From the NCBI GenBank assembly GCA_964187785.1, contig OZ076409.1:72604001-72668000 (forward strand): DNA of 64,000 nucleotides. Direction: 5' to 3'. Source of the DNA: Amphiscolops sp. MND2022. Taxonomy: Eukaryota. Numbering within the stretch: the stretch's first letter is position 1; the number at the start of each line of letters is the position of its first letter. The translations under genes and the position numbers were made by a program. This document shows positions 1 to 64,000 of the stretch, piece after piece. The notes beneath the pieces were generated by a model, which had not been told where the DNA came from, did no database searches, and was given only the letters and a program-made list of their open reading frames with translations.

Positions 1-1809
1 AAATTAGCGCCCCCCACCGGGTTCCATACCCCGGAAAATTTTTTTCTGGCCACACGGGCGACCGTTAGGGGGTCATTTTAGGGGTAAAATTCATATTGGG
101 CCACATAACTTTTTTTCTGTTGATTTAAAACTTTGGGACCCTGCTAAAAGTTTCTTGACCGTGTTGCAGGGGCCCCGGAGGTCCAAACCAAATTTTTCTA
201 TCTTGAAGCTATCTCCAAGTACCCCCCCGCTCAAACCGTTATTTTCCCGGAAACGCAGGTTTTTGACCCGGAAGGAGTCGTCTGAGCGCGGGGTCGTTAG
301 GTGATGTATTGGGGACGGCCTTGAGACGAAGTGGGGGACATGTAGTTTGCCAACCTCAATTTACCCCCCGGACGGGAAATGACCGTTATATGAGCGGGAA
401 AAATGCCCCCCTCCACGTTTTACCGCTATTTCCGGTGTGAAGGAGTGGGAGTAGCGCGTCGGGTGCCATATATCAAAAGTAGGTTTAAACAAGGACCTAT
501 CGGAAACATGTGGTTTGGGACCCCCTGGACCAACCCGTAAGCAGGAAATGGGGCTTCCGGCCCGTTTTTTTTACGGTTAAAAACGGAAAATGGGCATTGA
601 GGGGTAAATATCTCGTGAACGCGTGGAGCTACGGTGTCCTTCACTACTACAAGGTTTCATACCCATGATATGGTGCCTTCAGGGGGGCAAACAGATTTCC
701 GCTATCTATCACCGTTACCGACTTGGCCCCCCAGCCTAACCGCTATTTGACCGGAAATGTCAGTTTTTGAGCCCTAAGGGTCGGTCCGAGCGTGGCATCG
801 TTAGGTAACTTATTGTATTACTCAATGAGACTAGTTGGGGGATATAGTTTCAGTCACCCCCCGTTACCCCTTGGGACCGGAAATGACCGTTATGTGGGTA
901 AAATTGCAATTTTTGTACTTTTTGAAGGGCAATTAGGTGCGGAAGGAGTGGTAATAGGTGCTTGGACACTATTTGAGGTAAGGGAGGACGTGAGGCGAGC
1001 ATTCAGAAATAACCGTTATGATGACCCCAAAGTCCCCCTGGTACCGTAAACGACCGGAAATGGTCGAATTTTGTGTCTATTGAGTACAAATGTTTGGTGT
1101 TTTATGAATAAAAGTACCTATTAGGTGTTTCGACGGTTTGCAGTAGTGAACATAGTCATGAAACCTTGTGGGGGGTAACGGTATATAGCACCGGAATTCC
1201 GAACCGTTGGAGACAGGATATGTTTTTTGGTCTTAAAATGTCTTTCGGCGTACTTTTGTCGACTATTATGGACTATTTTTCAAAAATAAAGTTTTTCCAT
1301 ATAGTTTCAGAGACTCCGAAACCTCAAACAACATAACCGTTACCTTATGATAGCCTTTCAAGTTGGCCTGGTGTCAACTTGGAAGGGCTATCCTTCAAAA
1401 ATCGTTAATCAAGTGTGTTTTTGGGTATGTTTTTATCATTTTAGAATCAATTAGAGCTCCAAGAAAAGTTTGCCAACGACAAAAACTATGTCGTGATGAT
1501 TCCGTTATTAGAACGATGGTTAACAAAATGTTGATAAAGTTGATTTTTTACATTTCAAATGTGTCCTAAAAGCCAGAAAACCTCTTTACCAAAAAAATGG
1601 TATTGATTGAATTGTATATAACAGGTAATAAAAGTTCAAATTGATTATTACGTTTCATTATTCAAGCTAAAAATTCATAACATAGTTTAATTAACGTCAA
1701 CGCCACATACTTTACATCAACGCCCACTGTCTGTGGGCATGCCGAGGCATGCCCTTCGACGACGTATACCAAATACATACCCAAACGACGCCCGTACATG
1801 CCGGGCTAG
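1..1809 (+). mobile_element. U0, family A short cassette (5'-truncated by window), putative non-autonomous Helitron-like/rolling-circle element
   Basis: Aligns to 1810-3779 at an offset of ~1970 bp; ends with core (1729-1767), module and CTAG. Confidence 0.6.
1735..1754. promoter_or_regulatory. p53/p63/p73-type response element GGGCATGCCG-AGGCATGCCC (representative; identical at all 26 unit ends, last copy 62526-62545)
   Basis: Two abutting decamers match RRRCWWGYYY at 19 of 20 positions, both with CATG cores and no spacer. It is also a perfect 20-bp inverted repeat apart from the 2 central bases. Confidence 0.6.
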
Positions 1810-3779
1810 GTGCGGGGGGAAACCCCATCCCTTATCTTGGAGGATTCGGGTAGGGTCCTGAATCCGAGTTCAGTGCCGCCAGCTCTCAGTAGAAATCTGG
1901 GAAATTTTTTGCGATCTCGTGATCTAACCATAGGATTTTAAAGTTGGAGCGGCCCCCACCAGATTTTCCAAAGTTATTCGCCCCCCACCGGGTTCCAGCG
2001 TGATTGAAATATTTTGTCGGGGTACACGGGCGACCGTTAGGGGTCATTTTAGGGGTAAAATTTATATCCGGTCGCATAACTTTTTTCCTGTTGGTTTAAA
2101 ACTTTGGGACCCTGCTAAAAGTTTCTTGACCGTGTTGCGGTGGCTCCGGAGGTCCGAACCAAATTTTTCTATCTTGAAGCTATCTCCAAGTACCCCCCCG
2201 CCCAAACCGTTATTTTTCCGGAAACGCCGGTTTTTGACCCGGAAGGAGTCGTCTGAGCGCGGGGTCGTTAGGTGATGTTTTGGGGACGGCCTCGAGACGA
2301 AGCGGGGGATATATAGTTTGCCGACCCCAGTTTACCCCCCGCACGGGAAATGACCGTTATATGAGCGGGAAAAATGCCCCCCTCCACGTTTTACCGCTAT
2401 TTCCGGTGTGAAGGAGTGGGAGTAGCGCGTCGGGTGCCATATATCAAAAGTAGGTTTAGACAAGGATCTATCGGAAACATGTGGTTTGGGACCCCCTGGA
2501 CCAACCCGTTAGCAGGAAATGGGGCTTCCGGCCCGTTTTTTTACGGTTAAAAACGGAAAATGGGCATTGAGGGGTAAATATCTCGTGAACGCGTGGAGCT
2601 ACGGTGTCCTTCACTACTACAAGGTTTCATACCCATGATATGGTGCCTTCAGGGGGGCAAACAGATTTCCGCTATCTATCACCGTTACGGACTTGGCCCC
2701 CCAGCCTAACCGCTAAGTGACCGGAAATGTCACTTTTTGAGCCCAAAGGGTCGGTCCCAGCCAGGGAACGTTAGGTAACTTATTGTAGTACTCATTGAGA
2801 CGAGTTGGGGGACATAGTTTCAGTCACCCCCCGTTACCCCTTGGGACCGGAAATGACCGTTATGTGAGTAAATTTGCCATTTTTGTCCTATTTGAAGGGC
2901 ATTTAGATGCGGAAGGAGTGGTAATAGGTGCTTGGACACTATATGAGGTAAGGGAGGACGTGAGGCGAGCATTCGGACATAACCGTTATGTTGACCCTAA
3001 AGTCCCCCTGGTACCGTAAACGACCGGAAATGGTCAAATTTTGTGGCTATTGGGTACAAATGTTTGGTATTTTGTAAATAAAAGTATCTATTAGGTGTTT
3101 CGACGGTTTGCAGTAGTGAACATAGTCATGAAACCTTGTGGGGGGTAACGGTATATAGCACCGGAATTCCGAACCGTTGGAGACAGGATAGGTTTTTTGG
3201 TTTTAAAATGTCTTTCGGCGTACTTTTGTCGACTATTATGGACTATTTTTAAAAATTAAAGTTTTTCCATATAGTTTCAGAGACTCCGAAACCTCAACCA
3301 ACATAACCGTTACCTTATGATAGCCTTTCAAGTTGGCCTGGTGTCAACTTGGAAGGGCTATCCTTCAAAAATCGTTAATCAAGTGTGTTTTTGGGTATGT
3401 TTTTATCATTTTAGAATCAATTAAAGCTCCAAGAAAAGTTTGCCAACGACAAAAACTATGTCGTGATGATTCCGTTATTAGAATGATGGTTAACAAAATG
3501 TTGATAAAGTTGATTTTTTACATTTCAAATGTGTCCTAAAAGCCAGAAAACCTCTTTACCAAAAAAATGGTATTGATTGAATTGTATATAACAGGTAATA
3601 AAAGTTCAAATTGATTATTACGTTTCATTATTCAAGCTAAAACTTCATAACAAAGTTTAATTAACGTCAACGCCACACACTTTACATCAACGCCCACCGT
3701 CTGTGGGCATGCCGAGGCATGCCCTTCGACGACGTATACCAAATACATACCCAAACGACGCCCGTACATCCCGGGCTAG
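1810..3779 (+). mobile_element. U1, family A short cassette (1970 bp)
   Basis: Head GTGCGGGGGGAAACCCC; GC-richer body; ends with core, ACCAAATACATACCC module and CTAG. Confidence 0.6.
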
Positions 3780-5319
3780 GTGGGCGGGGGTAATTCCCCA
3801 ACAAAAATTACGGCCGGCGGGTTGGGTCCTGCCGGACGTCAAATAGCAAAGAATATCTAGTAGGAAACGGCGACACAGAATCGCGATTTTTAAATCTAAC
3901 CACAATTTTTTGGACTTGGAGTGCATGCGGCCCTGAAATGCCCATACGAATCGAAGTTCCTGCTGACGTTAAGCGATTGAAATAATATATAAAAAGTTAT
4001 GGCCCATTTTTCACTCACATAGAAGGGTAAAATGAGGAAATTTTTAACAAAGTCGCTGATAACTCAAAATGTGTTAATTTTTGGACATTGACTGTGAAAC
4101 AAGCTTGGAACCTTCATTTCGTGGCTGTGGCATTGCACTGAACACAAAAGATGTAAAGTTTTTACATTTTTTGAAAATTCGACATTTCTGAAATTTTTTT
4201 CACTACTATCAGTACCCCATATGTCAAAAACGCTTCAGAAAAAATTTTTTATTTGCTTTAAATTGGAAACCTTGGTATCCATGGTTTCTGTCGGAACCTA
4301 CTCGCAGCCAAACACTCAACAGTTTGCATCCAATGTGAAAATAAAATTTTTTTCGGGGTCATAAGCGTTTCACAAGGATTTCTCAACTTAGTATTATTTT
4401 ACAAAATGGTCATTTTGAACACAATATTTTCATCGAGGCTTGTCGGCTATAGCCTTAATGTTCTAGAACGGTCCCACTGGCAACGTAGGAACCATTTATA
4501 GTAATGGAAAGTAATAAAAAAATATTTTCACCCGGTCTTCAGTCATTTTTCAGTCATTCGGAACTTAACTTAGAAAAATTTCGACCAAAATACCCATTTT
4601 TTGTCAGGTCGAAAATTCAAATTCAGATTTTTAAGCAAAATTATTAACTCTGACGTAACCCATGGGGCCCATAATACTCAAAACAACGATTGACACTGGT
4701 ATCAATGGCTTCAATAACATATGAGTCGCGATAAGACGTTATTTTGAGCATTACGTCTCAATTGAGGTAAAGATCTCGCAAGCCAGTGATCACAGTGAAA
4801 TGTGATTTCATCAAAAATTTACTCTTTTTTGTCAATCATTATGTGCACAGAATGCGTAGGGTGCGTTTCAGCACTATAATGAGGTTTTTCAAGGCATCGA
4901 GTTGCTCAAGGGGTGGTATGAGACATTTTTGTCCCATATACTACTGTATTTTCCAAAATTTTTAGCCCAATATCTGGAAATACAAACTTGACAAAATACT
5001 TTCAACTACTTTATTCAAAGGTTACAATATAGATGAACACTGTGGTTGATCAGAAACTTTCATCTCTTTCGTTTTCGGAAATATTTCCCTTCGCATGTGT
5101 TACATTCATAGCAGAAAAAAAAATCGAAACTGAAAAATACGCTATTTTGCTAATATAGAATCGCAATGATTGTGCCTAAAAACTCTTTAAACACTTCTAA
5201 CGCAACCTTACGCACCCAAAATGATCAATAATGCTATTCACAATGGTGACATGTGCTCTTTCTACGATCCTGGCTGGACAAGGTTTGCATATTTTTCAAG
5301 TACCTGTCAGCTAAATCTT

Positions 5320-5367
5320 GTGATAGCCTTTTCAGTTGGCCTTGTGTCAACTTGGGAAGGCTATCAC
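5320..5367 (+). other. Conserved internal ~45-nt stem-loop of short units (representative; family A copy at 1349-1392)
   Basis: GTGATAGCCTT..AGTTGGC-CTTGT-GTCAACT..AAGGCTATCAC inverted repeat, ~400 bp before CTAG in A and B units. Confidence 0.85.
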
Positions 5368-5725
5368 ATCAAAAAACCATCAACAAAAATAATTTTTGTT
5401 TATTGGATCTTACAGTCGATACTTTTTTTCGTGATTCTATACTACCGTTAGTATATTTCCTCAGGTCACCTTACGATTGCATTCAGTCTTTGATAAAAAC
5501 CTATGAACTCAAAGTCACATTTATATATTTTTTTGCCAAAAAAACATCAAAAATATCCAAAAAATATAAAATAGAGTCTTTAGCATTTTTACGTTTCAAG
5601 TTTCCGCCGTTATTAGGCCAATCAACGTCCTACAGCCACGCTCTCTGTCATACTGTACAACGCCACATAGTGTTGCGACGCTCACGGTCTGTGGGCATGC
5701 CGAGGCATGCCCTTCGACGACGTAT

Positions 5726-5764
5726 GCCGAATACCGCGGGCCTACGCCCGCGCTCCCCGGCTAG
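5726..5764 (+). other. Helitron-like 3' terminus: GC hairpin CGCGGGC-CTAC-GCCCGCG, 8 nt, CTAG (representative of 13 copies)
   Basis: An 18-nt hairpin ending 12 nt before the end of CTAG matches the canonical Helitron hairpin + CTRR geometry. Confidence 0.65.
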
Positions 5765-7757
5765 GTGCGGGGGGGAAACCCCATCCCTTATCTTGGAGGA
5801 TTCGGGTAGGGTCCTGAATCCGAGTTCAGTGCCGCCAGCTCTCAGTAGAAATCTGGGCATTTTTTTGCGATCTCGTGATCTAACCATAGGATTTTAAAGT
5901 TGGAGCGGCCCCCACCAGATTTTCCAAAGTTATTCGCCCCCCACCGGGTTCCAGCGTGATTGAAATATTTTGACGGGGTACACGGGCGACCGTTAGGGGT
6001 CATTTTGGGGGTAAAATTTATATCCGGTCGCATAACTTTTTTCCTGTTGGATTAAAACTTTGGGACCCTGCTAAAAGTTTCTTGACCGTGTTGCGGGGGC
6101 TCCGGAGGTCCAAACCAAATTTTTCTATCTTGAAGCTATCTCCAAGTACCCCCCCGCCCAAACCGTTATTTTTCCGGAAACGCAGGTTTTTGACCCGGAA
6201 GGAGTCGTCTGAGCGCGGGGTCGTTAGGTGATGTATTGGGGACGGCCTTGAGACGAAGCGGGGGATATATAGTTTGCCGACCCCAGTTTACCCCCCGGAC
6301 GGGAAATGACCGTTATATGAGCGGGAAAAATGCCCCCCTCCACGTTTTACCGCTATTTCCGGTGTGAAGGAGTGGGAGTAGCGCTTCGGGTGCCATATAT
6401 CAAAAATAAGTTTAGACAAGGACCTATCGGAAACATGTAGTTTGGGACCCCCTGGACCAACCCGTTAGCGGGAAATGGGGCTTCCGCCTCCTTTTTTTAC
6501 TGCTAAAACCGTAAAATGGGCATTGAGGGGTAAATATCTCGTGAACGCGTGGAGCAATCGTGTCCATCACTACTACAAGGTTTCATACCCATGATATGGT
6601 GCCTTCAGGGGGGCAAACAGATTTCCGCTATCTATCACCGTTACCGACTTGGCCCCCCAGCCTAACCGCTATGTGACCGGAAATGTCACTTTTTGAGCCC
6701 AAAGGGTCGGTCCCAGCCGGGGAACGTTAGGTAACTTATTGTAGTACTCAATGAGACGAGTTGGGGGATATAGTTTCAGTCAACCCCCGTTACCCCTTGG
6801 GACCGGAAATGACCGTTATGTGGGTAAATTTGCAATTTTTATACTCTTTGAAGTGTATTTAGGTGCGGAAGGAGTGGTAATAGGTGCTTGGACACTATAT
6901 GATGTAATGGAGGTCGTGAGGAGAGCATTCGGAAATAACCGTTATGTTGACCCCAAAGTCCCCCTGGTACCGTTAACGACCGGAAATGGCCAAATTTTGT
7001 GTCTATTGGGTACAAATGTTTGGTATTTTATGGATAAAAGTACCTGGAAGGTGTTTTAAAGGCCTCCAGAAGTGAACATAGTCATGAAACCTTGTGGGGG
7101 GTAACGGTATATAGCATCGGAAGTCCAAACCGTTGGTCACAGAATAGGTTTTTTGGTTTCAATATGTCTTTAGGCATAGTTTTGTGGGTTGAATCGTCAT
7201 AATATCAACTAATACGGACTTTTTTCGGAAATAAAATTTTTTCACATTAGTTTCAGGGACCTCCAATGCTTCAGTCAAAATAACCGTTACATTTTGATAG
7301 CCTTTCAAGTTGACCTGGTGTCAACTTGGAAGGGCTATCCTTCTAAAATCGTTAATCAACAGTGTTTTTGGGTAGGTATATGTTGCATTAGTACCAATTA
7401 GAGCTTCATCAACAGTTTGCCAACGGCAAAAACGATGTCGTGATAATTCCGTTATAAAAATATTAGTTAACAAATTGTTTTCAAAGTTGATTTTTTCCAT
7501 TAAAAATGTGTCCTAATGCCACCAAATTGAATAAAATAATAAATGGTATTGACTAAAACTAAATAACAATGAAAAAGAAGATCAACATTTTTATTAGGTC
7601 TCATTATGGAAGCAGAAACCTCACGTTTTAACTTAATTAACGTCAACGCCACATACTTTACATCAACGCCCACCGTCTGTGGGCATGCCGAGGCATGCCC
7701 TTCGACGACGTATACCAAACAACCTCCATATCTACACCCACCCGCGGTAGCAGCTAG
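5765..7757 (+). mobile_element. U3, family A short cassette with divergent 3' part (1993 bp)
   Basis: Near-identical to U1 until ~7045, then more diverged; different terminal module. Confidence 0.6.
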
Positions 7758-9741
7758 GTGGGCGGGGGTAATTCCCCAACAAAAATTACGGCCGGCGGGT
7801 TGGGTCCTGCCGGACGTCAAATAGCAAAGAATATCTAGTAGGAAACGGCGACACAGAATCGCGATTTTTAAATCTAACCACAATTTTTTGGACTTGGAGT
7901 GCATGCGGTCCTGAAATGCCCATACGAATCGAAGTTCCTGCTGACGTTAAGCGATTGAAATAATATATAAAAAGTTATGGCCCATTTTTCACTCACATAG
8001 AAGGGTAAAATGAGGAAATTTTTAACAAAGTCGTTGATAACTCAAAATGTGTTAATTTTTGGACATTGACTGTGAAACAAGCTTGGAACCTTCATTTCGT
8101 GGCTGTGGCATTGCACTGAACACAAAACATGTAAAGTTTTTACATTTTTGAAAATTCGACATTTTTGAAATTTTTTTCACTACTATCAGTACCCTATATG
8201 TCAAAAACGCCTCAGAAAATAATTTTTATTTGCTTTAAATTGGAAACCTTGGTATCCATGGTTTCTGTCGGAACCTACTCGCAGCCAAACACCCAACAGT
8301 TTGCATCCAATGTGAAATAAAAAATTTTTTCGAGGTCATAAGCGTTTCACAAGGATTTCTCAACTTAGTTTCAATTTACAAATTGGTCATATTGAACACA
8401 ATATTTTCATCGAAGCTTGTCAGATACCGCCCTAATGCTCACTAATGGGCCTACTCGCAACGTTGGAACCGTTTATAGTAATAGAAAGTTTAAAAAAAAT
8501 ATTTTCACCCGGTCTTCAGTCATTTTTCAGTCATTCGGAACTTTACTTAGAAAAATTTCGACCAAAATACCCATTTTTTGTCAGGTCGAAAAATCAAATT
8601 CACATTTTTAAGCAAAATTATTAACTCTGACGTAACCCATGGGGCCCATAATACTCAAAACAACGATTGACACTGGTATCAATGGCTCCAATAACATATG
8701 AGTCGCGATAAGACGTTATTTTGAGCAATACGTCTCAATTGAGGTAAAGATCTCGCAATCCAGCGATCACTGTGAAATGTGATTTCATCAAAAATTTACT
8801 CATTTTTGTCAATCACTATGTGCAGAGAATGCGTAGGGTGCGTTTCAGCACTATAATGAGGTTTTTGAAGGCATCGAGTTGCTCAAGGGGTGGTATGAGA
8901 CATTTTTGTCCCATATACTACTGTATTTTCCAAATTTTTTAGCCCAATATCTGGAAATACAAATTTGACAAAATACTTTCAACTACTTTATTCAGAGGTT
9001 ACAATATAGATGAACACTGTGGTTGATCAGAAACTTTCATCTCTTTCGTTTTCCGAAATAATTTCCTTCATATGTGTTACATTTGTAGCAGAAAAAAAAA
9101 TCGATACTGAAAAATACGCTATTTTGCTAATATAGAATCGCAATGATTGTGCCTAAAAACTCTTTAAACACTTCTAACGCAACCTTACGCACCCAAAATG
9201 ATCGAAAATGCTATTCACAATGGTGACATGTGCTCTTTCAACGATCCTGACTGAACAATTTTCGCAAATTATTCAAGTACCTGTTAACTGAATCTCGTGA
9301 TAGCCTTTTAAGTTGGCCTTGTGTCAACTTGGGAAGGCTATCACATCAAAAAATTTGCAACAAAAATACATTTTGTTTATTGGAAATGACAGTCGATGTA
9401 TAATTTTGTGATTCTATACTACCGTTAGTACCTTCCATTAAGTCACCTGACGATTGCATTCAGTCTTTGATAAATACCAATGAACTCGAAGTCATATTTA
9501 TAAATTTTGTGCTAAAAATAAACATAAAAATTATCCAAATTATTTAAAATTGAGTCTTTACCGTTTTTGTTTTTCTTTTTCTACTGTTATTAGGCCCATC
9601 AACTTCCTACAGCCACGCTCTCTGTCATACCGTACAACGCCACATAGTGTTGCGACGTGCACAGTCTGTGGGCATGCCGAGGCATGCCCTTCGACGACGT
9701 ATGCCGAATACCGCGGGCCTACGCCCGCGCTCCCCGGCTAG
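7758..9741 (+). mobile_element. U4, family B short cassette (1984 bp, head B1)
   Basis: Bounded by CTAG|GTG junctions; homologous to U2. Confidence 0.6.
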
Positions 9742-11725
9742 GTGGGCGGGGGTAATTCCCCAACAAAAATTACGGCCGGCGGGTTGGGTCCTGCCGGACG
9801 TCAAATAGCAAAGAATATCTAGTAGGAAACGGCGACACAGAATCGCGATTTTTAAATCTAACCACAATTTTTTGGACTTGGAGTGCATGCGGCCCTGAAA
9901 TGTCCATACGAATCGAAGTTCCTGCTGACGTTAAGCGATTGAAATAATATATAAAAAGTTATGGCCCATTTTTCACTCACATAGAAGGGTAAAATGAGGA
10001 AATTTTTAACAAAGTCGCTGATAACTCAAAATGTGTTAATTTTTGGACATTGACTGTGAAACAAGCTTGGAACCTTCATTTCGTGGCGGTGGCATTGCAC
10101 TAAACACAAAAGATGTAAAGTTTTTACATTTTTTGAAAATTCGACTTTTTTGAAATTTTTTTCACTACTATCAGTACCCCATATGTCAAAAACGCCTCAG
10201 AAAAAAATTTTTATTTGCTTTAAATTGGAAACCTTGGTATTCATGGTTTCTGTCGGAACCTACTCGCAGCCAAACACCCAACAGTTTGCATCCAAAGTGA
10301 AAATAAAATTTTTTTCGGGGTCATAAGCGTTTCACAAGGATTTCTCAACTTAGTATTAATTTACAAAATGGTCATTTTGAACACAATATTTTCATCGAGG
10401 CATGTCGGCTATAGTCCTATTGCTCACGAACGGTCCTACTGGCAACGTAATAACCATTTATAGAAATGTAAAGTTATAAAAAAAATTTTTCACCCGGTCT
10501 TCAGTCATTTTTCAGTCATTCGGAACTTAACTTAGAAAAATTTCGACCAAAATATCCATTTTTTGTCAGGTCGAAAAATCAAATTCAGATTTTTAAGCAA
10601 AATTATTAACTCTGACGTAACCCATGGGGCCCATGATACTCAAAACAACGATTGACACTGGTATCAATGGCTCCAATAACATATGAGTCGCGATAAGACG
10701 TTATTTTGAGCATTACGTCTCAATTGAGGTAAAGATCTCGCAAGCCAGCGATCACTGTGAAATGTGATTTCATCAAAAATTTACTCTTTTTTGTCAATCA
10801 CTATGTGCACAGAATGCGTAGGGTGCGTTTCAGCACTATAATGAGGTTTTTGAAGGCATCGAGTTGCTCAAGGGGTGGTATGAGACATATTTGTCCCATA
10901 TACTACTGTATTTTCCAAAATTTTTAACCCAATATCTGGAAATACCAACTTGACAAAATACTTTCAACTACTTTATTCAAAGGTTACAATATGGATGAAC
11001 ACTGTGGTTGATCAGAAACTTTCATCTCTTTCGTTTTCCGAAATATTTCCTTTCGCATGTGTTACATTCGTAGCAGAAAAAAAAATCGAAACTGAAAAAT
11101 ACGCAATTTTGCTAATATAGAATCGCAATGATTGTGCCTAAAAACTCTTTAAACACTTCTAACGCAACCTTACGCACCCAAAATGATCGAAAATGCTATT
11201 CACAATGGTGACATGTGCTCTTTCTACGATCCTGGCTGGACAAGGTTTGCATATTTTTCAAGTACCTGTCAGCTAAATCTTGTGATAGCCTTTTCAGTTG
11301 GCCTTGTGTCAACTTGGGAAGGCTATCACATCAAAAAACCATCAACGAAAATAATTTTTGTCTATTGGATCTTACAGTCGATACTTTTTTTCGTGATTTT
11401 ATACTACCGTTAGTATATTTCATCAGGTCACCTTACGATTGCATTCAGTCTTTGATAAAAACCTATGAACTCAAAGTCACATTTATATATTTTTTTGCCA
11501 AAAAAAACATCCAAAATATCTAAAATATATAAAATAGAATCATTAACATTTTTACAGTTCAAGTTTCTGCCGTTATTAGGCCAATCAACGTCCTAGAGCC
11601 ACATCCTGTCATACTGTACAACGCCACAAAGTGTTGCGACGTGCACAGTCTGTGGGCATGCCGAGGCATGCCCTTCGACGACGTATGCCGAATACCGCGG
11701 GCCTACGCCCGCGCTCCCCGGCTAG
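9742..11725 (+). mobile_element. U5, family B short cassette (1984 bp, head B1)
   Basis: Bounded by CTAG|GTG junctions; homologous to U2. Confidence 0.6.
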
Positions 11726-13708
11726 GTGGGCGGGGGTAATTCCCCAACAAAAATTACGGCCGGCGGGTTGGGTCCTGCCGGACGTCAAATAGCAAAGAAT
11801 ATCTAGTAGGAAACGGCGACACAGAATCGCGATTTTTAAATCTAACCACAATTTTTTGGACTTGGAGTGCATGCGGCCCTGAAATGCCCATACGAATCGA
11901 AGTTCCTGCTGACGTTAAGCGATTGAAATAATATATAAAAAGTTATGGCCCATTTTTGGGTCACCGAGAAGGGCAAAATGAGGAAAATTTTAACTAAGTC
12001 GCTGATAACTCAAAATGTGTTAATTTTTGGACATTGACTGTGAAACAAGCTTGGAACCTTCATTTCGTGGCTGTGGCATTGGACTGAACACAAAAGATGT
12101 AAAGTTTTTACATTTTTTGAAAATTCGACATTTTTGATTTTTTTTTCACTAGTATCAGCACCCCATATGTCAAAAACGCCTCAGAAAAAAATTTTTATTT
12201 GCTTTAAATTGGAAACCTTGGTATCCATGGTTTCTGTCGGAACCTACTCGCAGCCAAACACCCAACAGTTTGCATCCAATGTGAAAATAAAAATTTTTTC
12301 TGGGTCATAAGCGTTTCACAAGGATTTCTCAACTTAGTATTAATTTACAAAATGGTCATTTTGAACACAATATTTTCATCGAGGCTTGTCGGCTATAGCC
12401 TTAATGTTCTAGAACGGTCCCACTGGCAACGTAGGAACCATTTATAGTAATGGAAAGTAATAAAAAAATATTTTCACCCGGTCTTCAGTCATTTTTCAGA
12501 CATTCGGAACTTATCTTAGAAAAATTTCGTCTCAAACACCCATTTTTTGACAGGTCGAAAAATCAAATTAGGATTTTTAAGCACAATTATTAACTCTGAC
12601 GTAACCCTTGGGGCCCATGATACTCAAAACAACGATTGACACTGTTATCAATGGCTCCAATAACATATGAGTCGCGATAAGACGTTATTTTGAGCAATAC
12701 GTCTCAATTGAGGTAAACATCTCGCAAGCCTGGGATCACAGTGGAATGTAAATTCATCAAAAGTTTACTCATTTTTGTCAATCACTATGTGCACAGAGTG
12801 CGTAGGGTGAGTTCCAGCACTATAATGAGGTTTTTGAAGGCATCGGGTTGCTCAAGGGGTGGTATGAGACATTTTTTTTCTATATACTACTGTATTTTCC
12901 AAAATGTTTAGCCCATTATCTGGAAAAACTAACTTGACAAAATACTTTCAATGATTTTATTCAAAGGCTACAATGTAGATGAACCCAGTGGTTGATCAGA
13001 AACTTTCATCTCTTTCGTTTTCCGAAATATTTCCCTTCGCATGTGTTACATTTGTAGCAGAAAAAAAATCGAAACTGAAAAATACGATATTTTGCTAATA
13101 TAGAATCGCAATGATTGTGTCTAAAAACTCTTTAAACACTTCTAACGCGACCTTACGCACCCAAAATGATCAAAAATGCTATTCACAATGGTGACATGTG
13201 CTCTTTCAACGATCCTGACTGAACAATTTTCGCAAATTATTCAAGTACCTGTTAACTGAATCTCGTGATAGCCTTTTAAGTTGGCCTTGTGTCAACTTGG
13301 GAAGGCTATCACATCAAAAAATTTTCAACAAAAATACTTTTTGTTTATTGGAAATGACAGTCGATATATAATTTCGTGATTCTATACTACCGTTAGTACC
13401 TTCCATTAAGTCACCTGACGATTGCTTTCAGTCTTTGATAAATACCTATGAACTCGAAGTCTTATTTATAAATTTTGTGCTAAAAATAAACATCAAAACT
13501 ATCCAAATTATTTAAAATTGAGTCTTTACCGTTTTTGTTTTTCTTTTTCTACTGTTATTAGGCTCATCAACTTCCCACAGCCACGCTCTCTGTCATTAGT
13601 ACAACGCCACATAGTGTTGCGACGTGCACGGTCTGTGGGCATGCCGAGGCATGCCCTTCGACGACGTATGCCGAATGCACTGCGGCGACGCCCGCAGTCC
13701 AAGGCTAG
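11726..13708 (+). mobile_element. U6, family B short cassette (1983 bp) with a unique terminal module
   Basis: Body nearly identical to U8; ends ACTGCGG-CGACGC-CCGCAGT-CCAAGG-CTAG. Confidence 0.6.
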
Positions 13709-14520
13709 GTGGGGGGGATATATCTCCACTTTTTTTGCGACCGCGGGTAGGGTCCTGTCGGGAGCTTCTATTTACCAAGCTTACGGCGCTATATACTAGA
13801 GAAAATTTTTCCGGCACCGAACTTTTTTTTGAACCATAGGATTTGTACCATTTTTTGCATGCGGCCCTAATTTGGGCATACAAGACGAAGTTCCTGCTGA
13901 CGTTAAGCGATGGTTTCATTGTGTAACGAGATATAGCCACTTTTTGGTGCGAATTTTGAGGTATTTTTGAGAAAAATTTTACAAACAGCTCGAATGCAAA
14001 AAATTGAAAAACTTGTGACAATCGACCTATCACTGGTTTAAACCTTCGATTCTTTGCCCTAGCAATGCACTAGACCCAAAAGATCTAAAACTTTTACATT
14101 TTCCAAAAATTTGACCAAATTGACTCGGGTTTCACTACTATATGTAACCAATGTGACAAAAACACCTCAGAAAAAAATTTTTATTTGCTTAAATTTAGAA
14201 ACCTTGGTATCCATGGTTTCTGTCGGAACCTACTCGCAGCCAAACACTCAACAGTTTGCATCCAATGTGAATTTAAATTTTTTTTCGAGGTCATAGGTGT
14301 TTCACAAGGATTTCACAACTTAGTTTCATATTACAAATTGGTCATTTTCAACATCATATTTCCATCGAGGCATGTCGGATAGAGTGTTATTGCTTACGAA
14401 CGGTCCTACTGGCAACGTGTTAACCATTTATAGAAATACAAAGTTATAAAAAAATTTTTTCACCCGTTCTTCCATCATTTTTCAGACATTCGGAACTTAT
14501 CTTAGAAAAATTTCGTCTCA

Positions 14521-15700
14521 AAAACCCATTTTTTGTCAGGTCGAAAACTCAAATTCAGCTTTTTAAGCACAATTATTAACTCTGACGTAACCAGTGGGGC
14601 CCATGATACTCAAAACAACGATTGGGGTTGGTACCATTGGCTCAAATAACATATGAGTCGCGATAAGACGTTATTTTTAGCCATACGTCTCAATTGAGGT
14701 AAACATCTCGCAAGCCAGGGATCTCTGTGAAATGTGATTTCATCAAAAAGTTACCCATTTTCGCCAATTACTATGTGCACAGAGTGCGTAGGGTGAGTTT
14801 CAGCACTATAATGAGGTTTTTGAAGGATTCGGGTTGCTCAAAGGGTGGTATGAGACATTTTTTTCCCATATACTACTGTATTTTCCAAAAATTTTAGCCC
14901 ATTATCTGGAAAAACTAACTTGACAAAATACTTTCAGTTACTCTATTCGAAGCTTAGAATATAGATGAACACTGTGGTTGATCAGAAACTATTAACTATT
15001 TTGTTTTTAGAAAAAAACTGCCTTGCATGTGTTACATTAGTGGCAGGAAAAATACCAGTAGCTCCAAAAATCAAAAATTTGGACGGACAGACTTCCAATG
15101 ATGCAAAACAAAAACGTTTCAACAACTTCTGACGCCACTTTTTTTACCCAAGAGGTTCGAAAACACCATTAACAATGCTGACATTCGCAATAAATAAGAT
15201 CGAGGTCTATTTACTAACACTTAGGTTTTAAATTTTTTTCTCGGAAACCCATTATTGTCAGGTCGCAAATTCAAATTTGGTTTTGGAAGCAATACTTTTC
15301 ACTCTGAAGCAAACCGTTGGGCCCAAAATACTCAACAACAACAAAAAGACTATCACCATATGCTCTAATAACATATGAGATGCGACTGTATGTTTTTAAC
15401 ACAATAACTCTCATTCTGAAGTAAACATGTTGAAAGCCTTGAATCACAGTGAGAAGTGATTTCATCAAAAACTATTTCTTTTTCGTCAATCACTAAATAC
15501 ACAGAACCCGTTGTGTTAGTTTCAGTAGTGAAATGAGGTTCTACCGTAATATCGGTTGCTCAAGGTGTTGTATAAGGCAAAAACTTCCTCTTTTCTACTA
15601 ACTTCTTCAAATATTTCAACCCTTTGTCACACGAAGTTAATATTCAAAATCTCTTTGAATTGTTTCTTAAGGTTGTGGTGAATTGTTAGAACAATTACTA
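14521..15700 (+). repeat. Old ~722-bp-period direct duplication inside long cassette U7 (also present in U11, U12 and U19)
   Basis: CCCATTTTTTGTCAGGTCG (~14525) recurs as CCCATTATTGTCAGGTCG (~15248); GTGATTTCATCAAAAA at ~14734 and ~15456; GGTTGCTCAA at ~14832 and ~15554. Confidence 0.85.
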
Positions 15701-15946
15701 TGATCGAAGAATGCTAGTATTGGTGTTTGGACCATGTCCGGATGAACAAATCGCAAAATCAAGAAAAAATTGTTTCCTTTTTTGGTTATTTTGGCAGTAC
15801 TAAAAATGTTAGCTGATAAATAATTTTTTCGAAGGCACCATTGGATTCCGCTCAAAAAGTTGATTATAAGACATGTGTAATAACCCCGTATCTTTTCAAT
15901 TTAAATAAATTTAAAAAGCAAACTTTTTGACGAAAATCCTAAAAAT

Positions 15947-17284
15947 CATACCATTTCCTAAAAAATTTCAAATGCACTCCATTTGACGTATAAGAATAGC
16001 ACAGAAAACTATCATATACCGATCAACTTTACTCCCATTGTAGACTATTAGAATTTTGTTTTGATTGAATTTTGAAGAATATTAAAAAATTTTGAACCCT
16101 CCAAAAATGGACCAAAATTACACGAAAAAATTGACCTTAAAATTTTAAAATGTCAAAAAATCATCAAAACCACAACTTCTTGGGGTTCTATCAACTCCAC
16201 GTGGTCCACAGAGTACGCTAAAACAGGTTTTACCCGTTTTTGAGCAATATGTGAAAAAGCCGACATTTTTGGGAAAGAAAAACATACCATTTCCTAAAAA
16301 ATTTCAAATGCACGCCATTTGCCGTATGAGAATAGCACAGAAAACTATCACATACCGATCAACTCTACTTTCATTGTAGATGATTAGAAGTTAGTTTAAA
16401 TGAAAATTAGACGGATAATAAAAAAATATAAATCCTCCAAAAGTGGGCAAAAATTACACGAAAAAATTGTCCTTAAAATATTAAAATGTCCAAAAATCAT
16501 CAAAACCACAGCTTCTTGGGGTTCTATCAACTCCACATGGTCCACAGAGTACGCTAAAACAGGTTTTACACGTTTTTGAGCAATATGTGGAAAAGCCGAC
16601 ATTTTTGGGAAAGAAAAACATAACATTTCCTAAAAAAATTCACATGCACGCCATTTGGCGTATAAGAATAGCACAGAAAACTATCATATACCGATCAACT
16701 CTACTCCTATTGTAGATTATTAGAACTTTGTTTTGAATGAATTTTGAAGGATAATAAAAAATTTTGAACCCTCCGAAAATGGGCTAAAATTACACGAAAA
16801 AAGTGACCTTAAAATTTTAAAATGTCTAAAAATCATCAAAACCACAGCTTCTTGAGGTTCTATCAACTCCACATGGCCCACAGAGTATGCCAAACCAGGT
16901 TTTGCGCGTTTTTGAGCAAAATTTAGGAAAGCCGATTTTTTTGAGGAAGAAAAACATATCATTTCCTAAAAAACTTCAAATGCACGCCATTTGGCGTATA
17001 ACAATAGCACAGAAAACTATCACATACCAATCAACTCTACTCTTTTTGTAGATTACCAGAAGTTTGCTTAGAATAACTTTTGATGAATATTTATAAATTT
17101 TAAACCCTCCTAATATGGGCCAAAATCACACGGAAAAATTGACCCTAAGTATTAAAATGTCAGATATTCATCAAAACCCCAGCTTCTTGGGGTTCTATCA
17201 TTTCCATATGACTTTCAGTGTATACCAAACAAGTTATTAACATTGGGCGATAATTAAAAAGACCAATTTTATTCTGAAGAAAAC
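15947..17284 (+). repeat. Internal tandem repeat, 4 x 336 bp (U7)
   Basis: CATACCATTTCCTAAAAA-type starts at 15947, 16283, 16619 and 16955; the last copy is degenerate. Confidence 0.95.
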
Positions 17285-17501
17285 CATAATATGTTCAATA
17301 TAAGAAGTGAATCATTCCACATATATACCCTGTCTAATATTCTAAATTAGCAAAAAAATATATACTTGATGTTTTTTGAATGTGAGCTTCATAAAAGGTT
17401 GAGATGTGATAATACGTAAATGGAATCCAAGTTTCATCGAAAAGTCAATGGAATACGTCCAATCAACTTCAATCTTAACAATTCGATAACAAAAAACACT
17501 T

Positions 17502-17543
17502 AAGTACATTCCATCTCCCTATCGGGGAGATGAGAATGTACTT
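17502..17543 (+). other. Internal ~40-nt stem-loop of long units (also 28239-28279, 32996-33038, 49698-49738)
   Basis: AAGTACATTC-CATCTCCC..GGGAGATG-A-GAATGTACTT inverted repeat. Confidence 0.85.
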
Positions 17544-18476
17544 TTCTAAAACTAAAAACTTAGATCTTTCTATCTTTTGTAACACTTACTGTAACAGCTG
17601 AAATGATGAAAGGATAATTATTCTTCTAATAACTTCAAGATTTTTTGCTTCACCTTTTATTTCTGCAGAACAAAACCATAAGACATACATATTTTTCGCA
17701 GTTAAGTTCGACTGTATTACCCAGTGAACAAAGGTATGACAGGAAGAATACAAGTTGTCTCAAAACTTTCCCGCCTTCCAAAATCATGAAACGTCTACAC
17801 AACCAAGATAGTAAAGGAATGAATGTGGAATGCATCATTTTAGTTAAAATAAATAACGTGTAGAACTTACCTTTATCTGAAGATGATGTTGATTTATGAT
17901 CTTTAGAGGATAGTTCAATTTTTGACCATAATAGTGCGAAACTAATTATTATATGAATAATGGCGTGGAAAGCGTTCAGAAATTGCAGTATTTTCGATTC
18001 GAGCATGTATGCGTGGGTTCCTTTGGTGGCAGTAGCTTAGTGTACATGATGGAAGTTTTCGATCTATTATGATAAAATTTACTCACAAGTCTTTGTTTTT
18101 CCTATTTTTTTATGCCATTAAGTACATTCATTCTATCCCCTTCTCTGGGAATGTACGTTTGCCAAATGACTGTCATCCAAATTTTGCATTCGCGAAGAGT
18201 TTAAATACATAAACACGTCTTTAGCGTTTCCAAATCACAACCGATTAACATTTTTAAAAATTTTTTTTATGAAAATTGATAATTTGTTTTGATTTTGGTA
18301 TCTTCTACTTTTATCATCCATCATAACAAGCACGTTACCATGTCTCTCGCTTGTCTTCATTTTACAACGACACATAGCGTTCCGACTCCCACCGTCTGTG
18401 GGCATGCCGAGGCATGCCCTTCGACGACGTATGCCAACTACTTTTTATATCTACACCCGATTGCGGTAGCGGCTAG

Positions 18477-20457
18477 GTGGGCGGGGGTAATTCCCCTTCA
18501 AAAAATTCGGCCGGCGGGTTGGGTCCTGCCGGACGTCAAATAGCAGAAAATACCTATTAGGAAACGGCGACACAAAACGGCGATTTTTAAATCTAACCAC
18601 AATTTTTTGGACTTGGAGTGCATGCGGCCCTGAAATGCCCATACGAATCGAAGTTCCTGCTGACGTTAAGCGATTGAAATAATATATAAAAAGTTATGGC
18701 CCATTTTTGGGTCACCGAGAAGGGCAAAATGAGGAAAATTTTAACTAAGTCGCTGATAACTCAAAATGTGTTAATTTTTGGACATTGACTGTGAAACAAG
18801 CTTGGAACCTTCATTTCGTGGCTGTGGCATTGCACTGAACACAAAAGATGTAAAGTTTTCACATTTTTTGAAAATTCGACATTTTTGAATTTTTTTTCAC
18901 TAGTATCAGCACCCCATATGTCAAAAACGCCTCAGAAAAAAATTTTTATCTGCTTTAAATTGGAAACCTTGGTATCCATGGTTTCTGTCGGAACCTACTC
19001 GCAGCCAAACACCCAACAGTTTGCATCCAATGTGAAAATAAAAATTTTTTCTGGGTCATAAGCGTTTCACAAGGATTTCTCAACTTAGTATTAATTTACA
19101 AAATGGTCATTTTGAACACAAAATTTTCATCGAGGCTTGTCGGCTATAGGCTTAATGTTCTAGAACGGTCCCACTGGCAACGTAGGAACCATTTATAGTA
19201 ATTGAAAGTTATAAAAAAATTTTTCACCCGTTCTTCAGTCATTTTTCAGACATTCGGAACTTATCTTAGAAAAATTTCGTCTCAAACACCCATTTTTTGA
19301 CAGGTCGAAAAATCAAATTAGGATTTTTAAGCAAAATTATTAACTCTGACGTAACCCATGGGGCCCATGATACTCAAAACAACGATTGACACTGGTATCA
19401 ATGGCTCCAATAACATATGAGTCGCGATAAGACGTTATTTTGAGCAATACGTCTCAATTGAGGTAAACATCTCGCAAGCCTGGGATCACAGTGAAATGTA
19501 AATTCATCAAAAATTTACTCATTTTTGTCAATCACTATGTGCACAGAGTGCGTAGGGTGAGTTCCAGCACTATAATGAGGTTTTTGAAGGCATCGGGTTG
19601 CTCTAGGGGTGGTATGAGACATTTTTTTCTATATACTACTGTATTTTCCAAAACTTTTAGCCCATTATCTGGAAAAACTAACTTGACAAAATACTTTCAA
19701 TGATTTTATTCAAAGGCTACAATGTAGATGAACCCAGTGGTTGATCAGAAACTTTCATCTCTTTCGTTTTCCGAAATATTTCCCTTCGCATGTGTTACAT
19801 TTGTAGCAGAAAAAAAATCGAAACTGAAAAATACGCTATTTTGCTAATATAGAATCGCAATGATTGTGCCTAAAAACTCTTTAAACACTTCTAACGCGAC
19901 CTTACGCACCCAAAATGATCAAAAATGCTATTCACAATGGTGACATGTGCTCTTTCAACGATCCTGACTGAACAATTTTCGCAAATTATTCAAGTACCTG
20001 TTAACTGAATCTCGTGATAGCCTTTTAAGTTGGCCTTGTGTCAACTTGGGAAGGCTATCACATCAAAAAATTTTCAACAAAAATACTTTTTGTTTATTGG
20101 AAATGACAGTCGATATATAATTTCGTGATTCTATACTACCGTTAGTACCTTCCATTAAGTTACCTGATGATTGCTTTCAGTCTTTGATAAATACCTATGA
20201 ACTCGAAGTCTTATTTATAAATTTTGTGCTAAAAATAACCATCAAAACTATCCAAATTATTTAAAATTGAGTCTTTACCGTTTTTGTTTTTCTTTTTCTA
20301 CTGTTATTAGGCTCATCAACTTCCTACAGCCACGCTCTCTGTCATTAGTACAACGCCACATAGTGTTGCGACGTGCACAGTCTGTGGGCATGCCGAGGCA
20401 TGCCCTTCGACGACGTATGCCGAATACCGCGGGCCTACGCCCGCGCTCCCCGGCTAG
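18477..20457 (+). mobile_element. U8, family B short cassette (1981 bp)
   Basis: Bounded by CTAG|GTG junctions; body matches U6. Confidence 0.6.
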
Positions 20458-22446
20458 GTGGGCGGGGGTAATTCCCCAACAAAAATTACGGCCGGCGGGT
20501 TGGGTCCTGCCGGACGTTCAAATAGCGCGAAGCATCTAGTAGAAAACAAGGAGTCCTGAAACAGCGATTTTAAAATTGAACCGTTAGAATTTGGTTTTAG
20601 ATTGCATGCGGCCCTAAAATCCCCATACGAATGGAAGTTCCTGCTGGCGTTAAGCGATTGAAATAATATATAAAAAGTTATGGCCCATTTTTGGGTCACC
20701 GAGAAGGTCAAAATGAAGAAAATTTTAACTAAATTGCTGATAACTCAAAATGTGTTAATTTTTGGACTTTGACTGTGAAACAAGCTTGGAACCTTCATTT
20801 CGTGTCTGTGGCATTGCACTGAACACAAAAGATGTAAAGTTTTCACATTTTTTGAAAATTCGACATTTTTGAATTTTTTTTCACTACTATCAGTACACTA
20901 TATGTCAAAAACACCTCTGAAAATTTTTTTTTATTGCTTAAATTTAGCAACCTCGGTATCCATGGTTTCCGTCAGTACCTACTCGCTGCCAAACACTCAA
21001 CAGTTTGCATCCAATGTGAAAATAAAATTATTTTCGAGGTCTTAGGTGTTTCACAAGGATTTCTCAACTTAGTATCAATTTACAAATTGGTCATTTTGAA
21101 CACATTATTTTCATCGAAGCGTGTCATATACCGCCCTAATGCTCACGAACGGGCCTACTGGCAACGTTGGAACCATTTATAGTAATAAAAAGTTTTAAAA
21201 AAATTTTTTCACCCCGTCTTCAGTCATTTTACACACTTTCGGAACTTAACTTAGAAAAATTTCAACCAAAAACCCATTTTTTGTCAAGTCGAAAATTCAA
21301 CTTCAGCTTTTTAAGCAAAATAAATAAATCTGACATAACCAGTGGGGCCCATGAAACTCAAAACCACGATTGAGACTGGTATCAATGGCTCCAATAACAT
21401 ATGAGTCGCGATAAGACGCTATTTTGAGCAAAACATCTCAATTGAGGTAAAGATCTCGCAAGCCAGCGATCACTGTGAAATGTGATTTCATCAAAAATTT
21501 ACTCTTTTTTGTCAATCACTATGTGCACAGAATGCGTAGGGTGCGTTTCAGCACTATAATGAGGTTTTTGAAGGCATCGAGTTGCTCAAGGGGTGGTATG
21601 AGACATTTTTGTCCCATATACTACTGTAGTTTCCAAAAATTTTACCCCAATATCTGGAAATACAAACTTGACAAAATACTTTCAATTACTTTATTCAAAG
21701 GTTACAATATAGATGAACACTGTGGTTGATAAGAAACTTTCATCTCTTTCGTTTTCGGAAATATTTCCGTTCGCATGTGTTACATTCATAGCAGAAAAAA
21801 AAATCGAAACTGAAAAATATGCTATTTTGCTGATATAGAATCGCAATGATTGTGCCTAAAAACTCTTTAAACACTTCTAACGCAACCTTACGCACCCAAA
21901 ATGATCGAAAATGCTATTCACAATGGTGACATGTGCTCTTTCTACGATCCTGGCTGGACAAGGTTTGCATATTTTTCAAGTACCTGTCAGCTAAATCTTG
22001 TGATAGCCTTTTCAGTTGGCCTTGTGTCAACTTGGGAAGGCTATCACATCAAAAAACCATCAACAAAAATAATTTTTGTTTATTGGATCTTACAGTCGAT
22101 ACTTTTTTTCGTGATTCTATACTACCGTTAGTATATTTCATCAGGTCACCTTACGATTGCATTCAGTCTTTGATAAAAACCTATGAACTCAAAGTCACAT
22201 TTATATAGTTTTTTGCCAGAAAATAACATCAAAAATATCTAAAATATATAAAATAGAGTCTTTAACATTTTTACGTTTCAAGTTTTTGCCGTTATTAGAC
22301 CAATCAACGTCCTAGAGCCACATCCTGCCACATACTGTACAACGCCACATAGTGTTGCGACGTGCACAGTCTGTGGGCATGCCGAGGCATGCCCTTCGAC
22401 GACGTATGCCGAATACCGCGGGCCTACGCCCGCGCTCCCCGGCTAG
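20458..22446 (+). mobile_element. U9, family B short cassette, subtype B2 (1989 bp)
   Basis: Head ...GGACGTTCAAATAGCGCGAAGC; near-identical to U16, U20 and U25. Confidence 0.6.
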
Positions 22447-24442
22447 GTGCGCGGGGTTATTCCCCCCGTTTGTCCCCGGCCGGCGGGTAGGGTCCTGACG
22501 GCCGTCCTTAATCATGAAGCTTGCTGTTTAGCGCAAAAAGCCCACAAAAACGCCGATTTTAAAAACTAACCATTAGAATTTGTTCGTAGATTGCATGCGG
22601 CCCTAAAATTTGCATACGAATGGAAGTTCCTGCTGACGTTAAGCGATAGAAACATTATAAAAAAAGTTATGGCCAATTTTTGGTCCCCATTAGATGTAAA
22701 AATGATGAAATTTTTCATAAAAGGGCAAATATCTCAAAATGCAATAATTTTTGGACATTGACTGTGAAACAAGCTTGGAACCTTCATTTCGTGGCTGTGG
22801 CATTGCACTGAACACAAAAGATGTAAAGTTTTTACATTTTTTGAAAATTTGACATTTTTGAATTTTTTTTCACTACTATCAGTACCATATATGTCAAAAA
22901 CACCTCAGAAAAAAATTTTTATTTGCTTTAACTTGGAAACCTTGGTATCCATGGTTTCTGTCGGAACCTACTCGGAGCCAAACACTCAACAGTTTCCATC
23001 CAATGTGAAAATAAATTTTTTTTCGAGGTTATAGGTGTATCACAAGGATTTCACAACTTAGTATTAATTTACAAAATGGTCATTTTCAACATCATATTTT
23101 CATCGAGGCATGTCGGATATAGTCCTAATGCTCACGACCGGTCCTACTGGCAACGTATTACCCATTTATAGAAATATAAAGTTTTAAAAAAATATTTTCA
23201 CCCGATCTTCAGTCATTTTTCAGTCATTCGGAACTTAACTTAGAAAAATTTCGACCAAAAAACCCATTTTTGTCAGGTCGAAAATTCAAATTCAGCTTTT
23301 TAAGCAAAATTATTAAATCTGACGTAACCAGTGGGGCCAATGAAACTCAAAACCGCAATAGACACTGGTATCAATGGCTCCAATAACTTATGAGTCGCGA
23401 TAAGACGTTATTTTGAGCAATACGTCTCAATTGAGGTAAACATCTCGCAAGCCAGGGATCACTGTGAAAAGTGATTTCATCAAAAATTTACTCATTTTCG
23501 TCAATCACCATGTGCACAGAATGCGTAGGGTGCGTTTCAGCACTATAATGAGGTTTTTGAAGGCGTCGGGTTGTTCAAGGGGTGGTATGAGACAATTTTT
23601 TCCCATATACTACTGTATTTTCCAAAACTTTTTGCCATTTATCTGGAAAAACTAATTTGACAAAATACTTTCAATTACTTTATTCGAAGGTTACAGTATA
23701 GATGAACCCTGTGGTTGATCAGAAACTTTCATCTCTTTTGTTTTCCGAAATAATTCCCTTCGAATGTGTTACTTTTGTAGCCGGGTAAATAACCGAAACT
23801 GAAAAATACGCAATTTTGCTGAGATAGAATCCTAATGGTTGCACCCAAAATCTCTTTAAATATTTCTAACGCGACCTTACGGACCTAAAATGATTGAAAA
23901 TGTCATTCACAATGCTGACATGTGCTCTTTCTACGATCCTGGCTGGACAAGTGTCGCATATTTTTCAAGTACCTGTTAACTGAATTTTGTGATAGCCTTT
24001 CAAGTTGGCCTTGTGTCAACTTGGGAAGGCTGTCACATCAAAAAACTATCAACAAAATTACGTTTCGTTAATGTAAGAATGCTGTCAATGATTAATTTAG
24101 TGATTCTATCCTACCGTTGGTACCTTCCATCAGATCAGATAACGATTGCATTCAGTCTTTGATAAAAACCTATGAACTCGAATACATTTTTCTGTTTTTT
24201 TTTCTAACAGAAAAGTAAAAAATAATAAATTTTTTATTAATAACACCTTTCAGTACTATTACTTTCACACACAATCGTTACCGTGATCAGCCACACCCAC
24301 CCCGTGCGGCCTCGCCCTGTTAGTAGTGCAACGCCACATATAAACATCAACGCCCACAGTCTGTGGGCATGCCGAGGCATGCCCTTCGACGACGTATGGC
24401 AAATTTAGCGTTGCCCGCACTCTGGAGTGCGGTAGCAGCTAG
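22447..24442 (+). mobile_element. U10, divergent family B short cassette (1996 bp)
   Basis: Unique head GTGCGCGGGGTTATTCCCC and unique tail; same core and CTAG. Confidence 0.6.
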
Positions 24443-27400
24443 GTGGGCGGGGGTAATTCCCCAACAAAAAAATCGGCCGGCGGGTCGGGTCCTGCCGGCC
24501 GTCCAAAATCAAAATCCTCCTAGTAGAAAACGGCATGTCAAACGAGCTATTTTTTTATTTAACCATTAGAATTTCACCATTTTTTGCATGCGGCCCTGAA
24601 ATGGCCATACGAGACGAAGTTCCTGCTGACGTTTTGCGATGTAAATGTTTTATAAAAAGTTATGGCCGATTTGTCATTCACCTAGAAGGGTAAAATGAGG
24701 AAAATTTTAACAAAGTCGCTGATAACTCAAAATGTGTTAATTTTTGGACTTTGACTGTGAAACAAGCTTGGAACCTTCATTTCGTGGCTGTGGCATTGCA
24801 CTGAACGCAAAAGATGTAAAGTTTTTACATTTTTTGAAAATTTGACATTTTTGAAATTTCTTTCACTACTATCAGTATCATATATGTCAAAAACACCTCA
24901 GAAAAAAAATTTTATTTGCTTTAACTTGGAAACCTTGGTATCCATGGTTTCTGTCGGAACCTACTTGCAACCAAACAACCAACAGTTTGCATCCAATGTG
25001 AAAATAAAAACTTTTTCTGGGTCATAAGCGTTTCACAAGGATTTCTCAACTTAGTATTAATTTACAAAATGGTCATTTTGAACACAATATTTTCATCGAG
25101 GCTTGTCGGCTATAGCCTTAATGTTCTAGAACGGTCCCACTGGCAACGTAGGAACCATTTATAGTAATAGAAAGTTTAAAAAAATATATTTTCACCCTGT
25201 CTTCAGTCATTTTTCAGTCATTCGGAACTTAACTTAGAAAAATTTCGACCAAAATACCCATTTTTTGACAGATCGAAAATTCAAATTCAACTTTTTAAGC
25301 AAAATTATTAACTCTGACGTAACCAGTGGGGCTCATGATACTCAAAAACACGATTGGGACTGGTACCAATGGCTCCAATATCATATGAGCCGCGATAAGA
25401 CGTTATTTTGAGCAATACGTCTCAATTGAGGGAAACATCTCGCAAGCCTGGGATCACAGTTAAAAGTGATTTCGTCAAAAATTTACTCTTTTTCGTCTAT
25501 CACTATGTACACAGAGTGCGTAGGGTGAGTTTCAGCACTATAATGCGGTTTTTGAAGGAATCGGTCTGCTCAAGGGGTGGTATGAGACATTTTTTTTTGC
25601 ATGTAGTACTATATTTCCTAAAACTTTTAGCCCATTATCTCGAAAAGCTCACTTCGCAAATTACTTTCAGTTACTCTATTCGAAGCTTAGAATATATATG
25701 AACACTGTGGTTGATCAGAAACTCTTGACTATTTTGTTTTTGGAAAAAAACTGCCTTGCATGTGTTACATTAGTGGCAGGAAAAATACCAGTAGCTCCAA
25801 AAATCACAATTTTGGACGGACAGACCTGCAATGATGCAAAGCAAAAACGTTTCAACAACTTCTGGCGCCACTTTTTTTACCCAAGAGGTTCGAAATTACT
25901 ATTAACAATGCTGACATTCGCTATATATAAGATCGAGGACAATTTACTAACACTTAGGTTATACATTTATATCTGAGAAACCATTCTTTGTCAGGTCGCA
26001 ATTTTAAATTTAGTTTGGGAAGCAATACTTTTCACTCTGAAGCAAACCGTTGGGCCCAAATTACTCAAAAACTACAAAAAGACTGTCACCAAATGCCCTA
26101 ATAGCATATGAGATTCGACCGTATGTTTTTAACACAAAAACTCTCATCCGAAGTAAACATGTTGAAAGCCTTGAATCACCGTGAGAAATGATTTCATCAA
26201 AAATATCCCTTTTTCGTCAATCTTTATCTACACAGAACACGTTGTGTCATTTTCAGCCGTGAAATGAGCTTCTACCGTAATATGGGTTGCTCAAGGTGTT
26301 GTATAAGACAAAAACTTCCTCTTTTCTACTATCTTCTTCAAATATTTCAACCCTTTGTCACAAGAAGTTAATATTCAAAATCTCTTTGAAATGTTTCTTT
26401 AGGTTGGTGTGAAGTGTTAGAACAATAATTAAGATCGAAGAATGATAGTATTGGTGTTTGGACCATGTCCGGATGAACAAATTGCAAAATCATGAAAAAT
26501 TTCTTACCATTTTTGGTCATTTTGTCAGTACTAAAAATGTTAGCTGAAAAAGAATTTTTTTGATGGCACCATTGGATTCCTCTCAAAAAGTTAGCTATAT
26601 GAACTGTGTAATAACCCCGTATCTTTTCAATTTAAATAATTTTAAAAAGCAAACTTTTTTGACTAAAATCCTAAAAATCATACCATTTCCTAAAAAATTT
26701 CAAATGCCCCCCATTCGACGTATAAGAATAGCACAGAAAACTATCACATACCGATCGACTCTACTTCCATTGTAGATTACCAGAATTTTGTTTAGAACAA
26801 TTTTTGACGGATGCAAAAAAATTTAAACCCTCCAAAAAAGGGCCAAAATTACACGAAAAAATTGACCTTAAAATTTTAAAATGTCGAAAAATCATCAAAA
26901 CCACAGCTTCTTGGGGTTCTATCAACTCCACGTGGTCCACAGAGTATGTTAAAACAAGTTTTACCCGTATTTGAGCAATATGTGAAAAAGCCGACTTTTT
27001 TGGGAATGAAAAACATACCATTTCCTAAAAAATTTCAAACGCACCCCATTTGACGTATAAGAATAGCACAGAAAACTATCACATACCGATCGACTCTACT
27101 TCCATTGTAGGTTACCAGAATCTTGTTTAGAACATTTGTTGACGGATGCAAAAAAAAATAAAACCCTCCAAAAATGGGCCAAAATTACACGAAAAAATTG
27201 ACCTTAAATTTTTAAAATGTCAAAAAATCATCAAAACCACAGCTTCTTGGGGTTCTATCAACTCCACGTGGTCCACAGAGTATGCTAAAACAGGTTTTAC
27301 CTGTTTCTGAGCTATATGTGAAAAAACCGACATTTTGGGGAAGAAAAACATACCATTTCCTAAAAAATTTCAAATTCACGCCATTTGCCGTATGAGAATA

Positions 27401-29205
27401 GCACAGAAAACTATCACATACCGATCAACTCTACTTCTATTGTAGATTATCAGATTTTTGTTTAGAACAAATTTTTATGGATATAAAAAATTTTTAAACC
27501 CTCCAAAAATGAGCCAAAATAACACGAAAAAATGGACCCTAAATTTTTAAAATGTCAAAAAATTATCCAAACCACAGCTTCTTGGGGTTCTATCAGCTCC
27601 ACGTGGTCCACAGAGTATGCTAAAACAGGTTTTGCCCGTTTTTGAGCAGTATATGAAAAAGCCGACATTTTTGGGGAAGAAAAACATACCATTTCCTAAA
27701 TAATTTCAAATGCAGGCAATTTGCCGTATGAGAGTAGCACAGAAAACTATCACACACCGATCAACTCTACTTCTTTTGTAGATTATCAGAATTATGTTTA
27801 GAGTAAAGTTTTATGGATATGAAAAATTTTTATACCCTCCAAAAATGGGCCAAAATGACACGAAAAAATTGACCTCAAATTTTTAAAATGTCAAAAAATT
27901 ATCCAAACCACAGCGTCTTGGCGTTCTATCAACTCCAAATGACCTTCAGAGTATACCAAACCAGGTATTGCCAATCTTTTGAGCAATATTTAAAAACACC
28001 GACTATTTGGCAAGAACACCATAATATGTTCCATATAAGAAGTGAATCATTCCACATATATACCCGGTCTAATATTTTCAAATTAGCGATAACATTAATA
28101 CATGATGTTTTTTGAAAGTGAGCTTCATAAGAGGTTGAGATGTAATAATACGTAAATGGACCCTAAGTTTCATTGAAATCTCAATGGAATACGTCCAATC
28201 AACTTCAATCCTAACTATTATATAACAAGAAACACTTGAGTACATTCCATCTCCCCATCGGGGGAGATGAGAATGTACTTTTCAAAAGCCAAAATTTTCG
28301 AATTTTAAATCTTTTGTAACATTGTATGTAACTGTTGAAACGATGAACGAATAAAAATGCTTCTAGTACCTTCATCAATTTTTGCTTCAGCTCCTATTTC
28401 TGCAGAACAAAACCAAAAGACACACTTACAGCAGTTAAGTTCGATTGTATAACTCAGTGAATAAAGGTATGACTGAGGAAGTTCACAAGTTGTTTCAAAA
28501 GTTTCCGGCCTTCCAAAATCATGAAACGTCCACACAACCAAGATAGCAAGTGAAAGAATGCTGAATGCACCTTATTAGATGAGATAAATAACGTGTGGAA
28601 CTTGCCATTATCTTAAGATGACGTTGATTTATGATCTTTTAAGGATAGTTCGATATGTGACCACAATAGTGGAAAACTTATTACTATTTGAAGAACACCG
28701 TGGAAAGCGTTCAGAAAGGACAGTATATTTGTTTCGAGCATGCATGCGTGTGTTCCTTTGGTGACGTTAGCTTAGTGTACATGACGGAGGTATTCGAGAG
28801 ATTATGATAGAGTTTACTCACAAGTCTTTGTTTTTTAAAACTTTCTATGCCGTTGAGTACATTCGTAAGGTACATCCATCCCCTTCTCTGGGAATGTACG
28901 TTTGCCAAATGACTGTCATCCAAAATTCGTAATCCGGACGAGTTTAACTACATAAACATGTGATGAGCGTTTTCTATTCAAAACCGAATAACTTTTTTTT
29001 TCTCGAAAATGATGATGGTTTTGATTTTGATGTCTTCTACTTTTATCATCATGCAAACGACCTTACCATGTCTCTCTTCTGTCGTCATTTGTACAACGCC
29101 ACATAGCGTTCCGACGCCCACCGTCTGTGGGCATGCCGAGGCATGCCCTTCGACGACGTATGCCAAATGAGCCATACCCGCACTCTGGAGTGCGGTAGCG
29201 GCTAG
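24443..29205 (+). mobile_element. U11, long cassette (4763 bp)
   Basis: Head B3; four ~336-bp repeats; essentially identical to U19. Confidence 0.6.
26679..28019 (+). repeat. Internal tandem repeat, 4 x ~336 bp (U11)
   Basis: Copies start at 26679, 27014, 27349 and 27685. Confidence 0.95.
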
Positions 29206-32200
29206 GTGGGCGGGGGTAATTCCCCAACAAAAAAATCGGCCGGCGGGTCGGGTCCTGCCGGCCGTCCAAAATCAAAATCCTCCTAGTAGAAAACGGCCGG
29301 TCAAACGAGCTATTTTTTTATTTAACCGTTAGAATTTGGGTTTAGATTGCATGCGGCCATGAAATGGCCATACGAATGGAAGTTCCTGCTGACGTTTTGC
29401 GATTGAAACACTTTATAAAAAGTTATGGCCAATTTGTCATTCACCTAGAAGGGCAAAATGAGGAAAATTTTAACAAAGTCACTGATAACTCAAAATGTAA
29501 TAATTTTTGGACTTTGACAGTGAAACAAGCTTGGAACTGTCATTTCGTGGCTGTGGCATTGCACTGAACACAAAAGATGTAAAGTTTTCACATTTTTTGA
29601 AAATTCGACATTTTTGAATTTTTTTTCACTACTATCAGTACACTATATGTCAAAAACGCCTCTGAAAAAAATTTTTAATTGCTTAAAATTAGAAACCTTG
29701 GTATCCATGGTTTCCGTCAGTACCTACTCGCTGCCAAACGCTCAACAGTTTGCATCCAATGTGAAAATATAATTTTTTTCGAGGTCATAGGTGTTTCACA
29801 AGGATTTCTCAACTTAGTATCTATTTACAAATTGGTCATTTTGAACACATTATTTTCATCGAAGCGTGTCAGATACCACCCTAATGCTCACGAATGGGCC
29901 TACTGGCAACGTTGGAACCATTTTTAGTAATAGAAAGTATTAAAAAAAATATTTTCACCCGGTCTTCAGTCATTTTTCAGACATTCGGTACTTAACTTAG
30001 AAAAATTTCGCATCAAAAACCCATATTTGGTAGGGTCGAAATTTGAAATTCAGTTTTTTATGCAAAATTATTAACTCTGACGTAACCAGTGGAGCCCATG
30101 ATACTCAAAAACACGATTGGGACTGGTATCAGTGGCTCCAATAACATATGAGCCGCGATAAGACGTTATTCAGAGCAAACGCTCTAAATCGAAGTAAACA
30201 TCTCTGAAGCCTGGGATCACAGTGAAATGTGATATCACCAAAAGTTTACTCTTTTTTGTCAATCACTATGTACACAGAGTGCGTAGGGTGAGTTTCAGGA
30301 CTATAATGAGGTTTTTGAAGTAATCGCGCTGCTCAAGGGGTGGTATGAGACTATTTTTTCCCAAATATACTACTACATTTCCATAAATTTGCAGTCCATT
30401 GTCTTGGAAAGATAACTTCACAAAAACAATTTTTCTACTCTATTCAGTTATTAGAATAAAGTTGAACACTGTGGTTGATCAGAAATGCTCAATTCTTTTG
30501 GTTTTTAAAAAATTTCCTTCGCATTCGTTACATTTGTGGAAGGAAGGTTATCAGTAGCTCCAAAAAAACGAAATTTAGCACGAACAGACATGCAACGATG
30601 CAAAGCAAAAACGTTTTTACAACTTCCGACGTCATTATTTTACCCAAGAAGTTCGAAAATATCATTCGCAATGCTGTCATTCGCTATATATACGATCGCG
30701 GTCAATTTACAAACATTTAGATTTCATTGTTCTGCTTGAAAACCAATTTTTGTCAGGTCGAAATTTTAAATTTTGCCTGGGGAGCAATACCCTTCACGCT
30801 GAAGTAAACAGTGGGGGCCAAGTTACTCAAAAACAAGAAAGAGACTGCTACAATATGTCCTAATAACATATGGACCACGATAGTACGTTTTTCACACAAA
30901 AAACTCTCATCCGAAGTAAATATGTTGAAAGCTTTTAATCACCGTGAGAAGTGATTTCATCAAAAAATAACTCTTTTTTGTCAATCACTATTTACACAGA
31001 ATTTGTAAAGTTAGTTTGAGTCATGAAATGACGCTTTACCGTAATATGGGTTGCTCAAGGTGTTATATAAGACAAAAACTTCCTCTTTTCTACTAGCTTC
31101 TTCAAATATTTCAACCCTTTGTCACAATAAGTTAATATTCAAAATCTCTTTGAAATGTATCTTTATGTTGGGGTGAAGTCTAAGAACAATAACTATGATC
31201 GAAGAATGCTAGTACTGGTGTTTGAACCATGTCCGGATGAACAAATCACAAAATCATCAAAAAATTGTTCCCTTTTTTGGTTATTTTGGCAGTACTAAAA
31301 ATGTTAGCCGATAAATAATTTTTTCGATGGCACCATTGGATTCCTCTCAAAAAGTTGGTTATATGACCTGTGTAATAACCCCGTATCTTTTCAATTTAAA
31401 TATATTTAAAAAGCCAACTATTTTGACCAAAATCCTAAAAATCATACCATTTCCTAAAAATTTTCAAATGCACCCCATTTGACGTATAAGATAAGCACAG
31501 AAAACTATCATATACCGATCAACTCTACTCCTATTGTAGATTATTAGAATTTTGTTTAGAATGAATTTTGATGAATATTAAAAAAATTTTGAACCCTCCA
31601 AAAATGGGCCAAAATTACACGAAAAAATTGACCTTAAAATACCAAAATGTCAAAAAATCATCAAAACCCAGGCTTCTTGGGGTTCTATCAACTCCGCGTG
31701 GTCCACAGAGTATGCTAAAACAGGTTTTACCCGTTTTTGAGCAATGTGTGAAAAAACCGACATTTTTGGGAAAGAAAAACATACCATTTCCTTAAAAAAT
31801 TCAAATGCACGTCATTTGCCGTATTAGAATAGCACAGAAAACTATCACATACCAATCAACTCTACTTTCATTGCAGATGAACAGAATTTTGTTTAGAATA
31901 AATTTTACCGGATAATAAAAAAATTTGAATCCTTCAAAAATGGGCCAAAAATACACGAAAAAATGGACCTTAAAAATTTAAAATGTCAAAAAATCATCAA
32001 AACAACATCTTCTTGGGGTTCTATCAACTCCACGAGGTCCACAGAGTATGCTAAAACAGGTTTTACCCGTTTTTGAGCAATATGTGAAAAAGCCGACATT
32101 TTTGGGAAAGAAAAACATACCATTTCCTAAAAAAATTCAAATGCACGCCATTTGCCGTATGAAAATAGCACAGAAAACTATCACATACCAATCAACTCTA

Positions 32201-33971
32201 CTTTCATTGCAGATGAACAGAATTTTGTTTAGAATAAACTTTACCGGATAATAAAAAAAATTGATTCCTTCTAAAATGGGCCAAAATTACACGAAAAAAT
32301 GGACCTTAAAATTTTAAAATGTCAAAAAATCATCAAAACCACGGCTTCTTGGGGTTCTATCAACTCCACGTGGTCCACAGAGTATGCTTAACCCGGTTTT
32401 ACCCATCTTTGAGCAAAATGTGAAAATACCGACATTTTTGGAAAAGAAAAACATGCCATTTTCTAATAAATTTCAAATGCACGCCATTTGCTGTATGAGA
32501 ATAACACAGAAAGTTGTCACATACCGATCAACTCTACTTCCATTGTAGATTATCAGAAGTTTGTTTAGAATAAATTTTGAAGGATAATAAAAAAATTTGA
32601 ATCCATCAAAAATGGGCCAAAATTACACGAAAAAATTGACCTTAAAATATCAAAATATCAAAAAATCATCAAAACCACAATTTCTTGGCGTTCTATCAAC
32701 TCCATATGATACCAAACCAGGTACTGCCAATCGTTTGAGTTATAATAAAAAAAAACGTCTTTTTTGGCAAGAATTCCATACCATAAATAATAATCATGTT
32801 CCATATAAGAAGCGAATCATTTGAGATATATACCCTGTTCATTTTTTTAATATTACCGATTATTAATTTAATAGATGTTTTGAATGTGAGCTTCCTAAAA
32901 GGTTCAGGTGTGATGATACGTAAATAGAACCTTAGTTTCATCGAAATCTCAATTGAATATGTCCAATCTTAACCATCAGATAACAAGAAACACTTAAGTA
33001 CATTGCATCTCCCCATCGGGGGAGATGAGAATGTACTTTCGAGAAGCCAAATACGTCCAACATTCAAACTTTTGTAACTTTGTATGTAACTCCTGAAACG
33101 AAGAAGGAATAAAATTGTTTCTGGTACATACATGAGTCTTTACTTCAGCTTCTATTTCTGCTGAACAAAACCATTCGACTCTTTTGCCGGAGTTAAGATC
33201 GATTGTTTTACCCAGTGAACAAAGGCATGACTGAAAACGTTTACTACTTTGTTCATAATTTTCCGGCCTTCCGAAATGATGAAACGTCCACATAACTAAG
33301 ATAGCAAGTGAATGACTGCGAAATGCACCTTATTAGATGAGGTTAATAACGTGTAAAACTCTCCTTTATCCTAACATGAGGTTGAGTAATGATCATTTGA
33401 GAATAGTTTGATATGTGAATACAATAGTATAAAACAAGTACATTTTATATGAATAACGCCGTGGAAAGCGTTCAGAAAGGACAGTAGGCTTGTTTGGAAC
33501 ATGTATGTGTGGTGTCCCTTGGTGGCGTTCGCTTAGTGTATATGTCGAGGGGTATTCGAGTTGTTATGATAGAATTTACACACAAGTCTTTTGTTTTTTG
33601 GTTTTTTTTACAATGTCGTTAAGTACCTGCATTCTATCCCCTTCTCAGAGATGATGTGAAGTTACGTTTGCTAAATAAATGTCATCGAAAGATCACACTC
33701 CCGACGAAATTAACTATCTTAACACGTGTTTAGAATTTTAAATAAACAACCGTATAACATTTTTATATTTCATTGAGTTTGATGAAGTCTTTTGTTCTTC
33801 TCACTACTATTTCAACCAATACACATATCCGTTACCATATCACATGTCTCCATTAGTACAACGCCACATAGCGTTCCGACGCCCACAGTCTGTGGGCATG
33901 CCGAGGCATGCCCTTCGACGACGTATGGCAAATGGAGCCATGCCCGCCGTCTTTACGGCGGTAGCGGCTAG
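29206..33971 (+). mobile_element. U12, long cassette (4766 bp)
   Basis: Same layout as U7 and U11 but visibly diverged; terminal hairpin CCGCCGT-CTTT-ACGGCGG. Confidence 0.6.
31443..32780 (+). repeat. Internal tandem repeat, 4 x ~336 bp (U12)
   Basis: Copies start at 31443, 31780, 32116 and 32452. Confidence 0.95.
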
Positions 33972-35955
33972 GTGGGCGGGGGTAATTCCCCAACAAAAAT
34001 TACGGCCGGCGGGTTGGGTCCTGCCGGACGTCAAATAGCAAAGAATATCTAGTAGGAAACGGCGACACAGAATCGCGATTTTTAAATCTAACCACAATTT
34101 TTTGGACTTGGAGTGCATGCGGCCCTGAAATGCCCATACGAATCGAAGTTCCTGCTGACGTTAAGCGATTGAAATAATGTATAAAAAGTTATGGCCCATT
34201 TTTCACTCACATCGAGGGGTAAAATGAGGAAATTTTTAACAAAGTCGCTGATAACTCAAAATGTGTTAATTTTTGGACATTGACTGTGAAACAAGCTTGG
34301 AACCTTCATTTCGTGGCTGTGGCATTGCACTGAACACAAAAGATGTAAAGTTTTTACATTTTTTGAAAATTCGAAATTTTTGAAATTTTTTTCACTACTA
34401 TCAGTACCCCATATGTCAAAAACGCCTCAGAAAAAAATTTTTAATTGCATTAAATTGGAAACCTTGGTATCCATGGTTTCTGTCGGAACCTACTCGCAGC
34501 GAAACACCCAACAGTTTGCATCCAATGTGAAAATAAAATTTTTTTCAGGGTCATAAGCGTTTCACAAGAATTTCTTAACTTAGTATTAATTTACAAAATG
34601 GTCATTTTGAACACAATATTTTCATCGAGGCTTGTCGGCTATAGCCTTAATGTTCTAGAACGGTCCCACTGGCAACGTAGGAACCATTTATAGTAATAGA
34701 AAGTTTTAAAAAAATATTTTCACCCGGTCTTCAGTCATTTTTCAGTCATCTGGAACTTAACTTAGAAAAATTTCGACCAAAATACCCATTTTTTGTCAGG
34801 TCGAAATTTCAAATTCAGATTTTCAAGCAAAATTATTAACTCTGACGTAACCCATGGGGCCCATGATACTCAAAACAACGATTGACACTGGTATCAATGG
34901 CTCCAATAACATATGAGTCGCGATAAGACGTTATTTTGAGCATTACGTCTCAATTGAGGTAAAGATCTCGCAAGCCAGCGATCACTGTGAAATGTGATTT
35001 CATCAAAAATTTACTCTTTTTTGTCAATCACTATGTGCACAGAATGCGTAGGGTGCGTTTCAGCACTATAATGAGGTTTTTGAAGGCATCGAGTTGCTCA
35101 AGGGGTGGTATGAGACATTTTTGTCCCATATACTACTGTATTTTCCAAAATTTTTAGCCCAATATCTGGAAATACAAACTTGACAAAATACTTTCAACTA
35201 CTTTATTCAAAGGTTACAATATAGATGAACACTGTGGTTGATCAGAAACTTTCATCTCTTTCGTTTTCCGAAATATTTCCCTTCGCATTTGTTACATTTG
35301 TAGCAGAAAAAAAATCGAAACTGAAAAATACGCGATTTTGCTAATATGGAATCGCAATGATTGTGCCTAAAAACTTTTTAAATACTTCTAACGCAACTGT
35401 ACAGACCCAAAATGATTGAAAATGCCATTCACAATGCTGACATGTGCTCTTTCTACGATCCTAACTGGACAAGTTTTGCATATTTTTCAAGTACCTGTTA
35501 ACTGAATCTCGTGATAGCCTTTTAAGTTGGCCTTGTGTCAACTTGGGAAGGCTATCACATCAAAAAATTTTCAACAAAAATACCTTTTGTTTATTGGAAA
35601 TGACAGTCGATATATAATTTCGTGATTCTATACTACCGTTAGTACCTTCCATTAAGTCACCTGACGATTGCATTCAGTCTTTGATAAATACCTATGAACT
35701 CGAAGTCATATTTATAATTTTTGTGCTAAAAATAAACATCAAAATTATCCAATTTATTTAAAATTGAGTCTTTACCGTTTTTGTTTTACTTTTTCTACTG
35801 TTATTAGGCCCATCAACTTCCTACAGCCACGCTCTCTGTCATACTGTACAACGCCACATAGTGTTGCGACGTGCACGGTCTGTGGGCATGCCGAGGCATG
35901 CCCTTCGACGACGTATGCCGAATACCGCGGGCCTACGCCCGCGCTCCCCGGCTAG
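33972..35955 (+). mobile_element. U13, family B short cassette (1984 bp, head B1)
   Basis: Bounded by CTAG|GTG junctions; homologous to U2 and U4. Confidence 0.6.
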
Positions 35956-37945
35956 GTGGGCGGGGGTAATTCCCCAACAAAAAAATCGGCCGGCGGGTCG
36001 GGTCCTGCCGGCCGTCCAAAATCAAAATCCTCCTAGTAGAAAACGGCATGTCAAACGAGCTATTTTTTTATTTAACCATACGAATTTCACCATTTTTTGC
36101 ATGCGGCCCTGAAATGGCCATACGAGACGAAGTTCCTGCTGACGTTTTGCGATGTAAATGTTTTATTAAAAGTTATGGCCTATTTGTCATTCACCTAGAA
36201 GGGTAAAATGAGGAAAATTTTAACAAAGTCGCTGATAACTCAAAATGTGTTAATTTTTGGACTTTGACTGTGAAACAAGCTTGGAACCTTCATTTCGTGG
36301 CTGGGGCATTGGACTGAACACAAAAGATGTAAAGTTTTTACGTTTTTTGAAAATTCGACATTTTTGAAATTTTTTTCACTACTATCAGTACCCCATATGT
36401 CAAAAACACCTCAGAAAAAAATTTTTATTTGCTTTAAATTGGAAACCTTGGTATCCATGGTTTCTGTCGGAACCTACTCGCAGCCAAACACCCAACAGTT
36501 TGCATCCAATGTGAAAATAAAAAATTTTTCGGGGTCATAAGCGTTTCACAAGGATTTCTCAACTTAGTATTAATTTACAAAATGGTCATTTTGAACATAA
36601 TATTTTCATCGAGGCTTGTCGGCTATAGCCTTAATGTTCTAGAACGGTCCCACTGGCAACGTAGCAACCATTTATAGTAATATAAAAGGTTAAAAAAAAA
36701 TTTTCACCCGGTCTTCAGTCATTTTTCAGACATTCGGAACATAACTTAGAAAATTTTCGACCCAAATACCCATTTTTTGTCAGGTCGAAAATTAAAATTC
36801 AGCTATTAAAGCAAAATTATTTACTCTGACGTAACCAATGGGGCCCATGATACTCAAAACCACCATTGGCACTGGTACCAATGGCTCCAATAACATATGA
36901 GTCGCGATAAGACGTTATTTTGAGCAATACGTCTCAATTGAGGTAAAGATCTCGCAAGCCAGCGATCACTGTGAAATGTGATTTCATCAAAAATTTACTC
37001 ATTTTTGTCAATAACTATGTGCACAGAGTGTGTAGGGTGAGTTCCAGCACTATAATGAGGTTTTTGAAGGCATCGGGTTGCTCAAGGGGTGGTATGAGAT
37101 ATTTTTTTTCCTATATACTACTGTGTTTTCCAAAACTTTTAGCCCATTATCAGGAAAAAAAAATTTGACAAAATACTTTCAACTACTTTATTCAAAGGTT
37201 ACAATATAGATGAACACTGTGGTTGATCAGAAACTTTCATCTCTTTCGTTTTCCGAAATAATTCCCTTCGAATGTGTTACATTTGTAGCCGGAAAAAAAA
37301 CCGAAACTAAAAAATACGCGATTTTGCTGAGATAGAACCGGGATAATTGTGTCTAAATACTCTTTAAATACTTCTAACGCGACCTTACGGACCCAAAAGG
37401 ATTAAAAATGCCACTCACAATGCTGACATGTGCTCTTTCGACGATCCTGGCTGGACAAGTTTTGCAAATTTTTCAAGTACCTGTTAACTGAATTTTGTGA
37501 TAGCCTTTTAAGTTGGCCTTGTGTCAACTTGGGAAGGCTATCACATCAAAAAACTTTCAACAAAATTACTTTTTGTTTATTGGATATTGCTGTCGATACC
37601 TTTTTTTGTGATTCTATACTACCGTTAGTATATTCCATCAGGTCACCAGACGATTGTATTCAGTATTTGATAAAAACTTATGAACTCGAAGTCTTTTTCA
37701 TATGTTTCTTGTTCAAAAAAATTATCAAAAAAATTTATATTATAAACAATTGAGTCTTTAACTTTTTTATTTCCCAATTTTCCAGTTTTATTAGGCTCAT
37801 CAACTTCCTACTGCCACATCCAGACATTAGTACAACGCCACAAATTGTTGCGACGTCCACCGTCTGTGGGCATGCCGAGGCATGCCCTTCGACGACGTAT
37901 GCCAAAAATAGCGCCCTCCGCGGTCACTACCGCGGTAGCAGCTAG
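35956..37945 (+). mobile_element. U14, family B short cassette, subtype B3 (1990 bp)
   Basis: Head ...GGCCGTCCAAAATCAAAATCC; near-identical to U22. Confidence 0.6.
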
Positions 37946-39931
37946 GTGGGCGGGGGTAATTCCCCAACAAAAATTACGGCCGGCGGGTTGGGTCCTGCCG
38001 GACGTCAAATAGCAAAGAATATCTAGTAGGAAACGGCGACACAGAATCGCGATTTTTAAATCTAACCACAATTTTTTGGACTTGGAGTGCATGCGGCCCT
38101 GAAATGCCCATACGAATCGAAGTTCCTGCTGACATTAAGCGATTGAAATAATATATAAAAAGTTATGGCCCATTTTTCACTCACAAAGAAGGGCAAAATG
38201 AGGAAATTTTTAACAAAGTCGATGATAACTCAAAATGTGTTAATTTTTGGACATTGACTGTGAAACAAGCTCGGAACCTTCATTTCGTGGCTGTGGCATT
38301 GCACTGAACACAAAAGATGTAAAGTTTTTACATTTTTTGCAAATTCGAAATTTTTGAAATTTTTTTCACTACTATCAGTACCCCATATGTCAAAAACGCC
38401 TCAGAAAAAAATTTTTATTTGCTTTAAATTGGAAACCTTGGTATCCATGGTTTCTGTCGGAACCTACTCGCAGCCAAACACTCAACAGTTTGCATCCAAT
38501 GTGAAAATATAATTTTTTTCGGGGTCATAAGCGTTTCACAAGGATTTCTCAACTTAGTATTAATTTACAAAATGGTCATTTTGAACACAATATTTTCATC
38601 GAGGCTTGTCGGCTATAGCCTTAATAGTCTCGAACGGTCCTACTGGCAACGTAGCAACCATTTATAGTAATATAAAAGATTAAAAAAATTTTTTCACCCG
38701 GTCTTCAGTCATTTTTGTGTCATTCGGAACTTAACTTAGAAAAATTTCGACCAAAATACCCATTTTTTGTGAGGTCGAAAAATCAAATTCAGATTTTTAA
38801 GCAAAATTATTAACTCTGACGTAACTCATGGGACCCATGATACTCAAAACAACGATTGACACTGGTATCAATGGCTCCAATAACATATGAGTCGCGATCG
38901 GACGTTATTTTGAGCAATACGTCTCAATTGAGGTAAAGATCTCGCAAGCCAGCGATCACTGTCAAATGTGATTTCATCAAAAATTTACTCATTTTTGTCA
39001 ATCATTATGTGCACAGAATGCGTAGGGTGCGTTTCAGCACTATAATGAGATTTTTGAATGCATCGAGTTGCTCAAGGGGTGGTACGAGACATTTTTGTCC
39101 CATATACTACTGTATTTTCCAAAATTTTTAGCCCAATATCTGGAAATACAAACTTGACAAAATACTTTCAACTACTTTATTCAAAGGTTACAATATAGAT
39201 GAACACTGTGGTTGATCAGAAACTTTCATCTCTTTCGTTTTCCGAAATATTTTCCTTCGCATGTGTTATATTTGTATCAGAAAAAAAAATCGAAACTGAA
39301 AAATACGCTATTTTGGTTATATAGAATCGAAATGATTGTGCCTAAAAACTCTTTAAACACTTCTAACGCGACCTTACGCACCCAAAATGATCGAAAATGC
39401 TATTCACAATGGTGACATGTGCTCTTTCAACGATCCTGGCTGGACAAGGTTTGCATATTTTTCAAGTACCTGTCAGCTGAATCTTGTGATAGCCTTTTAA
39501 GTTGGCCTTGTGTCAACTTGGGAAGGCTATCACATCAAACAACCATCAACAAAAATAATTTTTGTTTATTGGATATTACAGTTGATACCTCATTTCGTGA
39601 TTCTATACTACCGTTAGTATATTCCATGAGGTCACCTTACGATTGCATTCAGACTTTGATGAAAACCTATGAACTCAAAGTCACATTTATATATTTTTTG
39701 CCCAAAAAAATCATCAAAAACATCTAATATATATAAAATTGAGTCTTTAACTTTTTTACGTTTCAAGTTTCTGCCGTTATTAGGCCAATCAACTTCCTAC
39801 AGCCACGCTCTCTGTCATACTGTACAACGCCACATAGTGTTGCGACGTGCACAGTCTGTGGGCATGCCGAGGCATGCCCTTCGACGACGTATGCCGAATA
39901 CCGCGGGCCTACGCCCGCGCTCCCCGGCTAG
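37946..39931 (+). mobile_element. U15, family B short cassette (1986 bp, head B1)
   Basis: Bounded by CTAG|GTG junctions. Confidence 0.6.
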
Positions 39932-41919
39932 GTGGGCGGGGGTAATTCCCCAACAAAAATTACGGCCGGCGGGTTGGGTCCTGCCGGACGTTCAAATAGC
40001 GCGAAGCATCTAGTAGAAAACAAGGAGTCCTGAAACAGCGATTTTAAAATTGAACCGTTAGAATTTGGTTTTAGATTGCATGCGGCCCTAAAATCCCCAT
40101 ACGAATGGAAGTTCCTGCTGGCGTTAAGCGATTGAAATAATATATAAAAAGTTATGGCCCATTTTTGGGTCACCGAGAAGGTCAAAATGAGGAAAATTTT
40201 AACTAAGTTGCTGATAACTCAAAATGTGTTAATTTTTGGACTTTGACTGTGAAACAAGCTTGGAACCTTCATTTCGTGGCTGTGGCATTGCACTGAACAC
40301 AAAAGATGTAAAGTTTTCACATTTTTTGAAAATTCGACATTTTTGAATTTTTTTTCACTACTATCAGTACACTATATGTCAAAAACACCTCTGAAAAAAT
40401 TTTTTATTTGCTTAAATTTAGAAACCTCGGTATCCATGGTTTCCGTCAGTACCTACTCGCTGCCAAACACTCAACAGTTTGCATCCAATGTGAAAATAAA
40501 ATTTTTTTCGAGGTCTTAGGTGTTTCACAAGGATTTCTCAACTTAGTATCAATTTACAAATTGGTCATTTTGAACACATTATTTTCATCGAAGCGTGTCA
40601 TATACCGCCCTAATGCTCACGAACGGGCCTACTGGCAACGTTGGAACCATTTATAGTAATAAAAAGTTTTAAAAAAATTTTTTCACCCCGTCTTCAGTCA
40701 TTTTACACACTTTCGGAACTTAACTTAGAAAAATTTCAACCAAAAACCCATTTTTTGTCAAGTCGAAAATTCAAATTCAGCTTTTTAAGCAAAATAAATA
40801 AAGCTGACATAACCAGTGGGGCCCATGAAACTCAAAACCACGATTGAGACTGGTATCAAGTGCTCCAATAACATATGAGTCGCGATAAGACGGTATTTTG
40901 AGCAAAACATCTCAATTGAGGTAAAGATCTCGCAAGCCAGCGATCACTGTGAAATGTGATTTCATCAAAAATTTACTCTTTTTTGTCAATCACTATGTTC
41001 ACAGAATGCGTAGGGTGCGTTTCAGCACTATAATGAGGTTTTTGAAGGCATCGAGTTGCTCAAGGGGTGGTATGAGACATTTTTGTCCCATATACTACTG
41101 TAGTTTCCAAAATTTTTACCCCAATATCTGGAAATACAAACTTGACAAAATACTTTCAACTACTTTATTCAAAGGTTACAATATAGATGAACACTGTGGT
41201 TGATAAGAAACTTTCATCTCTTTCGTTTTCGGAAATATTTCCGTTCGCATGTGTTACATTCATAGCAGAAAAAAAATCGAAACTGAAAAATACGCTATTT
41301 TGCTGATATAGAATCGCAATGATTGTGCCTAAAAACTCTTTAAACACTTCTAACGCAACCTTACGCACCCAAAATGATCGAAAATGCTATTCACAATGGT
41401 GACATGTGCTCTTTCTACGATCCTGGCTGGACAAGGTTTGCATATTTTTCATGTACCTGTCAGCTAAATCTTGTGATAGCCTTTTCAGTTGGCCTTGTGT
41501 CAACTTGGGAAGGCTATCACATCAAAAAACCATCAACAAAAATAATTTTTGTTTATTGGATCTTACAGTCGATACTTTTTTTCGTGATTCTATACTACCG
41601 TTAGTATATTTCATCAGGTCACCTTACGATTGCATTCAGTCTTTGATAAAAACCTATGAACTCAAAGTCACATTTATATATTTTTTTGCCAAAAAAAATC
41701 ATCAAAAATATCTAAAATATATAAAATAGAATCTTTAACTTTTTTACATTTCAAGTTTCTTCCGTTATTAGGCCAATCAACGTCCTAGAGCCACATCCTG
41801 CCACATACTGTACAACGCCACATAGTGTTGCGACGTTCACGGTCTGTGGGCATGCCGAGGCATGCCCTTCGACGACGTATGCCGAATACCGCGGGCCTAC
41901 GCCCGCGCTCCCCGGCTAG
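39932..41919 (+). mobile_element. U16, family B short cassette, subtype B2 (1988 bp)
   Basis: Near-identical to U9. Confidence 0.6.
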
Positions 41920-43903
41920 GTGGGCGGGGGTAATTCCCCTTCAAAAAATTCGGCCGGCGGGTTGGGTCCTGCCGGACGTCAAATAGTGTGAAACATCCAG
42001 TAGGAAACGGCGACATAAATCAGCGATTTTAAAATTTAACCGTTAGAATTCGGACTTGGAGTGCATGCGGCCCCAAAATGCCCATAAGAATCGAAGTTCC
42101 TGCTGACGTTAAGCGATAAAAACATTTTATAAAAAGTTATGGCCCATTTTACGTTCACCTATAAGGGTAAAATGAGGAAAATATTTACAAAGTCGCTGAT
42201 AACTCAAAATACATTATTTTTTGGACTTTGACTGTGAAACAAGCTTAGAACCTTCATTTCGTGGCTGTGGCATTGCATTGAACACAAAAGATGTAAAGTT
42301 TTCACATTTTTCGAAAATTCGACATTTTTGTTTTTTTTTTCACTACTATCAGTACACTATATGTCAAAAACACCTCTGAAAAAAATTATTATTTGCTTAA
42401 AATTGGAAACCTTGGTATCCATGGTTTCTGTCGGAACCTACTCGCTGCCAAACACCCAACAGTTTGCATCCAATGTGAATTTAAAATTTTTTTCGAGGTC
42501 ATAAGGGTTTCACAAGGTTTTCATAACTTAGTATTAAACTACAAACTGGTCATTTTCAACATAATATCTTTGTCGAGGCATGTCGGATATAGTCCTATTG
42601 CTCACGAACGGTCCTACTGGCAACGTAATAACCATTTATAGAAATGTAAAGTTATAAAAAAATTTTTCACCCGGTCTTCAGTCATTTTTCAGTCATTCGG
42701 AACTTAACTTAGAAAAATTTCGACCAAAATATCCATTTTTTGTCAGGTCGAAAAATCAAATTCAGATTTTTAAGCAAAATTATTAACTCTGACGTAACCC
42801 ATGGGGCCCATGATACTCAAAACAACGATTGACACTGGTATCAATGGCTCCAATAACATATGAGTCGCGATAAGACGTTATTTTGAGCATTACGTCTCAA
42901 TTGAGGTAAAGATCTCGCAAGCCAGCGATCACTGTGAAATGTGATTTCATCAAAAATTTACTCTTTTTTGTCAATCACTATGTGCACAGAATGCGTAGGG
43001 TGCGTTTCAGCACTATAATGAGGTTTTTGAAGGCATCGAGTTGCTCAAGGGGTGGTATGAGACATTTTTGTCCCATATACTACTGTATTTTCCAAAATTT
43101 TTAGCCCAATATCTGGAAATACAAACTTGACAAAATACTTTCAACTACTTTATTCAAAGGTTACAATATAGATGAACACTGTGGTTGATCAGAAACTTTC
43201 ATCTCTTTCGTTTTCCGAAATATTTCCCTTCGCATGTGTTACATTCGTAGCAGAAAAAAAATCGAAACTGAAAAATACGCAATTTTGCTAATATAGAATC
43301 GCAATGATTGTTCCTAAAAACTCTTTAAACACTTCTAACGCAACCTTACGCACCCAAAATGATCGAAAATGCTATTCACAATGGTGACATGTGCTCTTTC
43401 TACGATCCTGGCTGGACAAGGTTTGCATATTTTTCAAGTACCTGTCAGCTAAATCTTGTGATAGCCTTTTCAGTTGGCCTTGTGTCAACTTGGGAAGGCT
43501 ATCACATCAAAAAACCATCAACAAAAATAATTCTTGTTTATTGGATCTTACAGTCGATACTTTTTTTCGTGATTCTATACTACCGTTAGTATATTTCATC
43601 AGGTCACCTTACGATTGCATTCAGTCTTTGATAAAAACCTATGAACTCAAAGTCACATTTATATATTTTTTGGCCAAAAAAAACATCAAAAATATCTAAA
43701 ATATATGAAATAGAGTCTTTAACATTTTTACGTTTCAAGTTTTTGCCGTTATTAAGCCAATCAACGTCCTAGAGCCACATCCTGCCACATACTGTACAAC
43801 GCCACATAGTGTTGCGACGTGCACAGTCTGTGGGCATGCCGAGGCATGCCCTTCGACGACGTATGCCGAATACCGCGGGCCTACGCCCGCGCTCCCCGGC
43901 TAG
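41920..43903 (+). mobile_element. U17, family B short cassette, head B4 (1984 bp)
   Basis: Head ...GGACGTCAAATAGTGTGAAACATCC, shared with U23. Confidence 0.6.
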
Positions 43904-45901
43904 GTGGGCGGGGGTAATTCCCCAACAAAAATTACGGCCGGCGGGTTGGGTCCTGCCGGACGTTCAAATAGCGCGAAGCATCTAGTAGAAAACAAGGAGT
44001 CCTGAAACAGCGATTTTAAAATTGAACCGTTAGAATTTGGTTTTAGATTGCATGCGGCCCTAAAATCCCCATACGAATGGAAGTTCCTGCTGGCGTTAAG
44101 CGATTGAAATAATGTATAAAAAGTTATGGCCCATTTTTGGATCACCGAGAAGGTCAAAATGAGGAAATTTTTAACAAAGTCGCTGATAACTCAAAATGTG
44201 TTAATTTTTGGACATTGACTGTGAAACAAGCTTGGAACCTTCATTTCGTGGCTGTGGCATTGCACTGAACACAAAAGATGTAAAGTTTTTACATTTTTTG
44301 AAAATTCGACATTTTTGAAATTTTTTTCACTACTATCAGTACCCCATATGTCAAAAACGCCTCAGAAAAAAATTTTTATTTTCTTTAAATTGGAAACCTT
44401 GGTATCCATGGTTTCTGTCGGAACCTACTCGCAGCCAAACACCCAACAGTTTGCATCCAATGTGGAAATAAAAGTTTTTTCGGGGTCATAAGCGTTTCAC
44501 AAGGATTTCTCAACTTAGTATTAATTTACAAAATGGTCATTTTGAACACAATATTTTCATCGAGGCTTGTCGGCTATAGCCTTAATGTTCTAGAACGGTC
44601 CCACTGGCAACGTAGGAACCATTTATAGTAATAGAAAGTTTAAAAAAAATTTTTTTCACCCGGTCTTCAGTCATTTTTCAGTCATTCGGAACTTAACTTA
44701 GAAAAATTTCGACCAAAATACCCATTTTTTGTCAATTCGAAATTTCAAATTCAGATTTTTAAACAAAATTATTAACTCTGACGTAACCCATGGGGCCTAT
44801 GATACTCAAAACAACAATTGACACTGGTATCAATGGCTCCAATAACATATGAGTCGCGATAGGACGTTTTTTTGAGCAATACGTCTCAATTGAGGTAAAG
44901 ATCTCGCAAGCCAGCGATCACTGTGAAATGCGATTTCATCAAAAATTTACTCATTTTTGTCAATCACTATGTGCACAGAATGCGTAGGGTGCGTTTCAGC
45001 ACTATAATGAGGTTTTTGAATGCATCGAGTTGCTCAAGGTGTGGTATGAGACATTTTTGTCCCATATACTACTGTATTTTCCAATATTTTTAGCCCAATA
45101 TCTGGAAATACAAACTTGACAAAATACTTTCAACTACTTTATTCAAAGGTTACAATATAGATGAACACTGTGGTTGATCAGAAACTTTCATCTCTTTCGT
45201 TTTCCGAAATATTTCCCTTCACATGTGTTATATTTTTAGCAGAATAAAATATCGAAACTGAAAAATACGCTATTTTGCTAATATAGAATCGCAATGATTG
45301 TGCCTAAAAACTCTTTAAACACTTCTAACGCGACCTTACGCACCCGAAATGATCGAAAATGCTATTCACAATGGTGACATGTGCTCTTTCTACGATCCTG
45401 GCTGGACAAGGTTTGCATATTTTTCAAGTACCTGTCTGCTGAATCTTGTGATAGCCTTTTAAGTTGGCCTTGTGTCAACTTGGGAAGGCTATCACTTCAA
45501 ACAACCATCAACAAAAATAATTTTTGTTTATTGGATATTACAAATGATACCTTTTTTCGTGATTCTATATTACCGTTAGTATATTCCATGAGGTCACCTT
45601 ACGATTGCATTCAGACTTTGATAAAAACCTATGAACTCAAAGTCACATTTATATATTTTTTGCCCAAAAAAATCATCAAAAACATCTATAAAATATATAA
45701 AATAGAGTCTTTAACTTTTTTACGTTTCAAGTTTCTGCCGTTATTAAGCCAATCAACTTCCTACAGCCACGCTCTCTGTCATTCTGTACAACGCCACATA
45801 GTGTTGCGACGTGCACGGTCTGTGGGCATGCCGAGGCATGCCCTTCGACGACGTATGGCAATTTTAGCGTAGCCCGCGGTCACTACCGCGGTAGCAGCTA
45901 G
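43904..45901 (+). mobile_element. U18, mosaic family B short cassette (1998 bp)
   Basis: B2 head to ~44160, then a B1-like body; tail matches U24. Confidence 0.6.
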
Positions 45902-48900
45902 GTGGGCGGGGGTAATTCCCCAACAAAAAAATCGGCCGGCGGGTCGGGTCCTGCCGGCCGTCCAAAATCAAAATCCTCCTAGTAGAAAACGGCATGTCAA
46001 ACGAGCTATTTTTTTATTTAACCATTAGAATTTCACCATTTTTTGCATGCGGCCCTGAAATGGCCATACGAGACGAAGTTCCTGCTGACGTTTTGCGATG
46101 TAAATGTTTTATAAAAAGTTATGGCCGATTTGTCATTCACCTAGAAGGGTAAAATGAGGAAAATTTTAACAAAGTCGCTGATAACTCAAAATGTGTTAAT
46201 TTTTGGACTTTGACTGTGAAACAAGCTTGGAACCTTCATTTCGTGGCTGTGGCATTGCACTGAACGCAAAAGATGTAAAGTTTTTACATTTTTTGAAAAT
46301 TTGACATTTTTGAAATTTCTTTCACTACTATCAGTATCATATATGTCAAAAACACCTCAGAAAAAAAATTTTATTTGCTTTAACTTGGAAACCTTGGTAT
46401 CCATGGTTTCTGTCGGAACCTACTCGCAACCAAACAACCAACAGTTTGCATCCAATGTGAAAATAAAAACTTTTTCTGGGTCATAAGCGTTTCACAAGGA
46501 TTTCTCAACTTAGTATTAATTTACAAAATGGTCATTTTGAACACAATATTTTCATCGAGGCTTGTCGGCTATAGCCTTAATGTTCTAGAACGGTCCCACT
46601 GGCAACGTAGGAACCATTTATAGTAATAGAAAGTTTAAAAAAATATATTTTCACCCTGTCTTCAGTCATTTTTCAGTCATTCGGAACTTAACTTAGAAAA
46701 ATTTCGACCAAAATACCCATTTTTTGACAGATCGAAAATTCAAATTCAACTTTTTAAGCAAAATTATTAACTCTGACGTAACCAGTGGGGCTCATGATAC
46801 TCAAAAACACGATTGGGACTGGTACCAATGGCTCCAATATCATATGAGCCGCGATAAGACGTTATTTTGAGCAATACGTCTCAATTGAGGGAAACATCTC
46901 GCAAGCCTGGGATCACAGTTAAAAGTGATTTCGTCAAAAATTTACTCTTTTTCGTCTATCACTATGTACACAGAGTGCGTAGGGTGAGTTTCAGCACTAT
47001 AATGCGGTTTTTGAAGGAATCGGTCTGCTCAAGGGGTGGTATGAGACATTTTTTTTTGCATGTAGTACTATATTTCCTAAAACTTTTAGCCCATTATCTC
47101 GAAAAGCTCACTTCGCAAATTACTTTCAGTTACTCTATTCGAAGCTTAGAATATATATGAACACTGTGGTTGATCAGAAACTCTTGACTATTTTGTTTTT
47201 GGAAAAAAACTGCCTTGCATGTGTTACATTAGTGGCAGGAAAAATACCAGTAGCTCCAAAAATCACAATTTTGGACGGACAGACCTGCAATGATGCAAAG
47301 CAAAAACGTTTCAACAACTTCTGGCGCCACTTTTTTTACCCAAGAGGTTCGAAATTACTATTAACAATGCTGACATTCGCTATATATAAGATCGAGGACA
47401 ATTTACTAACACTTAGGTTATACATTTATATCTGAGAAACCATTCTTTGTCAGGTCGCAATTTTAAATTTAGTTTGGGAAGCAATACTTTTCACTCTGAA
47501 GCAAACCGTTGGGCCCAAATTACTCAAAAACTACAAAAAGACTGTCACCAAATGCCCTAATAGCATATGAGATTCGACCGTATGTTTTTAACACAAAAAC
47601 TCTCATCCGAAGTAAACATGTTGAAAGCCTTGAATCACCGTGAGAAATGATTTCATCAAAAATATCCCTTTTTCGTCAATCTTTATCTACACAGAACACG
47701 TTGTGTCATTTTCAGCCGTGAAATGAGCTTCTACCGTAATATGGGTTGCTCAAGGTGTTGTATAAGACAAAAACTTCCTCTTTTCTACTATCTTCTTCAA
47801 ATATTTCAACCCTTTGTCACAAGAAGTTAATATTCAAAATCTCTTTGAAATGTTTCTTTAGGTTGGTGTGAAGTGTTAGAACAATAATTAAGATCGAAGA
47901 ATGATAGTATTGGTGTTTGGACCATGTCCGGATGAACAAATTGCAAAATCATGAAAAATTTCTTACCATTTTTGGTCATTTTGTCAGTACTAAAAATGTT
48001 AGCTGAAAAAGAATTTTTTTGATGGCACCATTGGATTCCTCTCAAAAAGTTAGCTATATGAACTGTGTAATAACCCCGTATCTTTTCAATTTAAATAATT
48101 TTAAAAAGCAAACTTTTTTGACTAAAATCCTAAAAATCATACCATTTCCTAAAAAATTTCAAATGCCCCCCATTCGACGTATAAGAATAGCACAGAAAAC
48201 TATCACATACCGATCGACTCTACTTCCATTGTAGATTACCAGAATTTTGTTTAGAACAATTTTTGACGGATGCAAAAAAATTTAAACCCTCCAAAAAAGG
48301 GCCAAAATTACACGAAAAAATTGACCTTAAAATTTTAAAATGTCGAAAAATCATCAAAACCACAGCTTCTTGGGGTTCTATCAACTCCACGTGGTCCACA
48401 GAGTATGTTAAAACAAGTTTTACCCGTATTTGAGCAATATGTGAAAAAGCCGACTTTTTTGGGAATGAAAAACATACCATTTCCTAAAAAATTTCAAACG
48501 CACCCCATTTGACGTATAAGAATAGCACAGAAAACTATCACATACCGATCGACTCTACTTCCATTGTAGGTTACCAGAATCTTGTTTAGAACATTTGTTG
48601 ACGGATGCAAAAAAAAATAAAACCCTCCAAAAATGGGCCAAAATTACACGAAAAAATTGACCTTAAATTTTTAAAATGTCAAAAAATCATCAAAACCACA
48701 GCTTCTTGGGGTTCTATCAACTCCACGTGGTCCACAGAGTATGCTAAAACAGGTTTTACCTGTTTCTGAGCTATATGTGAAAAAACCGACATTTTGGGGA
48801 AGAAAAACATACCATTTCCTAAAAAATTTCAAATGCACGCCATTTGCCGTATGAGAATAGCACAGAAAACTATCACATACCGATCAACTCTACTTCTATT

Positions 48901-50664
48901 GTAGATTATCAGATTTTTGTTTAGAACAAATTTTTATGGATATAAAAAATTTTTAAACCCTCCAAAAATGAGCCAAAATAACACGAAAAAATGGACCCTA
49001 AATTTTTAAAATGTCAAAAAATTATCCAAACCACAGCTTCTTGGGGTTCTATCAGCTCCACGTGGTCCACAGAGTATGCTAAAACAGGTTTTGCCCGTTT
49101 TTGAGCAGTATATGAAAAAGCCGACATTTTTGGGGAAGAAAAACATACCATTTCCTAAATAATTTCAAATGCAGGCAATTTGCCGTATGAGAGTAGCACA
49201 GAAAACTATCACACACCGATCAACTCTACTTCTTTTGTAGATTATCAGAATTATGTTTAGAGTAAAGTTTTATGGATATGAAAAATTTTTATACCCTCCA
49301 AAAATGGGCCAAAATGACACGAAAAAATTGACCTCAAATTTTTAAAATGTCAAAAAATTATCCAAACCACAGCGTCTTGGCGTTCTATCAACTCCAAATG
49401 ACCTTCAGAGTATACCAAACCAGGTATTGCCAATCTTTTGAGCAATATTTAAAAACACCGACTATTTGGCAAGAACACCATAATATGTTCCATATAAGAA
49501 GTGAATCATTCCACATATATACCCGGTCTAATATTTTCAAATTAGCGATAACATTAATACATGATGTTTTTTGAAAGTGAGCTTCATAAGAGGTTGAGAT
49601 GTAATAATACGTAAATGGACCCTAAGTTTCATTGAAATCTCAATGGAATACGTCCAATCAACTTCAATCCTAACTATTATATAACAAGAAACACTTGAGT
49701 ACATTCCATCTCCCCATCGGGGGAGATGAGAATGTACTTTTCAAAAGCCAAAATTTTCGAATTTTAAATCTTTTGTAACATTGTATGTAACTGTTGAAAC
49801 GATGAACGAATAAAAATGCTTCTAGTACCTTCATCAATTTTTGCTTCAGCTCCTATTTCTGCAGAACAAAACCAAAAGACACACTTACAGCAGTTAAGTT
49901 CGATTGTATAACTCAGTGAATAAAGGTATGACTGAGGAAGTTCACAAGTTGTTTCAAAAGTTTCCGGCCTTCCAAAATCATGAAACGTCCACACAACCAA
50001 GATAGCAAGTGAAAGAATGCTGAATGCACCTTATTAGATGAGATAAATAACGTGTGGAACTTGCCATTATCTTAAGATGACGTTGATTTATGATCTTTTA
50101 AGGATAGTTCGATATGTGACCACAATAGTGGAAAACTTATTACTATTTGAAGAACACCGTGGAAAGCGTTCAGAAAGGACAGTATATTTGTTTCGAGCAT
50201 GCATGCGTGTGTTCCTTTGGTGACGTTAGCTTAGTGTACATGACGGAGGTATTCGAGAGATTATGATAGAGTTTACTCACAAGTCTTTGTTTTTTAAAAC
50301 TTTCTATGCCGTTGAGTACATTCGTAAGGTACATCCATCCCCTTCTCTGGGAATGTACGTTTGCCAAATGACTGTCATCCAAAATTCGTAATCCGGACGA
50401 GTTTAACTACATAAACATGTGATGAGCGTTTTCTATTCAAAACCGAATAACTTTTTTTTTCTCGAAAATGATGATGGTTTTGATTTTGATGTCTTCTACT
50501 TTTATCATCATGCAAACGACCTTACCATGTCTCTCTTCTGTCGTCATTTGTACAACGCCACATAGCGTTCCGACGCCCACCGTCTGTGGGCATGCCGAGG
50601 CATGCCCTTCGACGACGTATGCCAAATGAGCCATACCCGCACTCTGGAGTGCGGTAGCGGCTAG
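45902..50664 (+). mobile_element. U19, long cassette (4763 bp), recent copy of U11
   Basis: Colinear with U11 at an offset of 21459 bp; the ORF-track peptides are nearly all identical. Confidence 0.6.
48138..49478 (+). repeat. Internal tandem repeat, 4 x ~336 bp (U19)
   Basis: Same as 26679-28019 shifted by 21459 bp. Confidence 0.95.
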
Positions 50665-52653
50665 GTGGGCGGGGGTAATTCCCCAACAAAAATTACGGCC
50701 GGCGGGTTGGGTCCTGCCGGACGTTCAAATAGCGCGAAGCATCTAGTAGAAAACAAGGAGTCCTGAAACAGCGATTTTAAAATTGAACCGTTAGAATTTG
50801 GTTTTAGATTGCATGCGGCCCTAAAATCCCCATACGAATGGAAGTTCCTGCTGGCGTTAAGCGATTGAAATAATATATAAAAAGTTATGGCCCATTTTTG
50901 GGTCACCGAGAAGGTCAAAATGAGGAAAATTTTAACTAAGTTGCTGATAACTCAAAATGTGTTAAATTTTGGACTTTGACTGTGAAACAAGCTTGGAACC
51001 TTCATTTCGTGGCTGTGGCATTGCACTGAACACAAAAGATGTAAAGGTTTCACATTTTTTGAAAATTCGACATTTTTGAATTTTTTTTCACTACTATCAG
51101 TACACTATATGTCAAAAACACCTCTGAAAAATTTTTTTATTTGCTTAAATTAAGAAACCTCGGTATCCATGGTTTCCGTCAGTACCTACTCGCTGCCAAA
51201 CACTCAACAGTTTGCATCCAATGTGAAAATAAATTTTTTTTCGAGGTCTTAGGTGTTTCACAAGGATTTCTCAACTTAGTATCAATTTACAAATTGGTCA
51301 TTTTGAACACATTATTTTCATCGAAGCGTGTCATATACCGCCCTAATGCTCACGAACGGGCCTACTGGCAACGTTGGAACCATTTATAGTAATAAAAAGT
51401 TTTAAAAAAAATTTTTCACCCCGTCTTCAGTCATTTTACACACTTTCGGAACTTAACTTAGAAAAATTTCAACCAAAAACCCATTTTTTGTCAAGTCGAA
51501 AATTCAAATTCAGCTTTTTAAGCAAAATAAATAAATCTGACATAACCAGTGGGGCCCATGAAACTCAAAACCACGATTGAGACTGGTATCAATGGCTCCA
51601 ATAACATATGAGTCGCGATAAGACGCTATTTTGAGCAAAACATCTCAATTGAGGTAAAGATCTCGCAAGCCAGCGATCACTGTGAAATGTGATTTCATCA
51701 AAAATTTACTCTTTTTTGTCAATCACTATGTGCACAGAATGCGTAGGGTGCGTTTCAGCACTATAATGAGGTTTTTGAAGGCATCGAGTTGCTCAAGGGG
51801 TGGTATGAGACATTTTTGTCCCATATACTACTGTAGTTTCCAAAATTTTTACCCCAGTGTCTGGAAATACAAACTTGACAAAATACTTTCAACTACTTTA
51901 TTCAAAGGTTACAATATAGATGAACACTGTGGTTGATAAGAAACTTTCATCTCTTTCGTTTTCGGAAATATTTCCGTTCGCATGTGTTACATTCATAGCA
52001 GAAAAAAAAATCGAAACTGAAAAATACGCTATTTTGCTGATATAGAATCGCAATGATTGTGCCTAAAAACTCTTTAAACACTTCTAACGCAACCTTACGC
52101 ACCCAAAATGATCGAAAATGCTATTCACAATGGTGACATGTGCTCTTTCTACGATCCTGGCTGGACAAGGTTTGCATATTTTTCAAGTACCTGTCAGCTA
52201 AATCTTGTGATAGCCTTTTCAGTTGGCCTTGTGTCAACTTGGGAAGGCTATCACATCAAAAAACCATCAACAAAAATAATTATTGTTTATTGGATCTTAC
52301 AGTCGATACTTTTTTTCGTGATTCTATACTACCGTTAGTATATTTCATCAGGTCACCTTATGATTGCATTCAGTCTTTGATAAAAACCTATGAACTCAAA
52401 GTCACATTTATATATTTTTTTGCCAAAAAATAACATCAAAAATATCTAAAATATATAAAATAGAGTCTTTAACATTTTTACGTTTCAAGTTTTTGCCGTT
52501 ATTAGGCCAATCAACGTCCTAGAGCCACATCCTGCTACATACTGTACAACGCCACATAGTGTTGTGACGTGCACAGTCTGTGGGCATGCCGAGGCATGCC
52601 CTTCGACGACGCATGCCGAATACCGCGGGCCTACGCCCGCGCTCCCCGGCTAG
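50665..52653 (+). mobile_element. U20, family B short cassette, subtype B2 (1989 bp)
   Basis: Near-identical to U9 and U16; carries the only core variant seen (ACGACGCAT). Confidence 0.6.
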
Positions 52654-54650
52654 GTGGGCGGGGAAATTTCACCCCGTTTGTATTCGGCCGACGGGTAGGG
52701 TCCTGGCGGCCGACGATCCGCCTTAAGCTTGCGGTATGTAGCAGAAATTGCAAAAAAAAGACCTAAATTTTAATCTAACCATTAGATTTTGCTTGTAGAT
52801 TGCATGCGGCCCTAAAATGGGCATACAAACTGAAGTTCCTGCTGACGTTTTGCGATTGAAACACTTTATAAAAAGTTATGGCCAATTTTTTGTTCAAAAT
52901 TTCAACATTTTTGGCAAATTTATATTTTTTCACTTAATATCTCAAAATGTGTTAATTTTTGGACTTTGACTGTGAAACAAGCTTGGAACCTTCATTTCGT
53001 GGCTGTGGCATTGCACTGAACACAAAAGATGTAAAGTTTTTACATTTTTTGAAAATTCGACATTTTTGAAATTTTTTTCACTACTATCAGTACCCCATAT
53101 GTCAAAAACACATCAGAAAATTTTTTTATTTGCTCTAAATTGGAAACCTTGGTATCCAAGGTTTCTGTCGGAACCTACTCGCTGCCAAACACCAAACAGT
53201 TTGCATCCAGTGTGAATTTAAATTTTTTTTCGAGGTCTTAGGTGTTTCACAAGGATTTCTCAACTTAGTTTCAATTTACAAATTGGTCATATTGAACACA
53301 TTATTTTCATCGAAGCTTGTCGGCTATAGTCTTAATGTTATAGAACGGTCCCACTGGCAACGTATGAACCATTTATAGTAATAGAAAGTTTTAAAAAAAT
53401 ATTTTCACCCGGTCTTCAGTCATTTTTCAGTCATTCGCAACTTAACTTAGAAAAATTTCGACCAAAATACCCATTTTTGTCAGGTCGAAAATTCAAATTC
53501 AGATTTTTAAGCAAAATTATTAACTCTGACGTAACCCATGGGGCCCATGATACTCAAAACAACAATTGACACTGGTATCAATGGCTCCAATAACATATGA
53601 GTCGCGATTAGAAGTTATTTTGAGCAATACGTCTCAATTGAGGTAAAGATCTCGCAAGCCAGCGATCACTGTGAAATGTGATTTCATCAAACATTTACTC
53701 ATTTTTGTCAATCACTATGTACACAGAGTGCATAGGATAAGTTTCAGCACTATAATGATGTTTTTGAAGTAATCGGCCTGCTCAAGGGGGTGTATGAGAC
53801 ATTTTTTTCTCATATAGTACTGTATTTTCCATAATTTTTAGCCCATTATCTCAAAAACCTAACTTCGCAAAATGCTTTCAATTACTTTATTCTAAGGTTA
53901 GAATGTGAGTGAACACTGTGGTTGATCAGAACCTCTCAGTTTTTTTGTTTTCCGAAATAATACCTTCGCATGGGTTACATTTATGGCAGAAGAAAAAGCA
54001 GAAGCTAAAAAATACGCTATTTTGCTAAGATAGAAACGCGATGATTGTGCCGAAATACTCTTTAAATACTTCTAACGCAACCTTATGGATCCAATATGAT
54101 TGGAAATACCGTTCACAGTCCTCACATGTACTCTTTCTCCAATCCAGATTGCACATTTTTTGAAATTTTTACATGTAGCTTTAAACTGAATCTTGTGATA
54201 GCCTTTTAAGTTGGCCTTGTGTCAACTTGGAAAGGCTATCACCACAAAAAACTATAAACAAAACTACTATTTGTTTATTGGATTCTGCTGTCGATGCCTA
54301 TTTTCGTAATTCGATCCTATCGTTAGATCCTTCCATCAGGTCAGCTAACGATTGCTTTCAGTGTTTGATAAGAACCTATGAACTTGAAGACAATTTTTCT
54401 TTTTTTTTCTTTACAAAAATTAAAAACAAATAATTAAAAAAACCTAATTGAAACCATTAGGAAGTATAATTTCTATCTTTTCTACCGTTATCATCCCCAG
54501 CCATCCCCTACGTTGACGCAATGTCCTTATTACAACGCCGCGTCACATAGCGTTCCGACGCCCATAGTCTGTGGGCATGCCGAGGCATGCCCTTCGACGA
54601 CGTATGGCAAATGAGCCATTACCCGCACTCTGGAGTGCGGTAGCAGCTAG
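52654..54650 (+). mobile_element. U21, divergent family B short cassette (1997 bp)
   Basis: Unique head GTGGGCGGGGAAATTTCACCCC and diverged tail; same core and CTAG. Confidence 0.6.
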
Positions 54651-56639
54651 GTGGGCGGGGGTAATTCCCCAACAAAAAAATCGGCCGGCGGGTCGGGTCC
54701 TGCCGGCCGTCCAAAATCAAAATCCTCCTAGTAGAAAACGGCATGTCAAACGAGCTATTTTTTTATTTAACCATACGAATTTCACCATTTTTTGCATGCG
54801 GCCCTGAAATGGCCATACGAGACGAAGTTCCTGCTGACGTTTTGCGATGTAAATGTTTTATAAAAAGTTATGGCCGATTTGTCATTCACCTAGAAGGGTA
54901 AAATGAGGAAAATTTTAACAAAGTCGCTGATAACTCAAAATGTGTTAATTTTTGGACTTTGACTGTGAAACAAGCTTGGAACCTTCATTTCGTGGCTGGG
55001 GCATTGGACTGAACACAAAAGATGTAAAGTTTTTACGTTTTTTGAAAATTCGACATTTTTGAAATTTTTTTCACTACTATCAGTACCCCATATGTCAAAA
55101 ACACCTCAGAAAAAAATTTTTATTTGCTTTAAATGGGAAACCTTGGTATCCATGGTTTCTGTCGGAACCTACTCGCAGCCAAACACCCAACAGTTTGCAT
55201 CCAATGTGAAAATAAAAATTTTTTCGGGGTCATAAGCGTTTCACAAGGATTTCTCAACTTAGTATTAATTTACAAAATGGTCATTTTGAACATAATATTT
55301 TCATCGAGGCTTGTCGGCTATAGCCTTAATGTTCTAGAACGGTCCCACTGGCAACGTAGCAACCATTTATAGTAATATAAAAGGTTAAAAAATTTTTTTC
55401 ACCCGGTCTTCAGTCATTTTTCAGACATTCGGAACATAACTTAGAAAATTTTCGACCCAAATACCCATTTTTTGTCAGGTCGAAAATTAAAATTCAGCTA
55501 TTGAAGCGAAATTATTTACTCTGACGTAACCAGTGGGGCCCATGATACTCAAAAACACCATTGGCACTGGTACCAATGGCTCCAATAACATATGAGTCGC
55601 GATAAGACGTTATTTTGAGCAATACGTCTTAATTGAGGTAAAGATCTCGCAAGCCAGCGATCACTGTGAAATGTGATTTCATCAAAAATTTACTCATTTT
55701 TGTCAATAACTATGTGCACAGAGTGTGTAGGGTGAGTTCCAGCACTATAATGAGGTTTTTGAAGGCATCGGGTTGCTCAAGGGGTGGTATGAGACATTTT
55801 TTTCCTATATACTACTGTGTTTTCCAAAACTTTTAGCCCATTATCAGGAAAAAATAATTTGACAAAATACTTTCAACTACTTTATTCAAAGGTTACAATA
55901 TAGATGAACACTGTGGTTGATCAGAAACTTTCATCTCTTTCGTTTTCCGAAATAATTCCCTTCGAATGTGTTACATTTATAGCCGGAAAAAAAACCGAAA
56001 CTAAAAAATACGCGATTTTGCTGAGATAGAACCGAGATAATTGTGTCTAAATACTCTTTAAATACTTCTAACGCGACCTTACGGACCCAAAAGGATTAAA
56101 AATGCCACTCACAATGCTGACATGTGCTCTTTCGACGATCCTGGCTGGACAAGTTTTGCAAATTTTTCAAGTACCTGTTAACTGAATTTTGTGATAGCCT
56201 TTTAAGTTGGCCTTGTGTCAACTTGGGAAGGCTATCACATCAAAAAACTTTCAACAAAAATACTTTTTGTTTATTGGATATTGCGGTCGATACCTTTTTT
56301 TGTGATTCTATACTACCGTTAGTATATTCCATCAGGTCACCAGACGATTGTATTCAGTATTTGATAAAAACTTATGAACTCGAAGTCTTTTTCATATGTT
56401 TCTTGTTCAAAAAAATTATCTAAAAAATTTATATTATAAACAATTGAGTCTTTAACTTTTTTATTTCCCAATTTTCCAGTGTTATTAGGCTCATCAACTT
56501 CCTACTGCCACATCCAGACATTAGTACAACGCCACAAAGTGTTGCGACGTCCACCGTCTGTGGGCATGCCGAGGCATGCCCTTCGACGACGTATGCCAAA
56601 AATAGCGCCCTCCGCGGTCACTACCGCGGTAGCAGCTAG
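54651..56639 (+). mobile_element. U22, family B short cassette, subtype B3 (1989 bp)
   Basis: Near-identical to U14, including the terminal module. Confidence 0.6.
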
Positions 56640-58622
56640 GTGGGCGGGGGTAATTCCCCTTCAAAAAATTCGGCCGGCGGGTTGGGTCCTGCCGGACGTC
56701 AAATAGTGTGAAACATCCAGTAGGAAACGGCGACATAAACCAGCGATTTTAAAATTTAACCGTTAGAATTCGGACTTGGAGTGCATACGGCCCCAAAATG
56801 CCCATACGAATCGAAGTTCCTGCTGACGTTAAGCGATAAAAACACTTTATAAAAAGTTATGGCCCATTTTACGTTCACTTAGAGAGGTAAAATGAGGAAA
56901 ATTTTAACAAAGTAGCTGATAACTCAAAATACATTAATTTTTGGACTTTGACTGTGAAACAAGCTTGGAACCTTCATTTCGTGGCTGTGGCATTGCACTG
57001 AACACAAAAGATGTAAAGTTTTTACATTTTTTGAAAATTCGACATTTTTGAAATTTTTTTCACTACTATCAGTACCCCATATGTCAAAAACGCCTCAGAA
57101 AAAAATTTTTATTTGCTTTAAATTGGAAACCTTGGTATCCATGGTTTCTGTCGGAACCTACTCGCAGCCAAACACCCAACAGTTTGCATCCAATGTGAAA
57201 ATAAAATTTTTTTCAGGGTCATAAGCGTTTCACAAGGATTTCTCAACTTAGTATTAATTTACAAAATGGTCATTTTGAACACAATATTTTCATCGAGGCT
57301 TGTCGGCTATAGCCTTAATGTTCTAGAACTGTCCCACTGGCAACGTAGGAACCATTTATAGTAATAGAAAGTTTAAAAAAATATTTTCACCCGGTCTTCA
57401 GTCATTTTTCAGTCATTCGGAACTTAACTTAGAAAAATTTCGACCAAAATACCCATTTTTTGTCAGGTCGAAAAATCAAATTCAGATTTTTAAGCAAAAT
57501 TTTTAACTCTGACGTAACCCATGGGGCCCATGATACTCAAAACAACGATTGACACTGGTATCAATGGCTCCAATAACATATGAGTCGCGATAAGACGTTA
57601 TTTTGAGCAATAAGTCTCAATTGAGGTAAAGATCTCGCAAGCCAGCGATCACTGTGAAATGTGATTTTATCAAAAATTTACTCAATTTTGTCAATCACTA
57701 TGTGCACAGAATGCGTAGGGTGTGTTTCAGAACTATAATGAGGTTTTTTAAGGCATCGAGTTGCTCAAGGGGTGGTAGGAGACATTTTTGTCCCATATAC
57801 TACTGTATTTTCCAGAATTTTTAGCCCAATATCTGGAAACACAAACTTGACAAAATACTTTCAACTACTTTATTCAAAGGTTACAGTATAGATGAACACT
57901 GTGGTTGATCAGAAACTTTCATCTCTTTCGTTTTCCGAAATATTTCCCTTCGCATGTGTTATATTTGTAGCAGAAAAAAAATCGAAACTGAAAAATACGC
58001 TATTTTGTTAGGATAGAATCGCCATGATTGTGCATAAAAAACTCATTAAACACTTCTAACGCAACTGTACAGACCCAAATTGATCAAAATGCCATTCACA
58101 ATGCTGACATGTGCTCTTTCAATGATCCTGACTGAACTATTTTTGCTAATTTTTCAAGTACCTGTTAACTGAATATTGTGATAGCCTTTCAAGTTGGCCT
58201 TGTGTCAACTTGGGAAGGCTATCACATCAAAAAATTTTCATCAAAAATAATGTTTGTTTATTGGATATTACAGTCGATACCTTTTCTCGTGATTCTATAC
58301 TACCGTTAGTATATTCCATGAGGTCACCTTACGATTGCATTCAAACTTTGATAAAAACCTATGAACTCAAAGTCACATTTATATATTTTTTGCCCAAAAA
58401 ATCATCAAAAACATCTAAAATATATAAAATAGAGTCTTTAACTTTTTTACGTTTCAAGTTTCTGCCGTTATTAAGCCAATCATCTTCCTACAGCCACGCT
58501 CTCTGTCATACTGTACAACGCCACATAGTGTTGCGACGTGCACAGTCTGTGGGCATGCCGAGGCATGCCCTTCGACGACGTATGCCGAATACCGCGGGCC
58601 TACGCCCGCGCTCCCCGGCTAG
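56640..58622 (+). mobile_element. U23, family B short cassette, head B4 (1983 bp)
   Basis: Bounded by CTAG|GTG junctions; head shared with U17. Confidence 0.6.
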
Positions 58623-60609
58623 GTGGGCGGGGGTAATTCCCCAACAAAAAAATCGGCCGGCGGGTCGGGTCCTGCCGGCCGTCCAAAATCAAAATCCTCC
58701 TAGTAGAAAACGGCATGTCAAACGAGCTATTTTTTTATTTAACCATACGAATTTCACCATTTTTTGCATGCGGCCCTGAAATGGCCATACGAGACGAAGT
58801 TCCTGCTGACGTTTTGCGATGTAAATGTTTTATAAAAAGTTATGGCCGATTTGTCATTCACCTAGAAGGGTAAAATGAGGAAAATTTTAACAAAGTCGCT
58901 GATAACTCAAAATGTGGTAATTTTTGGACTTTGACTGTGAAACAAGCTTGGAACCTTCATTTCGTGGCTGGGGCATTGGACTGAACACAAAAGATGTAAA
59001 GTTTTTACGTTTTTTGAAAATTCGACATTTTTGAAATTTTTTTCACTACTATCAGTACCCCATATGTCAAAAACACCTCAGAAAAATATTTTTATTTGCT
59101 TTAAATTGGAAACCTTGGTATCCATGGTTTCTGTCGGAACCTACTCGCAGCCAAACACCCAACAGTTTGCATCCAATGTGAAAATAAAAATTTTTTCGGG
59201 GTCATAAGCGTTTCACAAGGATTTCTCAACTTAGTATTAATTTACAAAATGGTCATTTTGAACATAATATTTTCATCGAGGCTTGTCGGCTATAGCCTTA
59301 ATGTTCTAGAACGGTCCCACTGGCAACGTAGCAACCATTTATAGTAATATAAAAGGTTAAAAAATTTTTTTCACCCGGTCTTCAGTCATTTTTCAGACAT
59401 TCGGAACATAACTTAGAAAATTTTCGACCCAAATACCCATTTTTTGTCAGGTCGAAAATTAAAATTCAGCTATTAAAGCAAAATTATTTACTCTGACGTA
59501 ACCAGTGGGGCCCATGATACTCAAAAACACCATTGGCACTGGTACCAATGGCTCCAATAACATATGAGTCGCGATAAGACGTTATTTTGAGCAATACGTC
59601 TCAATTGAGGTAAAGATCTCGCAAGCCAGCGATCACTGTGAAATGTAAATTCATTAAAAATTTACTCATTTTCGTCAATCACCATGTGCACAGAGTGCGT
59701 AGGGTGAGTTCCAGCACTATAATGAGGTTTTTGAAGGCATCGGGTTGCTCAAGGGGTGGTATGAGACATTTTTTTCCTATATACTACTGTATTTTCCAAA
59801 ATTTTTAGCCCAATATCTGGAAATACAAACTTGACAAAATACTTTCAACTACTTTATTCAAAGGTTACAATATAGATGAACACTGTGGTTGATCAGAAAC
59901 TTTCATCTCTTTCGTTTTCCGAAATATTTCCCTTCACATGTGTTATATTTTTAGCAGAATAAAAAATCGAAACTGAAATATACGCTATTTTGCTAATATA
60001 GAATCGCAATGATTGTGCCTAAAAACTCTTTAAACACTTCTAACGCAACCTTACGCACCCGAAATGATCGAAAATGCTATTCACAATTGTGACATGTGCT
60101 CTTTCTACGATCCTGGCTGGACAAGGTTTGCATATTTTTCAAGTACCTGTCTGCTGAATCTTGTGATAGCCTTTTAAGTTGGCCTTGTGTCAACTTGGGA
60201 AGGCTATCACTTCAAACAACCATCAACAAAAATAATTTTTGTTTATTGGATATTACAGTTGATACCTTTTTTCGTGATTCTATATTACCGTTAGTATATT
60301 CCATGAGGTCACCTTACGATTGCATTGAGACTTTGATAAAAACCTATGAACTCAAAGTCACATTTATATATTTTTTTGCCCAAAAAAATCATCAAAAACA
60401 TCTATAATATATAAAATAGAGTCTTTAACATTTTTACGTTTCAAGTTTCTGCCGTTATTAAGCCAATCAACTTCCTACAGCCACGCTCTCTGTCATTCTG
60501 TACAACGCCACATAGTGTTGCGACGTGCACGGTCTGTGGGCATGCCGAGGCATGCCCTTCGACGACGTATGCCGAATACCGCGGGCCTACGCCCGCGCTC
60601 CCCGGCTAG
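58623..60609 (+). mobile_element. U24, mosaic family B short cassette (1987 bp)
   Basis: First half matches U14/U22; second half matches the U18 tail. Confidence 0.6.
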
Positions 60610-62597
60610 GTGGGCGGGGGTAATTCCCCAACAAAAATTACGGCCGGCGGGTTGGGTCCTGCCGGACGTTCAAATAGCGCGAAGCATCTAGTAGAAAACA
60701 AGGAGTCCTGAAACAGCGATTTTAAAATTGAACCGTTAGAATTTGGTTTTAGATTGCATGCGGCCCTAAAATCCCCATACGAATGGAAGTTCCTGCTGGC
60801 GTTAAGCGATTGAAATAATATATAAAAAGTTATGGCCCATTTTTGGGTCACCGAGAAGGTCAAAATGAAGAAAATTTTAACTAAGTTGCTGATAACTCAA
60901 AATGTGTTAATTTTTGGACTTTGACTGTGAAACAATCTTGGAACCTTCATTTCGTGGCTGTGGCATTGCACTGAACACAAAAGATGTAAAGTTTTCACAT
61001 TTTTTGAAAATTCGACATTTTTGAATTTTTTTCACTACTATCAGTACACTATATGTCAAAAACACCTCTGAAAAATTTTTTTATTTGCTTAAATTTAGAA
61101 ACCTCGGTATCCATGGTTTCCGTCAGTACCTACTCGCTGCCAAACACTCAACAGTTTGCATCCAATGTGAAAATAAATTTTTTTTCGAGGTCTTAGGTGT
61201 TTCACAAGGATTTCTCAACTTAGTATCAATTTACAAATTGGTCATTTTGAACACATTATTTTCATCGAAGCGTGTCATATACCGCCCTAATGCTCACGAA
61301 CGGGCCTACTGGCAACGTTGGAACCAGTTATAGTAATAAAAAGTTTTAAAAATTTTTTTTCACCCCGTCTTCAGTCATTTTACACACTTTCGGAACTTAA
61401 CTTAGAAAAATTTCAACCAAAAACCCATTTTTTGTCAAGTCGAAAATTCAAATTCAGCTTTTTAAGCAAAATAAATAAATCTGACATAACCAGTGGGGCC
61501 CATGAAACTCAAAACCACGATTGAGACTGGTATCAATGGCTCCAATAACATATGAGTCGCGATAAGACGCTATTTTGAGCAAAACATCTCAATTGGGGTA
61601 AAGATCTCGCAAGCCAGCGATCACTGTGAAATGTGATTTCATCAAAAATTTACTCTTTTTTGTCAATCACTATGTGCACAGAATGCGTAGGGTGCGTTTC
61701 AGCACTATAATGAGGTTTTTGAAGGCATCGAGTTGCTCAAGGGGTGGTATGAGACATTTTTGTCCCATATACTACTGTAGTTTCCAAAATTTTTACCCCA
61801 ATATCTGGAAATACAAACTTGACAAAATACTTTCAACTACTTTATTCAAAGGTTACAATATAGATGAACACTGTGGTTGATAAGAAACTTTCATCTCTTT
61901 CGTTTTCGGAAATATTTCCGTTCGCATGTGTTACATTCATAGCAGAAAAAAAAATCGAAACTGAAAAATACGCTATTTTGCTGATATAGAATCGCAATGA
62001 TTGTGCCTAAAAACTCTTTAAACACTTCTAACGCAACCTTACGCACCCAAAATGATCGAAAATGCTTTTCACAATGGTGACATGTGCTCTTTCTACGATC
62101 CTGGCTGGACAAGGTTTGCATATTTTTCAAGTACCTGTCAGCTAAATCTTGTGATAGCCTTTTCAGTTGGCCTTGTGTCAACTTGGGAAGGCTATCACAT
62201 CAAAAAACCATCAACAAAAATAATTTTTGTTTATTGGATCTTACAGTCGATACTTTTTTTCGTGATTCTATACTACCGTTAGTATATTTCATCAGGTCAC
62301 CTTACGATTGCATTCAGTCTTTGATAAAAACCTATGAACTCAAAGTCACATTTATATATTTTTTTGCCAGAAAATAACATCAAAAATATCTAGAATATAT
62401 AAAATAGAGTCTTTAACATTTTTACGTTTCAAGTTTTTGCCGTTATTAGGCCAATCAACGTCCTAGAGCCACATCCTGCCACATACTGTACAACGCCACA
62501 TAGTGTTGCGACGTGCACAGTCTGTGGGCATGCCGAGGCATGCCCTTCGACGACGTATGCCGAATACCGCGGGCCTACGCCCGCGCTCCCCGGCTAG
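60610..62597 (+). mobile_element. U25, family B short cassette, subtype B2 (1988 bp)
   Basis: Near-identical to U9, U16 and U20. Confidence 0.6.
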
Positions 62598-64000
62598 GTG
62601 GGCGGGGGTAATTCCCCAACAAAAAAATCGGCCGGCGGGTCGGGTCCTGCCGGCCGTCCAAAATCAAAATCCTCCTAGTAGAAAACGGCATGTCAAACGA
62701 GCTATTTTTTTATTTAACCATACGAATTTCACCATTTTTTGCATGCCGCCCTGAAATGGCCATACGAGACGAAGTTCCTGCTGACGTTTTGCGATGTAAA
62801 TGTTTTATAAAAAGTTATGGCCGATTTGTCATTCACCTAGAAGGGTAAAATGAGGAAAATTTCAACAAAGTCGCTGATAACTCAAATTGTGTTAATTTTT
62901 GGACTTTGACTGTGAAACAAGCTTGGAACCTTCATTTCGTGGCTGGGGCATTGGACTGAACACAAAAGATGTAAAGTTTTTACGTTTTTTGAAAATTCGA
63001 CATTTTTGAAATTTTTTTCACTACTATCAGTACCCCATATGTCAAAAACACCTAAGAAAAAAATTTTGATTTGCTTTAAATTGGAAACCTTGGTATCCAT
63101 GGTTTCTGTCGGAACCTACTCGCAGCCAAACACCCAACAGTTTGCATCCAATGTGAAAATAAAATTTTTTTCGGGGTCATAAGCGTTTCACAAGGATTTC
63201 TCAACTTAGTATTAATTTACAAAATGGTCATTTTGAACATAATATTTTCATCGAGGCTTGTCGGCTATAGCCTTAATGTTCTAGAACGGTCCCACTGGCA
63301 ACGTAGCAACCATTTATAGTAATATAAAAGGTTAAAAAAATTTTTTCACCCGGTCTTCAGTCATTTTTCAGACATTCGGAGCATAACTTAGAAAATTTTC
63401 GACCCAAATACCCATTTTTTGTCAGGTCGAAAATTAAAATTCAGCTATTGAAGCAAAATTATTTACTCTGACGTAACCAGTGGGGCCCATGATACTCAAA
63501 AACACCATTGGCACTGGTACCAATGGCTCCAATAACATATGAGTCGCGATAAGACGTTATTTTGAGCAATACGTCTCAATTGAGGTAAAGATCTCGCAAG
63601 CCAGCGATCACTGTGAAATGTGATTTCATCAAAAATTTACTCATTTTTGTCAATAACTATGTGCACAGAGTGCGTAGGGTGAGTTCCAGCACTATAATGA
63701 GGTTTTTGAAGGCATCGGGTTGCTCAAGGGGTGGTATGAGACATTTTTTTTCCTATATACTACTGTGTTTTCCAAAACTTGTAGCCCATTATCAGGAAAA
63801 AATAATTTGACAAAATACTTTCAACTACTTTATTCAAAGGTTACAAAATAGATGAACACTGTGGTTGATCAGAAACTTTCATCTCTTTCGTTTTCCGAAA
63901 TAATTCCCTTCGAATGTGTTACATTTGTAGCAGGAAAAAAAACTGAAACTAAAAAATACGCGATTTTGCTGAGATAGAATCACAATGGTTGCGCCTAAAA
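62598..64000 (+). mobile_element. U26, family B cassette, head B3 (3'-truncated by window)
   Basis: Matches the first ~1.4 kb of U14/U22. Confidence 0.6.

Follow-up and report, generated by a model that had tools for sequence, protein, structure and literature searches.

Helitrons are generally viewed as inserting at dinucleotides, and their tandem arrays are usually ascribed to rolling-circle concatemers. For Helraiser, excerpts of the published account describe circles with a precise CTAG|TC junction and a transposition that requires the 5′ end and can dispense with the 3′ end (PMC4778049), and a partial text reports no preference of Helitrons for unique sequences (PMC8788227). Among HLE2 elements, FoHeli shows small-scale self-insertion near 5′ ends, including a FoHeli4 that lies 2 bp upstream of a second FoHeli4 and a single tandem of three copies (extracts of PMC5148889), and one moss HLE2 family has a GIY-YIG domain (extracts of PMC11417382). 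The IS91 family uses an HUH transposase, makes no target duplication, carries subterminal palindromes at both ends and forms single-stranded circles; its 5′-CTTG target resembles the 5′-CTCG terminal cleavage site, with T fixed at position 2 (sections of PMC13181058). Tandem or centromeric arrays in which Helitron-derived units follow one another at length, in some cases together with autonomous copies, are known (Xiong et al. 2016, Dias et al. 2016, both through citing work; Meloidogyne holo-clusters; excerpts of PMC12628747 and PMC13404089). These consist either of truncated, decayed copies that have many 5′ ends but one 3′ end, or of Helitrons interleaved with satellite.

A head-to-tail array of complete elements

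The window, meaning the whole 64,000-nt stretch of DNA that was analysed, is an uninterrupted head-to-tail array (1..64000, + strand) of non-autonomous Helitron-like elements, 25 of them complete and 2 partial. The sequence GCTAGGTG occurs 26 times on the + strand and 0 times on the − strand. The first of these CTAG|GTG junctions (1806..1812, +) joins the upstream element's 3′ tetranucleotide to the downstream element's 5′ trinucleotide, and the CTAG ends include 1809, 3779, 5764, 13708, 18476 and 29205, continuing to 62597. A preliminary description had proposed an invariant junction between discrete units, with no spacers, duplications, truncations or inversions; in the unit order given by the assembly, all 26 junctions agree with it in position and strand, and none of these irregularities is found at any of the 26. 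Its units are indeed complete between junctions, but their discreteness does not extend inwards, as many B units are internal mosaics of subfamilies. Complete units measure 1970–1998 bp (n = 21) or 4763–4768 bp (n = 4), and it is confirmed that the 26 junctions separate complete non-autonomous rolling-circle elements. The window holds no protein gene, its eight stop-to-stop frames of at least 120 aa reaching at most 215 aa. An Rfam scan of positions 1–30000 gave no match at E ≤ 1, and a reading as an RNA-gene array was rejected on that basis.

Family A (1810..3779, +; also 5765–7757 and a partial copy at 1–1809) and family B (3780..5764, +; 19 complete window copies of 1981–1998 bp) are alike only in a subterminal block of ~80 bp and a hairpin of ~60 bp. 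The first ~1.1–1.2 kb of A is 77–80% identical to a 20.2-kb autonomous element at C2:102950869, and B matches a 27.0-kb autonomous element (C2:103487519–103514562) over its first 1.34 kb (82–87%) and its last 90–160 bp (80–92%). Long units lie at 13709..18476 (+), 24443–29205, 29206–33971 and 45902–50664; the first includes a 336-bp internal tandem repeat of about 3.8 copies (15942..17233, +), and the unit at 24443 matches the 27-kb autonomous element at 86% identity over its first 3.5 kb. The B and long units are derivatives of the 27-kb element, the A units of the 20-kb one.

Closely similar units keep different company. The four B2 copies (20458..22446, +, and those beginning at 39932, 50665 and 60610) are 98.4–98.9% identical and every copy has different neighbours, as had been noted earlier; the long units at 24443 and 45902 are 99.96% identical and their neighbours differ, and the one at 29206 has a 99.3% twin on C2. 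Among the 9 window unit pairs at ≥97% identity, no upstream or downstream neighbour pair rises above 93.2%, so the window has no higher-order period, in keeping with the earlier claim. The 5′ type of a unit predicts that unit's own 3′ type 2–4.8 kb away (p = 1e-4), a relation that is lost across the junction (p = 0.78), and linkage is rho 0.52 across 2 kb within a unit and −0.03 between neighbours at the junction. A pooled cross-junction rho of 0.38 was rejected as linkage, since family make-up varies by region and accounts for it (within-region p = 0.43). The 130 adjacent pairs comprise 51 unrelated (<25% of length in common), 28 partly related, 50 of the same family and 1 near-identical (≥97%), and the single near-identical pair speaks against concatemers or satellite homogenisation. 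A twin at ≥97% identity was found in another fetched region for 48 of 136 elements, with near-identical twins on different chromosomes.

Recombination within units is visible in the chimeric B unit at 58623..60609 (+), whose first ~1 kb resembles 35956/54651, followed by sequence like 43904 and an end like 56640; 43904 and 33972 are mosaics as well. The dimer at 13709–20457 has a counterpart on C3 (99.0%/99.1%, found by choosing best hits). These mosaics and the C1/C3 dimer indicate that other processes also act.

Terminal signals and the RepHel transposase

At the 3′ end, a terminal hairpin followed by CTAG (3759..3779, +) varies in sequence by subfamily, and the last 90 nt fold with z of −3.1 to −5.0 in all three tested ends. 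A subterminal palindrome ~55–75 nt before the 3′ end (3705..3724, +) is common to A, B and long units and is missing in some other families; the genome holds 4,066 exact copies of a 30-mer that includes it. A long hairpin ~450 nt before the 3′ end (3319..3361, +) is present in A and in the otherwise unrelated B (B copy about 5319–5368). The 5′ stem–loop (3810..3839, +), found in all families, combines a near-invariant GGG(T/G)AGGGNCC apex with a variable, self-complementary outer stem. Pairing is stronger between the two arms of one hairpin than after arms are swapped (−8.35 vs −5.87 kcal/mol, 0/10,000 permutations); the own arm ranks first as partner in only 8 of 39 hairpins, and a consensus fold keeps only 4 pairs with little covariation. 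A model of this hairpin, run on 55 foreign loci, gave 4 hits, all upstream of a RepHel and on the RepHel strand. The hairpin also occurs upstream of distant RepHels in metagenomes, at most one to a contig, and it is probably the element that RepHel recognises. Catalogued elements begin with GTG in 151/151 cases (partly by construction of the parser) and end with CTAG in 126/151 and CTGG in 22/151. Subterminal inverted repeats are absent among 148 elements, in which the longest inverted match between the ends is 5–9 nt, no better than cross-pairs.

The preliminary description had also suggested a longer, same-ended element with a HUH Rep/helicase, and had pictured an integron-like array driven by an enzyme encoded elsewhere. 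Such elements were found: all 15 fetched autonomous elements (12–27 kb) begin and end as the units do, with GTG...CT(A/G)G, and each is bounded on either side by a GTG/CT(A/G)G junction. They lie within the same arrays as the non-autonomous units, so the enzyme is not confined to other loci. They encode an HUH-Rep/PIF1 helicase (RepHel), most with a C-terminal GIY-YIG, and most also carry an OB-fold ORF. The integron likeness is likewise contradicted, the enzyme being an HUH RepHel and Pfam detecting no tyrosine recombinase family at E ≤ 0.1 in the 6 element proteins scanned.

RepHel proteins with PIF1 span 2,177–2,820 aa; HUH and Y-x3-Y motifs are present in 15/15 RepHels, and Walker A, by pattern, in 13/15. 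Pfam matches comprise PF14214 (Helitron_like_N, E = 5e-10), PF05970 (PIF1, E = 6e-11) and a weak GIY-YIG hit, and a match to Helraiser chain 7lcc (E = 2e-6) is confined to the helicase. GIY-YIG looks degenerate in three RepHels and falls outside the main frame in three. The predicted ORF2 fold has a pLDDT of 31 from a single sequence and 59 from five, the latter with modest RPA/OB hits (E 2e-4). RepHel dN/dS is 0.07 and 0.22 in two pairs, a third being saturated. DUF6570 and AP endonuclease are absent from the 2 array RepHels scanned (one partial) and from 16/16 relatives, DUF6570 is present in 3/4 dispersed controls, and some relatives have an OTU domain. The GIY-YIG RepHel clade has 154 representatives (50% clustering) at E ≤ 1e-30, and GIY-YIG RepHels from the arrays and from outside separate from the HLE1- and HLE2-type copies of this genome with SH-aLRT of 98–100, in quick trees with few references and a long-branch warning.

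Insertion target and array growth

The window sits in an array of about 6 Mb, roughly C1:70.46–76.46 Mb (putative continuity), in a genome of 1.07 Gb. Array sizes are uneven, with about 1.9 Mb at the C2 end, about 1.4 Mb near the C3 start and many small arrays; three-element arrays at unique sites contain unlike families. One orientation switch, in the array at C1:23.98 Mb, coincides with an N gap and was treated as scaffolding.

Solo copies and empty sites, which the preliminary description had singled out, were both found. Solo copies insert at CTNG^DT. The left flank is CTNG in 11 of 12 solos and one lacks it; one set of flank loci behind these solos numbered 40, with the 5′ end not traced in 26. 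Solos found from the 3′ end begin with GTG, apart from one GTA. Where the left flank of a solo is CTYG, the solo itself still ends in CTAG in 5/6 cases; another carries CTTG on either end (a variant end or short duplication), and a CTYG left-edge search returned a single solo. Two empty sites reveal clean insertion: one is seen in 11/11 paralogues of an LTR-retrotransposon host, and the other, for a nested insertion, in five intact family members; target-site duplication is absent at both, and one solo is ambiguous. The 3′ ends are followed by NNG 2,013 times and by NNH 73 times (about 96% NNG), and NNG is nearly always another element's GTG. The second base is T in 69/73 NNH cases, counted by eye, and no B-type start is preceded by non-G. 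From this arrangement we infer that almost all insertion takes place at seams between copies already present, and many families thus stack head to tail in arrays of up to several megabases. The solos, empty sites and same-ended RepHel elements back the earlier notion of a self-targeting array, with non-autonomous elements placed singly at a fixed terminus by a rolling-circle enzyme. That units move individually is upheld by the solos and empty sites, but only in part, given recombination within units and one two-unit block common to chromosomes.

Of 6 young solos, 5 belong to one subfamily, which contributes 6 of the 50 internal copies. This subfamily is 3′-most in 4/4 small arrays with a resolved young 3′ edge and 5′-most in 1/5 (a small sample); one young 3′ edge in the large array belongs to another family (L093).

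It is likely that the units are non-autonomous derivatives of a divergent Helitron-like lineage in which a single nick sequence serves the transposase at the start of the donor, at its end and at the target. By analogy with Helraiser and IS91, RepHel would bind the 5′ hairpin, nick CTAG^GTG and peel off one strand; termination at the 3′ hairpin and CTAG would yield a closed circle with a CTAG|GTG junction, to be joined to a target resembling that junction. The CTAG|GTG junction would accordingly be the place where the strand is nicked (after CTA or CTAG), where the circle closes and where insertion is favoured. With target and circle junction the same, the transposase would integrate at existing seams, and a seam, because it supplies both the tetranucleotide and the resident element's 5′ hairpin, would far out-compete bare CTNG^DT sites. 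Each insertion would leave two seams, so that arrays feed themselves, keep one orientation and take any family with the common 5′ signal. The subfamily prominent among young solos appears to be a permissive "pioneer" that founds new arrays, growth then proceeding mainly upstream, with homologous recombination within units and occasional two-unit moves overlaid on seam insertion.

Loss of linkage at the junction would equally follow if RepHel, or host repair at its nicks, swapped or converted single units or blocks between arrays through strand exchange at CTAG|GTG without a free circle, and the mosaic units and the 99% two-unit block common to C1 and C3 fit such recombination. We nevertheless consider it unlikely, because the clean empty sites of solo and nested insertions call for genuine integration into DNA outside the elements, unlike families occur together in three-element arrays at unique sites, and shared blocks are rare (0/9 near-identical window pairs have a common neighbour). 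It is very unlikely that only the short CTNG^DT preference is intrinsic, with clustering produced by chromatin or local hopping and by selection against insertions elsewhere. The solos do show that the short consensus suffices, rare insertions occur inside units, and regions differ in family make-up. However, the window offers 180 CTNG-DT sites away from junctions, 38 on the plus strand and 142 on the minus strand (7 of the latter a perfect CTAGGTG), and none of them is used while 26/26 unit boundaries are seams, selection would have to purge nearly every insertion into non-autonomous units, and near-identical twins lie on different chromosomes.

The same 1/130 near-identical adjacent pairs and 51/130 with <25% of length in common make it extremely unlikely that the array is an ordinary satellite or rolling-circle concatemer, in which unequal crossing-over multiplied one tandem product before its copies diverged, or else an assembly artefact. 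The window does form a ~2-kb tandem array, 50/130 adjacent pairs are of one family, tandem Helitron arrays by rolling-circle amplification are described in part of PMC12628747, and the orientation switch at the N gap would suit the artefact. Against this, coding elements of 12–27 kb with Reps 29–100% identical are interleaved at the same junction, and there is no higher-order period.

Significance and comparison with known systems

Seam insertion suggests an alternative to concatemer formation, in which insertion targeted to an element's own seam builds heterogeneous satellite-like arrays without a higher-order repeat, and it explains how many transposon lineages could persist without hitting genes. 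It also points to a site-specific, large-cargo eukaryotic integrase. Tentatively, and with slightly more doubt than confidence, we propose a third major Helitron lineage (RepHel with GIY-YIG; neither HLE1 nor HLE2), whose transposase is an integrase specific to both the structure and the sequence of its own circle junction and whose self-assembling megabase loci in this host preserve, all in the same orientation, dozens of transposase genes that have diverged deeply yet are still intact. If so, these loci could serve as a safe harbour, perhaps taken over as centromere or small-RNA loci, and would be a natural landing pad in eukaryotes at which cargo of 1–27 kb is inserted precisely, repeatedly and without duplication. 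RepHel target choice and joining are directly testable, because the ~80-nt target sequence is defined and occurs naturally in thousands of examples, and because many of the enzymes are intact.

Unlike the known tandem Helitron arrays, the present array consists of complete units throughout, with usually different neighbours and no intervening satellite; in a higher-order-repeat satellite, neighbours are co-duplicated or homogenised, whereas here the counts are 0/9 and 1/130. The elements resemble canonical Helitrons (HLE1; Helraiser) in their HUH-Rep and PIF1, OB-fold accessory ORF, 3′ hairpin with CTRR, lack of target duplication and non-autonomous deletion derivatives. They differ in having 5′ GTG and a CTNG^DT target, rather than 5′ TC and A^T, as well as a conserved 5′ hairpin, a C-terminal GIY-YIG and a Rep that falls outside the HLE1 copies sampled. 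With HLE2 (Helitron2/Helentron, FoHeli, proto-Helentron) they share a motif-2 context closer to this genome's HLE2 copies (EFQ...H-x-H-x-x-x-W) and, in some relatives, OTU, but they are without its subterminal inverted repeats, TT target, DUF6570 and AP endonuclease. Self-insertion is occasional in HLE2, whereas here seam insertion is the norm across thousands of copies from dozens of families.

IS91 is prokaryotic, ~1.8 kb long and not known to carry a fused helicase, whereas the array proteins have 2,177–2,820 aa with PIF1, unlike a small, helicase-free TnpA. The extracted text of PMC13181058 describes no multi-family seam arrays. As in IS91, the CTNG target of the array elements resembles their own CT(A/G)G end. 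Integron cassette arrays depend on a tyrosine recombinase acting on attC/attI, a type of enzyme that Pfam (E ≤ 0.1) did not find among the 6 element proteins. By analogy, the best model is that the logic of these arrays is IS91-like rather than that of an integron.

Units, junctions and arrays

The motif GCTAGGTG occurs 26 times on the plus strand of the 64-kb window and never on the minus strand, reproducing the 26 junction coordinates of the preliminary description. The window splits into 25 complete units (2 family A, 19 family B and 4 long), and families A and B have one hairpin and a subterminal block in common, nothing else. Reading frames in the window reach at most 215 aa, and no Rfam family matched in its first 30 kb. 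Although otherwise unrelated, A and B units both carry a long hairpin some 450 nt upstream of their 3′ ends, at 3319–3361 in an A unit and about 5319–5368 in a B unit (z −4.1 and −7.1); it may act as a packaging signal or as a second-strand origin.

Within a unit, the type of one end predicts that of the other (p = 1e-4), whereas no such linkage spans the junction (p = 0.78). For 19 B–B junctions in and flanking the window, the distance correlation is −0.03 over the junction and 0.52 when both ends of one unit are compared. With all regions pooled, it is 0.38 across junctions versus 0.41–0.88 for internal splits, and the pooled cross-junction signal is gone after within-region permutation (p = 0.43). 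The nearest relative changes along the length of many B units, so recombination inside units is common. In this respect the evidence runs against the earlier picture of discrete units.

The window occupies G000:C1:72604001–72668000. Across the 1.07-Gb assembly, 4,066 exact matches exist for a 30-mer spanning the subterminal palindrome (control, 0), and copies occur as solos, in clusters of three units and in arrays as large as about 6 Mb (on sequence C1). The fetched regions yield 151 elements in 36 clusters, a few of which are parsing merges. Among 130 adjacent pairs, 51 have less than 25% of their length in common, 28 are partly related, 50 belong to one family and 1 is at least 97% identical; for 48 of the 136 short elements, a different region contains a twin of at least 97% identity. 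Within the window, nine unit pairs are at least 97% identical and their neighbour pairs are all at most 93.2% identical. The dimer at 13709–20457 has a counterpart on C3, chosen from the best matches, with 99.0% and 99.1% identity, which counts against a purely single-unit model.

Irregular arrangements were also seen. At L091 (G000:C1:72444504, minus strand), a rare case inside the large array, an opposite-strand element end adjoins an array unit at its 5′ end. The arrays at G000:C2:102.0–103.9 Mb and C3:2.4–3.8 Mb each contain one RepHel strand switch, which may reflect inversion or scaffolding, and a comparable switch at C1:23.98 Mb coincides with an N gap. CTGG-ending, palindrome-less families cluster with 2,800-aa autonomous partners (loci L028–L029, L045–L048, L059 and L034/L074), and this sorting of arrays into domains by family hints at a family-level target preference.

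Target site and shared 5′ hairpin

For a solo within an LTR retrotransposon, 11/11 paralogues of the host show the clean empty site CTTG|GT; the host family (L075–L086) is young and abundant, with 40 scored matches at 99–100% among 420 candidates. A nested copy on C8 lies in CTTG|GTA and keeps its own CTAG, and the site is intact in 5 other family members. Solos and empty sites, whose search the preliminary description had proposed, thus both exist. After one 3′-end class comes NNG in 2,013 cases, 99 of the 100 listed first reading GTG, and NNH in 73. Judged by eye, these 73 flanks begin with G (33), A (30), T (10) or C (0) and have T second in 69; no B-type start follows a non-G. Of 40 flank loci extended, 14 had a resolved 5′ end, the other 26 being old or absent from the element library. 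The left flank is CTNG in 11/12 solos, including the LTR solo, and five of six CTYG-flanked solos keep the right-hand CTAG, the sixth having CTTG at both ends. Together, solo flanks, empty sites and 3′-flank counts define the target as CTNG^DT, the predicted cut following CTA or CTAG. The arrays cannot be put down to so short a motif, because internal matches within the window units (38 plus-strand and 142 minus-strand; 7 perfect CTAGGTG) are all unused. One host unit has taken two insertions 13 nt apart, ~170 nt short of the 3′ end (L072/L071; G000:C8:25691450 and 25692785), a case of near-seam mis-targeting.

Of 45 distinct 5′ ends, 44 contain GGG(T/G)AGGGNCC, which in nearly all of them folds as a hairpin apex; the 3′ palindrome is absent from several families. 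Over 39 families, own hairpin arms pair better than swapped arms (0/10,000 permutations), the own arm being the best partner in only 8/39, and the consensus fold retains 4 pairs. In 369 kb of metagenome sequence from 55 loci, the hairpin model has four matches at E 7e-5 to 0.017; each lies upstream of RepHel on the same strand, and together they belong to three distinct elements. One subfamily accounts for 5/6 young solos. It is 3′-most in 4/4 small arrays whose edge is both young and resolved, 5′-most in 1/5 arrays and represented by 6/50 internal copies; in one case, a young 3′ edge inside the large array comes from a different family. This placement suggests, from a small sample, that founders sit at the 3′ end and arrays grow upstream.

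Autonomous elements and their relatives

A Pfam search gave weak Helitron_like_N matches in ~2,376-aa frames within arrays. Among 150 Rep-region matches listed, identity spans 29–100%, about 67 by manual count have an unbroken frame of at least 2,100 aa, and all 36 in C1:70.56–76.46 Mb are on the plus strand. Every one of the 15 RepHel elements fetched (12–27 kb) starts with GTG, ends with CT(A/G)G, carries HUH and Y-x3-Y motifs, and is bordered on each side by a GTG start or an element end; the longer, same-ended Rep/helicase element postulated earlier is thus present. In a 27,044-bp element (C2:103487519), the first 1.3–3.5 kb and last 90–160 bp have counterparts in the B and long units of the window, and A units correspond to the 5′ part of a 20,218-bp element (C2:102950869).

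A 2,373-aa protein contains Helitron_like_N, PIF1 and a C-terminal GIY-YIG slightly below cut-off (E = 4e-4). Two RepHel pairs have dN/dS values of 0.07 and 0.22, a third being saturated. GIY-YIG looks intact in most RepHels and degenerate in three, and lies outside the main frame in three. In three related families (L035/L036, L037/L038 and L053/L054), the RepHel frame stops before GIY-YIG or mid-helicase, and the same lengths (2207, 2180 and 1694 aa) recur among several copies, which is more suggestive of introns than of decay. The second ORF matches OB-fold ssDNA-binding proteins (atlas 0.90–0.93, low recognition) and RPA (E = 2e-4, from a pLDDT-59 model), a resemblance of moderate strength. 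The 13.7-kb autonomous element at L019 has a third ORF (7359–7979, minus strand; 206 aa) without a Pfam match, whose N-terminal motif may resemble that of SGNH-type hydrolases.

With the Rep core as query, 696 cluster representatives pass E ≤ 0.001, of which 154 also pass E ≤ 1e-30. GIY-YIG occurs in 16/16 long relatives scanned and the HLE2 marker DUF6570 in 0/16, versus 3/4 dispersed control elements of the same genome. Relatives P0017, P0088 and P0110 add OTU or Ulp1 (Peptidase_C48) protease domains to RepHel–GIY-YIG. Two quick Rep trees, the first without four near-duplicate rows, split array proteins and relatives from the genome's HLE1- and HLE2-type copies (SH-aLRT 98 and 100), with few references, relatives picked by query likeness and a long-branch warning; L223, labelled HLE1-like in one tree, bears an HLE2-type motif. 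The same genome contains dispersed Helitrons of HLE1 type and of HLE2 type, the latter bearing DUF6570, whose open frames are long (L011–L016, L157–L160, L220–L223).

Proposed mechanism and comparison with known systems

PMC4778049 describes Helraiser as nicked at its 5′ end, which is required, the 3′ end being dispensable, and its circles as having a precise head-to-tail junction. For IS91, PMC13181058 gives 5′-CTTG as target and 5′-CTCG as the cleaved own end. To the observed termini, target consensus, enzyme content and arrangement, we add circles, binding and a step order that we infer: one nick sequence would serve as donor start, donor end and target, and the 5′ hairpin of a resident element would make the seam the best target. 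Each insertion would regenerate seams, fix orientation and let in any family with the shared signal.

The array phenomenon is real and not ordinary. In the full-text literature covered (mostly non-subscription papers), we found no description of multi-family, seam-targeted Helitron arrays. Related papers report no unique-sequence preference for Helitrons (PMC8788227), occasional self-insertion near 5′ ends (PMC5148889, PMC13342296), and truncated tandem arrays and TE dimers through insertion preference (PMC12628747); further related sources are PMC13404089, PMC13286980, PMC4067079, 10.64898/2026.09.17.752431 and 10.1101/2025.11.13.688278. PMC11417382 defines HLE1 and HLE2, recognises unclassified HLEs and assigns GIY-YIG to a moss HLE2. 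Array elements fail the terminal, target and marker tests for both groups, and subterminal inverted repeats, looked for in array elements, were not found; Repbase, or the set of elements left unclassified by HELIANO, may already include the clade without a name. Rather than the integron-like system first proposed, the array is Helitron-like, with RepHel elements at the same junctions, and acts like a Helitron with IS91-style target logic.

Follow-up and report, generated by a model that had tools for sequence, protein, structure and literature searches.

Canonical Helitrons (HLE1; Helraiser) resemble the elements described here in having a RepHel protein with HUH, two-tyrosine, and Pif1 helicase signatures, a 3' hairpin with CTRR, no target duplication, and reported head-to-tail arrays (PMC5876387, PMC11417382). 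The Helraiser terminator is a hairpin near the end, and Helitrons use double-stranded circles as intermediates (PMC5876387). Subtelomeric tandem Helitron arrays in Hydractinia were assigned to HLE1 (PMC11934779). HLE1 elements differ from those analyzed here in their 5' TC and A|T target, replaced here by GTG and CTNG|NT, and in that the present arrays mix unrelated families. The Rep core retrieved no Helraiser chain from the PDB at an E value of ≤1.

Members of HLE2 (Helitron2, Helentron, FoHeli, and proto-Helentron) share with the present elements a large RepHel and hairpins at both ends. As here, FoHeli1/2 have an extended target preference, TNAT|A (PMC5148889), and CTAG is the terminus of proto-Helentron; capture of a GIY-YIG domain is reported for one HLE2 family (PMC11417382). 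HLE2 differs in its terminal inverted repeats, which are short and asymmetric, and in its T|T target, whereas the present elements show no covariation between the start and the subterminal box and no T|T. The HLE2 marker DUF6570 was absent from three array RepHels and 13 relatives, and the array RepHels gave no AP-endonuclease match. Elements of the IS91 family are HUH elements that insert 3' of a tetranucleotide (CTTG or GTTC) resembling their own end, without duplication. They are bacterial and have no fused helicase, and their likeness to the array elements may be taken as analogy only.

A third HLE clade, the Paramecium Helitrons, has a right end (CCAA) resembling its presumed target (C4A2 repeats) and forms oriented clusters with internal satellites, as here, but targets telomeric repeats rather than its own junction (PMC13085455). 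p53 consensus sequences inside mobile elements are described for EnSpm-N6_DR, LTR10, MER61, and L1 (PMC3485254, PMC7778262), and EnSpm-N6_DR is a nonautonomous DNA transposon with functional p53 sites in 210 copies (PMC3485254). These are dispersed single families, whereas here approximately 5,000 near-identical putative sites are arrayed, one per unit, across divergent rolling-circle lineages. Transposon p53 sites and tandem Helitrons are each already known; the part of the literature covered by our searches contained no description of this lineage, of insertion into a junction mimic, or of Helitrons with a p53 site.

Array organization and the 39-bp core

The window, i.e., the whole 64,000-nucleotide stretch analyzed (1..64000), is a head-to-tail mixed array of nonautonomous Helitron-like elements on the + strand, 25 complete and 2 cut by the window edges, and neighboring sequence shows that the array runs on past both sides. 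Family A is represented at 1810..3779 and by a second complete element at 5765-7757, and family B by 19 complete elements of 1981-1998 bp, for example, at 3780..5764. Four long elements (13709..18476, 24443..29205, 29206..33971, and 45902..50664, all on the + strand, as are those of families A and B) contain internal tandem repeats at 15942-17200, 26674-28023, 31438-32704, and 48133-49482, respectively, with approximately four copies of a 336-bp unit in each element. An internal inverted repeat about 400 bp before the 3' end (1349..1392, + strand) is common to families A and B and the long elements; in family B, it is the second-longest invariant run (22 bp). No frame of >215 codons was found in the window, and positions 1-20,000, the part scanned for known RNAs, gave no Rfam match. 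Elements and RepHel frames are clustered at C1:70.4-76.5 Mb, C2:102-103.9 Mb, and C3:2.4-3.9 Mb. The C1 cluster lies on one strand and contains the window, and those on C2 and C3 are near contig ends; these large clusters are possible centromeric or subtelomeric arrays.

The 39-bp core has 26 + strand matches in the window and none in 100 shuffles. The first copy lies at 1729..1767, followed by 3699..3737, 5687..5725, 7675..7713, 9664..9702, 11648..11686, 13631..13669, 18394..18432, 20380..20418, 22369..22407, 24359..24397, 29123..29161, 33888..33926, 35878..35916, 37862..37900, 39854..39892, 41842..41880, 43826..43864, 45818..45856, 50582..50620, 52576..52614, 54567..54605, 56556..56594, 58545..58583, 60532..60570, and 62520..62558. 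As the initial annotation had claimed, 25 copies are exact and the copy at 52576..52614 has one T>C outside the palindrome. Its view that families A and B are otherwise very different also holds, the core region, the internal inverted repeat, and a short left-end box being all that they have in common. The 19 family B elements have a mean pairwise identity of 89%, with 58% of columns invariant, and the core alone stays at ≤1 variable column per 39 (median, 15). It also contains the longest invariant run in family B (36, the next being 22), and no 12-mer found in each of the 25 complete elements comes from anywhere else. The invariance of the core is genuine and was not produced by recent amplification.

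Within the core, the 20-mer at 1735..1754 (no strand assigned) is an inverted repeat with 9-bp arms, and the core hairpin was stable in every fold tried. The flanks, described at first as variable on both sides, are hypervariable farther out, but the core itself belongs to a conserved island of approximately 55 bp, with a semiconserved CAACGCCCAC box before it (1718..1727, + strand; 0.67-0.93 majority in 42 upstream clusters) and GCCAAAT after it.

Element ends and insertion target

Family identity switches sharply at GCTAG|GTG in 26/26 copies. The core, previously placed at every unit end, is subterminal in all of these copies, the junction lying 39-45 bp further 3'. At the first junction, the element ends in a terminal hairpin, whose sequence differs between copies, and a 3' CTAG (1790..1809, + strand). 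The next element begins with GTG and a stem-loop with a conserved GGG(T/G)(A/T)GGG box (1810..1865, + strand); the covarying stem of this left end (1842-1865) has both-sided changes at four of seven pairs around a fixed loop. The end-to-start junction CTAG|GTG (1806..1812, + strand) would be both the nick site and the preferred target. The segment between core and CTAG (1768-1809 in the window, and its equivalents) occurs in 86 forms and is hypervariable even within families; 58 of the 86 fold at -3 kcal/mol or better, and terminal segments are common across families. The 3' ends of elements are CTAG or CTGG.

A search of the host genome (1.07 Gb) for element ends without a following G returned 57 places, of which 30 were examined. 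The two bases after the end were AT in 20, TT in 7, and others in 3, a few of these places being mutated array junctions. Host left flanks before the first element (n = 8) were CTAG (3), CTTG (3), CTCG (1), and GTCC (1), i.e., seven of eight end in CTNG. With the flanks rejoined, two of the eight cases gave alignments to paralogous empty sites that span the junction, the other six having no paralogue among the compared sequences. A 17-bp gap in one empty-site comparison was a stretch of host DNA that separates one insertion from another, both lying behind CTAG. From these flank counts and empty sites, elements with GTG...CTAG (or CTGG) ends insert at CTNG|NT, mostly before NT, without target duplication. 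A CTAG target-site duplication was rejected because CTTG and CTCG are also found at left flanks and the empty sites are uninterrupted, and a subterminal inverted repeat pairing CGCCCAC with the element start was rejected for lack of covariation. One insertion, at C2:16.31 Mb, is in tRNA-Ser/Ala-like sequence, detected by ARAGORN only at a relaxed threshold and after flank rejoining.

The units in the window are almost certainly nonautonomous Helitron-like elements of the form GTG...CTAG; their Helitron-like nature had gone unrecognized in the initial annotation. The CTNG|NT target looks like a mimic of the junction that the elements themselves form, CTAG|GT. That junction would then itself be a preferred target, and new copies would land behind old ones, likely building the mixed arrays.

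Autonomous RepHel partners

A search with Helitron_like_N returned a group of weak matches in frames of ~2,300-2,600 codons. The group is concentrated at C1:71-76 Mb, where it shares the strand of the window, and one further RepHel match lies within a core array at C1:24 Mb. These partners are whole elements, 12-17 kb long, whose ends are those of the window units. The 12,016-bp element at C1:74.33 Mb, for example, has a 2350-codon frame with PF14214 and PF05970 over the cut-off, the same ends, and the core. The proteins, 2,350-2,600 aa long, belong to a divergent lineage and carry Rep and Pif1 domains with HUH and YxxKY/YxxSY motifs, and GIY-YIG was found at the C terminus of four of seven fragments scanned. 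The N-terminal part gave only a lead to UCH (0.75), and the second frame often present in these elements gave an OB-fold/RPA-like match at 0.88-0.91, also a lead only.

Four RepHel lineages are ~30% identical to each other and can be aligned with the other Helitrons of the genome in the helicase only, at 23-27% for its DUF6570 element. Relatives number 598 at an E value of ≤0.001 among 1.8 billion representatives, including named hagfish and tunicate proteins, and 8 of 13 scanned contain GIY-YIG. Among metagenome loci, 38 were fetched and those of ≥4 kb scanned: the left-end GGGGAGGGTCCC box also occurs upstream of the frame in two near-identical loci, and one p53 site with two mismatches was found, inside a frame, most right ends being missing from these loci. 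In a Rep tree with one HLE1-type family and one DUF6570 element, both from the host genome, as the outgroup, 25 array-type rows fell on one side of a branch (SH-aLRT, 99), although this is a quick tree that carries a long-branch warning. By termini, target, and domain markers, the RepHel group is neither HLE1 nor HLE2 as these are defined in PMC11417382, and the unclassified clusters of HELIANO could include it.

The genome also has a DUF6570 (HLE2-type, C1:34.71 Mb) and a 1320-codon (HLE1-type, C13:53.14 Mb) Helitron family, both unlinked to the arrays. A tyrosine recombinase was rejected as the partner, the search giving four weak matches with none listed at an array position, as was a Replitron (Y1 Rep without helicase), because the partner has Y2 and a helicase. 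The PF21859 search was blank, but its control was likewise silent. Three tyrosine-recombinase-like matches 993 bp apart, all in one 1055-codon frame, lie at C3:2083091-2085292.

Genome-wide variation and distribution of the core

The core flanks around any 20 bases matched 4,994 places in the host genome (control, 3), with the canonical RGGCATGCCGAGGCATGCCY at 4,859 and the four C/G positions kept at 4,965. The 135 noncanonical copies divide into 29 over the four C/G positions and 106 over the other 16, an even spread of ~7 per position, the pattern expected if dead copies decay. Only within the window is the core invariant; across the genome it comes in three common haplotypes, with two 20-mers between them, and it is missing from some sister families of the same arrays. 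The 20-mers, G...C and A...T, account for 143 and 22 of 180 contexts examined, and the inner 18 bp are unchanged throughout amplified copies. An A...C hybrid occurs once genome-wide, and neither hybrid is among the 165 canonical copies examined.

In the variant check suggested earlier, no amplified family or variant had a broken CATG, and the single variant to have amplified exchanges G·C for A·T as a pair, at both palindrome ends together. The check does not separate p53 binding from a hairpin: in this variant, pairing and consensus both survive, and there are next to no hybrids. At least four upstream families are found with either 20-mer haplotype and almost the same tail, which suggests that blocks were converted between families. 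Two unrelated old copies (C4:35082454 and C12:51116272) have C>T in both half-sites (CATGTC), so that the consensus is kept and pairing is broken.

Of 21 autonomous copies, 7 had no right end in the stretch examined and were left unlabeled. The core is present at the first downstream end of 8 of the other 14 (6 of 11 lineages) and absent from 6 (5 lineages), if the first junction after each frame is that frame's own end. On a tree of short C-terminal fragments, the core label changes four times, at least two of which are forced, and is not clustered beyond shuffles (157/500). Core-less families are mobile in the same arrays, and their ends contain no consensus site within three mismatches, save chance matches without the C/G cores. 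The core is dispensable for mobility and distinct from the terminator. Its absence from 5 of 11 lineages and the existence of a separate, freely varying terminal hairpin weaken the alternative offered by the initial annotation, in which the core was the nick site or terminator of the mobilizing enzyme. Patchy occurrence among divergent lineages suggests a module that likely spread sideways by short block conversion.

All 140 in-array copies retain both half-sites, whereas one decamer is lost in 9 of 38 array-end or dispersed copies (Fisher P = 2.6e-7), a contrast that is confounded by age, the copies with half-site loss being older, and that includes one duplicated pair. The full two-half-site form seems to be selected. 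A single decamer was rejected as the ancestral form; deletion is preferred, though not proven, because both halves are exact slippage-deletion products of each haplotype.

The p53 consensus and the host p53 family

Scored on the IUPAC consensus RRRCWWGYYY x2 (as in PMC3485254), both haplotypes consist of two decamers that fit 19/20 positions with a spacer of 0, and the match first noticed in the 20-mer is upheld. A random hairpin with 9-bp arms would fit 19/20 with a probability of 3-4e-4, or <1e-4 with CATG cores. Several hairpins per element and many recognizable motifs make a coincidental match likelier, at an estimated few percent. Outside the cores, no 19/20-type site was found in ~1.0 Mb of partly overlapping sequence examined. 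p53 is reported to prefer inverted-repeat targets (PMC6888028), and binding by p53 and folding into a hairpin can both hold.

PF00870 has 24 matches in the host genome, and a host p53-family gene, on which the initial interpretation depended, is best represented at C4:13.056 Mb, where PF00870 scores 141 and 53 bits on two exons. The encoded domain matches p63/p73 structures at an E value of ~1e-42. Its zinc ligands, L3 loop, H2, and RICACPxRDR recognition motif are aligned and intact; an L1 exon with a K120-equivalent residue was not found at this locus. A tandem run of ~15 broken p53-like fragments, spaced 1.2-1.9 kb beside kinase-like fragments, lies at C2:2333777-2360487, and a second, divergent type of p53-like gene, related to the C2 fragments, occurs at C26:3615-5600, where the exons are open, and at C13:23839448. 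An element-encoded p53-like domain was rejected, as neither the core nor the left-end box was found near the p53-like copies on C2, C13, and C26.

Proposed function of the core

The p53 reading of the initial annotation is supported in part, through the consensus match, the host gene, the apparent selection for two half-sites, and the intact CATG cores of amplified variants. We give a probability of roughly 50% to the reading, drawn from sequence, that the core is an optional right-end module and a putative binding site for a host p53/p63/p73-type protein that benefits multiplication of the element. A host p53-family tetramer would bind the double-stranded core, which in arrays and circular intermediates would sit 39-59 bp upstream of a left end, and there could open the origin or drive transcription. 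The effect would be exerted in cells in which the p53-family protein is active (germline, stem cells, or after DNA damage), and the advantage gained by carriers in such cells may have led to sideways spread among lineages. An unchanged core among transposases that are only ~30% identical fits a constant host reader better than it fits diverging transposases. Against p53 binding, the core-to-end distance varies over 39-59 bp with no clear helical phase, and there is no p53-shaped tolerance, since noncanonical copies are spread evenly over C/G and other positions. The invariance is stricter than p53 needs, covering p53-tolerated positions and flanks over ~55 bp, and the paired outer change is a coupling that p53 would not need and that also fits a hairpin or block conversion.

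Somewhat improbable, but the strongest of the alternatives, is a hairpin or cruciform of the displaced strand that RepHel or its OB-fold partner would read sequence specifically, as a pause or pretermination signal, the p53 match being incidental. The hairpin is stable in all folds tried, the outer pair changes on both sides together with hybrids nearly absent, the flanks are conserved as much as the palindrome, and Helitron right ends carry hairpins (PMC5876387). Against such a signal, the core is absent from 5/11 lineages, carried unchanged by transposases of 30% identity, and accompanied by a separate terminal hairpin. The inner stem, unlike other stems, has no compensatory change in amplified families, and the two old copies with C>T in both halves, which are only two and not amplified, break pairing and keep the consensus.

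Frequent short conversion or template switching could instead have kept the core uniform as a homology island with little function of its own. Consistent with this explanation, terminal segments are common across families, and at least four upstream families carry either haplotype with almost no change in the terminal segment. It is nevertheless unlikely, as it leaves the fit to the p53 consensus unexplained, the island persists between hypervariable flanks, and half-site loss is common in dispersed copies but found in 0/140 array copies. Most improbable is that a p53-family protein binds but represses the elements, or that the ~5,000 sites serve the host as a sink or structural platform: the presence of at least 4,859 sites, most of them within large arrays, and the restraint of some retroelements by p53 (Wylie 2016, cited in PMC7778262) would suit it, but a repressive site should vanish from amplifying lineages, where it is kept, rather than from dispersed copies, where it is lost.

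The core is real, apparently selected, and set within an unusual Helitron system, with a p53 function an even bet. A broader scenario, in which an undescribed RepHel-GIY-YIG Helitron clade with an own-junction-mimic target and megabase mixed arrays captured a p53-family site that swept sideways and ties amplification to host p53/p63 state, is tentative and, taken whole, rather doubtful.

Implications and possible origin of the core

The transposon p53 sites known so far are mostly treated as a source of material for host regulation or as something that repression can act on. In the present elements, a p53-type site appears to be kept in ~5,000 copies for the element's own benefit and to have moved between transposase lineages that differ as much as those of separate phyla; if bound, it would make it possible to test directly whether p53-family activity can be exploited by a transposon. 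Aside from p53, GTG...CTAG ends, the self-mimicking CTNG|NT target, and the fused GIY-YIG define a Helitron group outside HLE1 and HLE2 by termini, with relatives in hagfish, a tunicate, and metagenomes. Insertion at a junction mimic would offer an uncomplicated path by which transposons become macrosatellite arrays of mixed composition.

The start of the core (1721-1740 in the window, CAC.GTCT-GTGGGC) resembles a core-less end (CACGTCTAG) joined to an element start, and the core module may derive from an old read-through junction. A GTCTGTG remnant is retained in a core-less element with a 2411-codon frame.

Follow-up and report, generated by a model that had tools for sequence, protein, structure and literature searches.

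The locus raises the question of why gene-free units that have diverged beyond alignment keep almost the same length. The window—the whole stretch of 64,000 nucleotides analysed here—contains 26 GCTAG|GTG junctions, all on the + strand and none on the − strand, delimiting units in the order A B A B B B L B B B L L B B B B B B L B B B B B B, and the array continues past the window at both ends (Table 1). Recounting between the junctions gave the same 21 short units of 1970–1998 bp as the sequence-only reading had listed (2 of family A, 1970 and 1993 bp; 19 of family B, 1981–1998 bp, SD 4.9), and its long units were confirmed by measurement as well. The four complete long copies (4763–4768 bp) are, in order, 4768, 4763, 4766 and 4763 bp long and represent three distinct variants, since the two 4763-bp copies are separated by 2 base differences and no indel. 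It should be noted that the short class consists of two families only, B providing 19 of its 21 members, and that the B units are 76–99% alike. The partial A unit at the window start was assigned from the 95% identity between positions 8–1819 and 1979–3789.

Table 1 Features of the array in the window
Feature	Coordinates	Strand	Remarks
Array	1810..62597	+	25 complete non-coding units, head-to-tail
Partial family A unit	1..1809	+	truncated by window start; implied length ~1971 bp
Family A unit u01	1810..3779	+	1970 bp, 45% GC
Second full A unit	5765-7757	+	1993 bp
Family B type unit u02	3780..5764	+	1985 bp; B units mosaic
Long unit u11	24443..29205	+	4763 bp
Other long units	13709-18476, 29206-33971, 45902-50664	+	
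Partial B-type unit	62598..64000	+	truncated by window end
Junction core GCTAG|GTG	1805..1812	+	first of 26; crossover within these 8 bp
Run-contig breakpoints	X1 at 3774; X4 at 11721		at shared GCTAG
Head hairpins	3786..3848	+	small G/C hairpin, then a second one whose apex CGGGTNGGGTCCTG is invariant and whose lower stem covaries
Long internal hairpin, short class	5318..5368	+	~400-450 nt upstream of junction
Its family A homologue	3317-3363	+	
Long internal hairpin, long class	28239..28280	+	~920-980 nt upstream of junction; three variants alike
Tail motif	5687..5722	+	36 nt, near-invariant, includes GGGCATGCCGAGGCATGCCC
3' hairpin	5735..5764	+	closes 10-12 nt before unit end
A internal duplication	2118-2365 vs 2621-2868 (2118..2868)	+	503-bp offset, 62.5% identity, absent from B
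B core	3922..5509	+	unit positions 143-1730; no multi-base indels; ~10.1-bp AA/TT and WW periodicity
Four 336-bp repeats of u11	26645..28023	+	

All units are non-coding: no conserved ORF was found in the window with the standard code or with stop codons read in three alternative ways, and the variable sites exhibit no codon periodicity. Positions 1–20000, which hold A, B and L units, gave no Rfam match at E≤1 and ARAGORN detected no tRNA in the window, so that an array of RNA genes (tRNA, 5S, snRNA or ribozyme) was rejected. Concerning possible relatives, phage and plasmid BLAST searches returned no match, and the 8 GTDB matches to the tail 20-mer, none with wider similarity, were read as terminator-like or chance palindromes. 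Eight scans of viral contig collections revealed neither a true relative nor a helper virus, their 19 loci all being chance matches, including two levivirus-like replicase genes and one GC-rich phage stretch; four of the eight gave no locus at all. A metagenome scan with the tail 23-mer found nothing and one with the head pattern found 3 matches, 1 of them by chance; two metagenome contigs, L001 and L002, share the junction, the head hairpin and a long internal hairpin. The latter contig closes at 1399 bp, which makes size class-specific, albeit a collapsed tandem repeat may underlie the closure. In the open-access literature, no account of the GCTAG|GTG junction or of mixed fixed-length arrays was found; a consensus of these units may already be present in a repeat library.

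The junctions, all 26 of them element-to-element (G|G), invariably carry CTAG, the exact cut position being ambiguous within GCTAGGTG; units begin with GTG on the + strand, and on the − strand the base following CTAG is C. Among 325 junction pairs, none of the 7 near-identical on the left was near-identical on the right as well (rho −0.09), whereas at internal control points both sides agree in 4–9 of 171 pairs, as at position 1400, where this holds for 9 of the 11 left-matched ones. Reassortment involves single units and takes place precisely at GCTAG|GTG, which means that the units move singly. Adjacent B units are no closer to each other than the remaining ones (241 vs 226 differences), near-identical B pairs amount to 0 of 14 adjacent and 8 of 171 others, and neither adjacency nor distance affects B-unit likeness within the array (rho −0.02). 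Rolling-circle concatemers are ruled out because neighbouring units are not alike, and the missing adjacency effect likewise argues against classical satellite DNA, in which local amplification makes neighbours closest. Contigs from two public sequencing runs stop 5–6 nt before a junction, at the shared GCTAG. Array sequence occurs in 5 of the runs listed (shares 0.04–0.21), no RNA run being among them; the four runs compared with the array are low-depth contigs, uninformative on habitat or copy number.

Four structured signals mark the units, namely the 3' hairpin plus CTAG, the head hairpin with its covarying stem, the long internal hairpin and the near-invariant tail motif. The head motif CGGGTNGGGTCCTG has 26 matches at ≤2 mismatches against 0.37 expected from shuffles, every one at a unit head and none elsewhere in the window. 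Both sides of the head stem change in 5 of 11 pairs, a score reached by 0 of 500 shuffles, although this count is not a probability, the structure having been derived from these very sequences. The long-class internal hairpin has no sequence relation to its short-class counterpart. The tail 20-mer containing GGGCATGCCGAGGCATGCCC is identical in 26 of 26 tails and matches the p53 response-element consensus at 19 of 20 positions. The 3' hairpin, differing in sequence among tail types, closes 10–12 nt before the end in 22 of the 26 tails, while two close 3 nt from the end and two fold weakly. Head-tail linkage within units, a circle signature, is not significant (Mantel P 0.06–0.21).

The bodies between these signals are barely alignable between A and B, as the sequence-only reading had proposed: alignment is possible only at the head (about 1–150), the internal hairpin and the tail, and over 150–1500 the best near-diagonal identity reaches 26.5%, the background being 25.3% (z 1.6), yet the two cores are equally long. 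The A duplication, with weak sub-lags at 165–167 and 669–670, retains 50–65% identity although the A–B similarity is gone. Unit u11 is made up of a B-like portion (1–1490), a 722-offset duplication, the four 336-bp repeats and a unique 3' part. The four internal repeats claimed for each long unit were recovered by TRF (336-bp array, 3.8–4.0 copies in each), the array segment measuring 1271, 1270 and 1272 bp in the three variants. In two of these three, the nearest copies lie within one unit; the copies turn over, yet their number is four in every variant. Long units with 3 or 5 repeats, expected also under an integer-nucleosome rule, were not seen. A periodicity of 9.9–10.1 bp (p≤0.02) characterizes the A core, the B core and the 336-bp repeats, and L002 has one at 10.0 bp; none was detected in L 1500–2200 and L001, that of the L 3' part is weak, and that of the variable sites is not significant. 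The internal modules are ~167 bp long and 10-bp phased. This inner spacing disagrees with the suggested 10:24 ratio of ~198.5-bp units, which was abandoned, 48% of random length pairs fitting some 160–240 bp quantum; the 1399 bp of L002 fall within 10 bp of 7 such units, but so would 13% of lengths.

With regard to indels, the B core has 670 derived substitution alleles vs 15 indels, all of 1 bp, and positions 143–3500 of the long units have 16, of which 15 are of 1 bp. The long-unit 3' part shows 22 indel events, 15 of them multi-base and up to 13 bp, so that multi-base indels number 15 in 339 variable columns at the 3' end vs 1 in 735 upstream. Singleton and shared indels of the B core do not differ significantly (P=0.19). 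Compensating indels are indicated in the long class by sign randomisation (P=0.03 for the whole unit, with n=3 variants; P=0.012 for the 3' part, chosen post hoc) but not in B or A (P 0.44–1.0 anchor-based, 0.09–0.99 alignment-based). A neutral simulation with 0.05 indel bp per substitution fits the length range (P=0.14 for L, 0.85 for B), whereas P falls to 0.003–0.03 at the indel load of chicken LINEs (0.18 bp per substitution, a value calculated with the data in Table 2 of PMC3342960). The idea that length itself is constrained is partly supported: the near absence of multi-base indels from the cores favours non-neutral length, though mostly as a local constraint, and within-family uniformity alone fits neutrality at the lower load. 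Selection on spacing is probable, and selection on total length somewhat more likely than not.

Based on the above results, we give roughly even odds (about 0.5) to the view that the units form a family of non-coding, non-autonomous elements of the rolling-circle (HUH-nuclease) type, resident in a eukaryotic chromosome, inserting at their own junction and selected for nucleosome-type spacing; HUH chemistry as such appears likely. The evidence points to a rolling-circle-like family without earlier description, with selection acting on its size. The junction would be nicked by a Rep/RepHel-type enzyme, its gene lying elsewhere, and a monomer circle would be freed and joined to the free CTAG-3' end from a nick at another resident junction; such joining would build mixed one-polarity arrays in random order. 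Constant length would result from purifying selection in the mobile phase, mainly on the register of the nucleosome-positioning core and to a lesser degree on total length, with the result that size classes (1.4, 2.0, 4.8 kb) would jump rarely and then freeze. This reading is favoured because of the reassortment at the junction, the unlike neighbours, the run contigs ending at GCTAG, the Helitron1-type hairpin plus CTAG and the junction circles of Helraiser, the head-stem covariation, the indel contrast, the sign test, the repeat turnover at constant number and the periodicity. Against it stand GTG instead of TC, the A|T target not visible, a transposase and a helper not found, the non-significant head-tail linkage, the absence of compensation in A and B with the long test made on 3 variants, the patchy periodicity, the missing 3- or 5-repeat units, and singleton mutations without strand bias (C>T 37 vs G>A 33).

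The boldest rival is capsid packaging, in which each unit would be a non-coding satellite of a DNA virus, integrated in the chromosome, released as a circle and packaged, the capsid capacity setting the size classes and the array serving as a chromosomal reservoir. Unrelated A and B cores of equal length, the long-class compensation with fixed repeat number, the heavy mosaicism and the closing of L002 as a circle would all suit it, as would the origin-like hairpin cluster plus second long hairpin, known from deltasatellites (PMC4756297), and the limits on size of ssDNA viruses and their release by replication from tandem origins (PMC3187698). We nevertheless consider it unlikely, since the viral scans gave no true match, no TAATATTAC/TAGTATTAC-type nonanucleotide occurs at the junction, singleton mutations lack strand bias, a capsid leaves the ban on 2–5-bp core indels unexplained, and the L002 circle may be a collapse. 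Similarly doubtful is its extended form—a chromosomal cassette array of releasable gene-free circles with size classes (~1.4, 2.0, 4.8 kb) dictated by a container made of protein, for example the capsid of a helper virus, re-integrating only at each other's origins and possibly switched on via the p53-family site—which would amount to an endogenous self-targeting eukaryotic DNA satellite system between Helitrons and viral satellites.

Neutral inheritance, with a low host indel rate, constant recombination, A and B from one ancestor of this length and a core saturated via length-neutral conversion among ~167-bp modules, seems quite unlikely: it accommodates the simulated ranges at the lower load, the lack of compensation in A and B, and the short families being only two, and gene conversion could homogenise repeats at unchanged copy number, but it conflicts with the indel contrast within the long units, the result at the chicken-LINE load (PMC3342960), and an A duplication outliving the A–B similarity. 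The unit-precise shuffling, single polarity, lack of target duplication and structured DNA flanking the 8-bp core on both sides could also be explained by cassettes that a tyrosine recombinase excises and re-inserts at GCTAGGTG. Such cassettes, presumably integron-, IMEX- or Crypton-like, are improbable here, given a core without inverted arms, terminal inverted repeats at shuffle level (7–10 nt vs a null mean of ~8), a Helitron-like 3' end and no recombinase among the window ORFs. A library or assembly artefact, i.e. size-selected circles cut at CTAG and then concatenated, would produce random order, a palindromic 4-mer in the junction and an array filling the window; with 26 of 26 junctions head-to-tail, two sharp sizes, internal CTAG sites uncut (2 in u02, 4 per long variant) and the same breakpoints in independent runs, it is extremely unlikely.

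Non-autonomous transposons are usually assumed to require only their ends. The non-coding interior here would be selected for register, and probably also for total size, with units inserting at each other's junctions. If true, the array makes it possible to test cleanly, in nature, whether the intermediates of rolling-circle transposition become chromatinised or are packaged; the latter outcome would have consequences for our view of the passage of such elements from one species to another. To look for the missing autonomous element, the conserved head motif can serve directly as a probe.

Among known systems, Helitron1 has 3' ends with a hairpin plus CTAG (PMC5148889, PMC11417382), and Helraiser forms precise CTAG-to-5' circle junctions that are nicked again (PMC5876387). 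Helitron1/HLE1 and the Helraiser circles share with the present units the 3' hairpin 10–12 nt before the end (22 of 26 tails), the CTAG terminus (26 of 26, agreeing with CTRR), the absence of target duplication, the precise junctions and the occurrence of tandem arrays (PMC11417382, PMC5876387, PMC12001565). Helitron1/HLE1, however, starts with TC, absent from the unit starts on either strand, has a TA-rich head and inserts at A|T, a target seen at none of the 26 window junctions, whereas the units here begin with GTG, have a structured, G/C-rich head, insert at their own junction (26/26 G|G in the window), and are of mixed families, random order and fixed lengths. The Helentron/HINE (HLE2) elements, with central repeats of 140–180 bp in oyster (PMC7492417) and 166-bp repeats in Xenopus Heli2Xen (PMC12001565), are likewise mobile, non-coding elements that contain nucleosome-sized modules (here 167, 336 and 503 bp). 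Their subterminal inverted repeats and TT target are absent here—the best head-tail match, sought against 11–18-nt asymmetric terminal inverted repeats, reaching 7–9 nt in nine units and 10 nt in L002, against a null mean of ~8, and no window junction showing TT insertion—and their repeat number is variable and their copies dispersed, whereas here the number is fixed and the arrays are head-to-tail.

Deltasatellites and other geminivirus satellites are similarly non-coding, size-limited and recombinant, with an origin hairpin plus a second hairpin, but they are episomal ssDNA of 633–750 nt with TAATATTAC (PMC4756297, PMC3187698), whereas the present units form chromosomal arrays with nucleosome-phased bodies and have no known helper, and no TAATATTAC-type loop of a CRESS-virus origin appears in the junction alignments. 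Replitrons (PMC10288648) would share HUH-type copy-and-paste, orientation-specific insertion and possibly a short direct end repeat; they have been reported from plants, algae and protists, are dispersed with fuzzy right ends and in Chlamydomonas have target duplications, no such ends being present here. GCTAGGTG could be read as a shared direct terminal repeat, a replitron trait, the array ends lying outside the window. Finally, the Helitron-derived subtelomeric or centromeric arrays of Hydractinia (PMC11934779) and Meloidogyne (PMC13404089) are also long and composed of non-coding units; in Hydractinia the copies vary widely in length, contain many indels and have propagated locally (PMC11934779), unlike the present array, where lengths are fixed, indels few and neighbours unrelated.

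A single head-to-tail array fills the entire window, all 26 GCTAG|GTG junctions lying on the plus strand and the head motif—near the 5' start of a unit, on the GTG side—being present in 26 copies against 0.37 expected. The two sharp length classes described in the sequence-only reading are borne out: 21 complete short units (two of family A and 19 of family B) measure 1970–1998 bp, and four long ones 4768, 4763, 4766 and 4763 bp. Sequence error is negligible, since the two 4763-bp copies differ by 2 bases and no indel. It also holds that every long unit contains about four 336-bp repeats, four being retained by all three variants, and that the A and B cores (B unit positions 143–1730) are without colinear signal (identity 26.5% vs 25.3%); despite this, the lengths of A and B agree to about 1%. 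A duplication in A, 50–65% identical, is missing from B.

Concerning the anatomy, no coding sequence was found in the window units, no tRNA gene in the window and no Rfam match in its positions 1–20000. Each unit carries four signals: a head hairpin with an invariant apex and a covarying stem (both-side changes at 5 of 11 pairs); a long internal hairpin whose stem measures 16–22 bp, homologous between A and B but of unrelated sequence in long units; a near-invariant tail motif of 36 nt; and a 3' hairpin of variable sequence, closing 10–12 nt from the unit end in 22 of 26 tails. The long internal hairpin may serve as an origin for the second strand or as a signal for packaging. In long units, positions 1–1490 are B-like; a duplication at an offset of 722 comes next, then the array of 336-bp repeats and finally a 3' part unique to this class. 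AA/TT and WW periodicity of 9.9–10.1 bp (p ≤ 0.02) characterizes the A core, the B core and the 336-bp repeats—a nucleosome-like signal, which suggests a eukaryotic host—and is absent from long-unit positions 1500–2200 and weak across the 3' part; family A shows lags of 167, 503 and 669 bp. It should be pointed out that an invariant 20-mer, shared by all 26 tails, matches the p53 response-element consensus, without spacer, at 19 of 20 positions, GGGCATGCCC being listed in PMC2807882 as the tightest zebrafish p53 half-site. Sites of that quality occur in shuffles 0–1 times per 64 kb; the 20-mer can also fold as a hairpin.

Positions of the long hairpin, of which four versions without sequence relationship occupy comparable relative sites, and of other features; L001 and L002 are metagenome contigs sharing the junction and head hairpin
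Feature	Sequence	Positions
Long hairpin	window	5318-5368
Long hairpin	window	28239-28280
Long hairpin	L002	241-280
Long hairpin	L001	1513-1551
Invariant tail 20-mer	window	5693-5712
Long-unit part compared with B units	window	24443-25932
Stretch aligned to contig X4 of a public sequencing run	window	5760-6265
tRNA-like repeats	L001	870-1463

Whether length itself is constrained, as had been proposed, received a divided answer. In the B core, 19 units carry 670 derived substitution alleles and 15 indels, each of 1 bp; long units have 16 indels (15 of 1 bp) in 735 variable columns at positions 143–3500, whereas at 3501–4650 there are 22, of which 15 are multi-base and the largest 13 bp, in 339 variable columns. 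This contrast indicates that multi-base indels arise in the elements yet are kept from the cores. The 3' part nonetheless measures 1152, 1150 and 1149 bp despite its indels, and compensating indels are supported in the long class (random-sign nulls: whole unit, P=0.03; 3' part, post hoc, P=0.012). With 11 of 12 copies of the 336-bp repeat compared, the closest within-unit pairs show 14 and 13 differences per 250 bp, and pairs between units 20–46; by this comparison, the copies are homogenised inside units, with their number constant at four. The indel contrast, the 3'-part compensation, the repeat number and the equal A and B lengths thus speak for a constraint. The suggested 10:24 ratio of unit lengths turned out to be uninformative, as some quantum suits 48% of random length pairs. 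The most frequent transversions of the B core are A<->T (88 of 311 singletons); beside runs of the derived base they occur at about twice the expected frequency, which may reflect hidden paired slippage.

The reading preferred here, with a probability of about 0.5, is that selection during a mobile phase would preserve the nucleosome phasing of the core and, less strongly, the total size of the unit. Capsid-limited satellites are a rather doubtful alternative, for which deltasatellites offer a precedent as size-limited, non-coding replicons (PMC4756297). Neutral inheritance of unit length, less probable still, accords with the lack of compensating indels in A and B and of a significant difference in indel ratio between singleton and shared changes; gene conversion could yield the constant repeat number and the equal A and B lengths without length change, and within-family uniformity can be neutral at an indel load of 0.05 bp per substitution, but not at 0.18, the chicken-LINE load computed from Table 2 of PMC3342960. 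That the units are recombinase cassettes seems improbable, and a ligation or library artefact very much so, given that all units have one polarity and that CTAG sites inside them are uncut.

Under the mobile-phase reading, a putative HUH enzyme (the nuclease type of rolling-circle enzymes), encoded elsewhere, would release monomers, these would be inserted at resident junctions, and selection would act on the units while mobile. Of the 325 pairs of junctions, 7 have near-identical left sides and 27 near-identical right sides, and no pair has both (rho -0.09); seven control points placed inside units give both-side matches in 4–9 of 171 pairs. Near-identical B pairs number 0 of 14 among adjacent units vs 8 of 171, neighbours being no more alike than random pairs. 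The uncoupled junction sides and unlike neighbours speak against both block duplication and rolling-circle concatemers as causes of the unit order, and show that units enter at the junction singly. Contigs from two public runs stop 5–6 nt short of a junction, as expected if one head is preceded by several tails there too. Contig X4 represents an additional A-type variant, about 10% diverged, its five listed gaps being of 1 bp each. Within units, mosaicism involves tracts of a few hundred bases; head–tail linkage is not significant and mutations are strand-symmetric. Heads, and stretches of the first 1490 bp, are common to the long units and particular B units—the head of u14/u22/u24 is also that of u11, u12 and u19 (complete units numbered by order)—and sequence thus appears to be exchanged between the two size classes.

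Scanning metagenome contigs for the head pattern turned up three hits. With a head model trained on window heads alone, L002 scored 38 bits and L001 23.9 bits over full length, compared with up to 20 bits, from the apex alone, for motif-selected chance hits, which makes L002 a firm and L001 a probable relative. In both, the junction is preceded by a shared CCACT; both also contain a long internal hairpin, unrelated in sequence, and lack long ORFs and the invariant tail 20-mer. L002, with a periodicity of 10.0 bp, closes at 1399 bp through a 70-nt terminal overlap, which could reflect either a circle or a tandem repeat collapsed in assembly; the L001 unit, 1836 bp or longer, is incomplete. These relatives and the 1399-bp closure indicate that the family is wider than this genome and its unit size class-specific. 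The body of L001 contains three diverged tRNA-like repeats spaced 219–225 bp apart, one scoring 21.9 bits against Rfam tRNA, under the gathering score. Two viral-scan contigs, L028 and L030, were rejected as levivirus-like RNA phages with replicase ORFs, their motif matches being due to chance.

With respect to known systems, the literature searched, without repeat libraries and subscription journals, yielded no account of the GCTAG|GTG junction or of mixed fixed-length arrays. The unit 3' end matches that of Helitron1 (HLE1), yet the units have neither the 5'-TC and A|T target of HLE1 nor the asymmetric inverted repeats and TT target of HLE2 (Helitron2/Helentron/HINE), as defined in PMC11417382 and PMC5148889; they would work in the manner of a non-autonomous Helitron but fall outside both groups. 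For Helraiser, PMC5876387 describes precise CTAG-to-5' circle junctions that are formed and re-nicked, and plant centromeric Helitrons in tandem are reported to exist. Oyster HINEs contain 140–180-bp repeats in variable number (PMC7492417), whereas the four 336-bp repeats of the long units are constant; Hydractinia arrays, according to PMC11934779, have broad lengths and propagate locally, whereas here lengths are fixed and neighbours not alike. The array is a real, apparently undescribed variant of rolling-circle-like mobile DNA, targeting its own junction and with a non-coding interior that is probably under selection.

Follow-up and report, generated by a model that had tools for sequence, protein, structure and literature searches.

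The window analysed here, a 64,000-nt stretch covering C1:72,604,001-72,668,000 of a 1.07-Gb genome, is occupied along its whole length by units arranged head-to-tail. Twenty-six joins divide it into 25 complete and two partial units with three body types, namely A (~1.97 kb), B (~1.99 kb) and C (~4.76 kb), the last of which is B-like over its first 1.5 kb and then carries a 336-bp tandem repeat in its interior. The 26 plus-strand CTAGGTG sites in the window all occur in the context GCTAG|GTG, bearing out the statement of an earlier note on this DNA that every CTAG end is followed by GTG; shuffles lead one to expect 0.26 GCTAGGTG against the 26 observed. The seven minus-strand matches to CTAGGTG all represent one internal site of the unit bodies. 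The window ORFs comprise only six stop-to-stop frames of 150-215 aa, and a search of the window for Rfam families returned no matches. An imperfect 44-bp palindrome, present in 21 copies in the window, is common to the otherwise dissimilar A and B bodies. The features, in window coordinates, are as follows:

1..64000, plus strand: head-to-tail array of non-coding units, a piece of the plus-strand array region at ~C1:70.5-76.5 Mb
1810..3779, plus strand: family A unit, complete, 1,970 bp (further A: 5765-7757 and the partial first unit)
3780..5764, plus strand: family B unit, complete, 1,985 bp (one of 19 such in the window)
24443..29205, plus strand: family C unit, complete, 4,763 bp (further C: 13709-18476, 29206-33971, 45902-50664)
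5761..5767, plus strand: tail-head join CTAG^GTG, boundary 5764/5765, with the cut placed by empty sites
Plus strand: further CTAG^GTG joins after 1809, 3779, 7757, 9741, 11725, 13708, 18476, 20457, 22446, 24442, 29205, 33971, 35955, 37945, 39931, 41919, 43903, 45901, 50664, 52653, 54650, 56639, 58622, 60609, 62597
5322..5365, plus strand: imperfect 44-bp palindrome, internal, ~400-460 nt upstream of the 3' end
5693..5712, plus strand: subterminal 20-bp palindrome GGGCATGCCGAGGCATGCCC, found upstream of 26/26 window joins
5735..5752, plus strand: 3' hairpin of the CGCGGGC type (commonest tail, 13 units); not general lineage-wide
24415..24432, plus strand: 3' hairpin of the CCGCACTC type (likewise at ends 29205, 50664, 54650)
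37918..37935, plus strand: 3' hairpin of the CCGCGG type (likewise at ends 45901, 56639)
33944..33961, plus strand: 3' hairpin of the CCGCCGT type (end 33971)
13679..13698, plus strand: 3' hairpin of the ACTGCGG type (end 13708)
5798..5821, plus strand: head hairpin, a variable stem around the conserved GGG-AGGG-CC loop motif (5804-5814)

We aligned the flanks of solo copies elsewhere in the genome, as the earlier note had proposed, and found that these copies end at CTAG without target duplication. In comparisons of the solo copy L053 with its empty paralogue L050 (CTAG^AT) and of the solo copy L054 with its empty paralogue L117 (CTTG^AT), the flanks are contiguous, with no base gained or lost. 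In addition, a satellite site is occupied at two loci (L250, L257) by different families, and the flanks of L250 are again contiguous without duplication. The empty sites of L053 and L054 fix the right side of the cut, and solo heads that follow a non-G base fix its left side; such heads gave 53 matches against 43 for a control, so few of them are real. The element thus runs GTG...CTAG and the cut, which had been left unfixed from the tandem junctions, is CTAG^GTG.

Across 21 bounded solo copies and mini-arrays, T is found at both −3 and +2 in every case, and the element is immediately followed by G, A or T. CTNG lies upstream of the head at 13 of these sites, eight being without it, and at six of the eight sites found with no constraint on the 5' flank, 13 of the 21 having come from patterns that constrain the base or bases upstream of the head. 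The target rule is CTNG^DT (nTnn^DT in 21/21) and not A|T: an A before and a T after the element, the target of canonical Helitrons (HLE1), was seen at 0/21 bounded sites. HLE2 elements start with T and insert at T|T or T|C; a T on either side of the element was likewise seen at 0/21 sites, and the start is G in 20/21. T is the second base after CTAG at 28 of 29 loci (30 were examined, one being out of register). CT occupies −4/−3 in 88 of 89 in-register rows, counted by eye among the first 100 of 294 (11 out of register), with a pattern that forced only the last two bases upstream of the head and with most rows being array tails ending CTGG. The 21 bounded copies start with GTG (19), TTG (1) or GCG (1); the tail reads CTAG at 26/26 window ends, whereas CTGG is common elsewhere and one family has CTTG. 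The head cut, the tail cut and the target have one common nTnn^nT form, and the resemblance is between flank and element end (CTNG-GT ... CTAG-DT), not between head and tail. The longest head-tail complement within a unit is 4-7 nt, and its mean (5.5) is no greater than that between units (5.7; 48 units), on which ground asymmetric terminal inverted repeats, which in HLE2 measure 8-15 bp or more, were rejected. Short direct repeats of the Replitron type within both termini are likewise absent, the ends being GTG and CTRG.

A profile search with Helitron_like_N recovered a cluster of weak matches, in frames of ~2,375 aa, in the same array region as the window. These coding partners are ~15 kb long (12-20 kb), have the same heads and tails as the window units, and encode a RepHel of 2,300-2,600 aa with a C-terminal GIY-YIG, together with an RPA-like gene. 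All 34 Rep matches in C1:70.5-76.5 Mb lie on the plus strand (counted by eye), and 18 of 21 RepHel-coding copies have a tail-head join on at least one side, with none in the stretch examined for the other three. RepHel matches Helitron_like_N (PF14214, E 1.2e-10), PIF1 (PF05970, E 2.6e-11) and GIY-YIG, all over the Pfam cut-offs, and the HxH and two Tyr positions are conserved in at least 90% of 17 aligned rows. The predicted structure of the Rep region (pLDDT 75.6) matches the Helraiser fold 7lcc (E 6e-9, 13% identity). To the eye, some members have an intact GIY-YIG motif and others a degenerate one; neither an AP endonuclease nor DUF6570 was found in the two RepHel proteins scanned, which have GIY-YIG instead. 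Conservation of the second ORF (~320 aa) extends over the coding types examined and to metagenome relatives; when modelled (pLDDT 84.9), its product matches RPA with E 3.7e-5 at a low TM-score of 0.25, and Atlas returns OB-fold families, suggesting a predicted RPA-like accessory gene.

The link between these partners and the window extends to the unit bodies. In the coding element at C1:70.55-70.57 Mb, GCTAG is followed by a GTG head, and the tail is related to those of the window; bases 142-1200 of family A are 77-80% identical to the 5' region of this element, bases 848-1114 of family B are 69% identical to it, and families B and C match it at 69-70% identity over ~270-300 bases. A decayed RepHel-coding copy at C9:40.16-40.17 Mb carries a tail of the window's CCGCACTC type, and for two decayed dispersed RepHel copies the upstream stretches searched revealed no head. 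We are highly confident that the window units belong to the RepHel–GIY-YIG lineage as its non-coding members and that their ends and target are those given above; they are likely to be copied by the transposase of their coding partners. The atypical HUH element family suggested at the outset is upheld, with coding members that have the same ends and encode a Y2 Rep-helicase. As to the two options it left, a Helitron variant or something Replitron-like, the former stands, and the latter falls in view of the PIF1 helicase fused into the partner protein.

The earlier note had further described 3' hairpins of changing sequence in a conserved slot before CTAG, and on recount at the 26 window ends its hairpin types, counts and exceptions are correct. 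The CGCGGGC type is found at 13 ends, with a 7-bp stem 8 nt upstream of CTAG; the CCGCACTC type at four, with an 8-bp stem 6 nt upstream; the CCGCGG type at three, also 6 nt upstream; and ends 33971 and 13708 have one hairpin each with a 7-bp stem 6 nt upstream. Altogether, the listed 7-8 bp hairpins stand 6 or 8 bases upstream of CTAG at 22/26 ends; ends 1809 and 3779 have a mere 4-5 bp stem abutting CTAG, and ends 7757 and 18476 have no hairpin. The five types are not independent: three have common outer CCGC/GCGG pairs and last 10 bases, and the other two a common GCCCGC right arm, so that they are relatives rather than separate inventions. In the genome-wide sample, a tail stem of at least 6 bp occurs in 6 of 55 tail types (drawn from fetched loci, a few being host flanks) against 0.96 expected in shuffles, and the RepHel-coding copies examined have tails that mostly lack a 3' hairpin. 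The 3' hairpin is enriched, yet missing from most tail types; we reject it as a general terminator, and the conserved Helitron-type terminator slot is not borne out. It would at most be an aid to termination in some families. The units are mosaic with respect to one another (48 units, 124 kb), and recombination among them would be the likeliest source of the swapped hairpins. Of 140 tails sampled, 105 have the 20-bp palindrome GGGCATGCCGAGGCATGCCC or a single variant that differs at the two outer bases.

The description of structure kept while sequence changes, which had been given to the 3' hairpin, fits the head hairpin instead. Its GGG-AGGG-CC loop motif lies ~40 nt past the GTG start and is found downstream of 26/26 window joins. 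A perfect head stem of at least 5 bp is present in 24 of 40 head types, as opposed to 15% when the arms are swapped between types; this covarying stem, at about +30 to +65, is not built from a terminal repeat. The comparison of head types thus points to a conserved structure with varying sequence, which is likely to be the origin signal.

With regard to relatives, a tblastn search (1e-3) with the Rep region against the canonical Helitrons and Helentrons of this genome gave no match. In both the Rep tree (29 lineage rows and 20 others; support 100/99) and the helicase tree (23 lineage and eight other rows; support 100/100), the lineage falls on one side of a branch. The references in these trees are Helitrons and Helentrons of this genome only, partly near-copies, labelled from Pfam scores and motifs, with the Helentron labels resting on motifs; the long-branched L122 was omitted from the second Rep tree, rows in which no domain could be recognised were left out, and the tool flagged long branches meeting. 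Both trees place the lineage apart from the in-genome Helitrons and Helentrons. Protein searches yielded 43 and 40 relatives, some of them with an OTU. Among 41 metagenome loci, several likewise encode PIF1 and GIY-YIG at 23-26% identity. One of the 41 (L159, 34% identity) carries, ahead of its ORF, a CTGG|GTG head in which the same loop is combined with a long stem, and one further locus has the head loop motif, so that conservation of the ends in another organism rests on one contig of 41. The viral contigs searched gave no match to the head/tail pattern.

We compared these properties with those of known systems as described in the available portions of the cited papers. HLE1 elements start with TC, end in hairpin-CTRR and insert at A|T, and HLE2 elements have short inverted repeats and a T|T target (PMC11417382, PMC3627910). 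The present elements resemble HLE1, including Helraiser (7lcc), in their Y2 HUH Rep-PIF1, 3' CTAG, lack of duplication, downstream RPA-like gene and head-to-tail joins (PMC11417382, PMC5876387), but differ in the GTG start, CTNG^DT target, optional 3' hairpin, head hairpin, C-terminal GIY-YIG, the placing of 98% of counted tails in joins and the mere 13% identity to Helraiser in the fold match. Like Helentrons/Helitron2 (HLE2), they have a large RepHel with a C-terminal nuclease and a 5'-end hairpin, and an OTU in some relatives; unlike them, they have neither asymmetric inverted repeats nor a T|T target, GIY-YIG replaces the AP endonuclease, and they form a separate tree branch. FoHeli1/2 have a longer target, inserting after TNAT^, and show occasional self-insertion (PMC5148889), a Sphagnum HLE2 family with a captured GIY-YIG has inverted repeats and TT sites, and a few unclassified Helitron-like clusters have been reported (both PMC11417382).

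The closest eukaryotic analogue, when compared by description, appears to be a third clade outside HLE1 and HLE2, the Helitrons of Paramecium, whose CCAA end resembles the target C4A2 telomeric repeat, leading to clustered copies in one orientation (PMC13085455). However, their target is the host telomeric repeats rather than their own joins, their RTS stem-loop is conserved, and the available text and supplements of that paper make no mention of GIY-YIG. With IS91 our elements have in common a target tetranucleotide abutting the origin end (CTTG/GTTC in IS91, with T kept at position 2), of which the terminator (CTCG) is a near copy, as well as oriented insertion without target duplication (PMC13181058); here, the corresponding sequences are CTNG before the head and CTRG at the tail. 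This likeness is one of working, not of membership: IS91 has a small prokaryotic Y2 transposase without fused helicase or nuclease, in contrast to a RepHel of 2,300-2,600 aa in a 1.07-Gb genome, and the available part of PMC13181058 does not describe self-built multi-family arrays. Replitrons too are HUH elements of eukaryotes that insert in one orientation and carry short repeats at their termini, but they have a Y1 Rep without helicase, and Replitron-1 has TAAAGG repeats and an RG target (PMC10288648). The best reading is of a divergent Helitron-like lineage that is neither a canonical Helitron nor a Replitron: its termini and target differ from those of HLE1, HLE2 and Replitrons, and it works like a Helitron with IS91-like ends. 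No description of the GTG...CTAG ends, the CTNG^DT target or self-join targeting was found in the searchable literature (which excludes Repbase, Dfam and most subscription journals), and the available portions of PMC6431247 and 10.64898/2026.09.17.752431 hold nothing specific to these elements.

Two other identities can be weighed against this. The units might be canonical Helitrons (HLE1) that end in a hairpin-CTAG terminator but in which the TC head has changed or disappeared, as the 3' CTAG, the hairpin at 22/26 window ends, the absence of target duplication and the RepHel would allow. This is improbable in the extreme, given a GTG head with its own conserved hairpin, a CTNG^DT rather than A|T target, tail types that mostly lack a hairpin and sometimes end in CTGG or CTTG, and a Rep that has no tblastn match in the genome's canonical Helitrons and stands apart in both trees; the empty sites refute it unless these proteins were to fall inside HLE1 in a tree with full reference sets, the references here being in-genome only. 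The units might instead be Replitron-like elements, or integron-like cassettes moved by a tyrosine recombinase, which merely share the region with RepHel elements; the flank does resemble the end (CTNG-GT ... CTAG-DT), a likeness to be expected of short terminal direct repeats or of recombination cores, and the unit order is cassette-like. We hold this to be very improbable, in that the coding units that match in head, tail and body specify a Y2 Rep-helicase fusion, whereas the Rep of Replitrons is of the Y1 type and lacks a helicase (PMC10288648, available portion), and the partner ORFs scanned showed no recombinase family.

The pattern of CTAG plus head occurs at 4,172 places genome-wide as against one for the control. 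For one tail motif, the next bases are GTG[GC] in 3,129 cases, GT[ACT] in 25 and A, C or T in 37, i.e., ~98% of the 3,191 tails counted in these classes abut a head. Arrays lie at many places in the genome, and that of the window (~C1:70.5-76.5 Mb) keeps one orientation over megabases. From non-array DNA, we estimate ~6 million CTNG^DT and 160,000 CTAGGT sites genome-wide; hence, the short target sequence cannot alone explain the clustering. Over 124 kb of the ~6-Mb array region, the order of units looks random and not concatemeric: the best match is adjacent for 0/25 window units and for 2/48 units over the 124 kb, and adjacent-unit similarity is 0.19 versus 0.17 when permuted (P 0.26, 48 units). 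With the closest relatives non-adjacent, concatemers of adjacent copies were rejected both in the window and over the 124 kb. Families are locally enriched along the arrays (e.g., mostly A-type tails at C1:70.46-70.50 Mb, by eye), and this enrichment and the mosaic units indicate that recombination or local copying is at work; recombination or local hopping thus contributes to the arrays.

These observations suggest the following cycle. RepHel would bind the head through GTG and the GGG-AGGG-CC hairpin and nick the plus strand at CTNG^GT; the helicase and the RPA-like helper would unwind the unit; and after a second cut behind the tail CTAG a single-unit circle would close, its join reading CTAG-GTG. 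Integration would then take place at a chromosomal tail-head join, one unit at a time, such a join being potentially the best substrate because it is identical to that of the circle. As each insertion would add one more join and keep the strand, arrays would grow, mix many families and shelter intact coding copies. In vitro, Helraiser cuts the plus strand of a precise RTS-LTS join, and circles that bear such joins were suggested by the authors of that study to be preferred substrates (PMC5876387, available portion). We infer self-targeting from the genome pattern, and consider it probable that the account holds as a whole, namely that divergent Helitron-like units, copied by a RepHel–GIY-YIG transposase, insert singly at their own joins.

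The same elements and ends could also have given rise to arrays without any preference for joins. In one such scenario, the arrays are rolling-circle concatemers or tandem duplications later shuffled by unequal exchange and gene conversion. The mosaic units and local family enrichment fit this, recombination or local copying could have shuffled older concatemers, and plant and bat tandem Helitron arrays have been ascribed to rolling-circle replication (PMC5876387, PMC5148889, available portions). However, there are 28 near-identical pairs among the 48 units over 124 kb, none of which is adjacent or has a likeness that extends to the neighbour; one pair with 99% of its 15-mers in common has unrelated neighbours; and neighbours are often unrelated in body and length, families being already mixed in dispersed mini-arrays of two or three units (L250, L266). 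We regard a concatemeric origin as unlikely. In the other scenario, local hopping, or attraction of the transposase to a chromatin region, is combined with the purging of dispersed copies by selection, so that the clustering is regional and not join-specific, which would accord with the local family enrichment, the existence of dispersed insertions and the state of their coding regions (among dispersed Rep matches many have short frames or stops, and array copies are mostly long, by eye). Against it, a background of 0.0028 per base predicts 5-6 internal CTNG^DT sites per strand per 2-kb unit, and despite these sites the 48 units over 124 kb fall into four discrete length classes in one orientation; moreover, small arrays occur at many unlinked places. 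Regional clustering of this kind is distinctly unlikely, and we retain single-unit insertion at the join as the more likely explanation of the arrays.

On a wider interpretation we find ourselves evenly divided. It would see here an old and widespread rolling-circle branch, apart from HLE1, HLE2 and the Paramecium clade (the last compared by description), in which the transposase seeks out the tail-head join of its own elements. A self-renewing safe harbour would be shared by dozens of families, coding and non-coding, which would build polarized, cassette-like megabase arrays unit by unit, and RepHel would be a natural integrase, directed by sequence to a short, portable landing site and making no duplication. 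The ends and target rule are now supplied for the RepHel–GIY-YIG lineage, which tools seeking TC...CTRR or inverted repeats would be expected to miss or misclassify. Insertion at the own join offers a testable route from dispersed transposons to megabase arrays without concatemer replication or unequal crossover, and the mechanism can be put to a direct test, given that coding copies are intact, the ends short and the join defined. An enzyme of Helitron type with a short landing site and no duplication would also interest genome engineers.

Transposon arrays on the megabase scale have been reported for the subtelomeric Helitrons of Hydractinia (10.1101/2024.11.21.624632) and in Papilio bianor (10.64898/2026.07.30.741882), plant centromeric Helitron arrays are cited in PMC5148889, and centromere-associated Helitrons are reported in Meloidogyne. 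As far as the available portions of these sources describe them, the Hydractinia, Papilio and plant arrays consist of one subfamily, of repeating blocks of 100-200 kb or of truncated tandem copies, whereas the arrays described here are made up of full-length units of many families, with precise joins and in near-random order.

The units (GTG...CTAG Helitron-like element copies) of the window carry one palindrome in the tail, i.e., the 3' end, and, in the A and B bodies, an imperfect one internally:

5693-5712: 20-bp tail palindrome, found in 105 of 140 sampled tails
5322-5365: 44-bp internal imperfect palindrome, with 20 more copies

Copies of the tail palindrome run into the thousands and are concentrated within the arrays. 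This palindrome resembles two adjoining p53-family half-sites; a literature search returned nothing specific. In a variant of it both outer bases are altered jointly, a change that would fit a hairpin and a symmetric binding site alike. The 44-bp palindrome lies at a constant distance from the 3' end and is common to bodies that are otherwise unlike one another, being found also in neighbouring families at four fetched loci (L092, L094, L096 and L102). The C-type units possess another palindrome-like segment instead, which they have in common with many short families.

At two loci, L013 and L046, another 30 tail-like bases and a second CTAG stand between some tails and the next head (5' end). 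The sequence of these doubled tails suggests insertion into another tail, or the capture of an end, giving rise to new tail types. The B-type units are mosaics: in those at 7758-62597 of the window and in its flanks, the nearest relatives of the 5' third and of the 3' third often differ. Such mosaicism could result from a chimeric circle popping out of two neighbouring units, and a circle of this kind would retain an intact CTAG^GTG join.

With respect to target sites, one position of a 172-bp satellite is filled by different families at L250 (contig C2 of the Amphiscolops assembly G000, 28.53 Mb) and L257 (C1, 91.80 Mb), and a third head, at C2:42.25 Mb, is preceded by this satellite sequence as well. 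In a dispersed head family, TCA precedes the head in all five listed copies, and CTCA in four:

G000:C4:68.03 Mb, dispersed TCA-preceded head
G000:C6:52.44 Mb, the same
G000:C8:17.52 Mb, the same
G000:C12:12.29 Mb, the same
G000:C12:40.35 Mb, the same

These heads may form a related family whose target has shifted. The solo copy L053 lies inside a tRNA-like sequence (by eye, a tRNA gene or a tRNA-derived repeat), with an empty paralogue in L050.

In some coding copies a short ORF lies upstream and matches DUF459 weakly, under the Pfam cut-off (L086:3003-3719, L101:6783-7658). On metagenome contigs, Rep-PIF1-GIY-YIG genes are accompanied by SET plus Ulp1 protease genes and ankyrin genes (L177:13308-14648, L175:14215-15231), a gene content pointing to eukaryotic hosts. 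At L305, downstream of the Rep-helicase (RepHel) at G000:C5:24.27 Mb, a search for a join found none; here, the second ORF is followed by two more, one of 580 and the other of at least 1,074 amino acids, which by eye look like a retrotransposon gag-pol.

The RepHel matches switch from the minus to the plus strand at about 102.68 Mb in the C2 array (G000:C2:102.0-103.9 Mb), which extends nearly to the contig end, and at about 2.6 Mb in that on C3 (G000:C3:2.4-3.9 Mb); both arrays therefore face outward from a centre. Within the plus-strand array on C1, L085 (G000:C1:72,444,500-72,446,500) holds an inverted B-type unit, back to back with a head.

Follow-up and report, generated by a model that had tools for sequence, protein, structure and literature searches.

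A 64-kb mixed array of single whole units in random order, with 3′ terminal modules inherited with their own bodies

Background

Helitrons are defined, in the sections of the literature cited here, by a 5′-TC, a 3′-CTRR and a hairpin located 10–12 nt from the 3′ end (PMC5148889). In Helraiser, a palindrome 11 nt upstream of CTAG acts as the terminator, and a foreign stem leaves about 90 % of the activity (PMC4778049); the circles formed by this element carry precise end-to-end (head-to-tail) junctions (PMC4778049, PMC5876387). De novo 3′ ends have arisen in 39 of 395 bat Helitron copies, some of them via insertion abutting another Helitron, and insertions are described in which the 5′ end abuts the 3′ end of another copy (PMC4778049). 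In Paramecium, Helitrons insert site-specifically and have alternative 3′ ends that show compensatory changes (PMC13085455). According to the HELIANO report, left ends are usually more variable (PMC11417382). The telomeric Helitrons of D. biarmipes are degraded and randomly oriented (PMC6581046), and IS91 inserts beside a tetranucleotide (PMC10288648).

Here we analyse a window of 64,000 nucleotides from Amphiscolops sp. MND2022, by which we mean the whole stretch of DNA under study. A preliminary description had divided it into units and proposed that the short module at the end of each unit is exchanged independently of the unit body, in the manner of a swappable terminator or identity tag held between two invariant anchors. 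The coordinates and sequences on which this proposal was built could all be verified, as could the module lengths of 35 to 41. We show that the module is the 3′ terminal hairpin of its unit, inherited with that unit's own body, and that single whole units make up the array in a random order, the breakpoints lying at GCTAG|GTG. Variable and occasionally exchanged 3′ hairpins are already known from the Helraiser, bat and Paramecium precedents. The flagged swap is ordinary in that 3′-end exchange is known in Helitrons, and the array of shuffled whole units matters more than the module swap.

Results

The window is a single array of three unit types

The entire window (1..64000, plus strand, 37 % GC) is one tandem array whose units follow each other head-to-tail on one strand. 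A 39-bp core occurs in 26 copies across it, on the plus strand only, and a unit was defined as the segment cut after the first CTAG past the core; the resulting series, U0 to U26, agrees with the earlier numbering. Nineteen units are of B type (1981–1998 bp), three of A type (U1, U3 and the partial U0) and four are long (4763–4768 bp). They are arranged in random order and the final unit of the window is partial. Homology between the bodies of A and B units is limited to an internal hairpin of 59 bp and a stretch of about 79 bp that surrounds the core, and long units share with B units the terminal region as well as the initial 1.5 kb. Each long unit contains about four internal 336-bp repeats (15942-17200, 26674-28023, 31438-32704 and 48133-49482). 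A second copy of B positions 815-1189, 70 % diverged, is present in the long units as well.

Over their full length, unit bodies are patchworks of sister units. The non-coding B-type unit U6 (11726..13708, plus strand, 1983 bp) is such a mosaic, and it is followed by the long unit U7 (13709..18476, plus strand, 4768 bp), composed of a B-like first 1.5 kb, 336-bp repeats, an unrelated 3′ part and the shared terminal region. A long internal hairpin (13265..13312 in U6, plus strand), located about 430–450 bp before CTAG, is present in all 22 scored short units of types A and B and missing from the four long units. Pfam returned no match for 59 ORFs of at least 65 aa taken from six units, and these ORFs carry no transposase or recombinase trace by that search.

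Pieces of the family, mostly 80–99 % alike, are also contained at low depths in three sequencing runs with other organism codes. The core runs into a U11-type module in one X3 contig, and a U12-type tail is found in one X2 contig, both at low depth; thus neither the U11-type module nor the U12-type tail is private to this array.

The core (13631..13669 in U6, plus strand, 39 bp) is identical in 25 of 26 units, with one substitution in U20, and its pattern had no match in viral, metagenome or prokaryotic genome contigs; this absence, together with non-coding bodies rich in AT, would suit a eukaryotic host. It contains the palindrome GGGCATGCC-GA-GGCATGCCC. At 13637-13656 all 26 cores agree at 19 of 20 positions with what we take to be the consensus of a p53-type double half-site, a candidate match of a kind that palindromes attain more easily. 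Upstream lies the pre-core motif region (13601..13630, plus strand), CAACGCCACA ... CRACGYSCAC, which takes family-specific forms. The CpG immediately 5′ of the core is variable, and the pattern of its changes is compatible with deamination. The 5′ edge of the core (13621-13640) reads CCAC-N-GTCT-GTGG, most clearly in A and long units, and resembles the junction CCAC-TGCTAG-GTGG of the two metagenome contigs L001 and L002 described below. We also considered core and module as a peptide closed by the TAG stop and rejected this reading: the frame is kept by the 35-, 41- and 38-nt module classes and lost in the 40-nt modules, and the invariance of the core at every position opposes it as well.

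The module is inherited with its own body

Twelve module sequences occur overall, all mutually related, and the common one, found for example in U8 (20419-20453, followed by CTAG at 20454), is carried by 13 of the 26 units. The exchanges reported earlier are real. U6 and U8 have near-identical bodies (98.3–98.8 % over 300–1700 bp before the core; about 98 % overall) and different modules, that of U6 (13670..13704, plus strand) being a 73 % homologue of the common module. The tails of U18 and U24 are 97.4 % identical over their last 300 bp, and their modules only 52 %. The U18 module (45857..45897, plus strand) is indeed a hybrid: its first 17 nt form a U10-type 5′ part (88 %) and its last 24 nt are 100 % identical to the hairpin of U14/U22, which points to recombination inside the module. 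Related modules also sit on unrelated bodies, as in U3 (7714-7753) and U7 (18433-18472), which are 71 % identical, and in U21 and U11 (93 %). In U21 a B body is joined to a pre-core of the long type (95 % to U12), and the pre-core of U10 is closest to the A type (75 %); the exchanges in both units start upstream of the pre-core motif region.

Independence from the body, the wider part of the claim, did not hold. Units were classed by the 150 bp that precede the core (tail), by the module and by the first 110 bp after CTAG (head), and linkage was assessed with 20000 permutations. Pairs with the same tail share the module class in 51 of 64 cases against 16.0 expected (p=5e-5). The two commonest tail classes comprise 15 units, 13 of them with the common module and 2 with another one, and each repeated rare module stays with one tail (U0/U1, U11/U19, U14/U22). 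The Mantel correlation between neighbouring 40-bp windows is 0.75–0.84; it dips to 0.61 across the core, compared with 0.75–0.77 upstream, and falls to −0.06 across CTAG.

The core had been suggested as a second crossover or template-switch point. A copying (painting) model, run with three parameter sets on the 19 B units, A and long units being left out, finds no excess of switches there: the core has 2.5–2.7 switches versus 3.0 per 39 body columns, and 53–57 % of body windows reach or exceed the core count. This model misses the event in U6, whose module is without a donor in the window; with that event counted too, the core remains under the 95th percentile of about 6. Nor does the module behave as a slot between two invariant anchors. 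Exchanges begin upstream of the core in U10 and U21 and within the module in U18, and thus no fixed second anchor exists. Because about 80 bp in the core region are nearly the sole homology among A, B and long units, end swaps between families must go through it.

The module of U6 is a real but isolated 3′-end exchange, and module swaps in the window are real, rare and ordinary. Tight linkage of module and body, with rare ordinary tracts as exceptions, holds within this window; on the scale of the genome, it is what the preliminary description itself had named as the outcome that would speak against its proposal.

A hairpin shortly before the end of CTAG

The modules of 22 of the 26 units contain a perfect 7-bp stem that stops 10 or 12 nt short of the CTAG end. 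Five stem sequences occupy this position (CGCGGGC, ACTGCGG, CCGCACT, CCGCCGT and CCGCGGT), and none of the 56 other CTAGs in the window has the same hairpin geometry. In U6 the hairpin (13679..13698, plus strand) reads ACTGCGG-CGACGC-CCGCAGT, with a stem of 7 bp ending 10 nt before the CTAG end, and is a putative rolling-circle terminator. Units U0 and U1, with a 5-bp stem, and U3 and U7, with none, lack the 7-bp hairpin. Judged from the sequence, the spacing between hairpin and CTAG is the geometry of a Helitron 3′ terminator. A Helitron end on the minus strand was rejected, such a hairpin being found at none of the 26 junctions.

Of the two roles proposed for the module, that of a terminator thus survives as a Helitron-like 3′ hairpin (22/26), and that of an identity tag does not, 13 of 26 modules being the same. 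A CRISPR-like repeat-spacer array, which has unique spacers of foreign origin, is rejected on the same identity of 13 of 26 modules and on the mutual relatedness of the 12 module sequences. Swaps may be tolerated because the shape and position of the hairpin matter more than its sequence. Two details of the fold can be added. In alignment, the common hairpin's 3′ arm falls on the 5′ arm of the hairpin in longer modules, as if the terminator had moved by about 11 nt, and many modules also fold a lower stem that extends to the C of CTAG.

Units are exchanged freely at the junction

The junction GCTAGGTG (13704..13711, plus strand) marks the unit boundary and is invariant in 26 of 26 cases, with no further occurrence in the window. 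At every one of the 26 junctions CTAG is followed by GTG, and left of CTAG just one base, a G, is invariant. The window shows neither an edge of the array nor a solo copy or an empty site. Unrelated A and B units join here with only 8–9 nt in common. Across this boundary there is no linkage between the module and the head that follows (the class is shared in 10 of 81 pairs versus 12.0 expected, p=0.77), and the 26 junctions hold 20 module-head combinations. The head and tail of one and the same unit, 2 kb apart, are linked (19 of 42 versus 8.8 expected, p=0.003). The independence once ascribed to the module therefore applies only downstream, at CTAG, and the true point of free exchange is the GCTAGGTG junction.

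Close sisters tell the same for whole units. They account for 9 of 300 pairs of complete units; all nine are followed by different head classes, and one of the nine differs in module. Similarity is 0.127 between the neighbours of sisters and 0.130 between adjacent units, versus a background of 0.152. U11 (24443..29205, plus strand) is 99.96 % identical to U19 (45902-50664) over 4763 bp, and their neighbours differ: identity stops 14 nt to the left and 28 nt to the right of the unit. It extends over 5 + 20 nt (left + right) for U14/U22 and 7 + 3 nt for U9/U20, and the widest flank identity among the eight examined pairs is 78 nt on the left, where the common module precedes both units, and on the right 151 nt, in U1/U3. 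Linkage survives an identity of 39 bp and is lost across one of 8–25 bp, which would disfavour both plain homologous exchange and assembly misjoins. The exact cut within GCTAGGTG cannot be placed from the array alone.

Unit similarity is raised at lag 8 (p=0.012 uncorrected, one of 12 lags), perhaps as a trace left by block duplication. The sister pairs U11/U19 and U14/U22 are each 8 units apart, and the units in between differ. The sequence GCTAGGTG includes TAGGT, as in TTAGG, which we take to be the insect telomere repeat; no doubled TTAGG occurs in the window.

The head and its distant relatives

The head of the next unit (13709..13770, plus strand) comprises the GTG start, a short hairpin and a stem-loop around the conserved CGGGTHGGGTCCTG, and is a putative initiation end. 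All 26 heads are full length from the same base. When 8 of the 10 head types of the window were taken together with L001 and L002, 80.9 % of cells in the CGGGTHGGGTCCTG stem-loop were paired versus 67.2 % in shuffles and 5 of 11 pairs had changed on both sides, under a control that is lenient since the structure was derived from the same sequences. Reading the head as an SL RNA was rejected, the Sm-like tract being missing from four head types.

The junction-plus-head pattern matched two metagenome contigs, L001 (55-110) and L002 (551-609), for a rough chance estimate of 1–2, and had no match in viral contigs or in genome contigs. The two matches have further features in common: CCACT before the junction, GCG inside, similar spacing and, flanking CTAG, the short inverted repeat CCAC-6 nt-GTGG. 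Each contig carries a long hairpin elsewhere, which in L002 is a perfect 17-bp hairpin at 242-280, and L002, which has no long ORFs, is a closed monomer of 1399 bp. We provisionally take L001 and L002 to be distant relatives of the array units. Neither has the core or, by eye, a terminal hairpin, which weakens the Helitron label. The terminal hairpin may be specific to the lineage of the array, and core and module together may be a lineage-specific 3′ extension. A 14-mer derived from the two contigs had 95 viral sites, none of the 95 with the head motif downstream, which indicates chance. Rfam gave two weak matches on L001/L002. Three segments of L001 (950-1020, 1176-1239 and 1395-1460) look tRNA-like by eye, and one of them scores weakly as a tRNA (E=0.28).

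Discussion

We propose, with about an even chance of being right, that the array is made of non-autonomous, ORF-less rolling-circle elements (HUH, Helitron-like) of 2.0 and 4.8 kb, whose monomers would insert at their own junction. Each element would span the interval from GTG... to ...hairpin-CTAG. A transposase supplied in trans would nick at CTAG|G and peel off one unit; this process would stop at the hairpin-CTAG and the monomer circle would close. Integration of this circle at a junction-like target would rebuild the junction on both sides and so produce a mixed head-to-tail array. The swaps in U6 and U18 would be ordinary recombination or conversion within the homologous last 80–100 bp, at the background mosaic rate.

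The invariant 8-bp junction and the monomer-wise random order could also be the work of a site-specific recombinase of the tyrosine or serine type, which would excise circles of single units and reinsert them at the regenerated 8-bp GCTAGGTG, the module being a folded part of an accessory site. Crypton- and integron-like circle elements have conserved inverted arms around a 6–8-bp overlap, and both the closed L002 monomer and the inverted repeat CCAC-6 nt-GTGG at CTAG in L001/L002 would suit such an enzyme. However, a conserved left arm is absent in the window, where one invariant base precedes CTAG, the strand-specific hairpin at Helitron distance (22/26) would be superfluous, and Pfam on 59 ORFs from six units revealed no trace of the enzyme; we consider a recombinase unlikely. 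An RNA route is a poor prospect too. Transcribed units with processed ends, copied by a site-specific reverse transcriptase at the junction in the manner of telomeric retroelements, or a small-RNA gene in the core region, would explain mixed families placed head-to-tail on one strand and covarying hairpins at both ends. Arrays of site-specific non-LTR retroelements show 5′ truncations and tails of poly(A) or repeats, whereas here all 26 heads are full length and no poly(A) or simple-repeat tail is seen. Rfam on 1-25000 gives no family (one weak match, E=1.4), and there is no tRNA gene. A scan for bacterial promoters and terminators stayed at chance level.

Patchwork bodies over the full length, the weak lag-8 signal and the absence of an enzyme match would fit an ordinary long-monomer satellite that descends from dead elements and is shaped by homologous recombination and conversion only, or an order created by mis-assembly. 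Both homology and k-mer misjoining predict the opposite of linkage that is kept across 39-bp identity and lost across 8–25 bp; the array also shows no similarity between adjacent units and no co-duplicated dimer, and core and hairpins are constrained, so that this explanation appears rather improbable. The cassette or identity tag of the preliminary description, swapped between fixed anchors with the core as a programmed switch point, draws on the two clear swaps (U6 and U18), on related modules that sit on unrelated bodies, on the Mantel dip to 0.61 at the core and on the resemblance of the core's 5′ edge in A and long units to the L001/L002 junction. Strong linkage to the body, a switch density of 2.5–2.7 in the core versus 3.0 in the body, breakpoints that also lie 5′ of the core and within the module, 13 of 26 identical modules and the recurrence of the same tail-type and module sequences in other sequencing runs all count against it. 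Within the window this model is largely refuted, and we hold it to be very improbable.

If monomers of several families do insert singly, each at a junction of its own kind, long mixed arrays can form without unequal crossing-over or rolling-circle concatemers. Such insertion would also point to a eukaryotic transposase of the HUH class whose target is sequence-specific and whose ends are non-canonical, and tools that rely on the TC/CTRR and A|T rules would miss it. More tentatively, and with some doubt, we can imagine an undescribed, widespread eukaryotic HUH group with GTG...CTAG ends and its own junction as target, in which unrelated body families would co-build a shuffled one-strand array, possibly telomere- or centromere-like. 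The invariant p53-type site could tie mobilisation to DNA damage, and L001 and L002 would be distant members.

Comparison with known systems

The target of IS91 mimics its own end. Orientation-specific insertion by a short target is a trait that the array units appear to have in common with IS91/ISCR and Replitrons (PMC10288648). A hairpin at the right end and short direct repeats at the termini characterise Replitrons, which are reported from algae, plants and protists and have other terminal motifs than the array units (PMC10288648). In the array, the 8-bp junction could represent such a direct repeat. Replitrons have a Y1 Rep transposase, and no Rep was found among the 59 ORFs searched with Pfam. 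Mixed self-targeted arrays are not described for IS91/ISCR or Replitrons in the cited part of that report (PMC10288648). The telomeric retrotransposons of Drosophila likewise form mixed head-to-tail arrays on one strand (PMC6581046), but the array units have no ORF, poly(A) or 5′ truncation. GTG...CTAG units in self-targeted mixed arrays do not appear in the excerpts used here of PMC11417382, PMC12001565, PMC13404089, PMC12051294 and PMC6581046. No paper was found with the motif strings; supplements and Repbase, outside the scope of that search, may contain matching termini.

HLE2/Helentron elements have an asymmetric terminal inverted repeat of 11–18 nt and a hairpin at both ends. In the array units hairpins occur at both ends and, by eye, A and long tails hold a 7–8-nt inverse match to the head; T|T insertion and T-rich ends are not seen at the array junctions. 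Compared with HLE1, the 3′ CTRR is present as CTAG at 26 of 26 boundaries, and the hairpin lies at the HLE1 position in 22 of 26 units and at none of the 56 other CTAGs. The 5′ TC start is absent, GTG taking its place at 26 of 26 junctions, and so is the A|T target, all array junctions being CTAG|G. By these sequence features the array units would work in a Helitron-like manner at their 3′ end but lack two defining characters of HLE1, and we do not file them there.

Non-autonomous canonical Helitrons (HLE1; Helibat and Helraiser) have several structural features in common with the array units: CTAG with a GC-rich hairpin 10–12 nt upstream, an exchangeable stem sequence, 3′ ends that are swapped or formed de novo, head-to-tail junctions, a length of about 2 kb, internal tandem repeats and no terminal inverted repeats seen. 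Unlike these, the array units start with GTG rather than TC, join at CTAG|G rather than A|T and have a structured, conserved 5′ end; the left end is thus the conserved one, in contrast to the Helitron pattern given in the cited part of the HELIANO report. Unlike Helitron concatemers, the array mixes families in random order and has no adjacent identical copies. The telomere-inserting Helitrons of Paramecium, as far as the cited excerpt describes them, differ in their CCAA end and their flanks of telomeric repeats, whereas array units abut directly (PMC13085455). Like the array units, they have non-canonical termini and several 3′ ends with compensatory stems on one body, and they combine absolute orientation bias and site-specific insertion with many ORF-less copies (PMC13085455).
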